Part shown: positions 1 through 64,000 of the stretch, in pieces
Layout: each line of letters begins with the position of its first letter
How positions within the stretch are numbered: position 1 is the stretch's first letter
IMG/VR virus record: IMGVR_UViG_3300020204_004241
Span: 4,709 to 68,708 of that record
Length of the DNA: 64,000 bases
Strand: one strand, 5' to 3'
Origin: a virus
The notes under the pieces: model-generated
Seen by the model: the letters and a program-made list of their open reading frames with translations, nothing else
Database searches by the model: none
What the model was told of the DNA's origin: nothing
Position numbers and translations under genes: made by a program

Positions 1-2
1 GC

Positions 3-437
3 ATCACTCGTTTCGGATGGACTCAGCCAATCGTTGTGCGAAAAGAGACAATGGAGATCATTGACGGCCACGAGCGCGTCGGGCTGTTTGGCGCACAGTC
101 GAGCAAGGTAGTGCCGGCATTCATGTTTGCCGGTGATTCAGTTGACTCCGCCCTACTGCACCTGCAGTTGAACCGGTCGCGTGGGATGATTGTGTCCAAG
201 CACCTATCACGAACCGTCAAGACAATTATGCGATCACGCAAATATACGGAGTCGCACATCATGACCGATCTATCCATGTCTCAGGATGAATTGGACTTGC
301 TACTAGATGGCACATTGCTGAAGCAAAGAAATGTTGCCTCACATAATTACAGCCGCGCCTGGGTTCCGATTGAGGCCGAGTCAGGCAAGTATGATGAAGT
401 TGTTTTTGAGCGTCCACCGAACGGAGACCAGGAATGA
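3..437 (+). CDS. ParB/Srx-like N-terminal domain protein (IbrB-like), 5'-truncated by the window edge
   Basis: Frame is open upstream of the listed GTG at 36: ITRFGWTQPIVVRKETMEIIDGHER is a typical ParB-N motif (G..QPIVV...IIDG.HR-like); LQLNRSRG resembles the IbrB-type HNRARG motif. Confidence 0.7.
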   Translation: MTRFGWTQPIVVRKETMEIIDGHERVGLFGAQSSKVVPAFMFAGDSVDSALLHLQLNRSRGMIVSKHLSRTVKTIMRSRKYTESHIMTDLSMSQDELDLLLDGTLLKQRNVASHNYSRAWVPIEAESGKYDEVVFERPPNGDQE

Positions 438-1138
438 ATGAACTTGAGCGAGATATCCTAAAGAACACCTACAAAACAACGGCCGGCTCTGTTCGTCTCG
501 ACGGCTACATGGCCGATGACCTTTCTGTGGTTAATTCAGCGCGGGTTAGTTTTGGCAAGCGCTCAGAGGAGATCACGGATGCCGACAGGGCGCTAATCAA
601 CTTTTTGATGCGCGAGCGCCATGGAACTCCGTTTGAGCACAACAGTTTCCGCTTTCATATTCAATGCCCAATCTTTGTTGCCCGTGAGTGGTTCAGGCAT
701 CGCATCGGCTCGTTCAATGAGTTCTCGGGTCGCTATGCAGAATTCAATCCCGTGGGGTATTTGCCCGAAGTTGAGGAAATGCGTACCCAGGTCGGCAAGC
801 CCGGAAGTTACACCTTTGAGCCAATCGATAAACAGATTGCTGAAAAAGCAATTGTTGAAATCTACGAGGTGTATGCGGATACCTTCGAGGCATACCGCAA
901 ACTGCTCGATGCCGGCGTCGCAAAAGAAGTAGCCCGGATCGTGCTGCCCGTCGGAGTGATGACTGAGTTTTATTGGACTGTTAATGCTAGAAGTCTAATG
1001 AATTTTATTTCATTACGCAATGCCCTCGCTGCGCAGTATGAAATCCGTACTCTGGCTTTTGGTGTCGAGGCGCTGTTTTCACAAATCATGCCAGTGACCT
1101 ACGAGGCATTCATCCGCAATAACCGCATTGCACCCTGA
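434..1138 (+). CDS. thyX: FAD-dependent thymidylate synthase
   Basis: ThyX signature RHRIGSFNEFSGRY (RHRx7SxR), plus VNSARVSF, HGTPFEH, EVARIVLP, NARSLMNFISLR. Confidence 0.97.
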   Translation: MNELERDILKNTYKTTAGSVRLDGYMADDLSVVNSARVSFGKRSEEITDADRALINFLMRERHGTPFEHNSFRFHIQCPIFVAREWFRHRIGSFNEFSGRYAEFNPVGYLPEVEEMRTQVGKPGSYTFEPIDKQIAEKAIVEIYEVYADTFEAYRKLLDAGVAKEVARIVLPVGVMTEFYWTVNARSLMNFISLRNALAAQYEIRTLAFGVEALFSQIMPVTYEAFIRNNRIAP

Positions 1139-1182
1139 GGGTAGTGCCGCGCCACCTAGTGGCATTGGAGAAACTATTAGTG

Positions 1183-1197
1183 TGTTAGCGTGCGGTT
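1183..1197 (+). promoter_or_regulatory. Putative extended -10 leaderless promoter (TGt-TAGCGT, 6 nt, ATG)
   Basis: TAGCGT at 1186-1191, TG at 1183-1184, 6 nt before ATG 1198, no adjacent SD. Confidence 0.45.
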
Positions 1198-1806
1198 ATG
1201 GAATCGTACTTGAGCGACTTTAACAAAATGGTGCTCGTAGTTGAGTCGCTAAAAGAGTGCAAACAAACTCTTGTCGATGAAGAGGGTATTGGCGAAGACC
1301 TGACCTTCAACTTGTTCGGCTGGCGCGGCAGCCAGATGACTGTTGTTGCTCAACTGAATTCAGCCCTGATGGAGGACAAGAAAAGCCGGATCAAAAGGCT
1401 CCTTGCCGCTGCGACCGTTTTTAGAACTGGGTTTGCGTGCGATGCCCTGAGTTTTGGGACAGAAGGATTCTGCGTAGTCGGAGACGGTAAGTCGGTCGAG
1501 GGAGTGCCACTAAAGGAGCAGTTCGCCACAAATAAAGACGTGCGCGAATGCATCACGGTACTGCAGGTGGGCAAGGAAGTCGACATGACGGCAGTGCCCT
1601 ATCGTTATGACGTTGGCCGAAAGGTCATCTTCGGTAATCCGGCCCGCAACCCAGAGCCAAAAAAGTTCGGCATCGTGACCGAGTCGTTCATGGAAATTGT
1701 TACAATGCCAGTTGAGTCGACAAACATTGGCAAGCCATACTTTGTCGAAATGCTGGTAGCCGGCCTGGAGTCTTTCGGATTTCAGGTAACAGTAATAGGA
1801 GAATGA
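1198..1806 (+). CDS. Hypothetical protein
   Basis: 202-aa ORF, ATGA overlap with the next gene. Confidence 0.75.
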   Translation: MESYLSDFNKMVLVVESLKECKQTLVDEEGIGEDLTFNLFGWRGSQMTVVAQLNSALMEDKKSRIKRLLAAATVFRTGFACDALSFGTEGFCVVGDGKSVEGVPLKEQFATNKDVRECITVLQVGKEVDMTAVPYRYDVGRKVIFGNPARNPEPKKFGIVTESFMEIVTMPVESTNIGKPYFVEMLVAGLESFGFQVTVIGE

Positions 1807-2132
1807 TGGATTTCAGCGTTTATCAGTCCGCCACGTCTCATACGGCAATCTACCCAGAGGATGTGGCCCTGGTCTATACCACCATGGGCCTGGCTTCAGA
1901 GGCCGGCGAAGTGGCGGGCAAGGTCAAGAAGGCAATCCGCGATAACGGTGGCGTCGTCGACGAGGATCGCCGCAACCAGATCATTGACGAACTGGGCGAT
2001 GTCCTCTGGTACGCAGCCCGACTTGCCGATGCCCTCGGGGTAGACATGAATGACGTGGCTCGTTTAAATCTGGAAAAATTGTCGAGCCGCAAACAACGAG
2101 GCGTTATTTCTGGAGATGGCGACAAAAGGTGA
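1803..2132 (+). CDS. MazG-like nucleoside triphosphate pyrophosphohydrolase
   Basis: GLASEAGEV...KK...DELGDVLWY...NLEKL..R motif of all-alpha NTP-PPases. Confidence 0.92.
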   Translation: MMDFSVYQSATSHTAIYPEDVALVYTTMGLASEAGEVAGKVKKAIRDNGGVVDEDRRNQIIDELGDVLWYAARLADALGVDMNDVARLNLEKLSSRKQRGVISGDGDKR

Positions 2133-2146
2133 GATAATGATCACCT

Positions 2147-2326
2147 ATGGGAAAAAGCAAAAAGGGTAAGGGCTCCGGCGCCAGTGCCGGTCGCACTCGG
2201 TTAAATCCCTTGACGGGACAGGAAGAGAATGTCAGCGGAACTAAAGCAGGAAAGAAGCGCGTCCGCCTGCCCGAAGGTCACCCATTGCGCACCCACGAGA
2301 CTCTCAAAAAGAAGTCCTCTAACTAG
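2147..2326 (+). CDS. Small basic protein (59 aa, not in ORF track)
   Basis: MGKSKKGKGSGASAGRTRLNPLTGQEENVSGTKAGKKRVRLPEGHPLRTHETLKKKSSN* fills the intergenic gap. Confidence 0.6.
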   Translation: MGKSKKGKGSGASAGRTRLNPLTGQEENVSGTKAGKKRVRLPEGHPLRTHETLKKKSSN

Positions 2327-2338
2327 CAGGTTCTGCTG

Positions 2339-5300
2339 ATGCCCACCACACCGCGTTGGGGTGGATTGCGCCCGGAGCCATACGACAGCAATGCTCGCGA
2401 TGCCGACGGTGACGGCATTGTTCAGGAAGGCACGGCCTTTGAGCGCCCGGCCGGCACGCGGCTAATCAGTATTTTTGGCGAAGCCCCAACCGATGGATTA
2501 GTTACCCTTGACCGCGATACGGACTGGATAGTCGTTGGCGAGGATGGTCAGAGTGTTCAATATACGCCGTCCTATGGCGCTGCTGATGAGGCCCCGCTTC
2601 CGAAGACGCTCAGCGAGAGCGTAGGAACTATTGGTTCGCTCACGGGCACTATTGGCGATCAGCAAGAGACCATTGGCAGTCGAGGAACGCTTGAGAACAT
2701 CGTTGGCACGATTAGTAAGCCGCCAACACCACTACCACCACCGCGCAGAGAAAGAGAAGTATCTCCTGCGGCGACGCCAGCACCAGCCACAATTTCTGAG
2801 GCAGCGCGAGCACGAATGCCGAAGGGGTACATCCCTGGAGAAATCAAGCCAGAGATGATGGACGATTTCCGTGAAGCGGTCAGTCAAAAAAATAAAAGCC
2901 TCGAATCCGATCACCTCTACCAACTGGATAATCTTCTCAGCCTTGCTGGCTACCGGCGAGAAGACCGTATGGCTATCCTAGCCAAATTTCGCAGCGAGCC
3001 AGAATTTAGAAAAATTATTGAAGACTCAATTGAAAGAGAAAAAGAATCACTGAGGCAGGAAATCGCTTCTGCATTCGAAGCGCCCCTTGTCATCCACATT
3101 CCCGAATTCTTCATTCCTGGCCTCATGGAAGATGGGCGCTACAAAACACAGTTTGAGGGGACCAGGTCTGGCGGCAACTACAACCCAGGGCTGCGATCTA
3201 GTGTTGAACAAAAGCAAATGGGCGTCGATCCAACTATCGCCCCAGAAATGCGTCCCGTGTATGGTTTGGCAGATCAACAGGTCGACGGCCAGGCTGCTGA
3301 TCCAGGTGAGATGTATGGCGATACAAAAATTCACCTGAAGGATTCAGTAAAAGAGCGCGCTACGGTGACCATTGGTGACTCATTCGGTGGTCAATTCCCA
3401 GTTGCATACCGTTCGGACCTTCCAGTTGATCGAGTGCTCGCCGCCAGCGGAAAGACAGACATCAATAACGTGCGCCAACGCACAGCGGTACGTGGCGCGA
3501 TACTTGATGCCCTGAATGATGAAAACTTGCCGGATGAAGTCAGGCAATATATCCAAGCATTACCTGAGGCTTTTCAGAAACAAGACGATTTTCCGATGCC
3601 AGAGAGTGTCTACTACACTGAGAGTCAAATACACGGTCAGGTAAAACTTGAGGATATTGACTTTGTTGAACTTCCTGAAGGCGGCGACCCCGACAATGCT
3701 GAGCGAGCAAAGGAAGCACTAGATAGGGCCGGCATTCGATGGAAGCATAAGGGCGTAGAAAGCACTCCTGCCGGAACAGTAAGTTCACCTATCGCGGCAA
3801 CCCCCGAAGCACAGCCAAATGTTGCGGAGCCAACTGAAAGAATTCCCTCGCCGGCAACGCCATCGCTACGAACACCAAGAGCAACACCAAGAGCAACACC
3901 AACGTCAAAACGCAGCCAAGAATTCACTGCAATGGCTGCGAACCCAGACGAAGTAGATGAGTTGCGCGAACGGTTAGTCACGAACCTTATGGATGCCTAC
4001 TTGAGTGAAGACGAAAAAAGTCTTCCCGTTGTCGACCGGTTGCGCCTCATCCCAGATCGCATGGGCGTAACCATGGATGCTCCGGTAGACGAATTACTTG
4101 ATCAGGCCTTGTTGCAATTTGAGGCAGATAACGAATATATCGACAGACTTCTTGTCACACTTTCCAAAGTGACCCCAGATGTGCCACAGTACAACAGGAC
4201 GCAAAAGTTAATTGAGCAGATTCAAGAAGCCAAATTACTAACCAAAACAGAAGAGGGAAGGCAGGTACTGCGTGACCGCATGGCGCAAGGATTCATAAAT
4301 AGTCTCGCAACCCAGGAGGAGATTTACAACGAGTTCCCCATACTGCGCGCAAACGCGACTATGGGAATTATTGAATCAGGCGAGGACCACCCTGGTGCAG
4401 CCGGTTATGCAGGACCCGTAACTGATAAAAACGGCATGTTGGCAACGCGATATAGAATTGGCTCCCACGCCCTTGTTTCGGGTGGCATGAGTGATGACAT
4501 TATGGAGGATGGTGACGTCTTCAGCGACACTGTTCGTGTTGTTGGCACTGACTCATATCAGGTCACTTTGGCGTCTCACGAGTTGGGGCATAATGCGCAT
4601 ATGATCGCTGCATGGAGCCGGCTAGGGTTAAGGCCTTCAAAGACAGAGTCAATTGTCGACCAATTGAAAAAACAGGGCCCGCTATTGGGGGATACATTTA
4701 TAGGGCAATCAGCCTCTGGAAAATTTAATATCGACCCATCAACTCCTCTTGACAGTTTGACAAACGAATCCCTGGATTTGCTATATCGAGAAATTAAGGG
4801 AATATGGAATCAGGACAGCGATCCAGAAACCCCGCTGGGTATCTTGTTCAGGATTGCTCCGCGTTGGCACAGCAGGGCGGAGCAAGAACTTTTGGACAGT
4901 GTTGCGGAAGGGCGAGGGTTCAGTGTGGATGACTGGAGTGGAGTTCCTCCGGAACTTCAAACCCCGGAAGGACTTTCTGCCTTCGTAACTCAAAAACTAG
5001 GTATGCCTTTCAGCGACTTTGTTGTTCAATTGAGAACGTCAGTCCAGCAAGACACTGGGGTTGATCCAGTGCGACTCTCCACAAATGGACTCAAGGTCGA
5101 AGATGCTAAATCTAGCCTGGGAACGATTTCGCAATACGGGTCAACCAAGTTGGTGGAGGGGGTTGCAGAAACATTCTCAATGCAATTCCTCAAAAAGCAG
5201 TTGTCTTCGTTACAAATTGATGACGCCACTGCTCAGCGCTATGATTCCACAATGGGAGTCATTCTCGAAGGAATACTCGGAGAAATTCGACAGCAGCGCC

Positions 5301-5395
5301 TTTCTGATGAAACTAAACAACTTTACCGCAGTATGCGTGAACTCTTAAATGATCCAATTTTTGAAGCGATCGAATGGGAAGGTTCAATATCGTGA
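2339..5395 (+). CDS. Large polyvalent protein: DxDGDG motif + DUF3626/ADP-ribosyltransferase-like domain + zincin metallopeptidase
   Basis: RDADGDGIVQEGT; YKTQFEGTRSGG...RPVYG...YGD...RATVTIGDS...YTESQIHG (about 3085-3675); HELGH at 4577-4591 with downstream YGSTKLVEGVAE. Confidence 0.7.
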   Translation: MPTTPRWGGLRPEPYDSNARDADGDGIVQEGTAFERPAGTRLISIFGEAPTDGLVTLDRDTDWIVVGEDGQSVQYTPSYGAADEAPLPKTLSESVGTIGSLTGTIGDQQETIGSRGTLENIVGTISKPPTPLPPPRREREVSPAATPAPATISEAARARMPKGYIPGEIKPEMMDDFREAVSQKNKSLESDHLYQLDNLLSLAGYRREDRMAILAKFRSEPEFRKIIEDSIEREKESLRQEIASAFEAPLVIHIPEFFIPGLMEDGRYKTQFEGTRSGGNYNPGLRSSVEQKQMGVDPTIAPEMRPVYGLADQQVDGQAADPGEMYGDTKIHLKDSVKERATVTIGDSFGGQFPVAYRSDLPVDRVLAASGKTDINNVRQRTAVRGAILDALNDENLPDEVRQYIQALPEAFQKQDDFPMPESVYYTESQIHGQVKLEDIDFVELPEGGDPDNAERAKEALDRAGIRWKHKGVESTPAGTVSSPIAATPEAQPNVAEPTERIPSPATPSLRTPRATPRATPTSKRSQEFTAMAANPDEVDELRERLVTNLMDAYLSEDEKSLPVVDRLRLIPDRMGVTMDAPVDELLDQALLQFEADNEYIDRLLVTLSKVTPDVPQYNRTQKLIEQIQEAKLLTKTEEGRQVLRDRMAQGFINSLATQEEIYNEFPILRANATMGIIESGEDHPGAAGYAGPVTDKNGMLATRYRIGSHALVSGGMSDDIMEDGDVFSDTVRVVGTDSYQVTLASHELGHNAHMIAAWSRLGLRPSKTESIVDQLKKQGPLLGDTFIGQSASGKFNIDPSTPLDSLTNESLDLLYREIKGIWNQDSDPETPLGILFRIAPRWHSRAEQELLDSVAEGRGFSVDDWSGVPPELQTPEGLSAFVTQKLGMPFSDFVVQLRTSVQQDTGVDPVRLSTNGLKVEDAKSSLGTISQYGSTKLVEGVAETFSMQFLKKQLSSLQIDDATAQRYDSTMGVILEGILGEIRQQRLSDETKQLYRSMRELLNDPIFEAIEWEGSIS

Positions 5396-5625
5396 ATGAA
5401 TCAGATGAAAAAATCTTTGTTGATGCAGCCGGCAACATTTCTGTCTATGGACCCGAAGGCGCAGAGTGGTACTTTGTAACCACCCAGAATGCAAATTCCT
5501 CGGATTACGCCATGATGGAAAGACTTGATCCGGGCGAAAGACCATACATGATTACTGACCAAAACATCGGTGCGTGGCGTACGTGGGCCAAGGAGTCGAT
5601 GAGTCAACTAGGGGAACAAGAGTGA
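5392..5625 (+). CDS. Small protein coupled to the polyvalent gene, possible immunity/partner protein
   Basis: GTGA overlap with the upstream stop; shares D.AGN..VY and AWR motifs with ORF 6162-6515. Confidence 0.6.
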   Translation: MNESDEKIFVDAAGNISVYGPEGAEWYFVTTQNANSSDYAMMERLDPGERPYMITDQNIGAWRTWAKESMSQLGEQE

Positions 5626-5804
5626 GTAACGTCAATCTGGCTGATGCGAAACTTATTGCGACCAAGGACTACCTGAAGTTGTATCGTCTGCCGTCCGGCG
5701 AGGGTGTACTTGTTAACGGTAAGCGCAACACAATGAGTGAAGTAAACATTGACTCAATCCTGAGCCACGACGGCTACTGGACGTTAGAACCAGTAAATGA
5801 ATAG
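5622..5804 (+). CDS. Hypothetical protein
   Basis: GTGA overlap start in frame with the track ORF 5574-5804. Confidence 0.55.
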   Translation: MSNVNLADAKLIATKDYLKLYRLPSGEGVLVNGKRNTMSEVNIDSILSHDGYWTLEPVNE

Positions 5805-6009
5805 CAAGACTGTTGCCAAGTACGTAGGGGCTACCGTCGCCTATGTGGTGTTTGCCTACCTGGCCTCGGTTGGTGCAATAATTGCTGTAGGTGCGCTGGC
5901 ATTTTTCGCCAGCAGACCTAGGCCTCTGGGGCCGGCTCAGCAGGATCGCCAGGGGTCTGCTCGACGAAGAATTCGGCGTAGTCCTTCTTCCAGTCGGCCT
6001 TCCCTGTAG
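5797..6009 (+). CDS. Putative small membrane protein
   Basis: Hydrophobic stretch VAYVVFAYLASVGAIIAVGALAFF; 3' end overlaps the convergent ORF. Confidence 0.4.
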   Translation: MNSKTVAKYVGATVAYVVFAYLASVGAIIAVGALAFFASRPRPLGPAQQDRQGSARRRIRRSPSSSRPSL

Positions 6010-6250
6010 CGTACGCAAACATCGTCTCGACGAAAGCCTCTTCTCCCTCGCCGGCAGAAAGAAAGTCAGCAAGTCGGGCAATGCGAGCAAAGTCGCCATC
6101 GCTGATCTTGCCCTCCAGAAAGGCGTCGTAGGTCGCCTGCTTCTGCTGTTCCAGAATTGATTTACTTTCGTTTTGCATTTGCACGAGCGATCCTTGCCTT
6201 TCTGCTTGCGCGGCCTCTCGGGGCCGGCTGCTCCTGAATACGGTAGCCAT
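5918..6250 (-). CDS. Hypothetical protein (start may be ATG 6178)
   Basis: Protein-like composition; last gene of the minus-strand unit. Confidence 0.55.
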   Translation of the reverse strand: MATVFRSSRPREAAQAERQGSLVQMQNESKSILEQQKQATYDAFLEGKISDGDFARIARLADFLSAGEGEEAFVETMFAYATGKADWKKDYAEFFVEQTPGDPAEPAPEA

Positions 6251-6515
6251 TTATGTCAAGTTTATGGGTTGCACGCCAGGCACGCAAGTCGTCAAGATTG
6301 CGAAGGATTCTCCCACCTTCTCCAGACGAGTTGTTCTGCATGGCAATGATGTCATCAGGAGTTACGTCCGAGATGTCTCCGAGATAAACATAGAAGTTAC
6401 CTGCGGGATCACTTACGGATAGCCTTCCACCAAAGACGCTGATGCTCTCCCATGACGAAAGGGCATCCATCTGATTCAGGAGTGCACGCTGGATTGCCTC
6501 TTTTTTATCTTGCAT
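6162..6515 (-). CDS. Small protein following the 972-aa polyvalent gene, probable paralog of 5392-5625
   Basis: DPAGNFYVY...DDIIAMQNNSSGE...LRAWRATHK; starts 4 nt after the upstream stop. Confidence 0.6.
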   Translation of the reverse strand: MQDKKEAIQRALLNQMDALSSWESISVFGGRLSVSDPAGNFYVYLGDISDVTPDDIIAMQNNSSGEGGRILRNLDDLRAWRATHKLDINGYRIQEQPAPRGRASRKARIARANAKRK

Positions 6516-6519
6516 GTTC

Positions 6520-9438
6520 TTATCCTACCGTGATGCCTAGGTCTTTTTGCAAATCGCGGGCCAGTGCATTGGCCTCAATGACCGCAGCCGCCAATCGCTT
6601 CTTGACTGCATCCGGTACCCTGAGGTCAATATCTCTGTTCTGGGTATCAAGCATGTACTCATACAGGGTTCGAACTTTTTGAATCATTGCCGCGTGCGCC
6701 GGGTTCGCCTTCATCGCTGGATTATTTTCTAGCATGTCAATCATTGCGTGCGCTTCGGCAAGGAACTCGTGCGGCGCAGTGTTGGCGTACATGGTAAGGC
6801 CACGTGTTCTTTTGAGTAGTTCATCGTAGGAGTCTCCACGACTCTGCATGTAAATCCCCAGCCCATCCGTTGCTTCGTGCAGCAATGTCTGGAGCCGTTC
6901 GCTGAGGCCTTTTGCGTAATTCTTCAGATCAGGAACAGGCTTGAGTGCTCGTTTGGCTACTTCCTCGTTGACCGATTTACTTGGGGCGCCAAAGCCGGCT
7001 GGGTCGCTCAAAATCATTGCGAACTCTGGACTAAAAGCCATGTCATAAATACTTGGCTCTGTATCGGTGATGTTTTCTCCTGGAATCCTTACAGGCCTAA
7101 GTTTTACTGTTGGCGTAATCAGGGCCAGCAGAGTGTTGGCCATCGATGTCTGGGTGTTTTCGCCCGGGTTGAGTGATGCCGCAGCCCGAGCCATAAGGCT
7201 GACCGGTGCAGCATTGATGGAACCCCTGGGAATATCAGAAATTTTTGTTGCTGGGTCTGTAATTTGTGGGGTTTGCAAAGAATAGATAACTCCCAAAATG
7301 CTGTCTTGAAGTTGTGGGTAATCTTTTGCAATATCCCCGATCAAATCATCGGTGCGTGGATTAATGCCGGCCCGCACTAGCGATGCCTCGGTATCGAGCG
7401 CATGTCCGAATTCGTGAGCAATCGTGCCGACCGCTGTTCCCGGGTCGATTCCATCGTTGCCATCGAGAATTCCAGATTCGGCTAAAACGCGCGGTACGCC
7501 AACCGTGGAGCCAAGACTCAAGCCATACCCAACGGAAATCGGGCTATCATCAACTCGCTGCACGGGCATCACTATTACTGATGCGCCAATATTAATTGGC
7601 GAGTTCGGCCTCGGCCCATTGATTGCGATACGACCCTCAAACTCGGGATGACGCCTAATATTGTCGCGAATAGATGCTACGTGATCCATTAGTGACCTAG
7701 CAACGATCGCCCTGATTTCCCCATCCCTGTCCTCTGGGTTTGCGTTCTTCAAGCGATCAGCCAATGCTGCGAAGTCCAACAATTCCGCTTGATATTTTTT
7801 ATCTTTGAGTCTGTTTTGTTTTGCCTGCTCAATGTCCCGAGACATCAACTGCTTGTAATATTCGGCCTGTTCGAGCCAGCGTCCCCTAAAAGTTTTCATT
7901 AGTTCTTCCGCACTGGTTCGACCATTTAAAGTGCGGCTTCCAGCAACTGCCTTAAAGTCGCCCTTGATTGATACCACATCAAGGAGTGCTTCGCCATACT
8001 GCTCCCAGGCGGCGGCCCATCCGTTTGTGCGGTCCAGTTCGTCAACGTCAAGTTGGATGCCGGCATCACTAAATAGGTCCTTCAATAACTGTCGTTCTTG
8101 CTGTTGTGCTATTTCGGGATCAACCACTAGCGGTCGTGCGGCTGGCTTGGAGATGTCTCCATTTCTAACGCTTTTAACTGACTCGTATTTGTCTGGTGTG
8201 CCAGCGCCGGTAGAAATGACCTGATCGACATCCTGAATATTAGATTCCCTATTGGGAATTGAGTAGTTACGAACTTGGCGCTGAGCACGGTAACGAACCC
8301 CAGACCCCTTCCTGGCATCATTCATGATGTCCTTGAAGGCTGGGGATAGAGCGAAGTGAACTGGCCGCAGGCGATCGGGGTCATCAAAATCTTCGTTCAG
8401 TGCCTCCTCGATCATTTTCCGATATGCCTTGCGCTCTATCAGGCGTAGGGGGAGCGGGCCGCTGAAGTATTTATTAGGGTTTGCATTAATTTGGCGGAGT
8501 ATGCCTAGCAAGAAATTCTGGCGGTCATCGGGTGTCTGCCAGTCATAGTCGTCACGAGCCCAAACTCGTGGGCCATCAGCGAGGGCAGCAGTCAAGTGAA
8601 TGCGACCAAAGCCGTGAGCCGCATACTCAAGTTCGCTAGCCAGGGTGAAAGAACTACCGATTCCAAGACCGCGAGCATCTTCTGAGCCAGACTTCATGTC
8701 TAGTTCTTCGTGATAAATCGCCGGCTCTTCGTTCTCATCGTCACCGAAGGGCTCGATATTGCGGATGAAGTACCCGACCTCTTCGCCAGAGTCGTCGTAG
8801 ATAAGCCCCTCGACAACTATGCGCTGATAGCCGGCATCGGAGTTCTCGGTCGATACGTCAGTCACCTCCGACCTGTATGTACCATCCCTGCCAAGGCCTT
8901 CGTGCTCGAACATCTGGCGAGCAACGGCATCAATAAAATCGATGTCGTAATTTTGAAGGGCATCACGAATCTCTCGCACATTAGGACGCGGGCCCGATGC
9001 GAGACCTCGTTTGCGAGCCGCCTCTCGGCGCCTGTCAAGGCCGTCCTGATGAATCTTGCTCCACGTTTCCGAAAGTTGCTCTGGGACAAAGCCAGGGAAA
9101 TTAATCGAGCCAGGGAAATTAATCGGCGCTGGCCGTTCACGCGGAGTGTTGTCGTAAATAAGGCCGTCGCCGTCGCCGTCCTTGGGCTGGTCTCCTGGGT
9201 CTGGAGCGCCCATCGAGCCAATAGTGCGCAGTTTCTTGATTGCCAAGACTGGCTTATCAATCTTGACTGCCGAAACCTTGATTTCCGAGACTGACTTTTC
9301 AACTTTGACTTCCGAAACAGAGGCTGGTACTTCCTGCTTTGGTTCAGGAGAAGGCTCCACCGCAGGACGGGTAGATTTGCCCATTATCTTGACATCCAAG
9401 ATGGGCAGGTCCACCCGTACTGCGCTGGATTTATCCAT
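6520..9438 (-). CDS. Large polyvalent protein: DGDGDG motif + GNAT acetyltransferase-like domain + zincin metallopeptidase
   Basis: KDGDGDGLIYDNTPRERPA; IYHEEL...ARGLGIGSSF...GFGRIHLTAA..DGPRVWAR (GNAT acetyl-CoA loop R.G.G.G); HEFGH at 7402-7416 and YANTAPHEFLAE. Confidence 0.7.
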   Translation of the reverse strand: MDKSSAVRVDLPILDVKIMGKSTRPAVEPSPEPKQEVPASVSEVKVEKSVSEIKVSAVKIDKPVLAIKKLRTIGSMGAPDPGDQPKDGDGDGLIYDNTPRERPAPINFPGSINFPGFVPEQLSETWSKIHQDGLDRRREAARKRGLASGPRPNVREIRDALQNYDIDFIDAVARQMFEHEGLGRDGTYRSEVTDVSTENSDAGYQRIVVEGLIYDDSGEEVGYFIRNIEPFGDDENEEPAIYHEELDMKSGSEDARGLGIGSSFTLASELEYAAHGFGRIHLTAALADGPRVWARDDYDWQTPDDRQNFLLGILRQINANPNKYFSGPLPLRLIERKAYRKMIEEALNEDFDDPDRLRPVHFALSPAFKDIMNDARKGSGVRYRAQRQVRNYSIPNRESNIQDVDQVISTGAGTPDKYESVKSVRNGDISKPAARPLVVDPEIAQQQERQLLKDLFSDAGIQLDVDELDRTNGWAAAWEQYGEALLDVVSIKGDFKAVAGSRTLNGRTSAEELMKTFRGRWLEQAEYYKQLMSRDIEQAKQNRLKDKKYQAELLDFAALADRLKNANPEDRDGEIRAIVARSLMDHVASIRDNIRRHPEFEGRIAINGPRPNSPINIGASVIVMPVQRVDDSPISVGYGLSLGSTVGVPRVLAESGILDGNDGIDPGTAVGTIAHEFGHALDTEASLVRAGINPRTDDLIGDIAKDYPQLQDSILGVIYSLQTPQITDPATKISDIPRGSINAAPVSLMARAAASLNPGENTQTSMANTLLALITPTVKLRPVRIPGENITDTEPSIYDMAFSPEFAMILSDPAGFGAPSKSVNEEVAKRALKPVPDLKNYAKGLSERLQTLLHEATDGLGIYMQSRGDSYDELLKRTRGLTMYANTAPHEFLAEAHAMIDMLENNPAMKANPAHAAMIQKVRTLYEYMLDTQNRDIDLRVPDAVKKRLAAAVIEANALARDLQKDLGITVG
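9091..9125. repeat. Tandem duplication with 18-nt period (INFPGS-INFPGF)
   Basis: GCCAGGGAAATTAATCG at 9091-9107 and 9109-9125. Confidence 0.85.
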
Positions 9439-9447
9439 CCCAACAGT

Positions 9448-10353
9448 TTAGTCTTTTGCCAGGGTACTTTCAGCAAATGACCTGATAGTTAGTCGGTGAA
9501 GTTCTACAAGTTCATCCATGCTGGTGGAGCCCCATGTATACCCACCAGCGAGAGCAAAGATCGTCGGGACCTGAAGAGCCAGGCACGCCTCGGCTACCAA
9601 TTCCTCACGATAGGCCAGGCTATGGCGTGAATACCCAGCATTGATCGGGTCCATGCCAGCGTTGTAGATGATGAAATCGGGCTGATTCTTGGCAACAATC
9701 CCTAGCGCCTCGGTGATGGCATTCATGTAGTCCCGATCCGAGGCAGAGCCCAGGATGTTGATATTGGACTTGGGGTCTGAAACGGCGTAGGTGTCGAATG
9801 GCGAAACGACAACATCTACCTGGAAGGTTGTATCTGGCAAGAACTTCCGCGTGATGGAGTACGTCCCCCCGCCGGCATGAGCGTCGAAGTCGATGATTGC
9901 GATATTCCGATAGCCAAGATCGGTCGCTCGCATGGCGGCGACTGCCAGCCCATTGAAGGTGCAGAAACCAGCACCACCGCTGTGATCAGCATGGTGTAGC
10001 CCACTGGACAACGAGCCGGCAACTGGCGCCCCGGCGTGAACGGCCTCTACGGCCCCTACAAGGCCCGATGCATGAGCCAGGGCCATCGTGTAGATGCCCG
10101 GGTCCCAAGTGAAGCCCTGCGAGCCACCAAGGGGTCCTCCGGTCTTGACGTCCTTGACGTACTGTTCGGCATGAACGATGCCCACGAGTTCCTCGGCAAT
10201 CGGCTCGTACTCAGTCGGGTCCGTCAGGGTTGCGTTGCTGATGGCGAACTTATCCATCGACTCTGCGATATGGACCGACTTGCGAGTCGTATCGAATGCG
10301 TACTTGCTAGCCGCATATTTACTGTTGTAAAAAATTTTCACTATTTCCTCCAT
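9448..10353 (-). CDS. Zn-dependent histone deacetylase family protein (HDAC/AcuC/AphA-like)
   Basis: GLHHA, GFCTFN, IIDFDAHAGGGT, AGMDP and GGY; the HDAC-fold catalytic and Zn-ligand motifs occur in the expected order. Confidence 0.93.
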   Translation of the reverse strand: MEEIVKIFYNSKYAASKYAFDTTRKSVHIAESMDKFAISNATLTDPTEYEPIAEELVGIVHAEQYVKDVKTGGPLGGSQGFTWDPGIYTMALAHASGLVGAVEAVHAGAPVAGSLSSGLHHADHSGGAGFCTFNGLAVAAMRATDLGYRNIAIIDFDAHAGGGTYSITRKFLPDTTFQVDVVVSPFDTYAVSDPKSNINILGSASDRDYMNAITEALGIVAKNQPDFIIYNAGMDPINAGYSRHSLAYREELVAEACLALQVPTIFALAGGYTWGSTSMDELVELHRLTIRSFAESTLAKD

Positions 10354-10434
10354 TTATGCGCCACCCCTGTTGGGCGGCTATTGCCATTCCGGCTATGTGG
10401 CTAGTCTATACTTGTATTGAGTGAAAGGCAAATT

Positions 10435-10782
10435 ATGGCTTCCCGAATACACGGCACCCTCAGCGCCAACACAGTCGCTACCGCGACAGTAACCGCGCCC
10501 ACCAAGACTCTGAACCTCAATACCATCTGGGGCCCAGACACCAAGGTCGTCAGCGACGGGATCAAGGCCGTTCGGGTCTCGATCTACGCAACTAACGCTG
10601 CTCATACTGGTGCCGGCTTTTTCACCATTGACGGAACAGTCCCCACCGTAAGCGGCAATGATACGTATCTTGCCATCAGCGGCAACCCCGGTAAAGTTGT
10701 TCATGTTGGGGGCCTTGATGAGGTGGTTGTCAAGATCATCAGCCCTGGTGCCTTCGCCTATTCGGTTGAGGTTGTTGACTAA
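10435..10782 (+). CDS. Hypothetical beta-rich protein, possibly virion-associated
   Basis: GAAAGG SD-like sequence before ATG 10435; T/V/G-rich. Confidence 0.6.
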   Translation: MASRIHGTLSANTVATATVTAPTKTLNLNTIWGPDTKVVSDGIKAVRVSIYATNAAHTGAGFFTIDGTVPTVSGNDTYLAISGNPGKVVHVGGLDEVVVKIISPGAFAYSVEVVD

Positions 10783-10855
10783 TAGACTTGAGGGCTATAG
10801 CCCCCCATAAGGCCGTACTCTAAAATTAGAAATCTAACTGAAATGCCCACACGAG

Positions 10856-10884
10856 TTGCGGAGCCGATTCCTGTCCGCTACATT
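10856..10884 (+). promoter_or_regulatory. Putative sigma70/SigA-type promoter
   Basis: TTGCGG (10856-61), 17 nt, TACATT (10879-84), upstream of GGAGG-ATG 10930. Confidence 0.45.
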
Positions 10885-10929
10885 GTCTCTCGCCGGAAAT
10901 AAGCCGGCAACAGACAATACGGAGGAATC

Positions 10930-11172
10930 ATGTCAGCAAGCGAATACCGCACGATCGTGGCAAGCACCAATCGCCGCCGAGGCCGTCCGCGCCTCAGCGA
11001 CGAAGAGCGCGTCATTCGTGCCGAGCAGCGCAAGGAAGCCAATCGCCTCAAGCAAGAGGCTCGTCGCCGCGCAGCAATCGTTCTTCAGCATCGTCACCAG
11101 GACGAGTTTCAGGTTCTCCTGCGGAGCGAGTACGACGCGCTCATCGCAGAAGCGCCCAGCGCTACTGTCTGA
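10930..11172 (+). CDS. Small DNA-binding protein with AT-hook-like motif
   Basis: RRRGRPR followed by a basic helix; strong GGAGG SD. Confidence 0.7.
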   Translation: MSASEYRTIVASTNRRRGRPRLSDEERVIRAEQRKEANRLKQEARRRAAIVLQHRHQDEFQVLLRSEYDALIAEAPSATV

Positions 11173-11464
11173 ACAGACGCCCACCTGATCGCGATGGCGC
11201 CCCTTCGGGGGCGCCATTTGCTTTTCCTGGGGCGGTGCGAGCCTTGCCCTCGGACTTGTTGAACACGGCGTTGATTTCTTCCTTTGTCAACTTGCCATCA
11301 TCCATGTAGGCATTTGCTAGGCCCTCGACCACAAAGGCGACGCCACCAACTCCAGCCATAAGCACGGCCTTCCAGATCGGGATGCCGGCTACAGCACCAG
11401 CGCCGATAACCCCAAGCCCGCTAGAGGCAAACTTTGCCAAAATGCGAAGAATGATGTGGTTCAC
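11162..11464 (-). CDS. Small membrane protein (holin-like)
   Basis: Two hydrophobic segments, then DDGKLTKEEIN. Confidence 0.55.
   Translation of the reverse strand: MNHIILRILAKFASSGLGVIGAGAVAGIPIWKAVLMAGVGGVAFVVEGLANAYMDDGKLTKEEINAVFNKSEGKARTAPGKANGAPEGAPSRSGGRLFRQ
11194..11225 (+). terminator. Intrinsic terminator-like hairpin
   Basis: Perfect 10-bp stem ATGGCGCCCC-TTCG-GGGGCGCCAT with cUUCGg loop, then TTGCTTTT; lies at the convergence of two genes. Confidence 0.75.
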
Positions 11465-11498
11465 CTATACATGATAGTTCATCAAGTACTCTTTCTAG
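11465..11498. promoter_or_regulatory. Back-to-back leaderless -10 elements
   Basis: Minus strand: TATCAT (11471-76), 6 nt, GTG 11464. Plus strand: TACTCT (11487-92), 6 nt, ATG 11499. Confidence 0.55.
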
Positions 11499-11792
11499 AT
11501 GAACCCCGACAACAGGACAATATACGGAAATATCGAACTAGTTGGTTCGTATCGCGAGCCATGCATTGTTTGTGGCCACCCGACTGGCGACTGCGCTCCG
11601 AGTGATGATAACCATTTCACCGTGGCAGGAGCGGGGGTGTTTCCATCATTGAACCACGAAGAAATTTTCGTCGTAAAAGAGGACATTTTTGAAGAACGCC
11701 AGATTACTCCGTTCACTCGTTCCCGAGTGCTCGTGCACCCGGCGGGCAAAACGATGCCGATTAGCGAAGCCAAGAAATTGGGTCTCTGCTAG
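11499..11792 (+). CDS. Hypothetical protein with CxxCxHxxxxC motif
   Basis: PCIVCGHPTGDC. Confidence 0.65.
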   Translation: MNPDNRTIYGNIELVGSYREPCIVCGHPTGDCAPSDDNHFTVAGAGVFPSLNHEEIFVVKEDIFEERQITPFTRSRVLVHPAGKTMPISEAKKLGLC

Positions 11793-11857
11793 ACGATTTC
11801 AGTATTGCCCCCATGATGTATCTTTGATGTTCCACCCAATTACGCGACGGAGTTTGT

Positions 11858-13783
11858 ATGTCATTGTCCCGGGAATTTGTTGATTCATATCGCACCAAGC
11901 AGGCACCATGGGGTTTCAGCGGATTGGGCGAGATTGTTTACCTTCGTACCTATAGCCGGCCAATGGAGGGTCTCGGGCGAAACGAGACGTGGCCGGAGAC
12001 TCTCCGGCGCGTAGTGAATGGAGCGCTTGAAATCGGCACCGAATGGACCGACGAAGAGGCCGAGAAGATTTTCGATCACATGTTCAATTTGCGCTGCTCC
12101 GTGTCGGGGCGCGCGCTGTGGCAACTTGGGACTGATCTGGTCCGCAAGTTCAATGCGGCCAGCCTCAATAACTGTTACTTCGTCAATGTCGAGACGGTAG
12201 ACGACTTCGAGTTTTTGTTTGACTACCTCATGCTCGGTGGCGGTGTCGGATTTTCGGTGGAGCGCTCGAAGATTCATGAGTTGCCCAAGATCAAGGCCGG
12301 CGTCACCATCACCCATGAGCGCAGCAATGACGCTGACATTATTGTCCCCGACAGTCGCGGTGGATGGCGGCGGCTTCTTCACTCGGTGCTCAAGTCATAC
12401 TTTTACACCGGCAAGTCGTTCACCTACTCGACCATGCTCATTCGTGAGTTCGGTGCTCCCCTCAAGACGTTCGGTGGAACTGCATCAGGGCCTGGTGCTT
12501 TGATTGAGGGCATCAATGACATCTGCAAGGTCATGGACAACCGGGTCGGCAAGAAACTCCGCTCGGTAGACGTCCTTGACATTTGCAACATCATCGGCCG
12601 AATTGTTGTCTCGGGTTCAAGCCGGCGCTCGGCTCAGATCGCCATTGGTGATCCCGACGACATTCTGTTCCTTCGCGCCAAGAACTGGGGAACCGGCAAT
12701 GTGCCCGGCTGGCGAGCCAACTCCAACAACTCAATCTACGCCGATGCGTGGGAAGAAATTCAGCCCGAACTGTGGAAGGGCTACGACGGCTCTGGTGAGC
12801 CATACGGCTTGCTCAACCGCAAACTCGCCCGAAGCATGGGGCGTGTCGGTGAGAAAAAGTCTGACCCCAGCATCGAGGGATTCAACCCCTGTGCCGAAAT
12901 CGCACTTGCCGATGGTGAGTCCTGCAACCTCGCTACGCTGTTCCTCCCGAACATCCGAAGCGAAAAGGAAATGCACGAGGTTTCAGTGCTTCTGTACAAG
13001 TTGCAGAAGGCGATCACCGGCATGGACTATCCATATGAAAAGACCACTCGCACCGTTCACAAGAACCGACGCCTTGGTCAGTCGGTGACCGGAATCCTCC
13101 AGGCCAGCGAAGAGCAGTTGTCGTGGCTCGACAGCACCTACCGCAACCTCGTTGACTTTGACGTCGCTTTCTCAAAGGAGCGTGGCATCCCGGCCTCGAT
13201 TCGACTGACAACCGTTCAGCCGTCGGGAACACTCTCGCTCCTGCCCGGAGTCACTCCCGGGATTCATCCGGCCTACGCGCGCTATTACATCCGCCGTGTA
13301 CGCTTCAGCGCTGCCGATCCGCTGGTGGAGGCGTGCCGGCGACGTGGCTACAAGGTCGTGCCGGAGATTCTTATCGATGGCCGCGAAGACCACACCAAGT
13401 GGGTCGTGGAGTTCCCCTGTAAGTCCCCGGAGAACGCCGTCCTTGCCAAGGAGATGACAGCAGTTCAGCAACTGGAGTGGGTCAAGAAGATGCAGGTCCA
13501 GTGGGCCGACAACGCAGTTTCGGTGACGGTCTATTACAAGAAGGAAGAACTTACCGAGATCAAGTCCTGGCTTGAGGCGAACTACACCAACAGCGTCAAG
13601 AGCGTAAGTTTCCTTCTGCACAGCGACCACAACTTCCCCCTTCCCCCATACGAGGAAATCACGGAAGAGGCATACGACAAGTTGGTCGCAAAGGTCGACG
13701 ACTCGGCGCCATTGGTCCTGGATGCCACCGGTTCATCCCTCGATGATGCTGACTGCGCTACGGGAGCCTGCCCGATCCGATGA
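11858..13783 (+). CDS. nrdJ: Class II adenosylcobalamin-dependent ribonucleotide reductase (monomeric RTPR type)
   Basis: RTYSR, SGRALW, LNNC, GGGVG, NPCAEI catalytic loop, CNL, TTVQPSGT, C-terminal CATGACPIR redox pair. Confidence 0.95.
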   Translation: MSLSREFVDSYRTKQAPWGFSGLGEIVYLRTYSRPMEGLGRNETWPETLRRVVNGALEIGTEWTDEEAEKIFDHMFNLRCSVSGRALWQLGTDLVRKFNAASLNNCYFVNVETVDDFEFLFDYLMLGGGVGFSVERSKIHELPKIKAGVTITHERSNDADIIVPDSRGGWRRLLHSVLKSYFYTGKSFTYSTMLIREFGAPLKTFGGTASGPGALIEGINDICKVMDNRVGKKLRSVDVLDICNIIGRIVVSGSSRRSAQIAIGDPDDILFLRAKNWGTGNVPGWRANSNNSIYADAWEEIQPELWKGYDGSGEPYGLLNRKLARSMGRVGEKKSDPSIEGFNPCAEIALADGESCNLATLFLPNIRSEKEMHEVSVLLYKLQKAITGMDYPYEKTTRTVHKNRRLGQSVTGILQASEEQLSWLDSTYRNLVDFDVAFSKERGIPASIRLTTVQPSGTLSLLPGVTPGIHPAYARYYIRRVRFSAADPLVEACRRRGYKVVPEILIDGREDHTKWVVEFPCKSPENAVLAKEMTAVQQLEWVKKMQVQWADNAVSVTVYYKKEELTEIKSWLEANYTNSVKSVSFLLHSDHNFPLPPYEEITEEAYDKLVAKVDDSAPLVLDATGSSLDDADCATGACPIR

Positions 13784-14052
13784 GTCTCGAAGGAGTAACC
13801 CCAGAAACGATCGCTGACACGATCAATGTGTTCGTCGAGAACAAGATGCTCATCCCCGTGGGACACGGATTTTGCTGGACATGCGAAAACGAAAAGCCGG
13901 TATACGACGTCTCGACGGATCACTTCCCGTCACAGGAGCCCAAGTGCGGCGACTGCATTATCAATACGGCAATGGCTGCGATGAAGTTGCCAGGATTTAT
14001 CGCCAAGGTGGAGCACGAGTATAAGCGACTGTATGGCGACGAGACTAAGTGA
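13780..14052 (+). CDS. Putative Zn-finger protein
   Basis: CWTC...CGDC; ATGA overlap. Confidence 0.65.
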   Translation: MSLEGVTPETIADTINVFVENKMLIPVGHGFCWTCENEKPVYDVSTDHFPSQEPKCGDCIINTAMAAMKLPGFIAKVEHEYKRLYGDETK

Positions 14053-14407
14053 TCTCAGGCGGCTAGGCGCTGACAAGTTCCTCGACCATGCTCAATTTCT
14101 GCTGGTCAAGTTTGGCCATTGCAAGGGCTTGATGCGAGCACCATCCGGGGCGCTTAGTTGTACGGCTGCCCTCTATGCGGGATGCGGGGCAAAACCAGAC
14201 AAGATTCCCTGGGACGCTGATAGCGCTGAAGTTGCCGGCGTTACCGCTAAGAACTGCGCTGTTGCCGATGAGTTGCTATTGTTTCTGGAAGGTCTTGCAA
14301 GAACGGACTGCCTAGAAGAGTGGAATGATCGAGATGGCATCGAAATCGGACAGTGCCTGGGTCTGCTTCAAAAAGCAGCGGACATGATCCGTATCAGCCT
14401 CGACTAA
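14033..14407 (+). CDS. Hypothetical phage protein
   Basis: G.CKG...SC..AL...EWND...L.KAA pattern recalled from small actinophage proteins (DUF6197-like, unverified). Confidence 0.55.
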   Translation: MATRLSDLRRLGADKFLDHAQFLLVKFGHCKGLMRAPSGALSCTAALYAGCGAKPDKIPWDADSAEVAGVTAKNCAVADELLLFLEGLARTDCLEEWNDRDGIEIGQCLGLLQKAADMIRISLD

Positions 14408-14976
14408 TTGGTGCAGGCAATAGCAAACTGCCAGTAGTACTTCCCGACGACCGGCCAAGTGATCCCGGTGCCCTTGTCATGCCAAGAGGTTCCTAATGGA
14501 TTGTTGGGAATTATTTCATACATATCAGCAAGATTTGTGAATTTGCATGACTCAAGCAGTTTCCATACTCGTTCATGGTGACAGTTCCAGTGGTGTGCTG
14601 CACCATCCCACCAAGACGCATTTGAGGTATCCCTGATGTCCTGGTGTTCGAGGGCGCTTAGCACCATTTCCCACGGTTCCTGTTTCTTTGCCCATCTCTC
14701 AATGGTCTTGAGAACATCTGGGCCAACTACTAGCAGTCGAGCGCCGGGTTTGCTGATGCGTTTGATTTCTTCAAGAAAGGCCGGCACCTCTGGCCAACTA
14801 ATGTGCTCAAGTACGTGCCCCATATATACCGCATCAAAGGTGTCGTCCTCGAATGGGTATGGCTCGCCGGGCTTTACAAGCACGTCAGGCTTGGTGAGTT
14901 CGTTCTCCCAGACATCAGTGTTTACCCAGCCCTTGGCGTAGTGGGTTCCACATCCGGCATTTAGATATTTGGCCAT
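14404..14976 (-). CDS. Class I SAM-dependent methyltransferase
   Basis: LNAGCG, PFEDDTFDAVY..HVLEH, RISKPGARL. Confidence 0.88.
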   Translation of the reverse strand: MAKYLNAGCGTHYAKGWVNTDVWENELTKPDVLVKPGEPYPFEDDTFDAVYMGHVLEHISWPEVPAFLEEIKRISKPGARLLVVGPDVLKTIERWAKKQEPWEMVLSALEHQDIRDTSNASWWDGAAHHWNCHHERVWKLLESCKFTNLADMYEIIPNNPLGTSWHDKGTGITWPVVGKYYWQFAIACTN

Positions 14977-15007
14977 TCCGTGAAGACTAGCAGCACACTC
15001 ACCGGAG

Positions 15008-15039
15008 AAAAGGAAAAGCCCCCGAGTTTCCCCGGGGGC
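15008..15039 (-). terminator. Intrinsic terminator after the major capsid gene
   Basis: Minus strand GCCCCCGGG-GAAA-CTCGGGGGC then TTTTCCTTTT. Confidence 0.85.
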
Positions 15040-15062
15040 CAGTCCTTTGAGCCTTTGCAGGA

Positions 15063-16358
15063 TCAGGACTCGAAGTCGACCTTCACGAACGCCTCGGGCC
15101 GCTTGACAGCGAGACCCAGACGCTGCTCGGCCAGAATGACGATGGCATTCCGGACGAAGAAGTCGCTGTGCTGCTCGCTGATGCGGATGCTGGCCTGCTC
15201 GCGGTCGTACAACTGCGCGCCACTTCCGAACGCGCCGACGAGGGCGGTTCCTTCAGTGATGGCAGGTGTGTCGACTACGGGGAGACGCCACAACCGGGGC
15301 TCGCTGCCCATGGCAACCGAGATCGCCACGAGGTACTGGCCGTTGTCGTCCTTCGCGAGTTCGATGCGCTCCCAGTCGTTGGGGTGGAGAACCACACCAG
15401 TGGGCTCGTAGTAGGCGAGGAACGACAGGGTGGCCGCACGACGGATCGAGTCGGCGTAGTTGTCGCTTGCTTCACCCTCGGACTTGTCGAAGGTCTGAAT
15501 GCCGGCGGTCTGGAGAATACCGGTGAGGTTTTCGCCCAGGCCGTTGCCGTTCAGAATCTGCTCATCTTCCTGGAGACGCAGACCGTAGAGCAACTCGTTG
15601 TCGATGATCGAGCGCAACTGTGGCTCGTCGGCAAGTACGTTGCGGTGGGCCGCTTCCCAGTGAGCCAGGGTCCGGATGGGAGCCTGCTGACCGGTGAAGG
15701 TGAATCCCGACTGGGGCTTCGCAGCGAAGGCGCTGTTGCCCGAGTTGCGCTCAGCGACGCTGGAGGCAGCGTTGGTGAAGCCGGTCATCGAGAAGTACTC
15801 GATTACCGCCGCAGTGGTGGTGCGGGCGGGGAACAGGTCGCGAACGCGACGGGTACGCATCGGGGGAACGATGATCGGGTCACGCTGGATGGTGCCGAAC
15901 GAGCCGGGGGTGCCGGAGGGCAGGGCCGAGTAAACGTCCTTGCGTCCCAACATACCAGCAACGTCAGCCCTCTGAAGCATGAAGGGGCTGGGCATGTTGG
16001 CGCCATTACGGCCACCGTTCAGGGCCTTGAACTCAGCGGACTCGATGAACAGGTCACCGAGGCTCTTGCCGAGGGCTCCCGAAACCACAGTGAGGCCGGC
16101 GGCGGCAGCCGAAGCAACGCTGTCCGAGGCGGGCGACATGCCCCACTCGTCAGCGGCCTTCATGGCCTCCATGGCCTCGATGAGGCTCTTGATTTCCTTG
16201 ATGTCGGCCATGTTCCGGTCGAACGCGGACTTCTGCTCCGGGCTGACAACGACAGTGCCGTTCTCAATGCGGAAGGAGTCAGCGATCTCCTTGTTGTTGG
16301 CCATCTTTGCCCGGAGCGCACTCTGGAGTTCGCGCAGGCGGCTTTCGTCGAATGACAT
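15063..16358 (-). CDS. Major capsid protein, HK97 fold
   Basis: Coiled-coil delta domain; VAE....KPQS, RTLAHW, EDEQILNGNG, LHPNDW, KDDNGQY, FVRNAIVILAEQRL..AV.RPEAFV. Confidence 0.96.
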   Translation of the reverse strand: MSFDESRLRELQSALRAKMANNKEIADSFRIENGTVVVSPEQKSAFDRNMADIKEIKSLIEAMEAMKAADEWGMSPASDSVASAAAAGLTVVSGALGKSLGDLFIESAEFKALNGGRNGANMPSPFMLQRADVAGMLGRKDVYSALPSGTPGSFGTIQRDPIIVPPMRTRRVRDLFPARTTTAAVIEYFSMTGFTNAASSVAERNSGNSAFAAKPQSGFTFTGQQAPIRTLAHWEAAHRNVLADEPQLRSIIDNELLYGLRLQEDEQILNGNGLGENLTGILQTAGIQTFDKSEGEASDNYADSIRRAATLSFLAYYEPTGVVLHPNDWERIELAKDDNGQYLVAISVAMGSEPRLWRLPVVDTPAITEGTALVGAFGSGAQLYDREQASIRISEQHSDFFVRNAIVILAEQRLGLAVKRPEAFVKVDFES

Positions 16359-16509
16359 TTGTCTTCTCCTGTTGGATGATGTCGGATGGATCGGCAGGTG
16401 AGCACCAGACCGCTGTATTACAACATAACAAAAGAAGATCGAATGTAAGGTAACTCTTTGTTACTTATTAGTTGTGACTTGTTGCGTATAGCACTTGTAT
16501 ATCCCCTGG

Positions 16510-16731
16510 TCAGAGGATTTCAGTATTTGTTTGTTCGTCTAATTCCTGGTCATCAGGGGTATTTTCTTGACTCATCTGCTCTTCTTCAGGGGTTTCCGTA
16601 TATTCCCCATCTTCGTCATCAACAAAAATATTTTGTAACAACGACTTTACAAAAGCCCGTTTGTCGTCGTCAGAGGCAGTTTTGAGCCCTTCGGGGACTG
16701 GGGCAACGGTCATTCGCATCTCATTCATCAC
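16510..16731 (-). CDS. Small acidic hypothetical protein
   Basis: Overlaps the upstream ORF; D/E-rich tail. Confidence 0.55.
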   Translation of the reverse strand: MMNEMRMTVAPVPEGLKTASDDDKRAFVKSLLQNIFVDDEDGEYTETPEEEQMSQENTPDDQELDEQTNTEIL

Positions 16732-16987
16732 TGGTCAGCACCTCGTCAATAGCGGCTTCCCGCTCTTCGTCACTGATGTATTCGCCGGCGATCTCCAGTG
16801 CCCGGTCCCGATTCCGCTCGAATCCGTCCATGTAATCCCCCAATTCATCCTGGGTCATTCCATACTCTTCGGGGTCCATATCTTCCGGCGGAGAATCAAT
16901 CAAGCCATAAATATCCGCGTAGTTAAATTCTTTTTCTTCGTTGTCGAAGGTGTCAGACTGAATGTGGTAGGCAAATGTAGGTCTCAT
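16721..16987 (-). CDS. Small acidic hypothetical protein following the 1566-aa gene
   Basis: AGGAG SD; strongly acidic. Confidence 0.65.
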   Translation of the reverse strand: MRPTFAYHIQSDTFDNEEKEFNYADIYGLIDSPPEDMDPEEYGMTQDELGDYMDGFERNRDRALEIAGEYISDEEREAAIDEVLTSDE

Positions 16988-17002
16988 GCAGTTCTCCTGG
17001 CC

Positions 17003-20000
17003 TTAAACCTTTTCGACAATCGGGATCGGGCCCTTAAATAGCGGCCGGCCACGACTGTCCTTCATGACGCTTAGGATCATTTGGATTCTGTCCTGTACCG
17101 ACATTTTGGACATCTTAGTGATGTCCGTGTCCACACCACGGGCCTTGAGGAACTCAACAATTCCCCCACCCCAATTTCCGAATTCGGCCTTTCCATATGT
17201 AGCGGTGCGCAGGTAGCCCAACATTTCATGACGGTCATCAAGCGAAAACTCTGACCGACCTGACGAAATAGCATCTGCTAATTCTCTTGACGCCGCCAGG
17301 GCTTCTGTCTTGTTGCCTGGCAGCCATTCACGTCGCGCCAGTTCCCACAGAACGCTTTGCATTGCTCGGGGATGCTGGGTGAAGTCCTCTCCAGTCAACT
17401 GCTTCCACTCTTCAGCAACATTCATGATTGCCGCCGAAACTAGTCCATATCCTCGGCCGTGACCGAGACTTTCAAGACTATTGAATAGAACGTCGGTTTC
17501 GTTGAATGCCCCGTCATTACGTCTGGTTTTTTGTGATATCGCCGGCAGGGCGAAACCGGCAACAGCCATCCATGTGTCGTTGGTTATGTCCCTAAAATAG
17601 GAGTCCATTGGATTGTTGAGGTTATTGTAGAACGACCTGACCTTGCTCTCGTCGCCAAGCAAATTAGAAATCATTGACGACATGAATGCCGCATGCTCGG
17701 GTGAATCAACATCACCAGCAAGGGCGGCCAGTCGATCTCCGTCCCGCAGCATTTGAATAGCCTTGATGTCATTCACCAAGTATGCGCCAGCAGCCTTTTT
17801 CTTTCCTCTAATCGGATTGGCTTTGCCGGTTGCAGGGTCTGGGTTGAGGTCCAACTCCATCAATGGTCCTTCGCTACCATCAATGTACTTCATACCATTT
17901 ACTGATGCGTGTGCCCTATGAGCAACTGCAACCTCAAAGTTTGACATACCCTGAATTCGCTTGCCAGTAAATTGCTGTGCCAATTGATCTGCGTCAAGGC
18001 CGGCAATAGACCGGAAGAATTCCATGTCATTTTCTAGTGACTTAAGTTGGTACTTAAGGGCTGCGATAGTTCCCTCGCGACGCTTCTGCAATGCCTTGGA
18101 ACCCTGGTTGCGCTGCTTACCTAATTTTTCAAGGCGGCGCCGTAGTTCATTAGCGGCTGCGCTGCTGCTGTTAGTCACCTGATTCCAGTTTTTGCCGCCG
18201 CCCGATGCGCGAGCCTTCATGATTCCTTGGGCCATCGCCTTGGCGACCTCATCGCTAACCTCAAAATCTGGGTCAGCAATCATCTTGGCCATATGCTCCC
18301 CAAGCACAACATTCGAGTCCCATGGCAGTTGGGGAGAGATTGTTGCCATTGCGGCCGCCACCAGACTTGGATGAATATCTGTTTCTGCGGCAATTGACCC
18401 AATGTATTCATTGGCTACTGGGTACCAATGCTTGGCGCGTGCGCGGAACTCCTTGTCGGCTGGCGAGTCATACTGAGCCAGAAGCCGCAACATGTTGTCT
18501 TTGATGTAGTCATTGATCTGCATTACCGCATCATCAATTTGCTTCAACTGATCGGCGGAATAGTCCTTATCACCGGCCTTTAGGATTGGCACCGGCTCAA
18601 CGTGACGAAGGCCAGGCACGCCTCCGATCATTGCATTAACCATCGCTGCTTTTTGTCCTGGCGTGTAGTTGCGTCCTCCAACTTTATCCTGGCCGGCAAG
18701 GCGTGATACCTGTCCGCTGGGATCAGTCTTTCGTGTGCGGCGCACACGGATGTCCGTAGTCGGCCGTGATGGTGAGTAGGTGCTGCCCGCTTGCTCAGCG
18801 CCGGTATCAATAAAAGCCCCATTCATATCACGATCAGCGAGACGATCCATGTCAAGTACTGACGCCACGCCGCGACCTCGGCCGATATTCGTGACGGAGT
18901 CAAGGGACTGCTCGGACTTGTCGTAAACATCCGCAATATCGAAGGTCACAGTACCGGTAGCATCATCATATACGGCATTGATTACTGTGCCGATCGAGCC
19001 ACTCTTCACTGATGTGATTTCATCAATGTTGTCAGAAAGCCAACGGAACACACCTTCTTCGCCGTCCAGGGTTAGTGCGTCGTTCTCATCAAAGATGTCA
19101 TCCGCATCAAATGTGACAGCCACGTTTCGCGGGACCGCATAGGTGTTGTCAAGTCCGGCTCCCATAATTTGGATAGACCGCATACTTGACTCAAGGTCGT
19201 CAATTTCCTGACGAAGTTTAAGGAGTTTTGCGGTCTGAAGTTTAGACCAAACTGACTGACCCTTTGCGTTGGTTAGTGCCAGGATTTGGTCGAGTTCATC
19301 AGTTGTTACTGACGACAGGTCACGATCTCCCAGGCGAGACGAAAGCGCTTTCCGCGATGCCGTATCAAACTTTTTAATTGCTTCAAGTCTGTCGGCAGTG
19401 CGGGTCCGCGGATTGATTTTGCGGAAGACATCCTTCCGGTATCCGATTGAACTCCTGCCACCCTCGGTGAGCCGGCTGGCCACCACTCCCTGCCGGGCGA
19501 TTTGTGCCGCCTGAGCATTCGTAATCCGGCGAGTTTCAGGGATGGCGTCGAAAGCATCTTGCGAAACCCGCTGAGCAATTACACGAACAGCACCGGTCGG
19601 GTCATTGCATCCTTCAAGTTTCCAGTTCGTGAACTGCCCTCCGTTGATTGTTGTTGGAGGGCAACGAAGCATTCCATCTTCGTCAACAAGGGCTCCACCT
19701 CGTTTGGCGATTTCCTGACTGATGGTTCGGAGTTTTGCGCCGCCCCTACGCTTGGCTGCCTTGAACTCCACCAGATGCTGGTCAAAAGACTTAGTTGCCT
19801 CAGACCAGTATTCACCGAAGCCTTTTAAATTATCGACCACTCCAGGCATCATCACCCGGTGGATGAGGGACTTCTCTCGCTTCTTCCACGGATGACCTTC
19901 CGGGAGTAGATCGTTGTCGGTGACATAACTGGGGTTACTGGGCTGCCCATTTGACAGAATCTGAAGGAAGGCATTTACTCGCCCCATCGCCCACTGGTTG

Positions 20001-21703
20001 CGTGGCATTCCAGACTTCTGGGAGCGCGAAGACGAACCTCCGCCACGACGGTAAACAGACTTGAGGGCCCTGAGGTTGACGTACGACCAGTTCGGGTTGC
20101 CCGCCTTTTGCATGCGCTCGTTGTGCAACTTGACCTTGTCACTGAGCGAGCGCAGGACTGCTTCATTCAGTTCTACTGAAATGGCATCAGAAGTAGGTAA
20201 GGCGTTCTTCTTGCGATTCAACTTGCTGACAGCAATGGCTACGCGGCGCACAAAGTTCTTGTCGCGCTCGGCGTTACGCCGGCGAGCCAATGGACTAGAG
20301 CCCATCCGCAGGCGGTAGTCGGATTCATTAGTGCATGGCATCCAGGCTTCTCCACCATCGTCTGAGCGATAACGGCGAATTCCAATGCAGCCGAGTTGGC
20401 GCGACCGAACGCGGGCCGAATCTGGCGACGTGAACACATCTGGGTCAGTCTTGCGGATTCGGCGCTCAGCCTTTTCTTCGACTGGCTTTTCCTCAGTTAT
20501 CGGGCCACCGACAACCCATGCCCGGCAGGTGCGCTTCGCGGCACACTTGAAGTCGAAGGCTTCGCAGTAGCCAAGTTCGCCCACGGCATCAATGGCATCC
20601 CACTCATCGGTACGCTCACCACCGGTGACGCCTTGCTCGATGCAGTCCTTCATCTTGTCTGTGACAATGAACAGTGCGCAGTTCCCGCACCGCTGCTTCT
20701 TGGCGGTAGCAACATCAACATCCCACTCATCAGCAAGTTTTGACCAATAGGCGGTGTTCTTTTCATTCGGATTCAGTGGGCCGTAAGACGCACTGTCGAT
20801 CGCCTTTTTGCGGTTGCGCAGGTTGACGGCAATGTCTTTGGTGGCTGTCGGGCAGGCAGACTCAGCCTTTTCGTTTTGCTCGATCCAGTCGATAAAGTCC
20901 GACAACTGCATCTCGGTGAGGTTTTCTACGAAATCCTCGTACTCACCGTCGTCGGCCTTGCCAGAGCGGTACTTTCCGCCACGCTTTTTGTATTCGCGGA
21001 CCAGCCAGGCGTTTGCGTAGGCAGATGGGTAGACATCAAACTTTCGTTTCGCCTCCTCCTTGACCCGGGCATATAGTTCCGGGTTAGTGGGGATGGCGGC
21101 CTTCTCCTCAAGGGCAGATTCGTCGTCCTTCTTTTTGGTTGGAACATAGATCGGCTTTTTGTCAACCCGCGTCTCGGTCGACTCTGCTCGACGCTTTCTG
21201 GTGACCGCGTCACGAATTTCTTCTGCCGTCATTGAACGCGCTCGTGAAGCCGGCACACACTTCGGGTACTTACCCTTGTCGGCATCGTCCCGCCCGCATG
21301 GCTCGAATCCGCCGCCCTTCTTCGGGCGCGAGATGTCTACCCAGCGTTCCTTGAACCATTGAGTGAGCGACTTTTGCAAAGCCGCCGAGACAAGACCTCC
21401 ATCTGCGAGTGTGTCAATGCCAAGGATGGGCCTTTCGCTAAGTTGCTCCCAGCCAATTGGCTTCTTTCCGCGACGCTTCCGCTTACGAATTTCAGCCGAC
21501 TTACCCTGCGAGCACGGAAGACACTCATCGTCTTTTTCATCTAGGGAATTGATTTGGTCGAGGATGCGCGTTAGTTCTTCGTGTGATTCACAGGGCATCC
21601 ATGCGCCATCGACTTCATGGGCACCGCTGCATCCAAGCCGGCGTGACATGCGCATAGCCTGAGCCCTGTTTGGGCGCAGAACATCATCGTCTTCGTTGTT
21701 CAT
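17003..21703 (-). CDS. 1566-aa multimodule head-region protein (small Cys-rich modules plus C-terminal DUF7178/glycosylase-like domain)
   Basis: Two LGCxG...WMPC repeats; WFKERWVD..CGR..YPKCVP; YPSAYAN; RCGNC...GYC..FDFKCAAKRTC; VYRRG..WAMGRVNAF; RCPP..GGQF; WY...ISPQ..W..N...KVRSFY...TNDTWM...QSVLW. Confidence 0.75.
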   Translation of the reverse strand: MNNEDDDVLRPNRAQAMRMSRRLGCSGAHEVDGAWMPCESHEELTRILDQINSLDEKDDECLPCSQGKSAEIRKRKRRGKKPIGWEQLSERPILGIDTLADGGLVSAALQKSLTQWFKERWVDISRPKKGGGFEPCGRDDADKGKYPKCVPASRARSMTAEEIRDAVTRKRRAESTETRVDKKPIYVPTKKKDDESALEEKAAIPTNPELYARVKEEAKRKFDVYPSAYANAWLVREYKKRGGKYRSGKADDGEYEDFVENLTEMQLSDFIDWIEQNEKAESACPTATKDIAVNLRNRKKAIDSASYGPLNPNEKNTAYWSKLADEWDVDVATAKKQRCGNCALFIVTDKMKDCIEQGVTGGERTDEWDAIDAVGELGYCEAFDFKCAAKRTCRAWVVGGPITEEKPVEEKAERRIRKTDPDVFTSPDSARVRSRQLGCIGIRRYRSDDGGEAWMPCTNESDYRLRMGSSPLARRRNAERDKNFVRRVAIAVSKLNRKKNALPTSDAISVELNEAVLRSLSDKVKLHNERMQKAGNPNWSYVNLRALKSVYRRGGGSSSRSQKSGMPRNQWAMGRVNAFLQILSNGQPSNPSYVTDNDLLPEGHPWKKREKSLIHRVMMPGVVDNLKGFGEYWSEATKSFDQHLVEFKAAKRRGGAKLRTISQEIAKRGGALVDEDGMLRCPPTTINGGQFTNWKLEGCNDPTGAVRVIAQRVSQDAFDAIPETRRITNAQAAQIARQGVVASRLTEGGRSSIGYRKDVFRKINPRTRTADRLEAIKKFDTASRKALSSRLGDRDLSSVTTDELDQILALTNAKGQSVWSKLQTAKLLKLRQEIDDLESSMRSIQIMGAGLDNTYAVPRNVAVTFDADDIFDENDALTLDGEEGVFRWLSDNIDEITSVKSGSIGTVINAVYDDATGTVTFDIADVYDKSEQSLDSVTNIGRGRGVASVLDMDRLADRDMNGAFIDTGAEQAGSTYSPSRPTTDIRVRRTRKTDPSGQVSRLAGQDKVGGRNYTPGQKAAMVNAMIGGVPGLRHVEPVPILKAGDKDYSADQLKQIDDAVMQINDYIKDNMLRLLAQYDSPADKEFRARAKHWYPVANEYIGSIAAETDIHPSLVAAAMATISPQLPWDSNVVLGEHMAKMIADPDFEVSDEVAKAMAQGIMKARASGGGKNWNQVTNSSSAAANELRRRLEKLGKQRNQGSKALQKRREGTIAALKYQLKSLENDMEFFRSIAGLDADQLAQQFTGKRIQGMSNFEVAVAHRAHASVNGMKYIDGSEGPLMELDLNPDPATGKANPIRGKKKAAGAYLVNDIKAIQMLRDGDRLAALAGDVDSPEHAAFMSSMISNLLGDESKVRSFYNNLNNPMDSYFRDITNDTWMAVAGFALPAISQKTRRNDGAFNETDVLFNSLESLGHGRGYGLVSAAIMNVAEEWKQLTGEDFTQHPRAMQSVLWELARREWLPGNKTEALAASRELADAISSGRSEFSLDDRHEMLGYLRTATYGKAEFGNWGGGIVEFLKARGVDTDITKMSKMSVQDRIQMILSVMKDSRGRPLFKGPIPIVEKV

Positions 21704-21996
21704 TTGCTGCCCTTACGCTTGCGCGGTGCCTTTGTTTTCCCTGGATCAGTATTGTCCTCTGGGATACCCAGAACTCCATCGTCCTTCAGTTCTTGATACA
21801 TCTCCCGGAACTTCTCACGATTTTTTGGCTGCGAGCAGTACCAGATTGTTGACCAGTAAATGGCATCCCGTTCAGCGCCAGTTTCATCGCTGGCCAGGGT
21901 TTCTGCGTATTGCACAATTCGGCTGCGTTCTTCCCCGGAATCGACGTATTTGTAAAAGGCGTTTCGGATGTTTTGCAGTTGCTTCTCATCAAACAT
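21700..21996 (-). CDS. Hypothetical protein
   Basis: Overlaps both neighbouring genes (translational coupling). Confidence 0.65.
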   Translation of the reverse strand: MFDEKQLQNIRNAFYKYVDSGEERSRIVQYAETLASDETGAERDAIYWSTIWYCSQPKNREKFREMYQELKDDGVLGIPEDNTDPGKTKAPRKRKGSK

Positions 21997-22300
21997 TTTT
22001 GAGCCACCTGTTTGTCATTCTCTCAACATCCTCAGCCCTTGGGTCGGCGCTATTTGGGTCCCATAGTGAAGGCGCGAGATTCTCATTAATAGCAGGCTTC
22101 CAGTATGGGTTCTGGGAGATGGCGATATGTAGTGGAAGCGTCAAGCGCTTTTTGACGCGATTCTTTTTTGCCCCAGGGCTGGGGTCATACCGATAAATGA
22201 ATCCCATTGCCGGCCCATTGAGGTAGCCAGTCATGTATAACTCTTCATATTGACCAAGCGAATTAGGGTCAGTTCGGGCGATCAGAACTTCTTTTCTCAC
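21989..22300 (-). CDS. Hypothetical protein following the 2603-aa gene
   Basis: GTGA overlap with the giant gene's stop. Confidence 0.65.
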   Translation of the reverse strand: MRKEVLIARTDPNSLGQYEELYMTGYLNGPAMGFIYRYDPSPGAKKNRVKKRLTLPLHIAISQNPYWKPAINENLAPSLWDPNSADPRAEDVERMTNRWLKNV

Positions 22301-25300
22301 GGCTGGGCCTCGGTTTGCATTCTAGCGATGATCGCATCTACGCTATCAACAATTCGCTGGGCCTGAGCGCGACGATCTTCGGTGCTTTCGACATTTAGCA
22401 TGTCCTGAATGTAGGAGTATAGCCTACCAAGAGAGTAGTCATTATCCCATTCTTTTTCAGGGTCCCCGCCGGTCTCGGCATTCATTGTGTCTCCGAAGAA
22501 TTCCTTGACCGCACGGGCTACGGCTGAGCCGGCCAATAGTTCCGTGTCGTAGGTATTCGGATCAAGGGACGGGAGCATCTCGAATACTCGGTCCAGGGCA
22601 GGACTCTCGTATTCGTTGTCAACATTGAATGGCTTGCGGTAGTTAGCAAAGTTGCTCTCAACCTCTTCCAATCCGTCACGATCAAGTGTCACGGCCGGAC
22701 GAACTGGTCCGATCCGTGGTGTGCCGGCTTCTTCCTGTCGCGCTCTACCACCGACGCGACTACGTCGGCGTGCCGCGCTTCGTGCTGCACGTTCTGCTCG
22801 CCCTGCCTCGAACTCAGCAATTGCTTCCTCGTTCCGCTGCTGCTCTTCTTCGCTAACAACCGCCTGAGACCCGATCCCGATTTCCTCCTGCCGCTGGTTC
22901 AAATCATCTTCGTCCCCAGTTGCAGGTCCCTCAACCTGTGCTTCGCGACGGTTTCGCGGACGAGGAGAGCGCGGTGTCGCGGGCCTTCGTCGGGTTCGTG
23001 GTGCTGGGGTTTCTTCTTCGTCGGCGTCTAGGTTTTCTGATTCAGCAAGAATCGCATCATCGTTCGGATCATCTGGGTCTGGATTGCTTCGTCTACGTGC
23101 TCGCTCCTCTGCCTGTGCGGCCCTTGTTCGTGCAGCCTCAGCAGCCCTATTCATTTCTGCACTGTTTGGCGCAAGTTCATCAACACGGTTACGGGCAGTC
23201 GGATAGGCGAGCAATCGATCGGGTGGGATCGGCAAGCCAGTTGGAGTGAGTGTTTCTGACTGCTGTGTACCAAACACTGTAGACGCAAATCCTTCTGACG
23301 AGCCATACTTGCCGTCATAAATGCGCTTCAGAGCGCTGTCAATTTCCTGCTGCTCTAATTCAATTCCAATAACGCGCACTCTGGCTTGCTCAATGTCAGC
23401 AGCGTCGGTGTCGCCAAGTTCATCATCGCTACTAAGGACGGTGCCCCGGTTCTCGCTAAGATCATCAACTTCTCGTCGTGCCATTTCAAGTCGTGCATCA
23501 TTGGCGGTTCGTCGGTCACGAAGAGCGGCCTCGGCCTCAACAAGAAACGCAGCGGCCTCTGCTTCCGTGCCGGGGTTTTCCGGATCGATATACCATTCGC
23601 CTGGGTCACGGGTGAATCGTTGCCCAGTTGGGCCAACTGCTTCTTCCCCGCCCACGGCGCGGCGAGGCCTGTAGTTGGCATTTATTCTAGGAGTACCACT
23701 GGGGCCAGAGTACTTTTGGGCGGGGGCCTGTGGAACTTCATCTATAGCCTCAGACCCAAGAGGTGCTTCGGGCGCTTCGCCGCGCTCTGTTGCGAGGGCG
23801 TCCGCAAGACCCGTGACGTTTTCGGCAGTTGCTACCGCGTCTGCCGCTGCGTCAACTTCTTCAACAACCTCGGGCGTTGTATCGCCAATTACTTCTGGGG
23901 TTGCCTCTTCGGCTGATGGGGCCTGTTCTGGCTCACCGACAATACGGAGCGGAATGCCACGATTCTCCAGGATTCTAGTAACTTCATCGCGATAACTCTG
24001 CGGATGGAGTTCCCATGTCATGCGGTCAACTTCAGCAGCCTCAATGTCGCTTGGCTCAAGTGGACTCTCTGGGATAAATGTATTTCTAAAGTCACCATCT
24101 GGGAATTGTCGCGAATCGCGGAAGCCTTGCCAGTTGACTGTTTCCGGTAGGAAGTATCCGTTTTGCTGCAATGGAAAGATAGTCCCACGTGTGTTGCCAA
24201 AGTTCATCACCGGCTGTCCCGACACGTCGTTCTTTAGCACAAGGCGAATGCCACGATTTTCTGTTCCGTCTGGCGTAATTCTGGCCAACTGCGTCTCTAC
24301 CGAGCCGGCGATGAACGAGTTTGACAATAGCGGGCCATTTAAACCGGCTCCCCCGAAGTTGGGTGCCCTCAGTTGGTCTAAGTTGCGAATGTCAACCGTT
24401 GGCCGGCCACGCAATGACTGCAAAGCCTCAGCAACGTCGTTGGGACCAAGACCAGAGAAGTTGCGAAGATTAAGTTTAAATTCATAAAGAACTTCAGCAA
24501 CAGTATCTCCAACTCGCTCAGCATCCATAACTGCCATCAGGCCTTCACCAGTTAGGTTTGGGGGGGATGCCAGTCTGATGTCTGCTTCAACCGCTTCAGA
24601 AATTCTGCGGGCCAGGTTCGTCCCAGTAAGTTCAAAAGGAAGATCGGTGTTACTTAAATCGACGCGGAGACTTTGCAAAAGTTCCTCTAGCGCCGGGGTT
24701 TGGCTAGAGCGCGTCAGCGCATAGAAGGGCTCAAGATTATCGTCAACGCGGCCGGCATCTCGCATGTTCGGAGGTAGTGATCGAAGATCAGACACGATGC
24801 CATTGGCCAAGTCAATCGCGCTTGAGTTTTCAAGATTATCTGCGAAGCCACGATCTGGGTCAACAGATGGAAGTGCATTGAGTGCCTGTGTTGCCCCCTG
24901 CGCCCGTCGTGATATTGGCTTAGCGCGAACAGCCAGAGGCTTGCCGAGAACCTCTTCAAGGTCCATTCTTCCACTAAACGAGAGTTTCTTGAACCAGCGC
25001 TTGATTTCGGCCTCTCGCCGCCCGCGTTCAACCGGGTCAGAAATTGCTGCTGCGTCATCGATCGCCATAATTGCTTCGATGTGCGACGGGGTCGAGGGGT
25101 CAATTGGCTGATTTTCGTAAGCGGAGTTGCCTGTCGCTGTATCTAATTCATCAACGATCCACTGCCAAGCATTCGCTTGTTCCTGGTTGCGAATTAGGGA
25201 TGGGCGTCCTCTTTGCCAATTTATGAGTTCGTCAGTCATCGCAATTTTAAGTTCAGTTACCTGGTATATTCTCGTAACCCTAAATCCGAGGCGAGGCCAA

Positions 25301-28300
25301 ACGTATGGGCCGTCTGATGTTGCGCCCACTCCAACCTTGTTATGACCAGCCAATTGTAAGTGGCGTAAGGCATGAGTATTAAATACCGTGGCGACGCCGG
25401 CGCCTTTATAGGTTTCGCCCTGGTCTTCCAAGTACATGTTAGCGTGTTCAATATAACTCGGTTGACCATCAACATCACGGGTAATGTAACGAGAGAACCT
25501 TCCGAGTGTTCCTTCTTCCCCGGTTGTCAGATTTCTAAATCTTACTACTCCGGAACAGTTGGAATTGTAAACACTAACGCCGTCCGTGAAGACTTCGATC
25601 TCTTCGATTCGCGGGCTGCCGTCGCTATTGAATAGTTTTTCGCCAGTTGATCGATCTCGCCTGTGAACTTTCATCTTCACTGGCGGCATTGTGTAGGCCA
25701 ACTCGCGAAGTTCTCTGTCGCGGATGTCTATTTGATCATCGATGTCACCACGCTCTAGGTCGTCGGTCGCCCCGCGACGAGCATCAACAAGCCCACGAAT
25801 TTCTGCTACAAGTTGCGCTGCCCTGGAGTCTGGGTCTTCCCACGGAAGAGGTTCGGTTTCGCCCAATCCGTATGCTTGACGCAACTGCGTATCTGTTTGC
25901 TTACGACGGCGCAGGTGTGTTTCTTCTACAAGTGAGCGGATTCTTTCCTCAACATTATCGGAAAACGGCTGAACGTCAAATTGTGAAGGGCTCGTAATTG
26001 TGCGTTCGCCGCTGTCGTGCAGGGATGGTGTGTTGCCAGAAAATTCGGGATTATCCAAATCCCGTACCTGGGTGGCGTCCATCAAACCAGAAGCCGGCGC
26101 CGAGTCGCGCAGGCCACGCCCCTCTTCCGTCGCCCTAATTAGCGCAAGGCGCTGGGCAACCCACTCTCGGGCCTCGAAGTCGTGCATGTCGGCAACCCTG
26201 CTGCGTCCCTGGCTAGTCGGACCAACATTGGGCGAGGACACTTCAACATCACGGATGAATCCATCAGGGTCGTCGATGAGTGCTCGGACAGCGGCATTGA
26301 CGTTTTTGTCCAGTTGACGTGCGGTGTTCGCTAGTTCGATAGCCAGTCCATCGTCATACCCAGTTTCGGACATGCGCTGGAAAATTGGCGCATAAAACTG
26401 ATCAAAGAAGTTGCTCTCTAGTTGCCCTTCTGTTGGATCATAGTAATACAGCGCATTGCTGTCAAGAACACCTTCTGGCACGCGCGGACGTCCGTCAAAG
26501 TATGTGCTGTCGAAAATGTTGCGTAGGCGCCTAGCAACCAGGTCCTTCACGTCATCGGGGGTGAAGTCTCCTGATTGGGCCAAATTGAGAAGTGCATTAG
26601 CATCATCCCTAAGCATTTCAATCTGGCCCGGGAACAGGCTTGACATGTCCTCGTAGGTGCGGTCAATCTCGCTTAGTTCGCGGCGGGCAAAATCTTCCAA
26701 TTGATCTGCGTCAAGGTCTGGGCCGACTTCAATAAGGGCCTGCACAAAGACCATCCGCTGCTGGGTAAGCGTTCTGTCCCCAAACCCTGGGTGCTCTGGG
26801 TTTTCGAACGTAAGCCACGGATGCCTGTTTAGGACGTCAGTTCTTACAGCATCTCTAATAAACTCTTGAGCGCTAGTATCGGTTTCATTTGGCGTAATAT
26901 CATCTACTTCAAAACGACCTTCGAAGAATGAGGGTTCGAGCCTACGAGCAGTGTAGTAATTCGCCAGATCGACATCGTCTTTCACTTGGCCTCTAACCAG
27001 CGCATCCAGTTTGTCCATCGATGTTTCTTCTGAGATTTCCCCCCTGTCGAATGCCTCAGCCAGTGCCTCGGCACGCTGCATTCTGTACTCTCGGCGCTCT
27101 GCATGAACTTCGCTAATATTCCGGTCACCTGGTTCAAACTGGCGCCACGCCCGTGACGATGCAACATAATCCTTGTCTTCTGGATCGCCTTCCAGAGCCA
27201 GGAATCCCAATGGCCTTGTCTGCAGTTCGGCAGTTTTTTCGTCGACACTGTCGGCAAATTCCCGTCGGCCGAAAAGGCCGAACTGGCCTTCGCGACGAAT
27301 GCGATCAACAACAACTCCGACAGCCTCTGCTGCCGCATCTTCATCAGGAGTTCCTACTGCCTTGTCGGCTCGCCGCACGGCGGCATCAAATTCTTTTTCA
27401 AGTTGCCGGCGCAGGTCTGTTCCGACAATTCCCTCTTCTTGAACAATTTCTTCGGCAACTCGAATGCGCTCGTCTGCCTCTACGCCAGCCTGAGTGGTTG
27501 GGTTGGTTACTGGCGGGCTAATATCATCCGCCTCTGGGCGCGCCGGGATGACGTCACTTGAAGTGCCATCCTCGTTATCAAGCAAGCGATCAGAAACGGT
27601 ACCACGGTTTCGGAAGGTTGTATATGTTTCGCCTTCCACCGGGCGGAAACCAGATGGAATCTTTTCTTGAGGCACTGAGATGAACTCGTCGAAGTCGGCT
27701 TCATTTGCCGGCGCCTTGTATGGCCGGTTGCCGCTGTTATTGCCACCAAATCGTCCTGGAGGGAATCGTGATACGGAGCCGGTCGTACGTTCGCCCGGAC
27801 CAATCGTTCGACGAGTATTGGCGTTTTCAATCATGCGAAGCCCGCGCCACGCAAGTTCACGGCGCTCCAGCGACTCATTCTCGTCTACCATGATGTTGTA
27901 CAAGTTCTCGAACATGTCGTCGAGCGTCTTGTCATCAATGACATCCCAGTTGCGGTAGCCGCCGTAGCCAAACTCATCGCGAATGCGTCGACCGACTCGT
28001 TGCCAGCGCGGTTGGGGGAGTTCACCGCCACGTCGATAATCCCTGAGGTACTCAAGGAGTTCCCCGACAGTCATCTCTGTTTCTTCGTCCGGGAAGCCTT
28101 CCTCCCGTCCGGTTTCGTCATCACGTCTTGCGGTTCCACGTGAACGACCGAATGAACCCGGCCGCCCTCGTCCGCCAGCCTCAGTAGTGTCTCCAGGGGT
28201 CCTAGGACGCTCGGCGCCAGCCGGACTTGTTGGGGCCGGCTCATCTCCGCGACGGCGACGGCGCTTGGGCTTTGCCTCGCCCTCTGGTGCTCCCTCTGGC

Positions 28301-30108
28301 GCGGCCTCGGGAGTCGCGTCTGGTGTTGCGCGCTCCTCTGGTGCTGCTTCTTCTGTCGGCTTTGGCTTGCGTGGCTTACGCGGCTTTTTGCCAGCAGGAG
28401 TTTCTGGGCTTGCGGGTTCTGCTTCTGGTGCTTCAGTCGGCGTTGCCTCACCCTCTGGTGTGGTGTCCGCTTCTGGCACATCGATTACGTCTTCTACCGC
28501 TTCTTCTGTTTCTGCTCCGCGCTCACGCTGCTCGGTGTCAAAAACCCAGTCACGCCATGCGCGGGCAGACTGAGCGTAGTTGGGCAGGTCTTTGTCAGGT
28601 ACTTCTCGTTCTGATGGAACACCCTGTTCGCGATCGAGTTCTGCTAGATCACTCTCGTAGAATTCATTGATCATTTCCCGTTCTTCGTCGGTTGTTGCAG
28701 CCTCTAGACGGCGATCACGCTCTGCCTTAAGTTCGGCACGCCTCTTGAGGATTCTTTTATTATGACGGTCGATCTCAACCATGGACTTGGCGGCAAGGAT
28801 GCGCCGCGTAAAGTCTTCGTTTGGATCAAGAGCGATTCGACGCAGTTCGTCGTAAAAGTTATCTAGTTCATCGGGAGTCATCCGACTCAATGGCTTGTTG
28901 AACAAGTCGGGAAACTGCTCCCGAACTATCCGCTCCCAATCAGACCGGTTGGGGGCATATGTGGCTCCTCCTTCGGCTCCAAATACATACCAAGCCAAGC
29001 GTTCTTCGGGTGATAATCCATCGATGAACTCTTGGCGCGGACTTAGTGGGCGCGGACGCGGCTCTCTTGGGGTGCGACCACCAGGCCGAGGCGCTGGTCG
29101 TGGTGTTGGGGTTGGCGCTGGGCGAGGACGAACTGGAGTGCGTCCACCCGGACGAGGTGACGGGGTTCCTGGCGTAGGCGTGCCGGGGGTGGGCGTCGTG
29201 GGGATCGTTGGTCTTGTGCCAGGGGTTGGCGTAGGGGTGCCAGGGGTTGGGGTTGTTGGAACCGTCGGCCTCGTGCCAGGGGTTGGCGTAGGGGTGCCAG
29301 GGGTCGGCGTGGTCGGAACTGTTGGCCTTGTGCCAGGCGTTGGTGTTGGAGTACCAGGGGTTGGGGTTGTTGGAACTGTCGGCCTCGTGCCAGGGGTTGG
29401 CGTGGGCGTTGGGGTGGTGGGGACCGTAGGCCTTGTGCCGGGGGTCGGAGCGGGACCCGGTCCTGGAGTTGGCGATGCCGGAGGATTCCCTGGTGCCATC
29501 CCCGGACCTGTCGTCCCGGTAGGAATTCCCTGTTCTTCACGTGCCTGCTCGTCTTCTCGATCACCCCAGCCCCAGTCAATGCGACGGCCGACCTCTCGCA
29601 AGCGAGAGAGGCGTTCCAGGAGTCGCTGACCACGCTCTGCTCTACGTAGTGCCCGCTCACGCCGGCGCGCCATCTGCGGGGTGTCAACACCCTCTTGAGC
29701 AAAGTCCTGAAGTCGTTCTCCGCCGCGACCGATAAGTCCGCGCAGCCCACCTCGGCCGCCGCCGATTCGAGATAGCCCTCGACCAAGGCGCGCAGCAAGT
29801 CGTCGCACGAAACCAGTCGTACAACCTTCACCAAGTCTGTTGGTGAACTGACCGGCCGCGGGCGTTTCGGGGGGACAGCGGAACTGCCCGGCCACCGAGT
29901 CCCAGACTGCTTTCTTGACACGAATCTCAAGTTCAAGAGCGCGAGCCTTGGACTCTGACTCAAAGGCCTGCGCCTTGTAGTTGACTGAGTCGCGCCATGC
30001 AGTAATCGACGAGTGATCAATTCGCTCTAGGCGTACACGTCGCGTCGGAGCGGTATTCGCTGTTTTATGCCGAATACCACTGCTCGACAACTGCTTGGTT
30101 TCAATCAT
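22297..30108 (-). CDS. 2603-aa giant head-region protein with Pro/Thr repeats and a GNAT-like domain
   Basis: RCPPETPAAGQFTNRLGEGC; PT repeats; YIEHANMYL...YKGAGVATVF...GHNKVGVGATSDGPYVWPRLGF (about 25280-25515). Confidence 0.8.
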   Translation of the reverse strand: MIETKQLSSSGIRHKTANTAPTRRVRLERIDHSSITAWRDSVNYKAQAFESESKARALELEIRVKKAVWDSVAGQFRCPPETPAAGQFTNRLGEGCTTGFVRRLAARLGRGLSRIGGGRGGLRGLIGRGGERLQDFAQEGVDTPQMARRRERALRRAERGQRLLERLSRLREVGRRIDWGWGDREDEQAREEQGIPTGTTGPGMAPGNPPASPTPGPGPAPTPGTRPTVPTTPTPTPTPGTRPTVPTTPTPGTPTPTPGTRPTVPTTPTPGTPTPTPGTRPTVPTTPTPGTPTPTPGTRPTIPTTPTPGTPTPGTPSPRPGGRTPVRPRPAPTPTPRPAPRPGGRTPREPRPRPLSPRQEFIDGLSPEERLAWYVFGAEGGATYAPNRSDWERIVREQFPDLFNKPLSRMTPDELDNFYDELRRIALDPNEDFTRRILAAKSMVEIDRHNKRILKRRAELKAERDRRLEAATTDEEREMINEFYESDLAELDREQGVPSEREVPDKDLPNYAQSARAWRDWVFDTEQRERGAETEEAVEDVIDVPEADTTPEGEATPTEAPEAEPASPETPAGKKPRKPRKPKPTEEAAPEERATPDATPEAAPEGAPEGEAKPKRRRRRGDEPAPTSPAGAERPRTPGDTTEAGGRGRPGSFGRSRGTARRDDETGREEGFPDEETEMTVGELLEYLRDYRRGGELPQPRWQRVGRRIRDEFGYGGYRNWDVIDDKTLDDMFENLYNIMVDENESLERRELAWRGLRMIENANTRRTIGPGERTTGSVSRFPPGRFGGNNSGNRPYKAPANEADFDEFISVPQEKIPSGFRPVEGETYTTFRNRGTVSDRLLDNEDGTSSDVIPARPEADDISPPVTNPTTQAGVEADERIRVAEEIVQEEGIVGTDLRRQLEKEFDAAVRRADKAVGTPDEDAAAEAVGVVVDRIRREGQFGLFGRREFADSVDEKTAELQTRPLGFLALEGDPEDKDYVASSRAWRQFEPGDRNISEVHAERREYRMQRAEALAEAFDRGEISEETSMDKLDALVRGQVKDDVDLANYYTARRLEPSFFEGRFEVDDITPNETDTSAQEFIRDAVRTDVLNRHPWLTFENPEHPGFGDRTLTQQRMVFVQALIEVGPDLDADQLEDFARRELSEIDRTYEDMSSLFPGQIEMLRDDANALLNLAQSGDFTPDDVKDLVARRLRNIFDSTYFDGRPRVPEGVLDSNALYYYDPTEGQLESNFFDQFYAPIFQRMSETGYDDGLAIELANTARQLDKNVNAAVRALIDDPDGFIRDVEVSSPNVGPTSQGRSRVADMHDFEAREWVAQRLALIRATEEGRGLRDSAPASGLMDATQVRDLDNPEFSGNTPSLHDSGERTITSPSQFDVQPFSDNVEERIRSLVEETHLRRRKQTDTQLRQAYGLGETEPLPWEDPDSRAAQLVAEIRGLVDARRGATDDLERGDIDDQIDIRDRELRELAYTMPPVKMKVHRRDRSTGEKLFNSDGSPRIEEIEVFTDGVSVYNSNCSGVVRFRNLTTGEEGTLGRFSRYITRDVDGQPSYIEHANMYLEDQGETYKGAGVATVFNTHALRHLQLAGHNKVGVGATSDGPYVWPRLGFRVTRIYQVTELKIAMTDELINWQRGRPSLIRNQEQANAWQWIVDELDTATGNSAYENQPIDPSTPSHIEAIMAIDDAAAISDPVERGRREAEIKRWFKKLSFSGRMDLEEVLGKPLAVRAKPISRRAQGATQALNALPSVDPDRGFADNLENSSAIDLANGIVSDLRSLPPNMRDAGRVDDNLEPFYALTRSSQTPALEELLQSLRVDLSNTDLPFELTGTNLARRISEAVEADIRLASPPNLTGEGLMAVMDAERVGDTVAEVLYEFKLNLRNFSGLGPNDVAEALQSLRGRPTVDIRNLDQLRAPNFGGAGLNGPLLSNSFIAGSVETQLARITPDGTENRGIRLVLKNDVSGQPVMNFGNTRGTIFPLQQNGYFLPETVNWQGFRDSRQFPDGDFRNTFIPESPLEPSDIEAAEVDRMTWELHPQSYRDEVTRILENRGIPLRIVGEPEQAPSAEEATPEVIGDTTPEVVEEVDAAADAVATAENVTGLADALATERGEAPEAPLGSEAIDEVPQAPAQKYSGPSGTPRINANYRPRRAVGGEEAVGPTGQRFTRDPGEWYIDPENPGTEAEAAAFLVEAEAALRDRRTANDARLEMARREVDDLSENRGTVLSSDDELGDTDAADIEQARVRVIGIELEQQEIDSALKRIYDGKYGSSEGFASTVFGTQQSETLTPTGLPIPPDRLLAYPTARNRVDELAPNSAEMNRAAEAARTRAAQAEERARRRSNPDPDDPNDDAILAESENLDADEEETPAPRTRRRPATPRSPRPRNRREAQVEGPATGDEDDLNQRQEEIGIGSQAVVSEEEQQRNEEAIAEFEAGRAERAARSAARRRSRVGGRARQEEAGTPRIGPVRPAVTLDRDGLEEVESNFANYRKPFNVDNEYESPALDRVFEMLPSLDPNTYDTELLAGSAVARAVKEFFGDTMNAETGGDPEKEWDNDYSLGRLYSYIQDMLNVESTEDRRAQAQRIVDSVDAIIARMQTEAQP
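29160..29445 (-). repeat. Coding tandem repeat, ~57-nt unit (PGTRPTVPTTPTPGTPTPT), about 5 copies
   Basis: Recurrent GTGCCAGGGGTTGG on the + strand with synonymous variation. Confidence 0.9.
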
Positions 30109-32189
30109 TCTGACATTCCCACAAACTCAAATAGGCGGGCCTTGGATGCTCGGAGCGTACTGAGCCGACGATTAAACACGTCCTTCATCAGTTCCATGCG
30201 CACTTGCTCTGGCTTTGTCAGTTTACCATCGACAAGGAGTCGCTTCATGTACTCCTCCCAGCGAAAATCCTCGGCTCGCTTAATTGTGTCGTTGTACATT
30301 TCGAGCAATACTTGACGCTGACGCTGGGACACATTGGTGAAAATGCCCTTGTAGGCCGCGCCATTTCTGTCATACCAGGCGCCCAGAACATCGACTCGAC
30401 GGGATCGCAGTTCGTCCGCCGACAGTCCAGCGCCACCCGCCAATGAGTCGCCCAAAGAGAAGGTGCGCTTTGATTTTCCGACGCTTGCGGTGGCCAGGTT
30501 TTCTAGAGTTCGTCCACGATTGTCAAGCAAAAAGTCCGACATGGCCAAGACCATAAGGTCCTTCATATTTGCCGATTTGATCGGATCAGCAGAAATGGCG
30601 CCGTCAATAATATTGCGCGGGTCTTCGATAAACGAATCACGCATTTCGTTCTTTCCGGAACCAACGACCTTTCCGGCCTTGAGGCCGAGGAAGTTCTGAA
30701 TATCCGACGACAGGCGACGGGACAAGAACTCGAAGTCATTTTTGGCTGGAGTTTTAATCCACTTATTCCCGCGCCCACCGTCATACAACGTGGTGCGATT
30801 CTTGCCTTTTGATTCCTTGTACTTCTTGGAGCCAGCAACAGCACGCGCAATAAGTTCAGGGGCAATATCAGCAAGCGAGCCACCCCCATTGAGGTGGGCG
30901 ATGGCATCCTCTAGCGAGATGATTTCCTTCTCTGGGGCGGTGCTGGCCGACTGCTCAGCAACACGCTCGATCTTCCAGGGCTCGGCCCCCTCCTGCCGGC
31001 CTGGAGCATCGACGGACATGAACTTCTCATAGACCCATCGGCGCACTTGTGCAGTTTCTGCGCCACGGCTGGCGGTTATCAGATCATTGGCATTATCTAC
31101 GTCTGCGATATTCTCGCGGTAAATAAGCGAGCCGTTCGACATGTCTGCGATTTCGCGAAGTCGATCTCCTCCGTCAAATGGCTTCGGCTGAGTGCGACTA
31201 ATCTTCTGGGCCCACAAGCGCCCAAGGCGTCGACGATCTCCGTTAGTCAGTTCCTTAGTTGCCTCTAGCGTAATAGTTCCTCCGCCGGGGAGGACGTTGT
31301 GTAGTGAGCGAACCTTGTTCTGCCAGATGAGCGGCGCGTGATCTGAGCCAATGTTGTTCGGGCTTGGCACTCCGGCGAAGAATGACGCGCCCTCCATGTC
31401 CAGGCTTCGTCGTACTTGCGCCAAGGACCGCGAGGTCACTGCCGGCGCCAGAATCAAGCCATCGCGGCGGGCCATAAATCGAGCATTGGGGTTTGTCTCC
31501 AGAACGGACACAATTCCGTCAAATGCACGCTTCAATTTCTTGGGGTCTGGGCCGGCGACTCGTGGAATCTGTGCCTGTCGCTGAATCTGAATCGTCTGCG
31601 ATGTGAGTGCTCCTCCGCCTAGTGCGCGCATCATTGCCTCAGACATTGGCGCGCGCAGGAACGGACGGTTCAGGTCAAGCAGTCCGCGAAGCCTTGAGTT
31701 GGGGAGTTCGAAGAGAATACGACCACAATTGGCAAATCCACTTGAAGCGAACCGCCCGCCGTTTTCGTAACCGGCAGGACAGCGTAGTTGTGCTCGGTAA
31801 GCACGTCGGGCAGCGCCAGTGATGGCACCTCCGCCGCCGATTCCTCCCAGCCCTCGGCCCAGTCGTCCGCCCCCACCGCCACCAGGGGTAATCAGGCCGA
31901 ATGCAGCAGCGCGTGGGCTCGTGTACCGAGAAAGGTTTCCAGGGGTAAGTAGCGAACCGACAGCCTGAATACGCCGACCAACAGCAGAGTCATCCCTTAG
32001 GACGCCAGCCTTTACTTGCTGCTCTTCAAGGAGCCGCATGGTGATGATCGCCTTGTAGTTGATGACATCGCGGGTAGGCAATCCTGCCTGCTTAAACAGG
32101 TGCGGAGTTGCCTCGTGCGCGAAGATACGACGAACTACAAGCGGCTCGTTGCCGAGCACAGCGTCTTCCCGCTCCTGATCATCCCCCAT
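30105..32189 (-). CDS. 694-aa head-region protein with C-terminal HipA/PI3-4 kinase-like domain, probably inactive
   Basis: RCPAGYENGGRF; KWIK...LSSDIQNFLGL...DFLLDNRGRTLENL compared with canonical DxxxxNxDRHxxN. Confidence 0.6.
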   Translation of the reverse strand: MGDDQEREDAVLGNEPLVVRRIFAHEATPHLFKQAGLPTRDVINYKAIITMRLLEEQQVKAGVLRDDSAVGRRIQAVGSLLTPGNLSRYTSPRAAAFGLITPGGGGGGRLGRGLGGIGGGGAITGAARRAYRAQLRCPAGYENGGRFASSGFANCGRILFELPNSRLRGLLDLNRPFLRAPMSEAMMRALGGGALTSQTIQIQRQAQIPRVAGPDPKKLKRAFDGIVSVLETNPNARFMARRDGLILAPAVTSRSLAQVRRSLDMEGASFFAGVPSPNNIGSDHAPLIWQNKVRSLHNVLPGGGTITLEATKELTNGDRRRLGRLWAQKISRTQPKPFDGGDRLREIADMSNGSLIYRENIADVDNANDLITASRGAETAQVRRWVYEKFMSVDAPGRQEGAEPWKIERVAEQSASTAPEKEIISLEDAIAHLNGGGSLADIAPELIARAVAGSKKYKESKGKNRTTLYDGGRGNKWIKTPAKNDFEFLSRRLSSDIQNFLGLKAGKVVGSGKNEMRDSFIEDPRNIIDGAISADPIKSANMKDLMVLAMSDFLLDNRGRTLENLATASVGKSKRTFSLGDSLAGGAGLSADELRSRRVDVLGAWYDRNGAAYKGIFTNVSQRQRQVLLEMYNDTIKRAEDFRWEEYMKRLLVDGKLTKPEQVRMELMKDVFNRRLSTLRASKARLFEFVGMSE

Positions 32190-32201
32190 AGGGACTCCTA
32201 C

Positions 32202-33944
32202 TTAGTTGAGTGGTTCTTCGTCCAGGGCCATCAACTCAAACTCCATGAGTTTGGCCATCAGTTCTGGATCATCATTGACCGCTACAGCAGACTCGGACTT
32301 CTCTCCGTCGGCCACGGGCTTGGACCATTCCTCGGGAATCATGTCTTCAAGGCCGAGTTCCTTGGCGCGCTTGGTGATGTGGCGCTTAGCCGCCTCAACA
32401 TCCTTAGCACGGCCGTGAGCCATGATGGCATTACGCAGGTCCTCAGAGTCCTTGATTGGGAAGGAGCCGTCTTCCATGGCCTCGCCACGCTTTGACATCT
32501 CTTCACGCTGATCAATTCCGTATGCGCGCTTGAGAGCGATCTCGGCAATTTCCGAATCGATCTCCATCGCCTGAACCGCGTCGTACTCGTCGTAGCCGAG
32601 AACCTGTCCATCGAGGCTCACGTAGACATCGTACGAGCGACCATCGACGCCATTGATCTCAACTGCGTAGGCCTCACTGCCCTCGAACTCGTCTGCATCA
32701 ACCGACACGATGTCGCCCTCAATTGACTTGACGGCGATGAGGCCGGCATCCTCGAAGGAGATAATTCCGCCATAGTGCTCTGCTGACTTAACGTCGAGCA
32801 CCGAGGAATCGAGTTCGTGCCAGCCGCGACAACGAGCATCCTGGCCATCGAAAACGGCCTCGATGACCGTATCGTCACGCTTTACCTGAACGATGAAGAC
32901 ATCCTTGACGTCGGAGTATCCACCCGAGAGGGTCTTGCCGGCGAACATACCTTCAGCAAGTCCCTGAACCTCGATGAGGGTTGGCAGGCCCTGCTCTGGA
33001 GCACATCCGCCGGGGCAGGCCGCGCAAGGGCTAGCGGAGCCGGCCAGCATCTTCTGCTGGAATCCGCAGACATAAGCATCCTCGTCCCAGTCAGCGCTCT
33101 TAACACCCATGGTCTGCATACGGGCAGCGCGAGCAGCGCGACGACGCTTCATTTCTTCTTCGGCCATGCGCTGCATTTCGGACATGTCGCCCTCGCTCAT
33201 GCCCATGCCACCCTTTTCGGGCATCTCATCGCTCATCATCTTTGTACCGCACTGCGAGCAGAACTTCGCGCCGGGAGCATTCTTGTACGAACACTTGGGG
33301 CATACGCCCTTCACGTCAGACTCTTCCTGCATTTCTTCTTCTTCGGGCTTGTCCGCCATGGCCGCAGGCATCATGCCGTTGGGCATCATGTTTTCCTTCC
33401 TGCGCATACGGTTGCGCAAGGCCCGGAACATGCCCTTCTCATATTCGTCGAGCATCTCGTCGTCTTCAATCATTTCGCCGTTCTCGCCCTTACGACGACG
33501 ACGGCCCATGAGCATGCGGAGCAGGCCCTTCTCTTCCTCGGTCAAAAGATTCTCGTCGTACTCTTCTTCCGACATTTTCTCTTCATCCTCACCGGGGCCC
33601 ATGCCATACTTCTGCTGAACAGCCATAGCGCCGCACGCGCCGCAGACCTTGGAACCGCTTTCGTAGCCGCACTCACTAGCCTCAAGGCCCTTGGCGCACG
33701 CAACTACGTCGCCTTCGGCGCTGATCTTTACTACTGCTTTTTCGTCCATTTGGTCGTTCTCCTTGTATTGCATAGCCCTTGTTGTGCATGCATTTGGTGA
33801 TGAACATCCAGAGCAGGGTGACATTCGTTTGTCGCCTGTAACCATACACTGGAACTTCGGTTGAATTTTGTGGATTGCTTTGACAGCATCGTACTCGACC
33901 GAATTTATATCATCCGCAATAAACGCACTCTCCTGACTAGTCAT
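32202..33944 (-). CDS. 580-aa head-region protein: Zn-ribbon/Cys motifs, acidic Met-rich linker, PepSY-like domain, small C-terminal head-associated domain
   Basis: CPKCSYKNAPGAKFCSQCG and other CxxC motifs; ISFEDAGLIA...YAVEI...YDVYVSLDGQVL; GSFPIKDSEDLRNAI...KRAKELG. Confidence 0.7.
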   Translation of the reverse strand: MTSQESAFIADDINSVEYDAVKAIHKIQPKFQCMVTGDKRMSPCSGCSSPNACTTRAMQYKENDQMDEKAVVKISAEGDVVACAKGLEASECGYESGSKVCGACGAMAVQQKYGMGPGEDEEKMSEEEYDENLLTEEEKGLLRMLMGRRRRKGENGEMIEDDEMLDEYEKGMFRALRNRMRRKENMMPNGMMPAAMADKPEEEEMQEESDVKGVCPKCSYKNAPGAKFCSQCGTKMMSDEMPEKGGMGMSEGDMSEMQRMAEEEMKRRRAARAARMQTMGVKSADWDEDAYVCGFQQKMLAGSASPCAACPGGCAPEQGLPTLIEVQGLAEGMFAGKTLSGGYSDVKDVFIVQVKRDDTVIEAVFDGQDARCRGWHELDSSVLDVKSAEHYGGIISFEDAGLIAVKSIEGDIVSVDADEFEGSEAYAVEINGVDGRSYDVYVSLDGQVLGYDEYDAVQAMEIDSEIAEIALKRAYGIDQREEMSKRGEAMEDGSFPIKDSEDLRNAIMAHGRAKDVEAAKRHITKRAKELGLEDMIPEEWSKPVADGEKSESAVAVNDDPELMAKLMEFELMALDEEPLN

Positions 33945-36103
33945 TACTTTTGGGTGATCTTGAGGCTTGCTGTTTGAGCCGACTTACTACCATAAGCAGC
34001 ACTAAACGATTTTAGAGCATTGTTAATAGCCTTTTCGGCATCTACCGAAAGTGTTTCCTTGGCAAAAACCAGGCCATCCTCGGTCGCCTTGCAGTCAACC
34101 TTGTGATGTGAGAGCACCGGGTCGATGTGATTCTTGATGGCGAACAGGTCGGAAATCGGCGCCTTAATGATGGGCGCACTCTTCTCCTCCTTCGAGGCTT
34201 CAGAAATTACCTGGTTAAGAAGGTCAGCAATTTGTCGTAGCCGGACCATATTGCGGGTGGAAATTATTCGCCCGGCCTTGAACAAAATCTCGTCGTCATC
34301 GGACTTCATCCCGCCGCAACCGCAGCCACATCCACCCGAAGACATCGGGGGCTTCATGTATTCGTACTCGACCTCATTGCCGTCATCGTCGTCCCCAACG
34401 TGAACCCAGTTGGAGTCGTCGCCAATGAACTGCATGAACTCTGGCTCCATTTCCATGAATTCCTTAAGCACCATGTTGGCAAACTTGATGTCGGTATCTG
34501 TTACCTCATCTAGGTTGTCGTTCTCGTATCCCTCGACAAACGGGTCAGCCTTTTTGGGATTGGCAAGCCGTGACATCCGCTCATTAAATTGCCTGTCAGA
34601 AATAATCGAGCCGCGAACAACTCCGCGGATTTTACGACGGCAGTTCTTCATGCCCGGGTGGTGACAGCCCTCATTGGGCCATAGTCCGGTTGTCTCGTGG
34701 TGTAGCCACGCACAGATGCGCTCAAGTGGGTACAATTCTGGGTGGTCGGCCAGAATGACTAGGCAACGACGGAATCCGCCGGGCTTACGCATGATGGGCC
34801 GCCAGTAGCGGAGCAGACGCTCCAGGTTGCCACGGCGAGGTCCATACCCACGAAGAATGTCGCCAGTAATATTTTCCTGGGGAATGACATCCACTGGAGC
34901 CGGAGCCTTGGCTTCACCATTCGGCCACATTCCACCAACAGTTCCGCCCGCTGCCGGCGTGTAAACAGTTTGAGCCTGAACCTTCTCTGGCTCACCGAGC
35001 ATGTACTTCTGAATATCGTCCTCATAGTGGTACGACACGCGGAATGTGTTCATTTGGTCATCTTCCGAGATGTGATCAAAGATCACAATGTTCTCGTCCA
35101 TGACGCGAATACGGACGCTGCCCTTGAACTTTTCGACTAGCGCCTGAGCAAGTTCTTCTGGGTCCTTGGACTCCGCCGGCGATGCGTTGCCATAGCCAGA
35201 GTCGTCATCCTCGTAGGGCAGGCCCTTCTTCTTGCGGTCATTGAGTTTCTTGATCTCCTCCCGGACCAAGTCCTTCATGTGCCCTTCCCCACGGCTGCCA
35301 ACCGCCAACCACTTTATCTGGGCGATTACGCCGGGAAGACGGAAGTCCTGCTCGTGGCGGGCGACCCATGCCTCTCTTAATTCGAGCGCTGCGATTTGAG
35401 CGTCGGTTGTTGCTACACCATTTTGCTTGGCAATTTTTGTCAGTATTTCGTACTGAGCGTTGCCCTTGATGTTTCCGCCCTTGCGCCAAAGTTCCGGATA
35501 CTCCGTTCGGACCATCTCGGCAAAACCGCGGTCAAACATCGGCCACTTGCTTTTGCCGAAAGAGGTTACTTTATCTTCAGCCTTATCGGCCTTGATTGAA
35601 ATTGTAGCGGTTAACTGGTTGGCGCCATGAAGCACTGGCGAGACTTCGTAAAGTTCCACCTCACGCAGGATGTTTGCCTGACGAGACGAGTCGTAGATCG
35701 AGTCAAGCGTCTTGTAGCCAATCGACCATTCTTGGTCTGGGCCGAAGAAAGCAACGTCAGCAAAGGCTTGCCGCCCGCGCTCGCTCTTGAGGTTGAACTG
35801 AACGCGAGCATAGAGCCCACCAACGCCGACGTTGCGCATCTTGGCTGGTAGGCGAGGGTCATTGGGCTTGACTTCGTAGATTTCAAGGACCTTGCCGATG
35901 GGACTATTCCAGTCATGACCCCAAACGACTCGGGGATTACGGCGCTTCAGGCTTCCGTCGAAAGCCCCAGGAACGATGATGTCGCCAACAGCGTCCTTAT
36001 TACCGAAGGCGGCGACGAAGCACTCAACAATGCCCTGCGCTTCATCGATGCTGATTTGACCAGTGTTGGCCTTGAACTCATAGTCGCGAGTCTGCGTAGG
36101 CAT
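33944..36103 (-). CDS. HK97-type prohead protease (S78) with ~550-aa C-terminal extension
   Basis: FGNKDAVGDIIVPGAF, WGHDW..PIG, WSIGY, ELYEVSPVLHGAN; GGAG SD. Confidence 0.92.
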   Translation of the reverse strand: MPTQTRDYEFKANTGQISIDEAQGIVECFVAAFGNKDAVGDIIVPGAFDGSLKRRNPRVVWGHDWNSPIGKVLEIYEVKPNDPRLPAKMRNVGVGGLYARVQFNLKSERGRQAFADVAFFGPDQEWSIGYKTLDSIYDSSRQANILREVELYEVSPVLHGANQLTATISIKADKAEDKVTSFGKSKWPMFDRGFAEMVRTEYPELWRKGGNIKGNAQYEILTKIAKQNGVATTDAQIAALELREAWVARHEQDFRLPGVIAQIKWLAVGSRGEGHMKDLVREEIKKLNDRKKKGLPYEDDDSGYGNASPAESKDPEELAQALVEKFKGSVRIRVMDENIVIFDHISEDDQMNTFRVSYHYEDDIQKYMLGEPEKVQAQTVYTPAAGGTVGGMWPNGEAKAPAPVDVIPQENITGDILRGYGPRRGNLERLLRYWRPIMRKPGGFRRCLVILADHPELYPLERICAWLHHETTGLWPNEGCHHPGMKNCRRKIRGVVRGSIISDRQFNERMSRLANPKKADPFVEGYENDNLDEVTDTDIKFANMVLKEFMEMEPEFMQFIGDDSNWVHVGDDDDGNEVEYEYMKPPMSSGGCGCGCGGMKSDDDEILFKAGRIISTRNMVRLRQIADLLNQVISEASKEEKSAPIIKAPISDLFAIKNHIDPVLSHHKVDCKATEDGLVFAKETLSVDAEKAINNALKSFSAAYGSKSAQTASLKITQK

Positions 36104-36185
36104 TTACGTATCTCCAAAAGTCGATTACAGTTTATGATACTCGGCGCATTACCCCAGTAGGGGAATGTTTCAGTAATGGCATTAC

Positions 36186-38453
36186 TTATTCAGTCGGCTG
36201 AATACGCAAGCGGCAGCGACAGTTGATTGTTAGCCCTGGTGGAGCAAGCGGGTCTCCGGGGAAGCGAAGGATAACACCCTCGTCAGTAAACGAATCCTTG
36301 AGTGGTACTGCCTTGCCCTCAAGAACCCTGTGCTCATTGCGCACCGATGAGTCTTTGCGAGTGACCCACTGCTTACTAAACCGCAGTGAGCCGTTTTCTT
36401 TTTTGCCCACAAAATACAGGCCGGCGTTATAGGCAGACTGCGCTTCATGCTCAGCGATCTGTCGCTTCCGCTTGTTAAGCAAATACGCGAAGATTGCAAT
36501 CAATGCCGCTTTAAGCAGGGCATTTCTTTCGTCCTGGTCACGAATACTCATGCCAACGAGGAGCGCCGCTGCAATTTCCTCACGAGTCGTATCATTGACT
36601 TGCTGCATTCTCGCAACCTGACTGTCAAGATATTGCTGCAACTCTTCCTGATCGACTGGCTCTGATGCCTGTGGGTATTGCTCGCGAGCCTGCCTGACTG
36701 CATCATTAACAATCCCAGCAATTAGCGGCCGCATGTCGTCGTTGATCTGCTTATCCCAGACCTTCTTGTCGAACACCGACCCGACGTCAAGAGTTCCGCC
36801 AATCATCAACTTGCGCGCCTTGGGGCCGAGGGCCTTCTCCAAAATTACACGCTGTTGGCGCTCAAAAAGATTATCTAGTTTTGCGTCGAGAATGTCTGCC
36901 CAACGGTCGGCAGACTCATCTGCCTTGACGTCAGTTTGTACGAAAGGGGTATCAGCCCCCTTGAGGCTGATAAAGGACCCTTCGGCTGAAAGTTGACCAG
37001 AGGGTGGTGGGGTAACCTGGGCTTCCGGTGGTACGGCATTTTGCTCTGGGACAACAATCCCCATTCCTGGTTCAACTCCAGGAGGAGTTTGAGGCGCCGC
37101 TGCCGGCATCGGCTCAACCCCTGGAACTGCGCCGGCCTGAACCGCCTGAGTCATTACGGTCTGGGGCGCCGCTCCTGGAGCCTGCCCCTGGGGCGGGGTC
37201 TCCATTGGCTTCTCGGGGTTGCCAATTGGAGCCAGGTTCGGGTTGGCCAGCATGGAGTCGGCCAGGTCAGACACAACATTCTTGCGTCCGGTGTGTGAGC
37301 GGTATTCGTTGGCGGAGATAAGGCCAGCCTGGAATTCTTGGAGCAGGTGACCTTCGCGCTCTTGCTTGGCAAGAATCAGAGCGGGGACATCGGTCGTATC
37401 GAAGTCGATATAGTAAACCGGATGCAGGCTGTCCAGTGCGCGAGCGATTGGCTCAAGGTGGGGGAGCATGGTCTCCATCCAGAACACCTTGATCTCTTCG
37501 CCTGCGTTCGAGAACGTACGTCCAGCGGCATTACCTATCACTGACTCGGGCACACCAAAGGCCGCCAGGATTTCTTCCTTGGTGATTTGCCGCATGGAGG
37601 TGTAGGCCGCATCACGGGGGCTGGCACCAGTGTCAAGAAAATCAACACCATCTTCGGAGGCAATAACCGTAGTTCCGCCAGCGCGGTTGATGTTGCCCCG
37701 GAATCGTGAGCGCAACTCGTCCTTGTCGTCGTCATCCATTTCGCCACGGACAACGAGCAAGCCGCCCGGACGACCATCATTGATGAGGAAGTTGCGGTTA
37801 TAGATTTTGGCCAGGTTCTCAATTTCGATAGCCACTCCCGCCGCCTCCATGGGGGTTAGCGAAAGATAGGGATCGAGTGGGTGCGGCCGGCGAATCCAAA
37901 TTACGTCGTCGGCCTTGACGAAGACCTTTTTGCCATTTGGCATGTCCACCTCGAACCCAGAAACAAATTTCTTGGGGTCCGGGACAGGGGCTGTGAACTG
38001 GGGCGGAAGAAGATGAAGGGCAATCAACTCACCATTACGCCCACGAATCTTTTCAATAAATACCCCTCGGGTGCTCATCAGCAACTGCGAGGACAGGCGG
38101 TAGCGGAAGACGAAAGAATCTTCGCCTTCGTTCGCCTTTGAGTTCAGTATGTCAAGAATCTGGTTGTTTTCCTTGACAACTGTTCCGTTAGGGGAGTTGT
38201 CTTCACGGAGAATAATTGGTAGCCGGGCCTGGTTGCCGGCGATGGCGTCGATACAACGGAATACCCAGGTAACCTTTTGCATGCCTTCGCGATAAGCGCG
38301 CTGCATGTCCCAGCCGTCCTTATAGGCCTTGCCGGTTCGAGCGATATCAAAAGACACTGGTGCGCCAGGATTGAGGCCCGATGCCTTGATCGATTCGGAG
38401 ACGATGTCCTTCGTCTCTTCCATTGTTTTTGTCTGTGGCTTATTCCAGGCCAT
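36186..38453 (-). CDS. HK97-family portal protein fused to a MuF/gpF-like head morphogenesis domain
   Basis: VFRCIDAIA, NDGRPGG, ILAAFGVP..IG, F..ETMLP, ANEYR; P/Q-rich linker; KQWVTRKD..VR..H...FPGDP...INCRC. Confidence 0.92.
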   Translation of the reverse strand: MAWNKPQTKTMEETKDIVSESIKASGLNPGAPVSFDIARTGKAYKDGWDMQRAYREGMQKVTWVFRCIDAIAGNQARLPIILREDNSPNGTVVKENNQILDILNSKANEGEDSFVFRYRLSSQLLMSTRGVFIEKIRGRNGELIALHLLPPQFTAPVPDPKKFVSGFEVDMPNGKKVFVKADDVIWIRRPHPLDPYLSLTPMEAAGVAIEIENLAKIYNRNFLINDGRPGGLLVVRGEMDDDDKDELRSRFRGNINRAGGTTVIASEDGVDFLDTGASPRDAAYTSMRQITKEEILAAFGVPESVIGNAAGRTFSNAGEEIKVFWMETMLPHLEPIARALDSLHPVYYIDFDTTDVPALILAKQEREGHLLQEFQAGLISANEYRSHTGRKNVVSDLADSMLANPNLAPIGNPEKPMETPPQGQAPGAAPQTVMTQAVQAGAVPGVEPMPAAAPQTPPGVEPGMGIVVPEQNAVPPEAQVTPPPSGQLSAEGSFISLKGADTPFVQTDVKADESADRWADILDAKLDNLFERQQRVILEKALGPKARKLMIGGTLDVGSVFDKKVWDKQINDDMRPLIAGIVNDAVRQAREQYPQASEPVDQEELQQYLDSQVARMQQVNDTTREEIAAALLVGMSIRDQDERNALLKAALIAIFAYLLNKRKRQIAEHEAQSAYNAGLYFVGKKENGSLRFSKQWVTRKDSSVRNEHRVLEGKAVPLKDSFTDEGVILRFPGDPLAPPGLTINCRCRLRIQPTE

Positions 38454-38656
38454 TAGTCACGTCCCAAAAGGTATCCATATAGTCCAGCATTTGCACCTGC
38501 TACTATTAAACCAGCCCCAGGCCATCCCAGCATGGAAACTCCTATGGCGGGAAGAACGACAAAACAACCCATCAAAAAGTACGCCGAGGTTTGACGCGAA
38601 GTAAGTATACCAATAAATCTTTTCGGTTTACTGGGATTATTCTCAGATTCTGCCAT
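38453..38656 (-). CDS. Small membrane protein upstream of the portal
   Basis: Two hydrophobic segments; GGAG SD; TAATG overlap with portal. Confidence 0.65.
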   Translation of the reverse strand: MAESENNPSKPKRFIGILTSRQTSAYFLMGCFVVLPAIGVSMLGWPGAGLIVAGANAGLYGYLLGRD

Positions 38657-38719
38657 TGCTGCGTTCTCCGTGGGGTAAGCACCCTAACATCATCATCCTA
38701 CACACAACGGAGCCCCCCA

Positions 38720-40024
38720 GTGACCGATTGGTCCAGTATCCTCGAATATCTTCAGCCCAAGCAGCCCGAGTTCTGCCCTGAAGAACCGTCATTGACGCAG
38801 AAGGTATTTCTGCGGACCTATCAACTCGAAGCACTATTTGGCGGAGCGGCCGGTGGGGGAAAATCCTCGGCACTACTGATGTCGGCCCTTCAGTATGTTG
38901 ATGTGCCCGGATATTCAGCCATCCTATTTCGTAGGACGTTCGCTGACTTGGCCCTGCCGGGAGCCTTGATGGACCGTGCCCGTGAATGGATGTCCCGCCA
39001 CGACGATGTCAAGTGGAATGGCGTACAAAATACATTTACCTTCCCATCAGGAGCCAGAATCACTTTCGGTTATTTGAACAATACAAATGACTATCTTCGC
39101 TACAAGGGTGCTGAATTTCAATTCATCGGCATGGATGAAGTTACAGAAATCCGTGAGAACGACTATCGTTACCTGTTCTCCCGACTGCGCCGTCCGGCCT
39201 CTGGCCCGCTGTCCAAGGTGCCCCTACGGATGCGAGCCGCGTCGAACCCAGCCCCGAACTGGGTGCGTCAGCGCTTCATTGTCGAAGGAATGAAAAACAA
39301 CCGCATTTTCGTGCCATCCAAATTGACTGACAACCCTGGCATCGACGCTGAGTCCTACCGTTCAGCGTTGAGTTCGCTAGACCCGATTGAGCGCCGGCGC
39401 CTCGAAGAGGGCGACTGGTGGTCGACTACACTCGGCTCGCTGTTCGAGCGAGAGAATTTTATTCTGATCGACCCAGCGGAAATCCCTCAGTTGACATCCT
39501 CGGCTCGCGCGATTCGATTCTGGGACCTTGCGGCGACCGAACCCTCTCACTCGAACCCTGATCCCGACTGGACCGTTGGCACTCTTATGCTATTTGACCA
39601 GGGAGTGGCCTATGTTGTTGACGTCAAGCGGGCCAGGGTCAAGGCCGAAAAGGTCGAGCAACTCATTGCAAATACCGCAATGGAAGACGGCCGCCAAGTC
39701 TCGATTCGGATGGAGCAGGAGCCCGGATCGTCCGGCAAGGCGCTGGCCGACCAATATGCTAGGTATGTTCTCCCCGGCTATGACTTCTCAGCAATGAGGG
39801 CAACCGGAGACAAAGTGACCCGGGCCAGGCCTTTCGCCGCGGCCGTGGCTAATGGGAACGTCCGTGTAGTCAGGGGGTCATGGCTAACCCCATGGCTTGA
39901 TGAGTTTGCCTCATTCCCCGAAGCCACTGACCACGACGACCAGGTCGACTCCGCAGTCGGGGCATTTACCTATTTGGCCGGCCTCGGTTTGCCTCAGCGA
40001 AAGCGGGCGGCTATCATCGTCTGA
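38720..40024 (+). CDS. terL: Terminase large subunit
   Basis: Walker A GGAAGGGKS, Walker B FIGMDE, ASNP, WDLA, DWTVG, EQEPGSSG, HDDQVD; GGAG before GTG 38720. Confidence 0.95.
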   Translation: MTDWSSILEYLQPKQPEFCPEEPSLTQKVFLRTYQLEALFGGAAGGGKSSALLMSALQYVDVPGYSAILFRRTFADLALPGALMDRAREWMSRHDDVKWNGVQNTFTFPSGARITFGYLNNTNDYLRYKGAEFQFIGMDEVTEIRENDYRYLFSRLRRPASGPLSKVPLRMRAASNPAPNWVRQRFIVEGMKNNRIFVPSKLTDNPGIDAESYRSALSSLDPIERRRLEEGDWWSTTLGSLFERENFILIDPAEIPQLTSSARAIRFWDLAATEPSHSNPDPDWTVGTLMLFDQGVAYVVDVKRARVKAEKVEQLIANTAMEDGRQVSIRMEQEPGSSGKALADQYARYVLPGYDFSAMRATGDKVTRARPFAAAVANGNVRVVRGSWLTPWLDEFASFPEATDHDDQVDSAVGAFTYLAGLGLPQRKRAAIIV

Positions 40025-40048
40025 CACGTACTAACCACTGGAGGAACT

Positions 40049-40540
40049 GTGGGTATTTCAGACGAAATTGCCAATCTGCGTAAAGCGATTATGCACCTTG
40101 ATGTCGCCATCTCGGCTGAAGCGCCAGGGCTTGATGCCAAGGAAGCGTGCCAGTTGCTTGTGAGCCTTCATGAGGCCAAGGCAGAACTTGGCGTGGTGTA
40201 TGCCGGCATGGAGAAAGCCGCTGCCGATGCCATGGGCCGGGACGAAGAGATTGTTCTCGACGATGGCTCACGGATTGAGAAGAAGTTCGATCCGGGCCGC
40301 AAGGGCTGGAAGCACAAGGACCTGGCCTCTGTGGTGTCGGAAAAATTGTCGATGCTCGCAATTGACATGGACACGGGTGAGGTAGTAATGTCACCCCAAG
40401 AGGTCGCAGAGCGGGTTCTTGACTACGTACAGCCTTCATATTGGAGAATCAAGAAGTTGGCTGAACTAGGCATCAATGCTGACAACTACTGCGAACTTGG
40501 TGAACCGAAAACAAGCATTGCCGTCAGGAGAGCAAAGTAA
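40049..40540 (+). CDS. Hypothetical protein
   Basis: GGAGG SD; coupled to the next gene. Confidence 0.75.
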   Translation: MGISDEIANLRKAIMHLDVAISAEAPGLDAKEACQLLVSLHEAKAELGVVYAGMEKAAADAMGRDEEIVLDDGSRIEKKFDPGRKGWKHKDLASVVSEKLSMLAIDMDTGEVVMSPQEVAERVLDYVQPSYWRIKKLAELGINADNYCELGEPKTSIAVRRAK

Positions 40541-41313
40541 TGGCTACTAGCAAAAATACGACAGAGACTGAGATCGCGGAGGAATATCCAATAGCGTTCC
40601 CAGCAGAAGTGACCAATGACTGGGAGCAGGTTGAGCGCAGGCGCAAGCAGGAGCGTGCGGATAACTCGGCAAAGGCCATGAAGGACCTTTATGAGCCCTT
40701 CCACCCCAGCGTCGAACGTCAACTCAAAAAGAGTGGCACTAGCCTGACCTATATCCCCGTCAGCGAAGTCATCACCCGACTCAACCAGGTATTCGGCATT
40801 GACGGCTGGAGTTCGGAAATCATCCGCTGCGAGCGCGACGCTCTCGATCCGGATTTCATCGTTGCCCATGTCCGCCTATCGCTGTCGCATTTCGGTGATT
40901 TTGGCAACCTACATAAGGACGGATTTGGCGGCCAGAAGATCAAGCGAACAAAGGCCGGCGACATTGTCGATCTTGGCGATGAGTTCAAGGGCGCTGTGTC
41001 GGATGCCTTGAAGAAGGCGGCTCAGCAATTCGGTATCGGCCTATACCTTGCCCGATCCGAAGAGGCGCTCAGCATGGAAGCGCAGGCCAGCGCTGATCCA
41101 GAACTCGACAACCTGTGGAATAAGTTCATGGACAAAACCAAGAAACTCGACGCCGATGGAAAACTTGCCCTGAAGAATTACTGGGCAAAGATCAGCGGTG
41201 GAGCGCCTACGCCCAAGCGTGAGACCGCTACCGCCGACGCCCTTCGTGCGCTCATCGCAGAATGCGCCCTCATCACTACTGGTGGGACATTCGAAGATGA
41301 GTTCAGCGAATGA
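40540..41313 (+). CDS. Rad52/Rad22-family (Sak-like) single-strand annealing protein
   Basis: LTYIP...VITRLNQVFGIDGWS...FKGAVSDALKKAAQQFGIGLYL. Confidence 0.9.
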   Translation: MATSKNTTETEIAEEYPIAFPAEVTNDWEQVERRRKQERADNSAKAMKDLYEPFHPSVERQLKKSGTSLTYIPVSEVITRLNQVFGIDGWSSEIIRCERDALDPDFIVAHVRLSLSHFGDFGNLHKDGFGGQKIKRTKAGDIVDLGDEFKGAVSDALKKAAQQFGIGLYLARSEEALSMEAQASADPELDNLWNKFMDKTKKLDADGKLALKNYWAKISGGAPTPKRETATADALRALIAECALITTGGTFEDEFSE

Positions 41314-42080
41314 GTTTTAATCCCCCCGAGTACCTTTCGCCATCTTCGCTATCGACATTCAAGCAATGCCCCCTTCGATTCAAGTACACAAAAATCGATG
41401 GGGTGCGTGAGCCAGATACCGAAGCAACCGTTCTCGGCTCCTTCATACACGAAATCCTAGAATTCTTATTCGCTCTACCAGCCGACGAAAGAACCTTGCC
41501 GGCAGCAAGAGCAATCGCCAATGCGGCGTGGAATGAGAATGGATGGCGCAACCGAGTGATCGGCGTGATTGGCGCAGACGAGACCATCCTGCGTAAATTC
41601 AGATGGGATGCCTGGTGGCGCGTCGAAAACTATTTCGGTATGGAAAGCCCATCAGAGATTGAGCCAGTTGGCCTTGAGTATGAAGTGACTGGGGAAATCG
41701 AGGGCGTGCGAATCAAGGGCTTTGTTGATCGCTGGTCAGAAGGACCAAACGGGATTATCGTCTCCGACTACAAGACTGGCAAGACGCCCGCCCCAAGGTA
41801 TAGGGACGACAAGTTCACCCAATTGTTTATTTATGCTCTCATGATCAACCATAAGTTGTCACGAGTGCCGGCATCGGTTGAATTGCTTTACCTAAAGGAT
41901 GGCACACGCTTGACATCCGAAGTAACCGAAGATACACTGAAATCAACAACAGAAATGCTCATCACCACGAACAACGAAATTATGCAGCGTTGTGAGTCTG
42001 GTGATTTTGAATACAAAACATCAAAACTATGTAAATTTTGCACGTTCAAAAGTGTGTGCCCTGCCTGGAGGAAGCAATGA
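41310..42080 (+). CDS. PD-(D/E)XK RecB-family exonuclease
   Basis: SPSS...CP, GSFIHEILE, GFVDR, DYKTG, QL..YA, C..C.F...C. Confidence 0.9.
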   Translation: MSFNPPEYLSPSSLSTFKQCPLRFKYTKIDGVREPDTEATVLGSFIHEILEFLFALPADERTLPAARAIANAAWNENGWRNRVIGVIGADETILRKFRWDAWWRVENYFGMESPSEIEPVGLEYEVTGEIEGVRIKGFVDRWSEGPNGIIVSDYKTGKTPAPRYRDDKFTQLFIYALMINHKLSRVPASVELLYLKDGTRLTSEVTEDTLKSTTEMLITTNNEIMQRCESGDFEYKTSKLCKFCTFKSVCPAWRKQ

Positions 42081-42580
42081 ACGACGACGCCTTTGCCCGT
42101 CTCGTGGCCGAAGAGGTCAAGAACAATGTCTCTGATTCGCAGAGGCAGTACCTGCTCCTGCCAGAAAACTGGGGCCGCTGGCGCCGGGCATTGTCGGCCC
42201 TTGTTGACAACCTGAGTGATCAGTTGACGCGAATTGAGAAGGAAACAGCCGAGCAAATCGCTCGCTACGAAATGCTTGGCGATGACGGATTTTCGATGGT
42301 TGCCGAACTGGCATCAGAGTCTGACCACAAGACGAAGAAAATTAGCCGGTTCAAGTTTTATGTTGAATCGAAACTCGAAGAGGTCAACCGCATGATTGCC
42401 CTCGGCACGGACCATATCGACGAAAAGGTCAAGGTCGTAGAGTTCCTGCGTCGCGCAATTTTGATGCACAAGCAGATGATGGAAGACAACGACCTGGAAC
42501 CGACCGGAATCGATCTCGCTCTATGGGACTCGCTCGACGGCTCGTGGTCATTTGACAAGGTCGATCCCGCCACGCTATGA
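42077..42580 (+). CDS. Hypothetical helical protein
   Basis: GGAGG SD, ATG 42077 with ATGA overlap. Confidence 0.7.
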   Translation: MNDDAFARLVAEEVKNNVSDSQRQYLLLPENWGRWRRALSALVDNLSDQLTRIEKETAEQIARYEMLGDDGFSMVAELASESDHKTKKISRFKFYVESKLEEVNRMIALGTDHIDEKVKVVEFLRRAILMHKQMMEDNDLEPTGIDLALWDSLDGSWSFDKVDPATL

Positions 42581-43647
42581 CAACTGTAGGTTTTGCATCG
42601 ACCGACTGGTCTCGTAGTCTTTTTGATTCCAACGGGATGAATGTTCCTGGTGGGGCAAATTGGGTGCGCTTTCAGCAGGTGCGCCAGCACATGAGTATGC
42701 CATCGGCAACTGGCTGGCTCACATGGACCGATGAACACGGATTTGTGATCTCAAACAACAAGGGCGATATCGCTCATAATCTTGACGTAATTGTCATGCA
42801 AAGAATTATGTTTGGCGATCTTGTTGACAAGTTGCGCGATTACCGGGAGAAAGAAAACCGAGCCCTAATCATCAACGATCTGGATGACTGGTACTGGGGA
42901 CTTGACCCGCGCAATGCCGCCTATAAATTGACTAGGCCCGAGAACAATCCAGAAGAAAACATTGACCACTATCAGAAAATCTTGGAGTTGTCTGACATTG
43001 TCACCGTCTCCACGCCATTCTTAAAAACGGCGGTAGATAATCTATGCGGCCATAAAAATGTTGTTGTCATCGAGAACCACGTTTCGACCAATCACTTCAA
43101 TGTTCGTGGATTCAATGGCAAGAGGCCTGTAGTTGGCTGGGTTGGTTCAACCAATCATCGAAGTGGCGACCTTGAGGAATTGTTCGGCATATTCGACAAC
43201 AGCATCAAGTTTCACCACAGCGGCCACTATGGTGCCGGCAATCCCTTTGCTGACGCCCTGGGCGTAAAGAAGGATCGTGTTGCCAAAAGCCCGATGAGGG
43301 CGCCATGGGACTACGCCAGAATGTCGTTCTGTTTTGACATCGGCCTGGCTCCGCTCTCAGACATTGAATTCAACCACGCCAAGTCGTGGATTAAGGCAAT
43401 TGAGTATGCGGCTGCTGGTATCCCATTTGTTGCGTCACCACGCACAGAATATGTTCGTCTGGTTGAGCAACTGGGAGTAGGCCGTATTGCCCACAGCCCA
43501 TCCGACTGGGTGACTCATGTCAAGGAATTGCACGACCATGGAACCCGCGTCAATGAAGCGGCCCTACTCCGCAGCCGGGTCGAGGAACTGCTCGACGTAA
43601 AGCACATGGCTCGGCTATGGGAATCTGTGATATCTTCTAATCTGTGA
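42577..43647 (+). CDS. Glycosyltransferase (GT-B/GT4-like)
   Basis: DLDD, VTVSTPFL, VGWVGS..H, DIGLAPL...FN.AKS.IK..EY.A.GIP.VAS. Confidence 0.88.
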   Translation: MTTVGFASTDWSRSLFDSNGMNVPGGANWVRFQQVRQHMSMPSATGWLTWTDEHGFVISNNKGDIAHNLDVIVMQRIMFGDLVDKLRDYREKENRALIINDLDDWYWGLDPRNAAYKLTRPENNPEENIDHYQKILELSDIVTVSTPFLKTAVDNLCGHKNVVVIENHVSTNHFNVRGFNGKRPVVGWVGSTNHRSGDLEELFGIFDNSIKFHHSGHYGAGNPFADALGVKKDRVAKSPMRAPWDYARMSFCFDIGLAPLSDIEFNHAKSWIKAIEYAAAGIPFVASPRTEYVRLVEQLGVGRIAHSPSDWVTHVKELHDHGTRVNEAALLRSRVEELLDVKHMARLWESVISSNL

Positions 43648-43946
43648 GGAAGCGTTCTGCCAAGCAGGAAGCGCTCTACCGTGAGCGCCGGCCATTGGTC
43701 AAAAGGCTGCTAGAGGAGCGAGTCTGGTGTGAGGCCTGCCCGATTTTTGCCGAGCATGATGGGCGAGTTACCTATGCCAGGAATCGCTCGATGGACATTC
43801 ATGAACTGGTCCGCAGGTCGCAGGGCGGGTCAATTCTGGACATCGACAACCTGATCGCCGTGTGCCGCCCATGTCATATTAGAATCGGTAATTATCCTCA
43901 GTTGGCATTCGATTTAGGTTTGGCCAAGAGGTCTTGGGAGCAGTAA
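43644..43946 (+). CDS. HNH endonuclease
   Basis: CEAC...DIHE..RRSQGG....NL..VCRPCH. Confidence 0.85.
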   Translation: MRKRSAKQEALYRERRPLVKRLLEERVWCEACPIFAEHDGRVTYARNRSMDIHELVRRSQGGSILDIDNLIAVCRPCHIRIGNYPQLAFDLGLAKRSWEQ

Positions 43947-43984
43947 TACCTATTGTGCTACTCTTGACTTGACCAAGGAGAGTC

Positions 43985-44146
43985 ATGGTAGTTCCGCGTC
44001 GCACAAACACAGACGATGAAGAGCGGGGTTCTGACGTCGGCAGGCGTCGGCGTCCTGGATTTTTTCGACGCGCTGCGGGTCGTGCGCTTCGTAGTGTTTC
44101 TCGTGCCGCCGACCGTGCTCGGGTTCGAGGCCGTGGCCGCCGCTGA
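43985..44146 (+). CDS. Small Arg-rich protein (53 aa, not in ORF track)
   Basis: AAGGAG SD; MVVPRRTNTDDEERGSDVGRRRRPGFFRRAAGRALRSVSRAADRARVRGRGRR*. Confidence 0.65.
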   Translation: MVVPRRTNTDDEERGSDVGRRRRPGFFRRAAGRALRSVSRAADRARVRGRGRR

Positions 44147-44159
44147 CAGGAGGCCCTAG

Positions 44160-44789
44160 ATGCTGGTTTCTATTGACGAACTTCGTCGATACATGGACAT
44201 TACCTTTAGTTCGCGTCAAGAAGATGCCGCCACATATGTCCTAGAGGGTCTCCAAAGCGAACTTGAGGCCTATATTCGCCGGCCCATCGAGATTCATGAA
44301 TATACGGAAACTCACGTTATTCAGGCGTCCTCCGTTGGCATGCCGACTGCATCGTTCTTTTACGATCAAAGCCTCGACACAACCCTGAATACTGGCATTT
44401 CAATCACCCAGCCCCCGGTTGGCGTATACCTTAGAAATACGCCAGTCGTTACGGTCACCGACGTAACCATCACAAACACGACTGGAAACGTATTGGCCCA
44501 GGTTGAAGGCATCGACTATGTAGTTCAGCGCTATGGCATTGACTGCTACAGGGGCTACCCCAATGATGTTGTCACGGTTACCTATGAAGGTGGGCTTGAT
44601 GGTGACCAAATCAAGATGTTCCGACTGATGATCCTTCGGGCCGCATCTCGAGAAATGCAAAACATGCATGACGATGTTGTCGGCATCAAGGACCTTAACT
44701 CCAGAAACGTCGCCCCACTACAGACCGGATTTTTGGACAGCGAGTTGTTGGCGCTAAAGCGCTACCGACGCAAACAGATTGCCGGCTGA
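44160..44789 (+). CDS. Head-tail adaptor/connector protein
   Basis: LVSIDELRRYM, V.VTY.GG, L.RYR; first gene of the neck cluster. Confidence 0.75.
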   Translation: MLVSIDELRRYMDITFSSRQEDAATYVLEGLQSELEAYIRRPIEIHEYTETHVIQASSVGMPTASFFYDQSLDTTLNTGISITQPPVGVYLRNTPVVTVTDVTITNTTGNVLAQVEGIDYVVQRYGIDCYRGYPNDVVTVTYEGGLDGDQIKMFRLMILRAASREMQNMHDDVVGIKDLNSRNVAPLQTGFLDSELLALKRYRRKQIAG

Positions 44790-45247
44790 TGTATTCCAAA
44801 GTCAATGTCCGCGTATACGGCGAGAAGCAGGCTATTGTTCGTCTTGAGGGGATTAAGCAGCGTCTTGAAAACCAGCAGGTTCCCCTGCGTCAGGCTCGCG
44901 CTATGCTTGCCGCAGCCAATGCCAAGAACTTCTCCAGCAATGGCCTTCCAGTCGGTGGCTGGGCGCCACTTGATGCCGAGTACGGGGCATGGAAATCTAG
45001 GCGTTACCCTGGGGCTCCACCAATGGTTGCTAACGGTAAGTTGTTCCGTAGCCTCATTGCCCTGGATGGTGGGAGCATGAACATCGTCAGCCCCAAAAGT
45101 GCCACCTATGGCACCGATGTCGAATATGCCAAGTTCCACCAGTACGGAACTAGGAAGATGCCTAAGCGCAAAATTGTGTTTGAGCCTGTTGGGTTCGCCG
45201 CCGAACTAGGCCAGATCATGGCTAAGTGGACCGCTAGGGGTATCTGA
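44789..45247 (+). CDS. Virion morphogenesis/neck protein (Mu gpG-like)
   Basis: W.PL, G.LFRSL, YGTDVEYAKFHQYGT.KMPKR. Confidence 0.82.
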   Translation: MYSKVNVRVYGEKQAIVRLEGIKQRLENQQVPLRQARAMLAAANAKNFSSNGLPVGGWAPLDAEYGAWKSRRYPGAPPMVANGKLFRSLIALDGGSMNIVSPKSATYGTDVEYAKFHQYGTRKMPKRKIVFEPVGFAAELGQIMAKWTARGI

Positions 45248-45249
45248 TC

Positions 45250-45858
45250 ATGCAGGGCGCACACAACGCAAAATTATTTGTCACTAATTATCTGAAGGCA
45301 GACTTCAAGCGGCGTCTTGACGATTACCGCTTCGCACGTCGTGCTGAGGGTGAATGGTTTGTTGATGATGGGGCGCTTCCAGAGCCGGTCAAGTACCTCA
45401 ACTATGAGCCCCTGGCCCTGGATGAGTTCCCGACAATTATTACAGTCGCTATTTCGACAACTAGTTTTCTGCGCGATGACTATACCGGCGCCATGGACCC
45501 GTTGTACCAGGTTACGTACAATATGAGGACATATGTATGGGTGCGCGCTGAGGGGAACGAAGCAGCGACCCTCATGCGTGACCGACTATCCACGGTCCTG
45601 CGATCAGCCCTACTTGACTACCCATGCCTGCGGGCCAACAAGCCCGAGTACTACCTGGAAGTGATGATTGACGAGGGCACGATGCGGGAAGAGTTCTCGG
45701 ACCTTACTCTCCTCAAGGGCGAACGGGCATTGGCCGGTTCATTCATTTCTTATGACCTTACAGTTATGGAGCGAATTACCAGACTGCCCATCGGCACCAT
45801 GGACGAGTTTGAGATCGAACTTGAAAAAGCCGCCCTTAACGAGCCTTTGCCTGACTGA
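45250..45858 (+). CDS. Putative tail terminator/completion protein
   Basis: Position between neck and sheath genes; size and beta/alpha pattern. Confidence 0.55.
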   Translation: MQGAHNAKLFVTNYLKADFKRRLDDYRFARRAEGEWFVDDGALPEPVKYLNYEPLALDEFPTIITVAISTTSFLRDDYTGAMDPLYQVTYNMRTYVWVRAEGNEAATLMRDRLSTVLRSALLDYPCLRANKPEYYLEVMIDEGTMREEFSDLTLLKGERALAGSFISYDLTVMERITRLPIGTMDEFEIELEKAALNEPLPD

Positions 45859-46015
45859 CGATACTTGCACCGCTAAATCAGGCTGTGTTGTAGCATTGAT
45901 ACGAACAGCAAGCAGGCATAGTGCGAATTTCGGTAGACATTATCTGGCGAAAAACAAAAAGCGCTATACTGACTTACAGTTCTGATCTTGGTCGCGGAAT
46001 ACGGAAGGACATCGA

Positions 46016-47515
46016 ATGCCCGGCGTAGTAGTCACAACAGCGGTACGTACTGGCCCCACAGTGGCCAACGTAGCCCCTTCAGCCACTTTCTTCATTGCCG
46101 GTCAGTCCGAGCGTGGACCGTCCGATGAGGCGATTCTCGTTACAAGTCTTGCCGACTACGAGGACTACTTTGGTGGGTACGTTTCGTACGGCCACACTCA
46201 CCAGCAGGTGCAGGCCTTCTTCGAGGAGGGCGGCGCTCGCTGCTACGTGAGCCGCGTTGTTGGAGCCTCGCTCGGCGCCGGCTACGCCGCCACCACCTCG
46301 ACTGGCACAATCACCCTCGACAACTCCGGCGGCCTGGATGCTGTCACCCTGAACGCCAAGGGCCCGGGCGCTTGGTCGGCAAACCTCGATGTGAGCGTTG
46401 CTGCCCTCGGCTCTGGCTTTGTCATCAAGTTGTTCCTCGATGACGAGCAGGTCTACTCGACTGGCGAAGTTGCCAATGCCCAGGCTGCGGTCAACAAGAT
46501 CAACAGCAGCGCTGTTGCGGATCGCTATGTTGAGGCGGTTCTTCCAAGCGGTGCCGCTGATCGCGTTCCCGCCACGATCGCCGCTACCGCATTTTCAGCA
46601 GGCAGTGACAACCGTGCCCAAATCGTTCTCGCCAACTACGAGGCTGCACTTGCCAACTTCACCGATGACCTCGGTGCTGGTGCGGTAGCCATCCCCGGCG
46701 CGACCGAGGATGCAGGCATGGACGTGACTAACCTTCACCAGGCAATCATCGATCACGCCGACACCAACCACCGCGTTGCTCTGTTGTCGTTTGCCTCTGG
46801 CGATTCGTCTGACGACGCGATCAGTGCTATGGCTGACTATGGCGACTACGCCGGCTCAGAGCATGCGGCCTTCTACTGGCCCTGGGTGACCGCCAACCGC
46901 GCAGTTAACACTCCAGTGACCCTGTCGCCAGAGGGCTATGTCGCGGCCAAGCGTTCGGTGGCCTTTAACGCCACTGGCCCATGGTCTCCCTACGCTGGTC
47001 TCGCTTCGGAAGCCAAGTTCCTCACCGGCCTGGCTTCGATCGTCAGCAAGACCCTTGGCGACAGCCTTGACGAGTCTCGCGTCAATGCCCTCCGGATCAT
47101 CAATGGCCGGGTCCGGGCGTACGGCGCTCGCTCGGCTTCGTCTGACGAGGACAACTTCCGCTACATCACTGCCCAGGAAATGCTGAACTACATCGTTGTT
47201 CAGTCGCAGAACACCCTGGAAGACCTGGTGTTCTCCACCATCGACGGTCGTGGTGCGCTGTTCGGCCAGGTGGATGCCCGCCTGCGAGCCGTTCTCGAAC
47301 CACTGCGTCTCGCTGGTGGCCTGTACGAGGCGTTCGATGTTCTCGGAAGCCGCATCGACTACGGCTACACCGTCGTCGTGAACGACGCAATCAACCCTGT
47401 CAGCCAGTTGGCTGGAGGCCTTATCAAGGCCAAGGTTGGCGTTCGCGTGTCCAGCATTGGTGACCAGATTGAAGTTGAAGTCACCAAGTCCAACCTAACA
47501 GCATCAGTAGTCTGA
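46016..47515 (+). CDS. Tail sheath protein
   Basis: MPGVVV, G.SERGP, FFEEGG..CYVSRV, PGAW, A.YWPW, VNALR, YGARS. Confidence 0.93.
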   Translation: MPGVVVTTAVRTGPTVANVAPSATFFIAGQSERGPSDEAILVTSLADYEDYFGGYVSYGHTHQQVQAFFEEGGARCYVSRVVGASLGAGYAATTSTGTITLDNSGGLDAVTLNAKGPGAWSANLDVSVAALGSGFVIKLFLDDEQVYSTGEVANAQAAVNKINSSAVADRYVEAVLPSGAADRVPATIAATAFSAGSDNRAQIVLANYEAALANFTDDLGAGAVAIPGATEDAGMDVTNLHQAIIDHADTNHRVALLSFASGDSSDDAISAMADYGDYAGSEHAAFYWPWVTANRAVNTPVTLSPEGYVAAKRSVAFNATGPWSPYAGLASEAKFLTGLASIVSKTLGDSLDESRVNALRIINGRVRAYGARSASSDEDNFRYITAQEMLNYIVVQSQNTLEDLVFSTIDGRGALFGQVDARLRAVLEPLRLAGGLYEAFDVLGSRIDYGYTVVVNDAINPVSQLAGGLIKAKVGVRVSSIGDQIEVEVTKSNLTASVV

Positions 47516-47527
47516 TAAGGAGTTACC

Positions 47528-47983
47528 GTGTCAAAACTAGCGCAGAGGCAAATTCTGGCGAAGATTGTGCCTTCGGACAACATGACCCAGGAAAAGGGTC
47601 CCAACGTCGACGGCTACTTCGCACAGGTCTCTGGTGGAGAAATCACTGCTTCCGTGGAAAAAATCTACGTGGGTGGCGAGACATTCCCAGAGGTGTTGTG
47701 CGCGCCGGCTGAAGTCGGTGACATCACCCTGACCAAGCACTTCGACACTACTGACGTAGCCTCGGGAGCCTTCCTCCCCAAACTGCGCCAACTGGTTGGC
47801 CGCGTGTACTATGACATCACGGTCTATACCCTGGACTGTGATCTCAAGGTTCCCGGCTCGGACCGCGTGTACCCCAAGTGCTTGCTCGTCGGTTTGAGCG
47901 AGCCAGACGGTGACTCGTCGTCTGGCGCCCCCGCTGTATTCGCGCTGACCTTCAGCGTGTCCAGCGTCGCGGCCCCTCGCTGA
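47528..47983 (+). CDS. Tail tube protein
   Basis: Follows sheath; F..VSGG, GDITL, DSSSG...LT. Confidence 0.8.
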   Translation: MSKLAQRQILAKIVPSDNMTQEKGPNVDGYFAQVSGGEITASVEKIYVGGETFPEVLCAPAEVGDITLTKHFDTTDVASGAFLPKLRQLVGRVYYDITVYTLDCDLKVPGSDRVYPKCLLVGLSEPDGDSSSGAPAVFALTFSVSSVAAPR

Positions 47984-47990
47984 TCTGAGT

Positions 47991-48023
47991 TTCCCGCCGT
48001 CGTTACGGTGACGGCGGCGGGAA
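47991..48023 (+). terminator. Strong hairpin after the tube gene
   Basis: TTCCCGCCGTCGT-N7-ACGGCGGCGGGAA; U-tract is weak and offset. Confidence 0.6.
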
Positions 48024-48080
48024 CATAATTTTACCGTATTCTGCAACTTACCTATTCCTACTATGCTAAGGTCCCTGATT

Positions 48081-48602
48081 ATGGCTGAATCATTCCAACT
48101 CGATGAGTCCACCCCTGCAGCGAAAACCGCCAAGCAGGCTGACGTAACCCCATCTGTGCTCGACCAGTTGAAGGCAGTAGTCTCCAAGAAGGTTGAGCGC
48201 CAGGTCATCTACATCGAGGTGCCGGAGCGACCGGGCGTACTCCTCAAGGTGAGCCCGAATATCACTCAGCACCAGATGAAGGCCTGGCGGCGCAACGCCG
48301 GCGAGGAGACCAAGAACGGTCTTGATCCGCTTAAGTTCGCCTGCTCCGTAATTGGTCATTGCACCATCGGCTTTGAGATCAATGGTGAAGAGGTTGCTGA
48401 CTCGGATGGCACCGTCCTGACCTTTGCGTCGCCGGAAATCATGGAAATGACGGAGACAACCCGCCCCCTCCCCGACTGCGTCCGCGCCTTTTTCGGCATC
48501 GACCCGCACGTCGAGGCTGCCGCTGTAGCGATCATGGAGGCGTCCGGTTACGGCGATACGGTTGAAACCGTAAACCCTACGAAGACGTCCTCGACGAACT
48601 AG
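48081..48602 (+). CDS. Tail assembly chaperone (G-like)
   Basis: Between tube and tape measure; ends in a slippery site. Confidence 0.8.
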   Translation: MAESFQLDESTPAAKTAKQADVTPSVLDQLKAVVSKKVERQVIYIEVPERPGVLLKVSPNITQHQMKAWRRNAGEETKNGLDPLKFACSVIGHCTIGFEINGEEVADSDGTVLTFASPEIMEMTETTRPLPDCVRAFFGIDPHVEAAAVAIMEASGYGDTVETVNPTKTSSTN

Positions 48603-48772
48603 TTGAGGACCCGCGGATAAAGACCGCGGCCCGTCTCGGGGAATTATTCGGGACTGATCCAATTCGCATTTTGGACTCCTCCGATGAGGAGTGGTTTGTG
48701 CGTATGGCCTGCGCCAAAGTCATTGAGGCGGATCGGCTAGAGCAGCAGAAACAAATGGACAGAATGCGCTAA
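48572..48772 (+). other. Programmed -1 frameshift extension of the tail chaperone (GT-like)
   Basis: A AAC CCT (48572-78), stem GTCCTCGAC/GTTGAGGAC 8 nt downstream, -1 frame open to TAA 48772. Confidence 0.8.
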
Positions 48773-48812
48773 AATAGGGCATCCCTAGCGCTGCTACTTA
48801 CATAGGTTGATC

Positions 48813-51800
48813 ATGGCCGACGAACGTGTTGTCGTAAAAATTGATGTCGACATCTCGGGCGTTCAAAACATCACACGCTTGCAGAAGCAGTTGGCTTCGA
48901 TGAACCGAATGAACGACCGGTTCATGAAGCGCCAATCACTCATAAATGAGCGCTTCAGCGCTATTAAAAATCGCACCGACCTTGTTAGCCGCACATTTGT
49001 AAGGATGCGCTCAATTGTTGGAACAATGATTGGGATTTTTGCCAAGTTCAATGCGATACTGACTGTTGTTGCCACAGCAGCGTTGCCTTTGCTGAATGCC
49101 ACCTTTGCCACTGGTCGGCTCCTGGCAAAGGCGTATCACGGAGCCCTGCAATTAGTGGCTGCCGGCGTTGCCGCAGTTGGCGCGGCAGCAGCGGTAGCGC
49201 TCGCTGGATTCCGTGAATACAGCGCAGCCATGCAGTCGTTCAACTACACGACGAATAATAACTTCCTTGGTGCAACACAGAACGCTTCGGCAAGCCTGCG
49301 AGGCCTCCAGCGCGATGCCGAACTGGCAGTGTTTGGGCTTACTGGACTAAATGATGCGTTCGTACAAGTAAACCAGAGCAGCCGTTTCACTGGGCAGTCG
49401 CAGAACATGCTTCGCCAATTGGCAGACTTTGCCGCTGCTGGCGGAGACCCGGCCAAGAATATTGCCGCTGCTGGCGCATTTATTGGCCTGTTGCAAAAAG
49501 AAGGCAAACTTACCCAGAACGTCCTGGCCGCTGGTCAGAAGATCGGTCCCCAATTTGCCAAAGCCCTTGATGAAGCCAAGAAGCGCGGCATGTCTTCAGT
49601 TGCCGACTTCCAGAAGTTGCTGTCGAGCGGAGAACTCGCTGCCTTCGGCGGAGTAACCGGGCAGGCGGGCCGCGTACGCCAGACGCTGTTCGGCCAACTC
49701 AAGGGCTATATGAGCCAATTCTTCACCATGGGTGCAGATATCGGTGACAGCCTGTTGGGGCCAACCAAATCGGCACTTGACCAAGTTGCGCAATCACTCA
49801 TGGGTGTTCTTCGGCGCGTTGGTCCATCTATTGCTTCTTTCGGCAGGGGCCCATTCCTTGAAGGTTTCGTTGGCATGTTCCTCAAGTTGGAAGAAATTCT
49901 CATCAAGTTATTCCGCGAGTATCTTCCCAGGTCGGAGGGAATGGTTGGCCGGTTCGTTTCGTTTTGGAAAGAACTTGTCTATGTATTTGAAGACATTGTT
50001 GATCGCCTGCGGCCATACACCGAAATCGGCCGTGCAATCATGGACATTTTCGGGCCGGCGTTCACGCAAATCTTCGAGCGGTTCGGGGCAAAGTATCAAG
50101 ATATTGGCGTACTAATTGAAGACAACCGAGAGCAATTCGACAGATTCGGAAGCAATCTTGAGCGCTTCGTCAACCTGTTCTTTGACTTTGCAAAAGTGCT
50201 TGAGGAAAGTTTTGTTAAGGCTTTGCCAGTCATCAATGCGCTTGCTGAAGCATTTATGACAATTGCAGAAATGGTACTGGCAATTGTTGGTGGCATCGGA
50301 CAGATGGGCTCAATGGGGGGAATGGCCGCCCTTGGCTTGATGTTTGGTGGGAAAGCAATGCTGGGCAGCAAGAGGGGCCCTGGCGGCCGGCGAACCCGGG
50401 GCAGAGCGGGCCGCGGCATGATGCGTGGGGCCCGTACCATGGGTGGAGCGATTAACAGCGCTCTAGGTCCCTTCGGGGTCCTGGGCGGTGGATTTATGCC
50501 GGGAATGAATAGTTACGGTTCCGGCATCGGACTAGCAAACACAACAGCCTTCGCTGGCCGTGGAGCCTACAACGCTGGTATTTTTACTAGGAATCTCGCT
50601 AGCCGCGCTAGCGTTGGGGCAAGAAACTTTGTTCAGGACCGTATTGCTGCTAGGGAACTTAGGCGGCTTGGATTTTCTCCCATGGAAGCAAGAGAAATGA
50701 ATGGCGGTCTTCTGCCTGGCGGTGGAACTGCAACATACACTCCAAAGCAATACAAGAAAATGTTCCCATTCAATAGGTTTGGGACGAGTGCAATTAGTGG
50801 GCCGCAGGCTCCGCCGTCGCACCTGATGAACTTCCAGCAGTATTCCGATGCAATCACCAAGGGGACCACACGACAGAGTTATCGGGCGTATCGTGCTGGA
50901 ACAATTGGTAAAGCCGGGATGGGTATAGGCGCTTCGCTGAAGGGGGCGTTGCGCAGCAGTGCTCGTCAGGGTCGATTTACTCGTGGCTACGCTCCGACCG
51001 GACTGGGCGCCGGCTTGGCATCCATGATGGGCAGCGCCGCCCTCATGAACAACTTTCAGTTTGCCGATACCGGATTGGGAAGTGCGGGCAACACGATCGG
51101 ATCAATGGGATCGATGGTTGCCATGTTTAATCCCATGGCCGGTCTTGGGCTGACGCTCGCTGGCGGTGCTCTTGGCGCAAAGACTCCTGGCGGTGGAGCG
51201 CTCGCCGGAGCCGGAGCCGGTGCCGCATTCGGAAGTATGGTGGGTGGCCCTGTTGGCGCCGCCGTAGGCGCGGTTATTGGTGCGGCTATTGGCGGAGTAA
51301 CTGGAGCGATCAACCGCTTCAAGGGCGAAGAAAAGAAACTGAAACAGGACGCTCAAAAGGTCGGCCTTGAGGTGATGGGCGCTGTTGCGCGATCATTCAT
51401 TGGCACAGGAGACTTTTCGCAGGTTTCTGATATTGCCGGCAAACTTGGCAAGCGAGCCGACTATATTCGCGGCCTTGGTCTTGAGGGCATGGACCGTGAT
51501 GCCCGCAAGGCCGAAGTGGCACGACTGCGCGCCGAAGGCAAAATTACAAGAGAAGAGGCAGACACACTAAACGCTGGCGTCACAAAATATGTTGATGGCC
51601 TAGACCTGCAGCAAGAAAAAATTCTTGAGGTAACAGAAATTATCGAAAGGGGCTTCAATGACAAAATGGATGTCCTTAAGTCGATGACAGGTAAGTCCAC
51701 GGAAGAACTTCTGGCCCTGGCAAATACTATGGGCGTTGACCTATATGAAGCAACAGAGTCAGTGCATAGTGCCGTTGTAGCACTAGGCCTCGCCTCAATG

Positions 51801-53030
51801 CGCACAGCCGAAGAAATTATTGGTTCAGTTCGCGATATTCAGATCGAAGCGCTCGATCCCCTGCGCAAGCAACTTGAAAGGGGAGACCTGTCTGACCAGT
51901 TGAGCCAAATTGAAATTGCCTTCAGGGACCTGGGAAGTACTGCAACTGCCAATGACGTAAATCAACTGCTTCTTGACTATGTAGATGTTCTTAATGTGAT
52001 GAACCCCGATTCCCCATTGACAAATCTGCTTCATGCGCGAGACCTGATCAACAGAGGGATTGCCCCGGGCGGCTTTCTGGAAGGTCAGGCCGACATTATT
52101 AGAGCGTCTGGTGTCCAGCGAACCCAAGATACGGCTATTGAAACCACCCGCACCAATGCTATTCCGAGTATCGCCAGAGACATTGTTGCTGGACTGGCAT
52201 CACAACAGAACATTGCCGCTGATTTCGGCCAGGTTTCCGCGATGCTTTCTGGCTTGTCACCAGAGCAACTTCAATCCGTAATGAATCAACTTGCCAACGG
52301 AACACTCCTAAATACATTTGGACACACTGGCGCGCGGGGGCATGGCACTGGAGTACTAGGTGGGCTTGGTTCTTTTTCGTATATGCACCTTAATACGCAG
52401 ACTAGTCCCTTCTTTGACATGCTCAGTGATGACCAGAAGACCATGTATCTCGGAATTCAGGACGCGGTCAAGGCTGGGTTCGGGGCAAACCCAGACTGGT
52501 ACGCGGATGCGCCTGTCTGGTACAACCAAAATCCATCATGGTTCGATCCCTCTGATGGAACCGTTCCCGATACCAGGACGCCCCGCGGCGACACAACCAC
52601 CCAGCGTCTTGGGCGAACCTTGAGCCGCCACAACTACTTCAACTCAATGCTTTCTGGCAAGCGTTCGATTACATCGGCCTTCCGCACAACGAATCTTGGC
52701 TCAATTAACTCTGACCACATCACGGGCCGCGCATACGACCTAGTCGGTCAGAATCTTGGCCAGTACGCGAGTCTTGTAAATAACTCCGGTGGATTCGCGG
52801 AGTTCCACGGTCGCGGCGGTGGCCGTCACCTTCATGTCGTTCCTGGCGAAACACCCATGGGTGACATGTCGATGCCGGCGATTAGGCCAATGTCGACACC
52901 ATCGGCGTCGAGTAATGTCTACAACTATTCGGTCAATGTCAATGGCGCGAATGCAGACGCCAATGAAATCGCCTCCAAGGTAATGGATCGAATCCAGCGC
53001 CTCGATCAGAACCGCCGCGAAAGGAGATAG
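48813..53030 (+). CDS. Tape measure protein with C-terminal peptidase M15-like domain
   Basis: Long A/G-rich helical protein with hydrophobic GxxxG tracts; ITSAFR...SDHITGRAYD...HLHV near the C-terminus. Confidence 0.9.
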   Translation: MADERVVVKIDVDISGVQNITRLQKQLASMNRMNDRFMKRQSLINERFSAIKNRTDLVSRTFVRMRSIVGTMIGIFAKFNAILTVVATAALPLLNATFATGRLLAKAYHGALQLVAAGVAAVGAAAAVALAGFREYSAAMQSFNYTTNNNFLGATQNASASLRGLQRDAELAVFGLTGLNDAFVQVNQSSRFTGQSQNMLRQLADFAAAGGDPAKNIAAAGAFIGLLQKEGKLTQNVLAAGQKIGPQFAKALDEAKKRGMSSVADFQKLLSSGELAAFGGVTGQAGRVRQTLFGQLKGYMSQFFTMGADIGDSLLGPTKSALDQVAQSLMGVLRRVGPSIASFGRGPFLEGFVGMFLKLEEILIKLFREYLPRSEGMVGRFVSFWKELVYVFEDIVDRLRPYTEIGRAIMDIFGPAFTQIFERFGAKYQDIGVLIEDNREQFDRFGSNLERFVNLFFDFAKVLEESFVKALPVINALAEAFMTIAEMVLAIVGGIGQMGSMGGMAALGLMFGGKAMLGSKRGPGGRRTRGRAGRGMMRGARTMGGAINSALGPFGVLGGGFMPGMNSYGSGIGLANTTAFAGRGAYNAGIFTRNLASRASVGARNFVQDRIAARELRRLGFSPMEAREMNGGLLPGGGTATYTPKQYKKMFPFNRFGTSAISGPQAPPSHLMNFQQYSDAITKGTTRQSYRAYRAGTIGKAGMGIGASLKGALRSSARQGRFTRGYAPTGLGAGLASMMGSAALMNNFQFADTGLGSAGNTIGSMGSMVAMFNPMAGLGLTLAGGALGAKTPGGGALAGAGAGAAFGSMVGGPVGAAVGAVIGAAIGGVTGAINRFKGEEKKLKQDAQKVGLEVMGAVARSFIGTGDFSQVSDIAGKLGKRADYIRGLGLEGMDRDARKAEVARLRAEGKITREEADTLNAGVTKYVDGLDLQQEKILEVTEIIERGFNDKMDVLKSMTGKSTEELLALANTMGVDLYEATESVHSAVVALGLASMRTAEEIIGSVRDIQIEALDPLRKQLERGDLSDQLSQIEIAFRDLGSTATANDVNQLLLDYVDVLNVMNPDSPLTNLLHARDLINRGIAPGGFLEGQADIIRASGVQRTQDTAIETTRTNAIPSIARDIVAGLASQQNIAADFGQVSAMLSGLSPEQLQSVMNQLANGTLLNTFGHTGARGHGTGVLGGLGSFSYMHLNTQTSPFFDMLSDDQKTMYLGIQDAVKAGFGANPDWYADAPVWYNQNPSWFDPSDGTVPDTRTPRGDTTTQRLGRTLSRHNYFNSMLSGKRSITSAFRTTNLGSINSDHITGRAYDLVGQNLGQYASLVNNSGGFAEFHGRGGGRHLHVVPGETPMGDMSMPAIRPMSTPSASSNVYNYSVNVNGANADANEIASKVMDRIQRLDQNRRERR

Positions 53031-53032
53031 TC

Positions 53033-53782
53033 ATGTCAACTTCAGACCTTCGGTCACTGCGGTTCACCATTAAAAACACCAGCGATAGGCGAGCCCTTTC
53101 TGTGGGTCAAATCTCTGGCGCTGTGGCAGTTCAGTCCCAGAACATCACCGCGAAAATGGTTCTGAATCTTTCAACTATTCAGGACCAGCCGTACGAGTTC
53201 TTTTTCCCCTATGCGCCGATTGATGTTCAATACTCCAACATGGCCGCTGAATGGACGGAAATCAACCGCCCTGGGCGCACCCCATTAATTGACTACTCAC
53301 AAAGCAAGTTGCTCGACGTTTCATTCAACTTTTTGGTTGCTCGGCCTGGGGACGGAATCACATACAGCGTCGACGATGACTTAGTAACACTGAGATACAT
53401 GGCATCCTCGAAGCGAACCGTCAGTGTTTTTGGCATGGATGGAATGCTGACCAATCCATTCCAGATTCCCGGCCAGCCAAGCAGGACATCTAGCGGTTTC
53501 TTTTTCCACATTACAGACTTCACGGTTCGCTCAGTCCGACGAAATAAGGACAATCAAATTACAGCGGCGGAGTGCTCGATCACTTTGCGTGAAGTGAATA
53601 ACCCGGATATTGGGGTCGTGCGCTTTCCTGCAATCACGTATCCGCGGCAGGTGCCGCCAGTTAAAAAGAAAAGTCCGCCCCCCGATACCCACAAGGAATT
53701 GACCACAAATCAAAGAATTGCTTTAGACCAAGCCGTCGAACAAGGCATAACTGTGCTTATTCCCATACCTGCATCTGGATGA
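53033..53782 (+). CDS. Baseplate/tube-initiator-like protein
   Basis: Position after TMP; F.YAP....Y....W.EI.RPG..P and ITL.E patterns. Confidence 0.6.
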   Translation: MSTSDLRSLRFTIKNTSDRRALSVGQISGAVAVQSQNITAKMVLNLSTIQDQPYEFFFPYAPIDVQYSNMAAEWTEINRPGRTPLIDYSQSKLLDVSFNFLVARPGDGITYSVDDDLVTLRYMASSKRTVSVFGMDGMLTNPFQIPGQPSRTSSGFFFHITDFTVRSVRRNKDNQITAAECSITLREVNNPDIGVVRFPAITYPRQVPPVKKKSPPPDTHKELTTNQRIALDQAVEQGITVLIPIPASG

Positions 53783-53785
53783 CCC

Positions 53786-54706
53786 GTGATGATCGATTCA
53801 TCATTAATTACCATCAATGACCTGACCACAAAACAGGTCGGCCAAATTGCCGAATACATCACAGACTTTTCTGTGAGTTACCGCATCGACGGCGCAAGCG
53901 AAATCTCATTTAGTGTTATCGATCCAGATTTCTCCATGATGAAGGGCAACTACTTTCAAATTCGTCGCAATCTGGTATACCGCAACATGCCATTTGAAAT
54001 TGCGGCAGTCGAGGTGGGTCGTGGCCCGGGGTCGTCGCCCCAGATTAATATTCAGGCTCGATCCACATTCATCCAGTTGATGAAACGCGACAAGCAGCCC
54101 AGGGCCATCGGTGGCGCCTCGGCCTATGACTTTGCCCGGCTCACGGCCAATCGCTTCTTCCTGAAGTTCTACGGACAGTCAAATCCCACCGTTCAGTCCT
54201 CCTTCCAGGTCTCTAGCGGCAACAACGACGAATCCGTCTGGGACGTACTGGGTAGGGCGGCTGCATCACTTCAGTATGCGCTGTTCGAAAGCGACGGTTC
54301 GCTATTTTTTGCGTCTCAGGCGTTTTTGCTTGGCAAGATCGGCATCGACACTGATCCGTCAAATATCTTTACAGCCGAGGGATCGATCACTGCATTCGGC
54401 ATCAACAACCTTCAATACATTCCAATCACCTATCCGACCCCGTCCACTGACTCTCGATTTGTTTGTCTTGACATGCCACGTATTCGTCGATCAGAGAATG
54501 ACCCTCTTGAGGGGTCGGGCAGTGTTGTCCTTGACAGAACAAATGCGGTCAATATCCGGCCGGGAATGACGATTGGACTTAAGGGCTTGCCAAATTTTGA
54601 TGGGCTGTATTTGGTTACTGCCGTCGAGTTCATGGAAGGCGTACCAGACCCGGTTAATGTCACCTTCCAAACTGCAGTGGTCCCTGACCCCAAGAAGGTG
54701 AACTGA
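53786..54706 (+). CDS. Baseplate hub protein (gp27/gpD-like)
   Basis: Synteny; ES.WD.L.R.A, IRPG.TI.L.G...FDG.YLVT.V. Confidence 0.7.
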   Translation: MMIDSSLITINDLTTKQVGQIAEYITDFSVSYRIDGASEISFSVIDPDFSMMKGNYFQIRRNLVYRNMPFEIAAVEVGRGPGSSPQINIQARSTFIQLMKRDKQPRAIGGASAYDFARLTANRFFLKFYGQSNPTVQSSFQVSSGNNDESVWDVLGRAAASLQYALFESDGSLFFASQAFLLGKIGIDTDPSNIFTAEGSITAFGINNLQYIPITYPTPSTDSRFVCLDMPRIRRSENDPLEGSGSVVLDRTNAVNIRPGMTIGLKGLPNFDGLYLVTAVEFMEGVPDPVNVTFQTAVVPDPKKVN

Positions 54707-55350
54707 TGAACCTGATTTCCTATAGCAAGGCCTCATCAGTCCCCGTCCAGGGCGGCGGCGTTTACATCGGCATTGTCGTTCGGGTAGACGGGAATGCCTG
54801 CTACGTGCAGTTGCCGCGGCTCAGCGGTGAAGCGGCCTATGGCCCATGCCCGACCTTTTTCGGGGCAAATGGGCTGGCTGCCGGCGACACCGTGTTCTGC
54901 GCCTTTATTGGCCACTTATCGGACCAATTGGTGGTTCTGTCAAGCACGACGAACAAAATGCCTCGCGGCCTCATGACTGAGGTGGAGGCATCTACTACCG
55001 ACACATCTGTCACCGCTGAAGAGGTGGCGCTGACGGCCACATGGACAGCCGAAGCCAGCCGAATTTATCGAATCGTCTACATCGAACCCGCGTTGTCTGG
55101 CACGTCGGCGGCAACCGCTACATTACGGCTTCGGCAGACCAACCTCGCCGGCACCATTCTGAACTCGTCGACCACCGCCATTGCGTCGACGCTACCATCA
55201 TCCCTTGGGCGAGTTGAGTCGATCGCCCAGATAAGCGCAGGATCGCAAACGGTCGTTGCCACTCTCCAGTTTTCAGCCGGTACTGGCACCGCAACTCGAT
55301 CCGGAACCGGGCTCGCCATGCTTTACGTCGAGGATATCGGGGCAGCATGA
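54706..55350 (+). CDS. Baseplate spike-like protein (N-terminal OB fold)
   Basis: YIGIVV...V..P.L...GD.V.CAF; synteny. Confidence 0.6.
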   Translation: MNLISYSKASSVPVQGGGVYIGIVVRVDGNACYVQLPRLSGEAAYGPCPTFFGANGLAAGDTVFCAFIGHLSDQLVVLSSTTNKMPRGLMTEVEASTTDTSVTAEEVALTATWTAEASRIYRIVYIEPALSGTSAATATLRLRQTNLAGTILNSSTTAIASTLPSSLGRVESIAQISAGSQTVVATLQFSAGTGTATRSGTGLAMLYVEDIGAA

Positions 55351-55422
55351 GAAACGATAAATTCTATATTCTCTCTGTGGGCGCAAGTATTGATTTACAA
55401 TGGTACGAATAAAGGAATTGAC

Positions 55423-55719
55423 ATGGATGCCCTAAAACTGCCGCTAAAATTTGTTGAGGGTTCTGCTGATGTTTGGGCAGATCAGTCTGACCAATATTAT
55501 GCACATCTATTATTTTGCTTTGCCTCAACTCGTCGCGGCGAATTGGTGCTGATGCCCCAGGTGGGCGTTGGCGATATTCCCTTCGACGTCAAGTCGATTG
55601 AAAGCCTTTCATACAACGTCGCTCAGTTCATCCCCGAAATTGATATTGCCGATATTGAGGCTTATGCGAGCGATAGCGGGCAGACAGAAATCAAACTGAG
55701 TTTTCTAAAGAGAGATTGA
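55423..55719 (+). CDS. gp25/gpW-like baseplate protein
   Basis: LPLKF...TRRGE..L.P..G motif; precedes baseplate J. Confidence 0.7.
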   Translation: MDALKLPLKFVEGSADVWADQSDQYYAHLLFCFASTRRGELVLMPQVGVGDIPFDVKSIESLSYNVAQFIPEIDIADIEAYASDSGQTEIKLSFLKRD

Positions 55720-55720
55720 C

Positions 55721-57169
55721 ATGGCCTCACCAGACTTCCGAGAGTACGTAGACCTAACCATCTACGACAAGCAGCCCGGCGACCTGTACACAGAGGCCGT
55801 CGACTATGCATCCACGGCGCTCCCTGAGTTTTCTCCTCGTACCGGAACAGTGGAAGATGCCCTCCTGCAGGCAACGTCCTATGTTGGTGGGCAACTCATT
55901 GCAGCCATCAACCGACTCCCCGATGGCCTGATGGACGGGATCATGGGCCTTTTTGGCCTAGTTCGCAAAGAGGCTTCGTTCGCCACCGGCACAGTAATTT
56001 TCACTGCTGTCGACAATGCCGGCGCAAATATCCCATCCGGAACTCAGGTTGGCCACATCGAGACCACAACATCTGGAACGATTCTTCATGTGTTCGAAAC
56101 GATTGAACCAGGAACCATCACTGCTGGCAGCACCATCTCAAGCCAAATTGATATTCGAGCAGTAAGCACCGGCACCGTGCCATCCCTGGTTGTTGATGAT
56201 CCCCTTATTATCTTAACACAGACAAATCGCCTACTGTCCGCGAAGATTGGGGCTGACGTTACTCAGGGACTTTCCGCCGAGAGCGATGCGGAATACTTCA
56301 CCCGTGGAGCCACATTCCTTTCTGGACTAACTCAGGGCCTCGTAACCGCTACGCAGATCAAGAACAGAGTCCTGTCGTTGCTTGCTGGAACAAGCACCCC
56401 GGACACAGACTTCACCGCGGTGACCACCTCGACTGGCTGGCGGTGCAATGTGTATGACTTGACTGATCTCAGCACCATTGAGCCGACCGGCAACTTTGTC
56501 CGGTCCAGCGGAACTGTAACTGTAACCGTGCCAAGTGGTCATGGTATTGGCGTCAATGACGAGATTCAGGTATTCACTCCCGGCGCGGGCTCGGCATTTG
56601 ATGGCTATTTCAGTGTAACTGCATCGAACGCCACCAACATTTCTTGGGCTTCGGCCGGGACCAATGCTTCTGCTACGGCCGAGAACTCGTTCATTTACCA
56701 TCTTGACGGGATGGACACAGCCGCCGCCGATGCTCAAGGAAATGCTACCATTGTCATTTGTGACGAACATGGCGACTCGCTCACTACGGCTGACAGCACC
56801 GTAATCGTTAATGATGTATCAGACAGGACAATCGCCGGCCTGACAATTAACTACATGCCAGCCATGGTTGTGAACATCTCATGCTCCATCGACATTGTGG
56901 TGAAAGCCGGCTATTCAAGTTTTGAAGTTCTCGACGCCGTTGAGGAATACATTGATAGTGTTGTGTCTCCGGCGAACTGGGATTGGGCTAGCGAGGTTAA
57001 GGCAAACCTGATTATTGCCCGCGTAGCCCAGGTGGAGGGCGTCGACTACGTCGATTCGGTCACGTTTGATTCACCAACATCCGCTATTGCTAGCCTTTCT
57101 GGTGGCGACATTGTTTTCCCCTACAAGGGCACCCTGCCGCTCCTAACAGCCACCGTTGGTGAGGCCTAA
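55721..57169 (+). CDS. Baseplate J-like wedge protein
   Basis: A.GTV.FT, IPSGT, G..AESDAEY..R, V.GVDYV. Confidence 0.85.
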   Translation: MASPDFREYVDLTIYDKQPGDLYTEAVDYASTALPEFSPRTGTVEDALLQATSYVGGQLIAAINRLPDGLMDGIMGLFGLVRKEASFATGTVIFTAVDNAGANIPSGTQVGHIETTTSGTILHVFETIEPGTITAGSTISSQIDIRAVSTGTVPSLVVDDPLIILTQTNRLLSAKIGADVTQGLSAESDAEYFTRGATFLSGLTQGLVTATQIKNRVLSLLAGTSTPDTDFTAVTTSTGWRCNVYDLTDLSTIEPTGNFVRSSGTVTVTVPSGHGIGVNDEIQVFTPGAGSAFDGYFSVTASNATNISWASAGTNASATAENSFIYHLDGMDTAAADAQGNATIVICDEHGDSLTTADSTVIVNDVSDRTIAGLTINYMPAMVVNISCSIDIVVKAGYSSFEVLDAVEEYIDSVVSPANWDWASEVKANLIIARVAQVEGVDYVDSVTFDSPTSAIASLSGGDIVFPYKGTLPLLTATVGEA

Positions 57170-57172
57170 AGT

Positions 57173-58825
57173 ATGGCCGTCACCACCAATGTCCTGAGCG
57201 GTAGCAACGCAACCTTTATGGTTGGCGGCGTATCTGGTGGTCTTTCTGCCGGCGATTGGTCCGCCACCACTGGCACGATCACGCCATCAATGGCTTATGT
57301 TCGAAATTATGAATATGATTCGCTGTTCGTGCAGCCAAGCGCTAACTCATTTGAGTTTGAACTTGCTGATGTAGAAGTTCCTGGCGATAGTTTCGAGTAC
57401 GAATTCCACGCATGGGTGTTGGTGCCTGGGACATCTCCAGTGGGCGGGGAGACAAGCATTCAGATTGATGTCGGAATTGAATCAGCAGTAAATGTTGACA
57501 TGACTCCAACTGCCATGTCGCGCCTTAACGGCGTTGTCACTGCGACAGTCGACACTTCCAATATCCGCGCGGATGAATACATCACAGTTACGGGTTGCTC
57601 AGCAAGTTTTAACGGCTCGTTTAGAATTACCCGTGTTTTCCAAAACACCATTTCTTGGGCCGACAGTGGCGCAGATGAAACAAGCGCAACGCTTGGCAGT
57701 ATTTCTGTTTATGCGCCGGACAAAACAAATCGAGCCAGCATTACGGCTGACCCCAAAAACTGGACGCTGATTCGCTCAAACCGTCTTTTCTTGCGAAACG
57801 ATGGTTTGTCTAAATCATTGACGATAACCATCTCAGGCACTGGGGCGAACTTCTCTTTTTACATGACTCGACCTACCCTGGTTGCTAGCAATGCCTGGCT
57901 GAATAATCGCTTTGTACTTCGGACGATGAACGTGTTGCCCGAGTACATTCTTGACGCTGACGAAAAGGCTGTCGAGCCAGGGGAATTACCTGACTACCCG
58001 TTTGCCCGGTACATGGATGTCGCCCTGTCGGGACACAACGACGTTCTTGCTGACTTCTTCCAGTTCGCGTACACAGATACCGAAGATGGCAAAGACCCTG
58101 CAGATGAAGAAACACTCAGTCAACTTGTCGATCCAACTGCAGTCAGGACTGGGTATTTCCCATGGCTGCTTTCAATTACCGGAAATGACTTTTCGAACCC
58201 AGGCCTAACATCGACCCCATGGGGTAATTTGCCATCTAGTTGGCTCTCCTTGATGACGACGATTGATGCTGCCTCAACTACGGCATCCCCATCCGACCTT
58301 ACTCGTGCTTCGGGAACAGTTACGGCAACGGTCACTTCGTCAACTGGATTCGCCACAAATGACTATGTCGTGGTGTCTGGGGCGACGCCATCTTCCTTCA
58401 ACGGCACATTCAGGGTAACAGGAACTAGCGGCACAACGATTACCTGGAATCAGGCTGGCAGCAATGAGTCGACAACGGTTGACGGCCTGATAACACTCGT
58501 CGATACTGAGTGGGGCGAAATCGTCGACTACGCGCCAGACCTCCTGGGGCTAATCGCCTATCTTCGGTGGATTGCTCAATACGGTGCATTCGGGAACTGG
58601 GCTGGCACCAAGCGCGGGCTCGACGATGCCATCCAGCAAAACCTCATTAATGACAAGGTATTTAGCCTTACCTATGCGTACGGCGGCGATCCATGGGCTA
58701 TTCGCATTAGTAGTGATACGGCAGACACCCAGGGGGGAGTTATTGGTAATTCTAACCAAGGGCTACTAGATGCTGTAGAATTGTCTCGGCCCTGTGGTTT
58801 TGTCCTTAGCCACATCTGCACATAG
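57173..58825 (+). CDS. Baseplate wedge/tail protein (gpI-like C-terminus) with inserted beta domains
   Basis: LPEY, PWL...G, GTK.GL, RPCG..L. Confidence 0.65.
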   Translation: MAVTTNVLSGSNATFMVGGVSGGLSAGDWSATTGTITPSMAYVRNYEYDSLFVQPSANSFEFELADVEVPGDSFEYEFHAWVLVPGTSPVGGETSIQIDVGIESAVNVDMTPTAMSRLNGVVTATVDTSNIRADEYITVTGCSASFNGSFRITRVFQNTISWADSGADETSATLGSISVYAPDKTNRASITADPKNWTLIRSNRLFLRNDGLSKSLTITISGTGANFSFYMTRPTLVASNAWLNNRFVLRTMNVLPEYILDADEKAVEPGELPDYPFARYMDVALSGHNDVLADFFQFAYTDTEDGKDPADEETLSQLVDPTAVRTGYFPWLLSITGNDFSNPGLTSTPWGNLPSSWLSLMTTIDAASTTASPSDLTRASGTVTATVTSSTGFATNDYVVVSGATPSSFNGTFRVTGTSGTTITWNQAGSNESTTVDGLITLVDTEWGEIVDYAPDLLGLIAYLRWIAQYGAFGNWAGTKRGLDDAIQQNLINDKVFSLTYAYGGDPWAIRISSDTADTQGGVIGNSNQGLLDAVELSRPCGFVLSHICT

Positions 58826-58837
58826 TAGGAACCAATA

Positions 58838-60133
58838 ATGGCTATTACAACCACAACTAGATTTGGTATCTACCGGTGGAGTTCGGATGCTGATGCATTC
58901 ACTCGAACCCAGATGGACACCAGCCATGAGTACATCGAGGAGTACGCAGGCAAAATGATCCGCGGCGCTGGTGCGCCATCAGCAGTTGGTGCTGAGTACA
59001 AAAACACCATTTACCTCAACACGACCAATAACAAACTGTATTACTACTCCGCAACGGACGGTTCTGGCTCGTGGCAAATCCTTGAGACGGCAGTTGTTCA
59101 GAACTCACTAGCCGACGCCAAGGGCGACATGATTGTCGCAAGCGCCAATGACACCTGGGCAAAACTCAGCGTTGGAACCCAGGGCACAATCCTTACAGTT
59201 GGCGCTTCGGCCACCGTTGGGTGGGCGACCCCCGCTATTCAAACTCCCGCTGGAACCATCAGCGCAACGATCGCTGCATCTGCACCATCAGGCTGGCTAT
59301 TCCTTGAGGGTCAGGCAATCGCCAATGCCGAGGCAAGTTACCCCGGCCTGTGGGCCGTTGCTCCGTCTGCCTGGAAGGTATCGACAACCTTAAACCTTCC
59401 GGACTGGCGCGGCTACTACATGGCCTCCTACAAGGCGGCCAGCCCTCTGTTTGGAACCCTGGGAGGCACCGTTGCTGGTGGCACAACGATCGGCTCTGCC
59501 AATCTTCCCACCCACACACATGCGATTGACCACTCGCACAGTGCTGGAACCACAGTTGCTGGGGATGTATCGCACACTCACACGATCAACCATGGCCACA
59601 GCCAGGGAACCACCAGCAATAACAGCGTGTCGCACACTCACACGATCAACCATGGCCACACCGTAAATAGCAACAGCGGACTTAGTGTTAGCGCTGGTTT
59701 TCACGCCCACAAGATTTTCCAGGGTGACGCTATTGACGGGTTGGGATTTGTCCGTCGTCTTACGAATTATTCCTCGCAGTATGTCGTCCCATTTGACAAT
59801 GACAACAATGGCATTGGGGACGGAATCTTTACCAATCATACGGGTATGGCTGTCGACTTCGTGACCGACACATCGCTACATCACGGCCACCAGCATTCAG
59901 TTACGATCGATTCTCACTCCGGATCAAGCGGAAACAACAGCGCTGCCCACACTCACACCATCGATGTGCCGGCAGGGGGCGGAAACAGCGGAGCAATGTC
60001 CGCTAACTCCAACACCCACACTCACTCTTTCACCACCCCAGCATTCACCGGAACTTCTGGTAATGGTGGATTTGCCAATAACCCATACGTCATGCCGGCC
60101 GGCGTTATCAACTGGATAATCAAGGCACACTAA
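58838..60133 (+). CDS. Tail fibre with collar domain and HxH metal-binding repeats
   Basis: PAGTI....APSGWL...G...YP.L...LPD.RG; repeated HTH/HSH; terminal NWIIKAH. Confidence 0.85.
   Translation: MAITTTTRFGIYRWSSDADAFTRTQMDTSHEYIEEYAGKMIRGAGAPSAVGAEYKNTIYLNTTNNKLYYYSATDGSGSWQILETAVVQNSLADAKGDMIVASANDTWAKLSVGTQGTILTVGASATVGWATPAIQTPAGTISATIAASAPSGWLFLEGQAIANAEASYPGLWAVAPSAWKVSTTLNLPDWRGYYMASYKAASPLFGTLGGTVAGGTTIGSANLPTHTHAIDHSHSAGTTVAGDVSHTHTINHGHSQGTTSNNSVSHTHTINHGHTVNSNSGLSVSAGFHAHKIFQGDAIDGLGFVRRLTNYSSQYVVPFDNDNNGIGDGIFTNHTGMAVDFVTDTSLHHGHQHSVTIDSHSGSSGNNSAAHTHTIDVPAGGGNSGAMSANSNTHTHSFTTPAFTGTSGNGGFANNPYVMPAGVINWIIKAH
59570..59660 (+). repeat. 31-bp perfect direct repeat, 60-nt period
   Basis: TCGCACACTCACACGATCAACCATGGCCACA at 59570-59600 and 59630-59660. 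Confidence 0.9.
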
Positions 60134-60141
60134 GGACCGAT

Positions 60142-60462
60142 ATGGGAGCGGAAATTGTTTACGCAACACTTGCATCGGTTGTTGCAGCAGTTTTGTCCGC
60201 CTTCGTCGCCCTTCGATCCAAGCGCTCGGATGTTGTGATGGCCGCCTCAGCAAATAACTCAATGGAAATCCAGCATATTTTTGATGGCTATGCCAGGATT
60301 GTTGAAGACCTCCAGCACGAGGTTTCGCGGTTGCAGGCCGAATTAGAAATTGTCCGCGCGGAACAGAAGGAATGCGACCACCATCGCTTTATGCTGGCTG
60401 ACGAGGTTGTTGAACTGAAGCGGCGCATTGTGCTGCTGGAGGGTGGCATCGATGAGCAGTGA
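60142..60462 (+). CDS. Membrane-anchored coiled-coil protein
   Basis: N-terminal TM helix followed by coiled coil. Confidence 0.65.
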   Translation: MGAEIVYATLASVVAAVLSAFVALRSKRSDVVMAASANNSMEIQHIFDGYARIVEDLQHEVSRLQAELEIVRAEQKECDHHRFMLADEVVELKRRIVLLEGGIDEQ

Positions 60463-60679
60463 GTACGAGCAGTTTGAGGAATTAATCAAGCAAATTATTC
60501 CGGATAAATTGATTACGAATTTCATCCTGATTGCTGAAATAGTTGATGGGGAAGACGAAGAACTGTCTGTTAATGTCAGCAATGGCATGACCCCATGGCT
60601 TGCCCTCGGCATGGTGCGCTACGCAGAAGCCATGATCCGTAGCAGAGAAAACGAATTGTCAGACGAAGAGGATGACTGA
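60452..60679 (+). CDS. Small acidic hypothetical protein
   Basis: ATG 60452; TPW.ALGM motif. Confidence 0.65.
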   Translation: MSSEYEQFEELIKQIIPDKLITNFILIAEIVDGEDEELSVNVSNGMTPWLALGMVRYAEAMIRSRENELSDEEDD

Positions 60680-60992
60680 AATGAAGAGCAAGCAGATTGT
60701 TGATCAGGTCACCAAGGGTGGCGTTGTTGGCTTGGGTGCGTGGATCGCCCTCGAAGCCGGCGTCGACCAGGGGCTTGTTGCCGTATTGATCCCCGTCGCC
60801 ACTGCCGTGTTGGCATGGGCGTCGTCCAAGTTTGGCGACAAGGCGATTGCATCCTTCTTCGGCTCGGCGCCGGTTAAGGAAGTAATCCGCGAGGTAGTCA
60901 AGGTCATCGAGAAGCAGGTGCCCGCGTCGGAAGACGAGACTCCTGCCAAGAAGGCTCCCGCCAAGCGCGGACGCCCCAAGAAGACCTCCTAA
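60672..60992 (+). CDS. Holin-like membrane protein with basic C-terminal tail
   Basis: Two TM segments; tail PAKKAPAKRGRPKK. Confidence 0.6.
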   Translation: MTEMKSKQIVDQVTKGGVVGLGAWIALEAGVDQGLVAVLIPVATAVLAWASSKFGDKAIASFFGSAPVKEVIREVVKVIEKQVPASEDETPAKKAPAKRGRPKKTS

Positions 60993-61008
60993 GTTCCCGC
61001 TACCTTGG

Positions 61009-61047
61009 GCGGTAAGAGCCAGGCGAAAGCCTGGCTTTTGCCGCTTT
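61009..61047 (+). terminator. Intrinsic terminator
   Basis: GCGGTAAGAGCCAGGC-GAAA-GCCTGGCTTTTGCCGC then TTT. Confidence 0.8.
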
Positions 61048-61101
61048 GGCCTACGGCTCTATCCCTGCGCTGTACAATATGCTGGGCGAATGGAGACCTA
61101 A

Positions 61102-61449
61102 GTGATTGCTGGCGTACATAATTTCACCATCGACCAGGGCGCGACGTGGAACCGCACAGTCGAATTTCAAAATCCTGACGAAACTCCATACAACCTGACG
61201 GGCTATACCGCCCGCATGCAGATTCGCCGTGAGACAACTTCATCGACCGTCCTGATGTCTCTGACCACGGAGAACGGTCGGATCACACTTGGCGGAGCCC
61301 TGGGGACAATCGCCCTGAGTTTGACAGACGAGTTGACCGCCACGATTCCCTACGATGGCGTTTATGACCTTGAAATTGTTTCAGGGTCGGGCGAAGTTTA
61401 TCGAGTCATCAAGGGCACTATCCGACTAAACCCGGAGGTCACCCGGTGA
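61102..61449 (+). CDS. Virion structural beta-sandwich protein
   Basis: IDQGATW...NLTGYTARMQIR...YDLEI...G.I...PEVT, common before phage fibre genes. Confidence 0.75.
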   Translation: MIAGVHNFTIDQGATWNRTVEFQNPDETPYNLTGYTARMQIRRETTSSTVLMSLTTENGRITLGGALGTIALSLTDELTATIPYDGVYDLEIVSGSGEVYRVIKGTIRLNPEVTR

Positions 61450-61928
61450 CAGACACCAATATTGTTGTTGTCAGCGCCGAGGAACCGAACCGAGTTCTCG
61501 TCCCGATCGAGGACCCGAACACGGTCATTGTTACCGAAACATTCAACAGGGTTGTTGTATCGGCTGCCGGCGCTCAGGGCGTTCAGGGGTATTCGCTTAT
61601 TTCCGGGGAGGGGGCTCCAGGGGCGGGCGATGGCTCGGTCAATGATATTTACGTAGATATTGATACAGGTTCTTTCTATGGACCCAAGACCGAGGCTGGC
61701 TGGCCGGCTTCCCCGTTCTACACGCCCGGGCAAACTGTTCGCCACATCCATACCCAGGCCGCCGTTTCAGCAACGTGGACAATTAACCACGCCTTGGGCG
61801 GATACCCCAGCGTAACCGTCGTCGATACTGCATCTACGGTTGTTCATGGTGAAGTATCATATATAAGCACAACGCAGGTACAAGTCGATTTTTCGGCACC
61901 TTTTTCCGGGTTTGCTTACCTCACGTAA
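61446..61928 (+). CDS. Tail fibre-associated protein
   Basis: G.GAP...D.Y.D....YGPK...W; W.INHALG.YPSV.V.D. Confidence 0.7.
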   Translation: MTDTNIVVVSAEEPNRVLVPIEDPNTVIVTETFNRVVVSAAGAQGVQGYSLISGEGAPGAGDGSVNDIYVDIDTGSFYGPKTEAGWPASPFYTPGQTVRHIHTQAAVSATWTINHALGGYPSVTVVDTASTVVHGEVSYISTTQVQVDFSAPFSGFAYLT

Positions 61929-61940
61929 GGGACAAGATCA

Positions 61941-63221
61941 ATGGCACAGAGATTTCTAACAAATGTTGATCTGACGCAGAACCAGATCATCAATGCCAAA
62001 TTTGAGGTTGTGGGGTCTGACCCTGGCAGCAACAACTTCGAAGGTCGGATGATCTATAACAGTACCGAGGACGTCATCAAGGTCTACTCGGGCTCAGCCT
62101 GGCGTAAGATGATCCATGCGGTCTCGTCGAGCACCACTGCCCTTGTGTCTTCTGAATCCAATGGAACTGTCAGCCTTTCCATTGCCGACGTAGTTGCTGG
62201 TGCCGCGCACGGTTTAATGACCGGCGCCGATAAGTCCAAGTTGGACAACGCTACTTCCAGCAACACCAACTTGACACTGGCTCTTCGTGACGCAAGCGGT
62301 CGGCTCCAGGTTTCTGCTCCATCTGCAGACCTCGACGCCGCGAACAAGGCTTACGTCGACGCTGCCCGCTCTGGTCTTGACGTTAAGCAGTCTGTGCGCG
62401 TCGCCACTACTGCCCCCCAGACGCTTGCTTCTGACTTTGAAAACGGCGACGTTATTGATGGCGTCACGCTTGTCACTGGTGACCGTATCCTTATCAAAAA
62501 TCAGTCAACTGGAAGCGAAAACGGAATTTACGTTGTTGCTGTCAGTGGCGCACCGACGCGCGCGACAGATGCCGATTCCAATACCGAAGTCACTTCCGGC
62601 ATGTTTACCTTCGTTGAGGAGGGTACGGTAAACGCCGATTCCGGCTTTGTTCTGACGACCAATAGTCCAATTACCCTGGATAGCACGGCACTTACTTTCG
62701 TACAGTTCTCGGGCGCGGGTCAAATTACCGCTGGCGACGGTCTTACAAAGACCGGCAACACGCTCGACGTCGGCGGCACCGCCAACCGCATCACGGTCAA
62801 CGCAGACACGGTAGACATCGCGTCGACCTATGTCGGTCAGAGCAGCATCACTACGCTCGGAACGATCACTACAGGTGTCTGGAACGGCACCGATGTCGCC
62901 GTGGCCGACGGCGGTACCGGCGCCTCGACCGCATCCGATGCTCGGGCAAACCTGGCAGCAACCGCAGGTCATGCTCTAGACGCTGAACCAGTCTTGGCTC
63001 GCGTGGGCCACAAGGTGATTGGGGATGGCTCAAATACATCCTTTACAATTACGCACAACTTCGGCACTCGTGATGTCATCGTTCAGGTATACGACGTCAA
63101 TGCGTCGCCCACTTACGAAACAGTACATGTTGATGTGGTCCGCACAAATACCAACACAGTTACTGTGAGTTTTGCATCCGCGCCAGCAAATAACTCGTAT
63201 AGAGTCGTAATCACTGGCTAA
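61941..63221 (+). CDS. Tail fibre protein
   Basis: DAANKAYVD, K.SVRVATT, GDRIL.KNQ....NGIY, GGTGA, THNFGT.DV.VQ. Confidence 0.8.
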   Translation: MAQRFLTNVDLTQNQIINAKFEVVGSDPGSNNFEGRMIYNSTEDVIKVYSGSAWRKMIHAVSSSTTALVSSESNGTVSLSIADVVAGAAHGLMTGADKSKLDNATSSNTNLTLALRDASGRLQVSAPSADLDAANKAYVDAARSGLDVKQSVRVATTAPQTLASDFENGDVIDGVTLVTGDRILIKNQSTGSENGIYVVAVSGAPTRATDADSNTEVTSGMFTFVEEGTVNADSGFVLTTNSPITLDSTALTFVQFSGAGQITAGDGLTKTGNTLDVGGTANRITVNADTVDIASTYVGQSSITTLGTITTGVWNGTDVAVADGGTGASTASDARANLAATAGHALDAEPVLARVGHKVIGDGSNTSFTITHNFGTRDVIVQVYDVNASPTYETVHVDVVRTNTNTVTVSFASAPANNSYRVVITG

Positions 63222-63263
63222 CACAAGACCTTGCGGGGTCCCATACTTTGAGTTGAGGCTCAA

Positions 63264-64000
63264 TTGGCTAATAAGTTTTTCTCATCTATTAAAGCGCGGT
63301 TTTTCACAACCGTCGCTGATACTGCCGTCGATGTCGGCGTAAAAGATGATGCCAATGCACGCCTCGCCATTGATGCTGGCGGCAAGATTTCCTGGGGCGA
63401 TGGCACCAACTCGGCGGACACCAACCTGTATCGTGATTCGTCCAACACACTAAAGACCGACGACACATTTAAAGCGCCGGCAGTTTTTATCGACGGCATT
63501 GAGGTCGACACCACGGGCGCATCCAGCAATCAGGCGCTCGTCTTTAATGGCACTAAGTTTGCGCCGGCAACAGCCGCAGGCCCCCAGGGAGCACAAGGTT
63601 CGCAAGGTGCACAGGGGGCGACTGGATCACAGGGCGCTACGGGCTCACAAGGACCACAAGGAGACGTAGGACCACAGGGGGCAACTGGTGCACAAGGGGC
63701 CATCGGAGCGCAGGGTGCTACCGGCGCCGCAGGCGCGACCGGTCCTCAGGGCGATGTGGGTGCTACGGGCGCTCAGGGCCCTCAGGGAGCCACCGGAGCA
63801 CAGGGTGCCACCGGAGCACAGGGAGCAACAGGGCCACAAGGCTCAACTGGTGCCACTGGTGCTCAAGGACCGCAAGGGGCAACTGGACCACAAGGAGACG
63901 TAGGACCACAGGGGGCAACTGGTCCCCAGGGTCCTCAGGGGGCACAGGGAGCAACCGGTCCTCAGGGCGCACAGGGTGCTCAGGGTCCTCAGGGCTCTCA
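63264..64000 (+). CDS. Collagen-like tail fibre protein, 3'-truncated
   Basis: TTG start after GAGG; open frame [12 protein letters not shown]...; continuous Gly-X-Y (GPQ/GAQ/GAT) from 63579 to the window end. Confidence 0.88.
63579..64000 (+). repeat. Collagen Gly-X-Y coding repeat
   Basis: 9-nt periodicity; exact 39-bp copies at 63651-63689 and 63885-63923. Confidence 0.92.

Follow-up and report, generated by a model that had tools for sequence, protein, structure and literature searches.

Described systems closest to the locus

Polyvalent proteins are large, multidomain proteins of phages and conjugative elements that are encoded with portal and terminase genes and are predicted to be packed into the head and injected (Iyer, Burroughs, Anand, de Souza, Aravind 2017, PMC5512222). 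The components listed in that source include: (i) GNAT (RimI-like) domains, (ii) zincin HExxH peptidases and (iii) ParB, and solo versions of polyvalent domains are placed there among the late structural genes of mycobacteriophages. Head-packaged effectors of this kind are predicted at large scale and, experimentally, are hardly studied.

The class IV bacterial deacylases include VcHdaH of Vibrio cholerae (9GKV/9GKY; Graf et al. 2024, PMC11532494) and chrHDAC11-1/A (9RJE; PMC13325672). Activity of these two enzymes on acyl-lysine peptides is reported as none or very weak, and the substrates of the clade A class IV HDACs are proposed to be other than peptides (PMC13325672). The bacterial class IV relatives are still without a physiological substrate. 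An HDAC-family enzyme of a different group, LphD of Legionella (cluster 3 of Graf et al.), is a secreted effector that acts on eukaryotic histones (PMC11532494). Phage acetyltransferases with host protein targets are described as well, including Rac, with which phiKMV-like phages acetylate the alpha subunit of RNA polymerase (PMC7824862), and an anti-CRISPR that acetylates Cas12a (PMC13728456).

The phage locus described here places an HDAC11-like gene directly before the gene of a putative GNAT effector and so offers a testable hypothesis for both protein groups, namely that the HDAC may act on what the GNAT produces. If this is the case, phages would control an acyl mark, either post-translational or on a small molecule, in both directions during infection.

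The source phage and its gene layout

The locus lies in a window (the whole stretch of 64,000 nucleotides that was analyzed) that is part of an uncultured tailed phage from lake water. The contig is estimated by CheckV to be ~46% complete, which indicates a phage genome near 150 kb, and a freshwater Acidimicrobiia actinobacterium is the probable host. Portal and protease genes (33944..38453, minus strand) open a leftward block of structural genes; these are the portal gene (36186-38453; PHROG phrog_2662, E 7.8e-98) and the gene (33944-36103) of a 719-aa protein that carries a prohead serine protease domain at its N terminus (Pfam Peptidase_S78, E 9.6e-14). Between them and the major capsid protein gene (15063..16358, minus strand; PHROG phrog_10, E 3.2e-65) lies the gene of a 2603-aa giant (P0003; 22297..30108, minus strand), the flanking genes having been assigned with PHROGs and Pfam. 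A ribonucleotide reductase cassette on the plus strand (11858-13783; phrog_367, E 4.2e-144) separates the capsid gene from an HDAC/GNAT gene pair, which is encoded downstream on the same strand as the capsid gene. The pair consists of an HDAC-family gene (P0001; 9448..10353, minus strand) and the gene of a 972-aa multidomain protein (P0002; 6520..9438, minus strand).

The TAA stop codon of the HDAC gene is followed by nine nucleotides, ACTGTTGGG (9439..9447, minus strand; read directly from the sequence), after which the 972-aa gene begins with ATG on the same strand. This arrangement, in which the HDAC gene lies 9 nt upstream of its neighbor, is the one given by the first-pass annotation of the window, and both open reading frames and that of the giant are present as it described them. 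In related loci the two genes are 19 nt (L004), 20 nt (L003) and 15 nt (L030) apart.

The HDAC11-like protein and its origin

The HDAC-family gene encodes a predicted Zn-dependent amidohydrolase of 301 aa. Pfam PF00850 matches residues 28-277 over profile positions 10-287 of 298, with 100.1 bits (cut-off 27.9) and an E value of 1.9e-28. The catalytic set is complete, with a His-His dyad, Asp/His/Asp zinc ligands and the tyrosine of a GGY motif, and these motifs align with those of 9RJE and 9GKV. The HH, DxH, GxD and GGY motifs that the first-pass annotation had judged intact are real and conserved, since aligned sequences of 36 members of the HDAC clade show no variation at H120, H121, D155, D157, H159, D235 and G270-G271-Y272. 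The same annotation had held HDAC-fold enzymes not to be commonly described in phages, and tblastn matches only 7 of 50,697 GenBank phage records, two of the seven being the same Rhodococcus phage E3 genome.

As judged by the ranking of its sequence matches to solved structures, the enzyme is probably of class IV (HDAC11-like). The best solved relatives are 9RJE, 9GKV and 5ZMP, and class IV-type enzymes of ~305-320 aa (9RJE, 9GKV, 5ZMP and 5JI5) stand ahead of HDAH/APAH entries; HDAC6 entries are interleaved among the matches by way of a short stretch. The residue before the HH dyad is a leucine that is nearly invariant in the clade and corresponds neither to the Thr/Ser of clade A nor to the Phe/Tyr of clade B.

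In a tree of 110 rows, viral HDACs are intermixed with cellular ones, with 12 label changes of which at least six are forced by well-supported branches. The HDAC of phage E3 pairs with a Rhodococcus genome, that of L035 with Mycobacterium and that of L036 with Rhodococcoides, and the rows nearest to the window HDAC are Acidimicrobiia MAGs. The interleaving suggests repeated capture of HDAC genes from hosts, and the window HDAC, by its position in the tree, appears to be host-derived. ABC-transporter permeases adjoin the cellular homologs in 19 of 80 loci (BPD_transp_2 in 12/80 and BPD_transp_1 in 7/80), a neighborhood that hints at small-molecule substrates.

The interleaved tree, the permease neighbors and the non-peptide substrates proposed for clade A all favor an explanation in which the two genes of the pair have independent functions. 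The host-derived HDAC would then hydrolyze a small N-acyl compound (e.g., an acetylpolyamine, an N-acyl amino acid or another imported amide) for metabolism or packaging, and the GNAT gene would be its neighbor only through an accessory slot that the two share at the late operon end in one lineage. This is a serious possibility that falls short of probable, and the genomic linkage considered below bears on it in both directions.

The repeated capture of HDAC genes by actinobacterial phages also suggests a recurrent benefit that does not involve the GNAT. One such benefit could be counter-defense, in which the HDAC would strip host-added acyl marks from phage or host proteins, or undo a host GNAT-type toxin, and the phage GNAT would have unrelated targets. 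A 2026 preprint (10.64898/2026.04.27.721073) reports that phage proteins become extensively acetylated on lysine in the course of infection, which is consistent with such a role. However, none of the PADLOC defense families matches the HDAC, the 972-aa protein or the giant, the nearest solved relatives of the HDAC are poor protein deacylases, and a counter-defense role would leave the phage-specific linkage to the GNAT unexplained; it is thus improbable. Because these relatives have little activity on acyl-lysine peptides, an acetylation eraser of host proteins is not the default reading of the enzyme.

GNAT modules of the 972-aa protein and the giant

The 972-aa protein is a candidate polyvalent head-packaged effector that belongs to no Pfam, PHROG or NCBIfam family and has full-length homologs (932-947 aa) in metagenomes only. 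Its conserved module (residues ~53-421; 8176..9282, minus strand) is matched by the family profile at E 2e-72 and is ordered as a DGDGDG motif (residues 87-92; 9163-9180, minus strand), a helical linker, a GNAT-fold core (residues ~150-390; 8269-8991, minus strand) and a helical C-terminal extension. The module profile, built from 56 family members with the giant excluded, matches residues ~1529-1682 of the giant (25063..25524, minus strand) at E 1.5e-15 and no other open reading frame of the window. Direct comparison of the 972-aa protein with the giant by BLASTP gives 27% identity over 81 aa (E 0.005). The two GNAT domains of the first-pass annotation are, thus, related as it proposed.

GNAT matches to the two proteins are absent in Pfam (E <= 0.1), PHROGs and NCBIfam. 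Among the 56 family members, Pfam Acetyltransf_1 matches four (E <= 0.01, best 1.1e-5) and Acetyltransf_7 two. As no curated Pfam model matches the window modules, their GNAT membership rests on fold and motif. Residues 150-420 of the 972-aa protein were modeled with AlphaFold2 at a mean pLDDT of 89.2, and all nine Foldseek matches of this model in the PDB at E <= 0.001 are GNAT acetyltransferases (probability 1.00), including nourseothricin acetyltransferase, NatD and a MAK3 homolog/Naa50. Weak profile matches in the PDB are acetyltransferases in 14 of 16 cases and align at motif A (Q/R-x-x-G-x-G/A), the acetyl-CoA loop, which is kept as R256-G-L-G-I-G in the 972-aa protein and as K1568-G-A-G-V-A in the giant, where Lys replaces the Gln/Arg. 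The first Gly of the motif is invariant in the 56 members. On the strength of profile, model and motif, the two modules are one family of GNAT-fold acyltransferases with predicted transfer from acyl-CoA. The family extends to 176 cluster representatives at E <= 0.001; tblastn with both window modules finds no match in the 50,697 GenBank phage records.

The C-terminal half of the 972-aa protein carries an HEFGH motif (residues 675-679; 7402..7416, minus strand) that is kept, along with a downstream EFxAEAH helix, in the consensus of nine homologs; judged by this motif, the region is a possible zincin metallopeptidase. The giant has no further domain recognized by Pfam, PHROGs or NCBIfam, and giants of 2434-2500 aa with the same GNAT module are encoded in three related HDAC-bearing contigs. 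Both GNAT carriers look like polyvalent head-packaged effectors, and their delivery by the virion is plausible in view of gene position and the polyvalent-protein literature.

HDAC-GNAT linkage across genomes

Linkage was assessed in 30 viral HDAC loci, 29 from IMG/VR and that of the window. In 13 of these 30, the HDAC has a GNAT module no more than 10 kb away, compared to none of 80 cellular loci of the HDAC clade, and in 7/30 the module is encoded directly downstream on the same strand, with gaps of 9-20 nt where measured. In L024, four modules are carried by three consecutive open reading frames that start 720 nt downstream of the HDAC. On the level of contigs the co-occurrence reaches 16/30, with the addition of three contigs in which the module is found in giants elsewhere. 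In the 23-row HDAC clade that includes the window, all nine of the module-free loci are on contigs of 25 kb or less. The adjacent pairs are diverged, with identities of 41-49% for the HDAC and 26-50% for the module. Co-occurrence of the two clades, named by the first-pass annotation as a check of its proposal, is therefore found in phages.

Each partner also occurs alone. Four near-complete phages have the HDAC and no module: Rhodococcus phage E3 and a 37-kb record with terminal repeats (both 100% complete), a provirus of 147 kb (96%) and a record of 619 kb (92%). The module is without a linked HDAC in 3/3 actinobacterial genomes with multi-GNAT giant proteins, in which tandem modules are carried by open reading frames of 4292-5849 aa. 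The obligate co-occurrence expected of a toxin-immunity or toxin-antitoxin pair is not seen, given these solo HDACs (four phages) and solo GNAT giants (3/3). Within the lineage of the window, the HDAC is positioned either near capsid and reductase genes or near portal and terminase genes, and several sublineages have the HDAC and no adjacent GNAT gene.

Most of the positive loci share the core genes of the window (capsid 72-77%, terminase 76-82%) and are thus of one lineage, so that independent linkage events are few, roughly three. The adjacency may derive from one ancestral event plus those of L024 and L031-33, the flanks of which have no similarity to the core genes of the window yet combine HDAC and GNAT modules. 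Overall, the HDAC-GNAT linkage is phage-specific, recurrent and facultative in both directions, and it appears not to have been described before.

The occurrence of each gene alone is as expected if HDAC and GNAT have independent functions. By contrast, such independence does not readily account for the enrichment in viral over cellular loci, the recurrence of the combination in L024 and L031-33, or the short gaps, which fit the co-translation of a functional pair. Even if the two genes prove unrelated, the loci would still document a repeated capture of host HDAC11-like genes by actinobacterial phages and a widespread, unannotated GNAT module that is missed by current family libraries.

A proposed acylation circuit

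Coupling of the GNAT and the HDAC as writer and eraser is plausible but unproven, with a likelihood somewhat below even. In the proposed mechanism, the GNAT carriers would act as polyvalent proteins that are synthesized late, packed into the head and injected with the DNA, whereupon the GNAT would move an acyl group from acyl-CoA onto a host amine, most likely of a protein. The acyl group need not be acetyl, since the closest HDAC relatives bind C6-C10 acyl chains. Late in infection, the HDAC, which carries no N-terminal extension, probably shares a transcript with the 972-aa gene; it would hydrolyze the same amide that the GNAT makes. It may in this way keep the producing cell and the phage proteins free of the mark as new effector accumulates, or may instead reset the early mark. 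The complete circuit, in which capsid-delivered GNATs acylate and a late, co-transcribed, host-derived HDAC11-like deacylase erases the same mark, is possible but rather unlikely.

The first-pass annotation had proposed that the GNATs write and the HDAC erases acetylation. The components of this proposal stand, as the HDAC is intact, the GNATs are related and the two are linked in phages; the functional pairing is left in doubt by its facultative nature, by the poor activity of HDAC relatives on acyl-lysine peptides, by the permease neighbors of the cellular homologs and by a count of roughly three independent events.

The two enzymes could also cooperate rather than oppose one another. In such an acyl exchange, the HDAC would free the amine of a host molecule (e.g., a cell-envelope or cofactor amide) for re-acylation by the GNAT, or the steps would occur in reverse. 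Genomic linkage and the foot pockets of the closest relatives, which hold C6-C10 acids and not acetate, are compatible with this exchange, the linkage being its only support. An obligate two-step pathway is, however, at odds with facultative pairing, and the enzymes would act at different times should only the GNAT be injected; sequential action is accordingly very improbable.

If true, the writer/eraser circuit would be the first pair for protein or amine acylation in a bacterial virus and would provide the enigmatic class IV HDAC clade with a natural substrate.

Comparison with known systems

VcHdaH and chrHDAC11-1/A are the best solved sequence matches to the window HDAC (E 6.2e-16 and 2.6e-16, respectively), although the similarity is distant (63.4 and 62.2 bits). 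The enzymes are of comparable length (318-319 aa versus 301 aa) and have the same catalytic residues. As in VcHdaH and HDAC11, a Gly/Ser-rich stretch replaces the RPP foot-pocket motif before the HH dyad (SSGLHH in the window HDAC, SGGYHH in VcHdaH and GGGFHH in HDAC11). Unlike the window HDAC, both are cellular enzymes with no linkage to a GNAT effector.

The closest phage counterpart is gp202 of Rhodococcus phage E3 (HM114277.1), annotated as a 'putative histone deacetylase protein', which belongs with the window HDAC in one clade (42.6% identity at 95% query coverage) and for which no functional study was found in the literature. It is likewise phage-borne and is encoded just upstream of tail-fiber and structural genes. 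E3 differs in that its complete 142.6-kb genome has no GNAT module and, in the tree, its HDAC pairs with a copy from a Rhodococcus chromosome.

Legionella LphD is similar in that an HDAC-fold enzyme of an invader is used against the host, but it is secreted by a bacterium, whereas the window HDAC is cluster-5-like and has no sign of delivery. Rac and the anti-CRISPR that acetylates Cas12a exemplify phage GNATs that modify a host protein for takeover or defense evasion; both are small and early, in contrast to head-packaged giants, and neither has a deacylase partner.

The polyvalent proteins are paralleled in domain content by the GNAT module and HEFGH motif of the 972-aa protein, by its L004 homolog, the translation of which combines a ParB-like DGHHR stretch with a GNAT, and by the tandem-GNAT open reading frames of actinobacteria. 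The terms 'deacetylase' and 'HDAC' have no occurrence in the main text of PMC5512222; by contrast, in the phage described here an HDAC gene lies beside the gene of the GNAT carrier.

The HDAC-family enzyme

The gene at 9448-10353 (-) encodes a 301-aa HDAC-family protein (Pfam PF00850, 100.1 bits against a cut-off of 27.9). In a word-indexed protein search that scored 8000 candidates, 2989 clusters match it at E <= 1e-10. In an alignment of 36 of the 2989 clusters (44-95% identity to the query), H120, H121, D155, D157, H159, D235 and G270-G271-Y272 are invariant. Thus, the HH, DxH, GxD and GGY motifs, described as apparently intact in the first-pass annotation, are preserved in all 36 members, and the catalytic machinery is complete as judged from the alignment. 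A W83-D84 pair is also conserved in the clade. In HDAC8 and HDAC11, the substrate-backbone residues are Asp101 and Glu94, respectively.

The closest solved structures are of short enzymes (305-320 aa), including Chlamydomonas chrHDAC11-1/A (9RJE, E 2.6e-16), Vibrio cholerae VcHdaH (9GKV/9GKY, 6.2e-16), a 'lysine deacylase' (5ZMP, 1.3e-13) and 5JI5. In the available text of PMC13325672, VcHdaH is assigned to class IV clade A with non-peptide substrates proposed, and the residue ahead of the HH dyad serves as a clade signature (Thr/Ser in A, Phe/Tyr in B). The phage clade has a nearly invariant Leu at this position, which fits neither signature; thus, neither a subclade nor an acyl preference is assigned to the phage enzyme, for which 'deacylase' is a safer name than 'deacetylase'.

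HDAC-family genes are rare in phages, as the first-pass annotation supposed: they occur in 7 of 50,697 GenBank records, and two of the 7 represent one genome. The copy of Rhodococcus phage E3, an isolate with an HDAC of the same clade, has long been annotated 'putative histone deacetylase'. A full-text literature search returned, within the text it covered, no paper that treats an HDAC-family enzyme of a phage or the pairing of one with GNAT effectors, and the words 'deacetylase' and 'HDAC' do not occur in the available main text of PMC5512222, which treats polyvalent proteins (predicted head-packaged multidomain effectors).

The GNAT-fold module

The 972-aa protein (6520-9438, -) and the 2603-aa giant (22297-30108, -) have no acetyltransferase match in Pfam, PHROGs or NCBIfam, and are only weakly similar to one another by BLASTP (27% identity over 81 aa, E 0.005). 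With residues 150-420 of the former as query, exhaustive phmmer identifies 176 cluster representatives at E <= 0.001, including 41 at E <= 1e-10. When 150 proteins among the matches listed by phmmer are tabulated with six other homologues, 42/156 are at least 1000 aa and 13/156 at least 2000 aa in length. A 56-member alignment (A1) combines the window domain and the homologue from viral locus L003 with 54 of the 150 listed proteins, most of them <450 aa; its members match Acetyltransf_1 (4/56, best 1.1e-5), Acetyltransf_7 (2/56) and Acetyltransf_CG (1/56) of Pfam at E <= 0.01. Against the PDB, the A1 profile matches 16 sequences at E <= 1, of which 14 are acetyltransferases (best E 0.0022) whose alignments centre on the beta4-alpha3 Q/R-x-x-G-x-G loop. 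The same profile, built without the giant, matches the giant at about residues 1529-1682 (E 1.5e-15) and detects no window ORF other than the giant and the 972-aa protein.

An AlphaFold2 model of the module made with A1 has a mean pLDDT of 89.2 and a pTM of 0.82. Its Foldseek matches at E <= 0.001 are GNATs in 9/9 cases, and the weaker rows shown are nearly all similar acetyltransferases. Motif A reads RGLGIG in the 972-aa protein (residue 256) and KGAGVA in the giant (residue 1568). Thus, the profile, structural and motif results identify the two domains as GNAT-fold modules of one family that retain the acyl-CoA pyrophosphate loop, which upholds the kinship first proposed for them. By tblastn, neither module has a match in the 50,697 GenBank phage records.

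The conserved unit spans about 300 aa, in which an N-terminal DGDGDG motif and Pro-rich stretch are followed by a helical linker, by the GNAT core and, last, by a helical extension that includes the conserved 'DP.RLTPY.FTLF' stretch. It is found as solo proteins of 315-400 aa and embedded in much larger proteins. The DGDGDG motif (9163-9180, -, in the 972-aa gene) and the Pro-rich stretch after it precede the module in solo and fused forms, also at viral loci L003, L004, L015-L017 and L030, and may represent a capsid-targeting or processing signal common to different cargo domains. The L004 homologue has a ParB-like 'DGHHR' stretch, flanked by two DGDGDG motifs, on the N-terminal side of its GNAT module. 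A separate 494-aa ORF of L004 (16122-17606, -) matches the N-terminal DGDGDG part only (E 1e-4).

The C-terminal half of the 972-aa protein (residues 560-972; 6523-7761, -) includes an HEFGH motif at residue 675 and a 'YA.T...EF.AEAH' helix at about residue 889, both kept in 9 homologues. For this half, a PDB sequence search gives nothing meaningful, the AF2 model is poor (pLDDT 53.9), Foldseek has no match at E <= 0.001, and the ESM Atlas provides weak leads to minor capsid protein 2 and M10/M64 peptidases (TM <0.4). By its HEFGH motif, the region is a candidate for the zincin peptidase hub that polyvalent proteins carry.

Gene layout of the window

The source record, from IMG/VR, is 68.7 kb (bases 4709-68708 used), with a completeness of 46% by CheckV. 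Based on PHROGs and Pfam, genes of the window code for the portal (36186-38453, -), the large terminase (38591-40024, +) and the major capsid protein (15063-16358, -), for a 719-aa protein (33944-36103, -) that has a prohead serine protease domain at its N-terminus (Peptidase_S78, residues 20-172), for a 190-aa SAM-dependent methyltransferase (14404-14976, -) just downstream of the capsid gene, and for a ribonucleotide reductase, which lies on the other strand (11858-13783, +). The other ~540 aa of the 719-aa protein have weak head-protein PHROG matches only. Between the protease and capsid genes are ORFs of 580, 694, 2603 and 1566 aa and small ORFs of 103 and 98 aa. The ribonucleotide reductase cassette (11858-14407, +) interrupts the leftward late block between the capsid and HDAC genes, an arrangement also seen at viral loci L004, L015, L017, L018, L025 and L030.

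Two further large proteins, of 1018 aa (2339-5395, +; DUF3626 only) and 1566 aa (17003-21703, -; DUF3721, DUF5872 and DUF7178 only), are candidate head or effector proteins. Relatives of the 1566-aa protein with 47-50% identity adjoin the capsid gene in related contigs. Near its N-terminus (residues ~200-330; window ~29100-29500, -), the giant has a long Pro/Thr-rich tandem repeat of TPTPGTRPTVPTTPTPG-like units, where G+C locally reaches 0.61.

The segment 6520-10704 is present in 22 or more lake-water DNA runs, many of them possible sources; no RNA run is among those listed for it. A promoter/terminator scan of 5400-12000 finds sites no more numerous than in shuffles, and megablast of 6000-26000 against the 50,697 GenBank phage records returns no match.

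Linkage of HDAC and GNAT genes in viruses

Viral HDAC loci were collected from IMG/VR by a single-protein scan (6) and a profile scan (28), which come to 29 once duplicates are merged and to 30 once the window is added, and modules around them were detected by hmmsearch of all six-frame ORFs. A module lies within 10 kb of the HDAC gene in 12/29 loci (L003, L004, L015-L018, L024, L025 and L030-L033) and directly downstream on the same strand in six (L003, L004, L015, L016, L017 and L030), or 7/30 with the window. The 9-nt spacing first noted between the HDAC gene and the 972-aa gene is confirmed by measurement; the corresponding gaps are 20 nt in L003, 19 nt in L004 and 15 nt in L030. The densest cluster observed is that of L024, a phage contig of 116.7 kb (region 9818-20876), in which a 359-aa HDAC is followed, after 720 nt and two small ORFs, by ORFs of 563 aa, 168 aa (no module match) and 1616 aa and an open-ended ORF of at least 721 aa, with four GNAT modules distributed over the 563-aa, 1616-aa and open-ended ORFs.

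Whole-contig searches add three contigs with the module in giants of 2434-2500 aa and bring the contig-level total to 16/30, while nine viral loci on contigs of 25 kb or less are uninformative for module presence. Five records searched as whole contigs are module-free: E3 and a 37-kb record with terminal repeats (both 100% complete), a provirus (96%), a 619-kb record (92%) and a fragment (35%). In a 30-row HDAC tree, the four complete module-free genomes are joined with the 35%-complete fragment in a supported group. The window belongs to a group of 23 rows, where every contig >25 kb carries the module. The HDAC-bearing phage isolates identified here are E3, without the module, and Microbacterium phage Magritte.

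Much of this linkage signal comes from one phage lineage, as 16/29 loci (L004, L007, L014-L022, L025-L028 and L030) have flanks encoding close relatives of the window core (capsid 72-77%, terminase 76-82%, portal 56-61%, reductase 67-83%). In this lineage, the HDAC gene has either the capsid/reductase genes or the portal/terminase genes nearby, and the solo-type GNAT gene is found only directly after HDAC, a pattern that fits one ancestral HDAC-GNAT pair with later losses. HDAC and modules are also combined in L024 and L031-L033, the flanks of which have no similarity to the window core genes. The combination is thus found in about three independent contexts.

Cellular relatives

The HDAC clade is common in cells, with at least 588 confirmed GTDB loci that include, among the matches listed, Acidimicrobiia, Nocardiaceae, Planctomycetota, Chloroflexota, Gemmatimonadota and beta-proteobacteria. 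No GNAT module is located within 10 kb of HDAC in the best 80 of these loci (0/80). From the GNAT side, the one sample counted is 401 Actinomycetota genomes, four of which match the module at E <= 1e-5. In three of the four, it sits in giant ORFs: one of 5506 aa with 3 copies (G013:C2:986329-988875), one of 5849 aa with 5 copies (G124:C5:243346-250722) and one of 4292 aa with a single copy (G152:C1:4622454-4623038). One of these three genomes is of a Mycobacterium sp. These giants are likely to be polyvalent proteins that belong to conjugative elements or prophages. The HDAC clade is near the module in 0/3, being on another contig in one genome and absent from two. Searches with a single-domain query, a degenerate DNA pattern and a 3-row alignment, the last in viral contigs and in metagenome contigs, found no relative of the module. 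The HDAC-GNAT co-occurrence anticipated across phages therefore stands for the phage loci relative to the cellular ones, and does not extend to the module-free complete phages or to the actinobacterial giants. The link is phage-specific and far above background, yet neither gene needs the other.

In a 110-row HDAC tree (30 viral rows and the best 80 of the cellular loci; quick search, LG+G4), viral and cellular labels interleave with 12 changes, at least 6 of which are forced by well-supported branches. Three viral rows pair with cellular ones (SH-aLRT): E3 with a Rhodococcus genome (95), L035 with a Mycobacterium (92) and L036 with Rhodococcoides (96). The interleaving and these pairings suggest that actinobacterial phages repeatedly acquired HDAC genes from their hosts. 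The rows nearest to the window HDAC, within the same best 80, are from Acidimicrobiia MAGs, and we infer that the phage host is a freshwater member of the Acidimicrobiia. Some short MAG contigs in the tree may be misbinned phage. A 7.2-kb contig that groups with viral rows (L042) carries a cellular-type ABC permease gene.

The commonest neighbours of HDAC in the best 80 cellular loci are BPD_transp_2 permeases (12/80), HD-domain (HD_4) proteins (8/80) and BPD_transp_1 permeases (7/80). The ABC-transporter permeases hint that the cellular enzymes act on small-molecule substrates, and this neighbourhood may point to the substrate of bacterial class IV-like HDACs. The phage HDAC could be a metabolic enzyme, captured for its action on a small N-acyl compound and functionally unrelated to the GNAT module. 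This is the main rival to the writer and eraser coupling considered below and is held only slightly less likely than that coupling; the HDAC-only phages speak for it, and the module within 10 kb at 12/29 viral loci speaks against it.

Possible roles of the pair

What is observed is an amidohydrolase gene with a complete catalytic set, a pair of GNAT-fold modules that retain the cofactor loop, and the genomic linkage. On this ground, a coupling of writer and eraser, as the first-pass annotation had proposed, is advanced tentatively and at less than even confidence. The GNAT carriers would be packaged in the head and injected, the GNAT would acylate a host amine, and the HDAC, co-expressed late, would hydrolyze the amide made by the GNAT, serving self-protection in the producing cell or a reset. 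A predicted complex of the GNAT module and HDAC scored 0.00 in a run without controls and counts neither for nor against binding. An HDAC that erases acylation imposed by the host is improbable; the HDAC, the 972-aa protein and the giant have no match among PADLOC defence families. Sequential acyl exchange by HDAC and GNAT is more improbable still.

Relationship to polyvalent proteins

The packaging step of the writer and eraser coupling is drawn from the polyvalent-protein literature and from gene position, by which the GNAT carriers are putatively capsid-packaged. GNAT domains are already known from polyvalent phage proteins: the available text of PMC5512222 lists GNAT, zincin peptidase and ParB domains in them, predicts capsid packaging and injection, and describes solo GNATs among mycobacteriophage late genes. 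To the extent of that text, the proteins described here resemble the polyvalent ones defined there (Iyer et al., 2017) in their GNAT module, in the ParB-like DGHHR stretch of the L004 homologue and in the HEFGH motif of the 972-aa protein.

Follow-up and report, generated by a model that had tools for sequence, protein, structure and literature searches.

Giant proteins encoded between the prohead protease and capsid genes of an uncultured phage lineage: probable head-packaged cargo delivered with the DNA

Very large proteins encoded in the head operon of an uncultured phage lineage are, on the balance of the evidence, best explained as polyvalent-type proteins that are packaged in the head, delivered with the DNA and act in the host. 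The window, i.e. the whole 64-kb stretch of DNA analysed, is proposed, as the best explanation, to be part of the ~150 kb genome of an uncultured myovirus-like phage. Its minus-strand head operon runs from a portal-MuF fusion through an S78 prohead protease and eight ORFs of 580, 694, 2603, 103, 98, 1566, 88 and 73 aa (here p580 and so on) to the major capsid gene and a terminator; the ORF coordinates bear out exactly the sizes, strand and order of all eight given in the first-pass annotation. By the same coordinates, junctions in the block are overlaps of 1-11 nt or spacings of 12-15 nt, the exception being a 151-nt gap ahead of the capsid gene. The hairpin just past that gene (15040-15017) is the top-ranked terminator-like site of the minus strand and the operon's only strong terminator, and such sites are not enriched within the block over shuffles (23 vs 22.5). 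The features, by window position, are:

38453..38656, minus strand: small protein, 67 aa, directly upstream of the portal gene
36186..38453, minus strand: portal with C-terminal MuF domain, 755 aa
33944..36103, minus strand: S78 prohead protease with a 540-aa C-terminal extension, 719 aa
32202..33944, minus strand: p580, acidic head-module protein with inserted Zn-ribbon, weak PepSY-like region and conserved C-terminal tail
30105..32189, minus strand: p694, RCP handle at ~residue 137 and C-terminal PI3/4-kinase-like fold
22297..30108, minus strand: p2603, RCP handle, Pro/Thr-rich repeat, charged low-complexity stretches, GNAT-like domain and C-terminal region
29785..29985, minus strand: RCP handle of p2603, residues 42-108 (alignment A3)
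29170..29409, no strand assigned: tandem repeat, unit 57 nt, 4.1 copies, coding for the Pro/Thr-rich linker of p2603
24931..25596, minus strand: GNAT-like domain of p2603, residues 1505-1726 (profile A2)
21989..22300, minus strand: p103, translationally coupled to p2603 (4-nt overlap)
21700..21996, minus strand: p98, between the two giants p2603 and p1566
17003..21703, minus strand: p1566, ortholog of the DUF3721 'pre-capsid' protein with aquatic-phage modules, RCP handle and DUF7178-containing C-terminal half
19565..19771, minus strand: RCP handle of p1566, residues 645-713 (alignment A3)
16721..16987, minus strand: p88, small acidic ORF
16510..16731, minus strand: p73, small acidic ORF
15063..16358, minus strand: major capsid protein, HK97 fold, delta-like N-terminal domain, 431 aa
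15017..15040, minus strand: terminator-like hairpin ending the head operon (10-bp stem, 8 G-C pairs, T-rich tail)

The head genes proper are readily recognized. The portal protein has its portal domain at residues 63-386 (PF04860, E 7.2e-49) and MuF at residues 660-749 (PF04233, E 1.2e-11), and matches phrog_2662 at E 7.8e-98; the 67-aa protein before it, for which no Pfam family was found, recurs ahead of the portal gene in four of the five long relatives (homologues at E 7e-11 to 3e-8). The identities earlier given to the two flanking genes hold, with Peptidase_S78 (PF04586, E 9.6e-14) at residues 20-172 of a protein whose protease part is ~1-178, and Phage_capsid (PF05065, E 4.6e-47) at residues 160-429; the protease match to TIGR01543 (E 4e-14, 53 bits) is under the cut-off of 59. 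Across six genomes the S78 domain is near-invariant until 'SIKxD' and divergent beyond. Residues ~397-582 of the 719-aa protein, within the extension, form a Cys/His-rich module; in four relatives (G001-G004) it is a separate ~200-aa ORF, 54-62% identical and located just ahead of the p694 homologue. In the capsid protein a 'K-S-[LI]-G' junction is conserved near residue 97, presumably the cut site.

A relative of this capsid protein is encoded on 278 viral contigs (identity 66-78% at 80 related viral loci), and 51 of the 52 distinct loci having at least 5 kb of sequence upstream of the capsid gene carry an ORF of at least 800 aa there. Protease start and capsid start lie ~16 to 45 kb apart in the five long relatives, the gap taking up as much as 26% of a relative's complete genome (174 kb) and the largest single ORF in these blocks to 5345 aa. 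Since the arrangement is lineage-wide, the giant-protein block is not, as first described, an insertion between protease and capsid genes but the layout ancestral to a large lineage of uncultured phages. In four of the five long relatives the S78 domain is itself the N-terminus of a giant (3190, 3563, 2943 and 2089 aa); two of these fusions carry PF18818 MPTase-PolyVal (E 9e-43 and 3e-40), PF08401 ArdcN (ArdC-N) and a UvrD helicase, three of the four (G001, G002, G004) a sigma-70 region 4 HTH, and further block proteins Zeta_toxin, NUDIX and Clp_N. The length of the gap and its contents vary, but not all eight ORFs are variable cargo: p580 and p694, like the modules at the p1566 N-terminus, are conserved lineage backbone.

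Homologues of p580 (484-533 aa) directly follow the protease gene in all five long relatives, with 50-53% identity to its residues 277-577 (the alignment, A5, takes in five of the six sequences). Its net charge is -50, and Gordonia phage ChisanaKitsune has a protein, annotated as capsid maturation protease, that ends in the same tail motif. The Zn-ribbon that had been proposed is there (PF13240, E 1.2e-7, residues 215-235), and the PepSY-like label is a weak one, at E 0.054 in the window protein and with one of six scanned family members reaching the Pfam cut-off. Matches to p694 occur in 54 of 82 loci and in all five long relatives. Its kinase-like label, supported at profile level, draws only on profile-profile comparison (hhalign of the p694 alignment, A1, against A4, probability 79.9%, E 1.4e-5) and on language-model features (atlas score 0.92 to PI3_PI4_kinase clusters); there was no direct Pfam match among 27 members scanned and the canonical DRHxxN catalytic loop is absent. 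Assembly or docking is a more probable role than attack for p694, p580 and the protease's Cys/His-rich module.

p694, p2603 and p1566 have in common an 'RCP' handle that is N-proximal, spans ~70 residues and contains two cysteines; giants of all five long relatives carry it too. That of p2603 is 39% identical to residues 645-713 of p1566 (E 4e-7), and the two handle cysteines are the only ones in p694. A search retrieved 342 proteins at E <= 1e-3, and each of the 120 listed has its handle within the first 237 residues. The handle is uncatalogued; no Pfam family was matched to it in the handle-bearing proteins scanned. Bodies behind it are not highly diverse, 104 C-terminal parts of sampled handle proteins falling into two single-linkage groups.

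As a whole p2603 found no match in Pfam, PHROG, NCBIfam or phage tblastn. Large parts are charged or low-complexity sequence; the net charge is -127, two of its only three Cys are within the handle, and residues 201-300 include 38 Pro and 34 Thr. The GNAT-like designation is supported at profile level, as a profile match only: profile A2 has as its best PDB match 9f5q_A, a protein with an N-acetyltransferase domain, across the motif A/B region (E 0.0035), the domain matched 93 representative proteins at E <= 1e-3, and no Pfam family was found in 30 relatives scanned. A glycosylase-like module had also been named, but no tool bore it out: 13 segments gave no glycosylase, lysozyme or transglycosylase family at E <= 1. 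In p1566 the families are DUF3721 (E 1.7e-14), DUF5872 (E 4.7e-13) and DUF7178 (E 1.7e-9). In each of the five relatives the ORF next upstream of the capsid gene, 221 to 5345 aa long, begins with these DUF3721 modules; the middle modules of p1566 occur as small genes of their own in relatives and also in other phages, those of Pelagibacter and cyanobacteria included. Among the small ORFs, p98 has a homologue at the equivalent position in relative G005 (38% identity, E 1e-9); homologue searches with p103, p88 and p73 found none.

How might such proteins come to act in a host cell? They would be made late, together with the head proteins, become part of the procapsid and be released along with the DNA into the host cell, where enzyme-like modules may act on host proteins or defences: in p2603 a putative GNAT-like acyltransferase, and in relatives the predicted ArdC-N/metallopeptidase, UvrD-type helicase, sigma-70 region 4 HTH, zeta-toxin kinase and NUDIX modules. 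A giant would enter the head in this lineage by one of three 'tickets': it may directly follow the S78 prohead protease domain in a fusion; it may, as p1566 does, follow the small DUF3721 protein whose gene immediately precedes that of the capsid; or it may bear the N-proximal handle (p2603, p1566 and the conserved p694). Gene order, conservation, fusions and domain matches are shown by the sequences; packaging we infer from context only, and the function of the tickets, injection and targets are likewise inferred. The earlier proposal of internal, ejected head proteins is to that extent favoured. Delivery is supported because portal, protease and capsid genes belong to the same operon as the giants, because the feature is lineage-wide, because four of five long relatives fuse giants to the prohead protease, two with MPTase-PolyVal and ArdC-N, because the portal is fused to MuF, because the handle is common to p694, p2603, p1566 and relatives' giants, and because the head modules of cultured relatives also encode large proteins. 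Added to this, large polyvalent proteins are detected in other phages' virions according to two preprints: the 2811-aa gp47 of phi24B by proteomics (bioRxiv 10.64898/2026.04.10.717836) and, termed virion-associated, a 1715-aa helicase protein of Thermus phage Lalka27a whose gene lies among structural ones (bioRxiv 10.64898/2026.04.20.719267).

Against delivery, p2603 and p1566 have no HExxH motif, the hallmark metallopeptidase being absent, and no Pfam enzyme or polyvalent-protein (LPD/MPTase) family; sites for the simple HK97-type cut motif L-x-K-[SA] are no commoner in them than chance would give (0 and 1 vs 0.5 and 1.3 expected), and they contain no copy of the capsid N-arm (best non-self E 0.29). 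The lost p694 loop, the largely charged or low-complexity p2603, the limited diversity of handle bodies and the Gilgamesh giant considered below weigh the same way. Could the giants then be structural or assembly parts of the head with no effector role in the host, as core or scaffold, a phiKZ-like DNA-spooling body or conduit-building ejection proteins? The position-conservation of p580, p694 and the pre-capsid DUF3721 protein across the lineage, the scaffold-like acidity of p580 and the tail it shares with an actinophage capsid protease, p694 having lost its canonical kinase loop, and low complexity over much of p2603 would all suit this, and a conduit role is proposed for the virion polyvalent protein in the phi24B preprint. 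However, ArdC-N, UvrD, sigma-70 region 4, zeta-toxin, NUDIX and the GNAT-like domain of p2603 fit the host cytoplasm, not a capsid, the size and content of the giants vary (16 to 45 kb) despite 66-78% identical capsids, as structural parts would not, and the capsid protein already has its own delta-like N-terminal domain. We regard a purely structural role as unlikely.

Two proteins outside the operon, adjoining nucleotide-metabolism genes, bear on a further alternative:

2339..5395, plus strand: p1018, polyvalent-type, DUF3626 (SopF-family) domain and HExxH region
6520..9438, minus strand: p972, polyvalent-type, GNAT-like domain and HExxH region

They had been assigned to the same set as the block proteins, and in domain repertoire they belong there: p1018 has DUF3626 (PF12294, E 2.3e-8), HELGH at residue 747 and a C-terminal 375 residues (574-948) matching the in-block protein G005_761 (E 7e-28), and p972 has HEFGH at residue 675 and matches profile A2 over residues 172-298 (E 3.4e-13). 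In location they do not: the head operon includes neither, and one is encoded on the opposite strand. Both also lack the handle. That the giants are non-virion, cytoplasmic late or early anti-defence, takeover or replication proteins in a recombination-tolerant gap whose position says nothing of delivery, is in keeping with these two proteins, with the small p1566 modules that relatives encode as free genes before or after the capsid gene and with the cut-site and capsid-tag signals sought in the giants and not found, but is distinctly improbable, given that covalent fusion to the prohead protease in four of five relatives is hard to explain for proteins acting outside the prohead, that translational coupling within the portal-to-capsid unit has the giants expressed along with head proteins, and that the handle is N-proximal in every one of the 120 listed.

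Packaged and delivered giants would not be without parallel. The nearest cultured relatives, Streptomyces phage Gilgamesh, Gordonia Chidieberevirus and Brevibacterium Cantarevirus (capsid 37-47%, portal 38-45% identity), likewise have very large proteins and an ADP-ribosyltransferase within the head module, e.g. the 4624-aa gp48 of Gilgamesh, a phage on which no paper was found, and a VIP2-like ART and a 969-aa protein in ChisanaKitsune. Their cargo, in contrast, lies between portal and protease genes rather than protease and capsid genes, and no RCP handle or similarity to block proteins was found in the three large proteins tested, Gilgamesh gp48, ChisanaKitsune gp23 and Cantare gp11. In the Dar antirestriction system of phage P1, DarB and its partners are packaged in the head. 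The present genes are within the portal-protease-capsid operon whereas those of P1 form a separate operon, and the domains differ; the likeness is of giants with smaller partners taken to be head-borne and delivered with DNA, as described for DarB by Iyer, Burroughs, Anand, de Souza and Aravind (2017, J Bacteriol, PMC5512222). The same paper predicts that phage-type polyvalent proteins are packaged and delivered, and links MuF to delivered effectors. Like polyvalent proteins as there described, those here are very large, multi-domain and encoded among virion genes of portal-terminase type, and relatives carry MPTase-PolyVal with ArdC-N, helicase, zeta-toxin kinase and GNAT-type modules. Unlike them, S78 is N-terminal in proteins of 2089-3563 aa, while the assemblin-like (prohead-protease-type) peptidase is there given as always C-terminal (PMC5512222); the window giants are without Pfam LPD/MPTase families, the handle is without a Pfam match, and the block reaches 45 kb. 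With MuF-fused toxins the logic of cargo on a head protein is identical and the portal carries MuF, but the giants use S78 or DUF3721 fusion or the handle and are not fused to MuF. Building giant proteins into the capsid and injecting them with the DNA is, then, a known strategy that this lineage probably follows on an unusually large scale and with different wiring.

The head genes lie in a compact operon on the minus strand, from 38.7 to 15.0 kb, in which a 67-aa ORF, the portal, a 719-aa protein headed by an S78 protease domain, a block of eight ORFs and the 431-aa capsid protein follow one another.

Head genes and terminase of the window
Minus strand: portal with C-terminal MuF domain, 755 aa (PF04860, E 7e-49; PF04233, E 1e-11)
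Minus strand: S78 prohead protease, the first ~178 residues of the 719-aa protein (PF04586, E 1e-13)
Minus strand: block ORFs, in the order 580, 694, 2603, 103, 98, 1566, 88 and 73 aa
Minus strand: HK97-fold major capsid protein, 431 aa (PF05065, E 5e-47)
38591-40024, divergent from the head operon: large terminase gene

With S78 and Phage_capsid domains in one operon with a portal, this is a head module of the HK97 type, and the 'WGH' and 'EWSIGY' motifs, which presumably hold the catalytic His and Ser of the protease, are invariant across 6 genomes. The ORF sizes and order given in the first-pass annotation are correct, as is the close packing: block gene junctions are overlaps of 1-11 nt or gaps of 12-15 nt, the sole strong terminator-like hairpin of the minus strand is directly after the capsid gene and terminator-like sites within the block are no commoner than in shuffles. 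Chance cannot account for open frames as long as 7.8 kb and 4.7 kb, and a database protein of 2229 aa is 74% identical to the 2603-aa block protein (p2603; others are named likewise by length) when queried with 361 residues of it, 1440-1800.

The source record is 68.7 kb long; its completeness is estimated at 46%, which would put the whole genome at ~150 kb. The 64-kb window has no tRNA genes. After the terminase, on the plus strand, is a tail module of myovirus type with baseplate J-like and tail-collar domain proteins, a 1407-aa ORF in the tape-measure position and a sheath-sized 499-aa ORF for which Pfam gave no match. The interval between terminase and tail genes holds a recombination pair, a Rad52/22-family annealing protein and a PD-(D/E)XK nuclease (40540-42080, plus strand). 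A class I SAM-methyltransferase-like gene (14404-14976, minus strand; PF08241, E 5e-11) is directly 3' of the capsid terminator, and 434-2132 and 11858-13783 (plus strand) encode a nucleotide-metabolism set of ThyX (E 3e-51), a MazG-like pyrophosphohydrolase and a ribonucleotide reductase of class II type (phrog_367, E 4e-144).

Was the block inserted between protease and capsid genes, as first proposed? The layout is instead a trait of the lineage. Relatives of the capsid protein number 278 in viral contigs, and at 80 fetched loci they are 66-78% identical. Of the 52 distinct loci that extend 5 kb or more upstream of the capsid gene, 51 encode there, on the same strand and within the 10 kb available per locus, an ORF of 800 aa or longer; the largest such ORF has a median length of about 1650 aa, with many ORFs cut by the locus edge. 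In five long relatives, G001-G005, two of them complete with terminal repeats, the portal, protease and capsid genes were located and the ORFs mapped.

Protease-to-capsid distance in five long relatives, measured between the gene starts
G001: record of 174 kb, about 45 kb, 26% of the record
G002: record of 160 kb, 23.6 kb, 15% of the record
G003: record of 145 kb, 22.7 kb, 16% of the record
G004: record of 132 kb, 24.8 kb, 19% of the record
G005: incomplete record of 114 kb, 16.1 kb

The gap in G001 is occupied by ORFs of 3190, 499, 852, 1748, 687, 1466 and 5345 aa. In G002 and G004 the match to the window's portal-MuF protein meets in-frame stops near residues 680-690 (loci L096 and L097); portals there are 681-691 aa, the MuF part being apparently absent or separate.

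In four of the five relatives the S78 domain is itself the N-terminus of a giant, of 3190, 3563, 2943 or 2089 aa. The fusions of G002 and G003 contain MPTase-PolyVal (PF18818; E 9e-43 and 3e-40), ArdC-N (PF08401; E 2e-24 and 1e-16) and pieces of UvrD helicase, that of G002 additionally has a WYL domain, and those of G001, G002 and G004 have sigma-70 region 4 or other HTH domains. Polyvalent proteins, encoded by phages or conjugative elements, combine several (2-15) unrelated domains in one polypeptide; MPTase-PolyVal and ArdC-N are among their signature domains, and packaging and delivery are predicted for them (Iyer et al. 2017, PMC5512222). In the proteins as described there the assemblin-like peptidase is C-terminal, whereas in this lineage the S78 domain is N-terminal, which broadens the published picture; in the literature searched, no link of prohead or capsid-maturation protease fusions to polyvalent proteins was found besides that study. 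The block genes have the corresponding setting among portal, terminase and other virion genes, between portal-MuF/protease and capsid, and p1566 and p2603 each combine several domains (a two-cysteine 'RCP handle', described below, and a GNAT-like domain among them). The hallmark zincin-like MPTase and ArdC-N were not found in these two, neither as an HExxH motif nor as a Pfam family.

We think it probable, by a modest measure, that the giants are head-packaged polyvalent proteins in a form specific to this lineage, with new modules for entry. A purely structural role, with which the helicase, ArdC-N and sigma-like domains of the relatives do not accord, is unlikely. Prohead proteases of HK97-type systems act inside the prohead, and so the thousands of residues fused to the S78 domain are the best contextual argument for the block proteins entering the head; that the giants are non-virion proteins is for us quite improbable. 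As for processing signals, the capsid protein has in its N-terminal region a conserved K|S-[LI]-G, near residue 97, that may be its cleavage site and resembles the K103|S104 site of HK97. In p2603 and p1566, shuffles show no enrichment of the patterns L-x-K-[SA], [LIVMF]-x-K-[SAG], [LIVM]-x-E-[SAG] and [LIVMF]-x-R-[SAG], and no copy of the capsid N-arm tag was found in the window or in the block proteins.

Comparison of the window with the five relatives and with 82 loci separates conserved from variable layers. The S78 domain is near-invariant for ~175 residues, until 'SIKxD', and diverges beyond. A p580 homologue is directly 3' of the protease gene in all five relatives, and its last 300 residues are 50-53% identical; a p694 homologue is present in 54 of the 82 loci and in every long relative (the G005 copy is shorter, and that of G001 matches at E 4e-75). 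A Cys/His-rich module of ~200 aa has its own ORF in G001-G004, whereas the window and G005 have it as part of the protease protein. A DUF3721-headed protein is encoded directly upstream of the capsid gene; its version in the window is p1566. Conservation across the lineage thus places p580, p694 and the head of p1566, at the least, outside the variable cargo.

The RCP handle is a stretch of ~70 residues with two cysteines. The motif RCPxG[YF]xxGGRFT...C is invariant in p694 homologues, and a near variant, [FW]RCPPxT..A.QFT[DN]...G.C, occurs within ~70 alignable residues in several giants: near the N-terminus of p2603 (residues 42-108), internally in p1566 (residues 645-713, sharing 39% identity with the copy in p2603 at E 4e-7), in G001_1466, G002_2204, G003_2491, G004_1744, G005_761, G005_948 and G005_1018 (relative and length in aa) and in a 2130-aa ORF of locus L016. 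Its cysteines are the sole two of p694 and two of the three of p2603. A profile search among proteins of 161-2000 aa yielded 342 at E <= 1e-3; the 120 of these that were listed have exactly one copy each, all within the first 237 residues. Bodies of handle proteins include KTSC, DUF2510, PI3_PI4_kinase, DUF3626 or HTH domains, and no Pfam family covers the handle region in those scanned. We infer that the handle may be a docking or loading element. The notion of a conserved handle on a hypervariable body found no support in this sample, the C-terminal parts of 104 longer handle proteins forming only 2 single-linkage groups.

The p694 protein adjoins PI3/PI4-kinase and HipA-type clusters in the Atlas (score 0.92), and its C-terminal half is homologous at the profile level to the kinase-fold family of these enzymes: hhalign of the p694 family against seven handle proteins (three, scanned, match PF00454 at E 2e-7 to 5e-9 and four carry precomputed annotation) gave a probability of 79.9% and E 1.4e-5 over 223 columns. 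No direct Pfam kinase family was found in 27 members of the p694 family, the metal-binding Asp of 'PIDHS' has no counterpart, and the 'GDRHxGN' loop aligns with 'TDQRxRxxxS', in which DRHxxN is not preserved; because of this replacement of the canonical loop by TDQRxR, kinase activity of p694 is doubtful. Neither tblastn against cultured phages nor a PDB sequence search with the p694 profile gave, respectively, a match or anything useful.

In p580 the Zn-ribbon that had been proposed is indeed present, as an insertion in the variable acidic linker of the family. PepSY (PF03413) fares less well: the window match is weak (E 0.054, 14.2 bits) and the homologues of G001 and G003 have nothing at E <= 1e-3, but that of G002 reaches 26.5 bits against a Pfam cut-off of 24, with 20.6 bits in G005. 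The tail motif of p580, G-x-A-L/M-P/E-D-G-S-F/Y-P-I...D-L-x-N-A-I...G-R-A...H-I-x-K-R-A, is also the end of the annotated capsid maturation protease of the cultured phage ChisanaKitsune, which makes p580 look like the non-catalytic half of such a protease, now detached.

The GNAT-like domain of p2603 (residues 1505-1726) has 93 representative relatives, in most of which it closes a protein of 700-1100 aa, and is also present in p972 (residues 172-298) and the in-block G005_1018. Pfam has no GNAT match in the window and no family at all over this domain in 30 relatives scanned, but the best PDB match of a 12-sequence profile was an N-acetyltransferase-domain protein (E 0.0035, 70 residues, motif A/B segment). 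An Atlas lead (0.91) has Acetyltransf_1 in 20% of cluster members, and the consensus K-N-x-G-F...A-A-G-F...D-G-x-Y-V-W-x-R-x-G-F agrees, in our reading, with the motif A/B core (beta4-alpha3-beta5). The glycosylase-like label is not sustained: 13 block segments gave no glycosylase, lysozyme or transglycosylase family at E <= 1 and no PDB sequence match. A PDB sequence search with p2603 gave Pro-rich matches only, those with p1566, p1018 and p972 nothing useful, and tblastn against cultured phages no match to p2603; NCBIfam, on 11 proteins, matched the protease alone. What is said here of folds is drawn from sequence profiles.

The protein p1566 is the window's version of the DUF3721-headed pre-capsid protein, enlarged by small modules, the handle and a C-terminal half with DUF7178 (DUF3721 twice, phrog_23735, DUF5872, a HiPIP-annotated module, RCP handle, DUF7178). 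Its counterparts have 221-239 aa in G002 and G003 and 377 in G005; that of G004 has 794 aa and includes a zeta-toxin kinase, and that of G001 reaches 5345 aa and includes Clp_N, NUDIX and zeta-toxin domains. The added phrog_23735, DUF5872 and HiPIP-annotated modules are free genes in relatives and also in Pelagibacter, cyanobacterial and other aquatic phages; no homologue of residues 1040-1566 was found among proteins of 289-923 aa. Residues 283-405 (20489-20857, minus strand) are rich in Cys and share 55% identity with a gene of Actinomycetia phage DSL-LC01 annotated 'high potential iron-sulfur protein', an assignment that Pfam did not confirm for these residues; the module is present in several spring-water phage records. 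Residues 492-613 (19865-20230, minus strand) have 33-42% identity to a stretch in Roseobacter phages CRP-701, CRP-821, CRP-822 and CRP-831, there beneath annotated major capsid protein genes, and this small module seems to move between head-gene contexts.

Two ORFs of ~1000 aa outside the operon, p1018 (2339-5395, plus strand) and p972 (6520-9438, minus strand), had been assigned to the same set; they share its domain repertoire but are without the RCP handle. The Salmonella effector SopF is an ADP-ribosyltransferase. Its family, DUF3626 (PMC6682159), is represented by p1018 (E 2e-8), residues 574-948 of which match G005_761, a protein of the G005 block that bears the handle (E 7e-28). The GNAT-like domain is in p972. 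A bare HExxH motif, HELGH in p1018 and HEFGH in p972, is their sole hallmark-type feature. Their N-terminal motif D-x-D-G-D-G...[TS]..E-R-P recurs inside the relatives' giants, namely G001_1748, G001_3190 and G004_794, to which BLAST adds G004_2089 and G004_1298. Adjoining p972 is a histone-deacetylase-family gene (9448-10353, minus strand; PF00850, E 1.9e-28), homologues of which (39-45% identity) are encoded within a few kb of the capsid gene at loci L004, L012 and L014.

Among cultured phages, those of actinobacteria have the closest capsids (47% identity) and portals (38-45%), and so an actinobacterial host is hinted at. In ChisanaKitsune and Cantare the portal and protease genes are separated by genes for an RNA ligase, for a VIP2-like ADP-ribosyltransferase (PF03496, E 2e-13) and for HExxH-bearing proteins of ~1000 aa; in the same place Streptomyces phage Gilgamesh, on which no publication was found, has the 4624-aa gp48. 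Gilgamesh gp52 (L113, 21165-23090; annotated 'hydrolase'), 5' of the capsid gene, is an S78-NUDIX fusion (PF04586, E 2e-9; PF00293, E 5e-16). The RCP handle was not found in Gilgamesh gp48, ChisanaKitsune gp23 or Cantare gp11, and BLAST of these against the block proteins gave nothing. Elsewhere, virion proteomics is reported to have detected phi24B gp47, a large polyvalent protein (bioRxiv 10.64898/2026.04.10.717836), and in Thermus phage Lalka27a a helicase protein of 1715 aa is reported as virion-associated (bioRxiv 10.64898/2026.04.20.719267).

Head-packaged polyvalent proteins are already described as a kind, and what is of value here is the wiring at the level of a lineage and not the concept. 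If the giants are packaged, an exceptional share of the genome (12-26%) is given to proteins delivered with the DNA, and the RCP handle is a sequence-defined candidate for a capsid-loading signal; a working handle would be useful for engineered cargo loading. To our knowledge the selection of large proteins for the head is understood in only a few phages, with T4 capsid-targeting sequences, P1 Dar and N4. One may entertain, tentatively and with the odds against it, that the lineage has a dedicated modular platform for loading protein into the capsid, with three N-terminal tickets that can stand in for one another: the S78 protease domain as such, the pre-capsid DUF3721 protein and the RCP handle. 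Any of them would admit whatever polypeptide follows to the prohead, the handle by docking onto a conserved p580/p694 core. Such phages would carry injected enzymes worth up to 45 kb of genes, and their sigma-like HTH and helicase modules could launch the infection programme before phage transcription.
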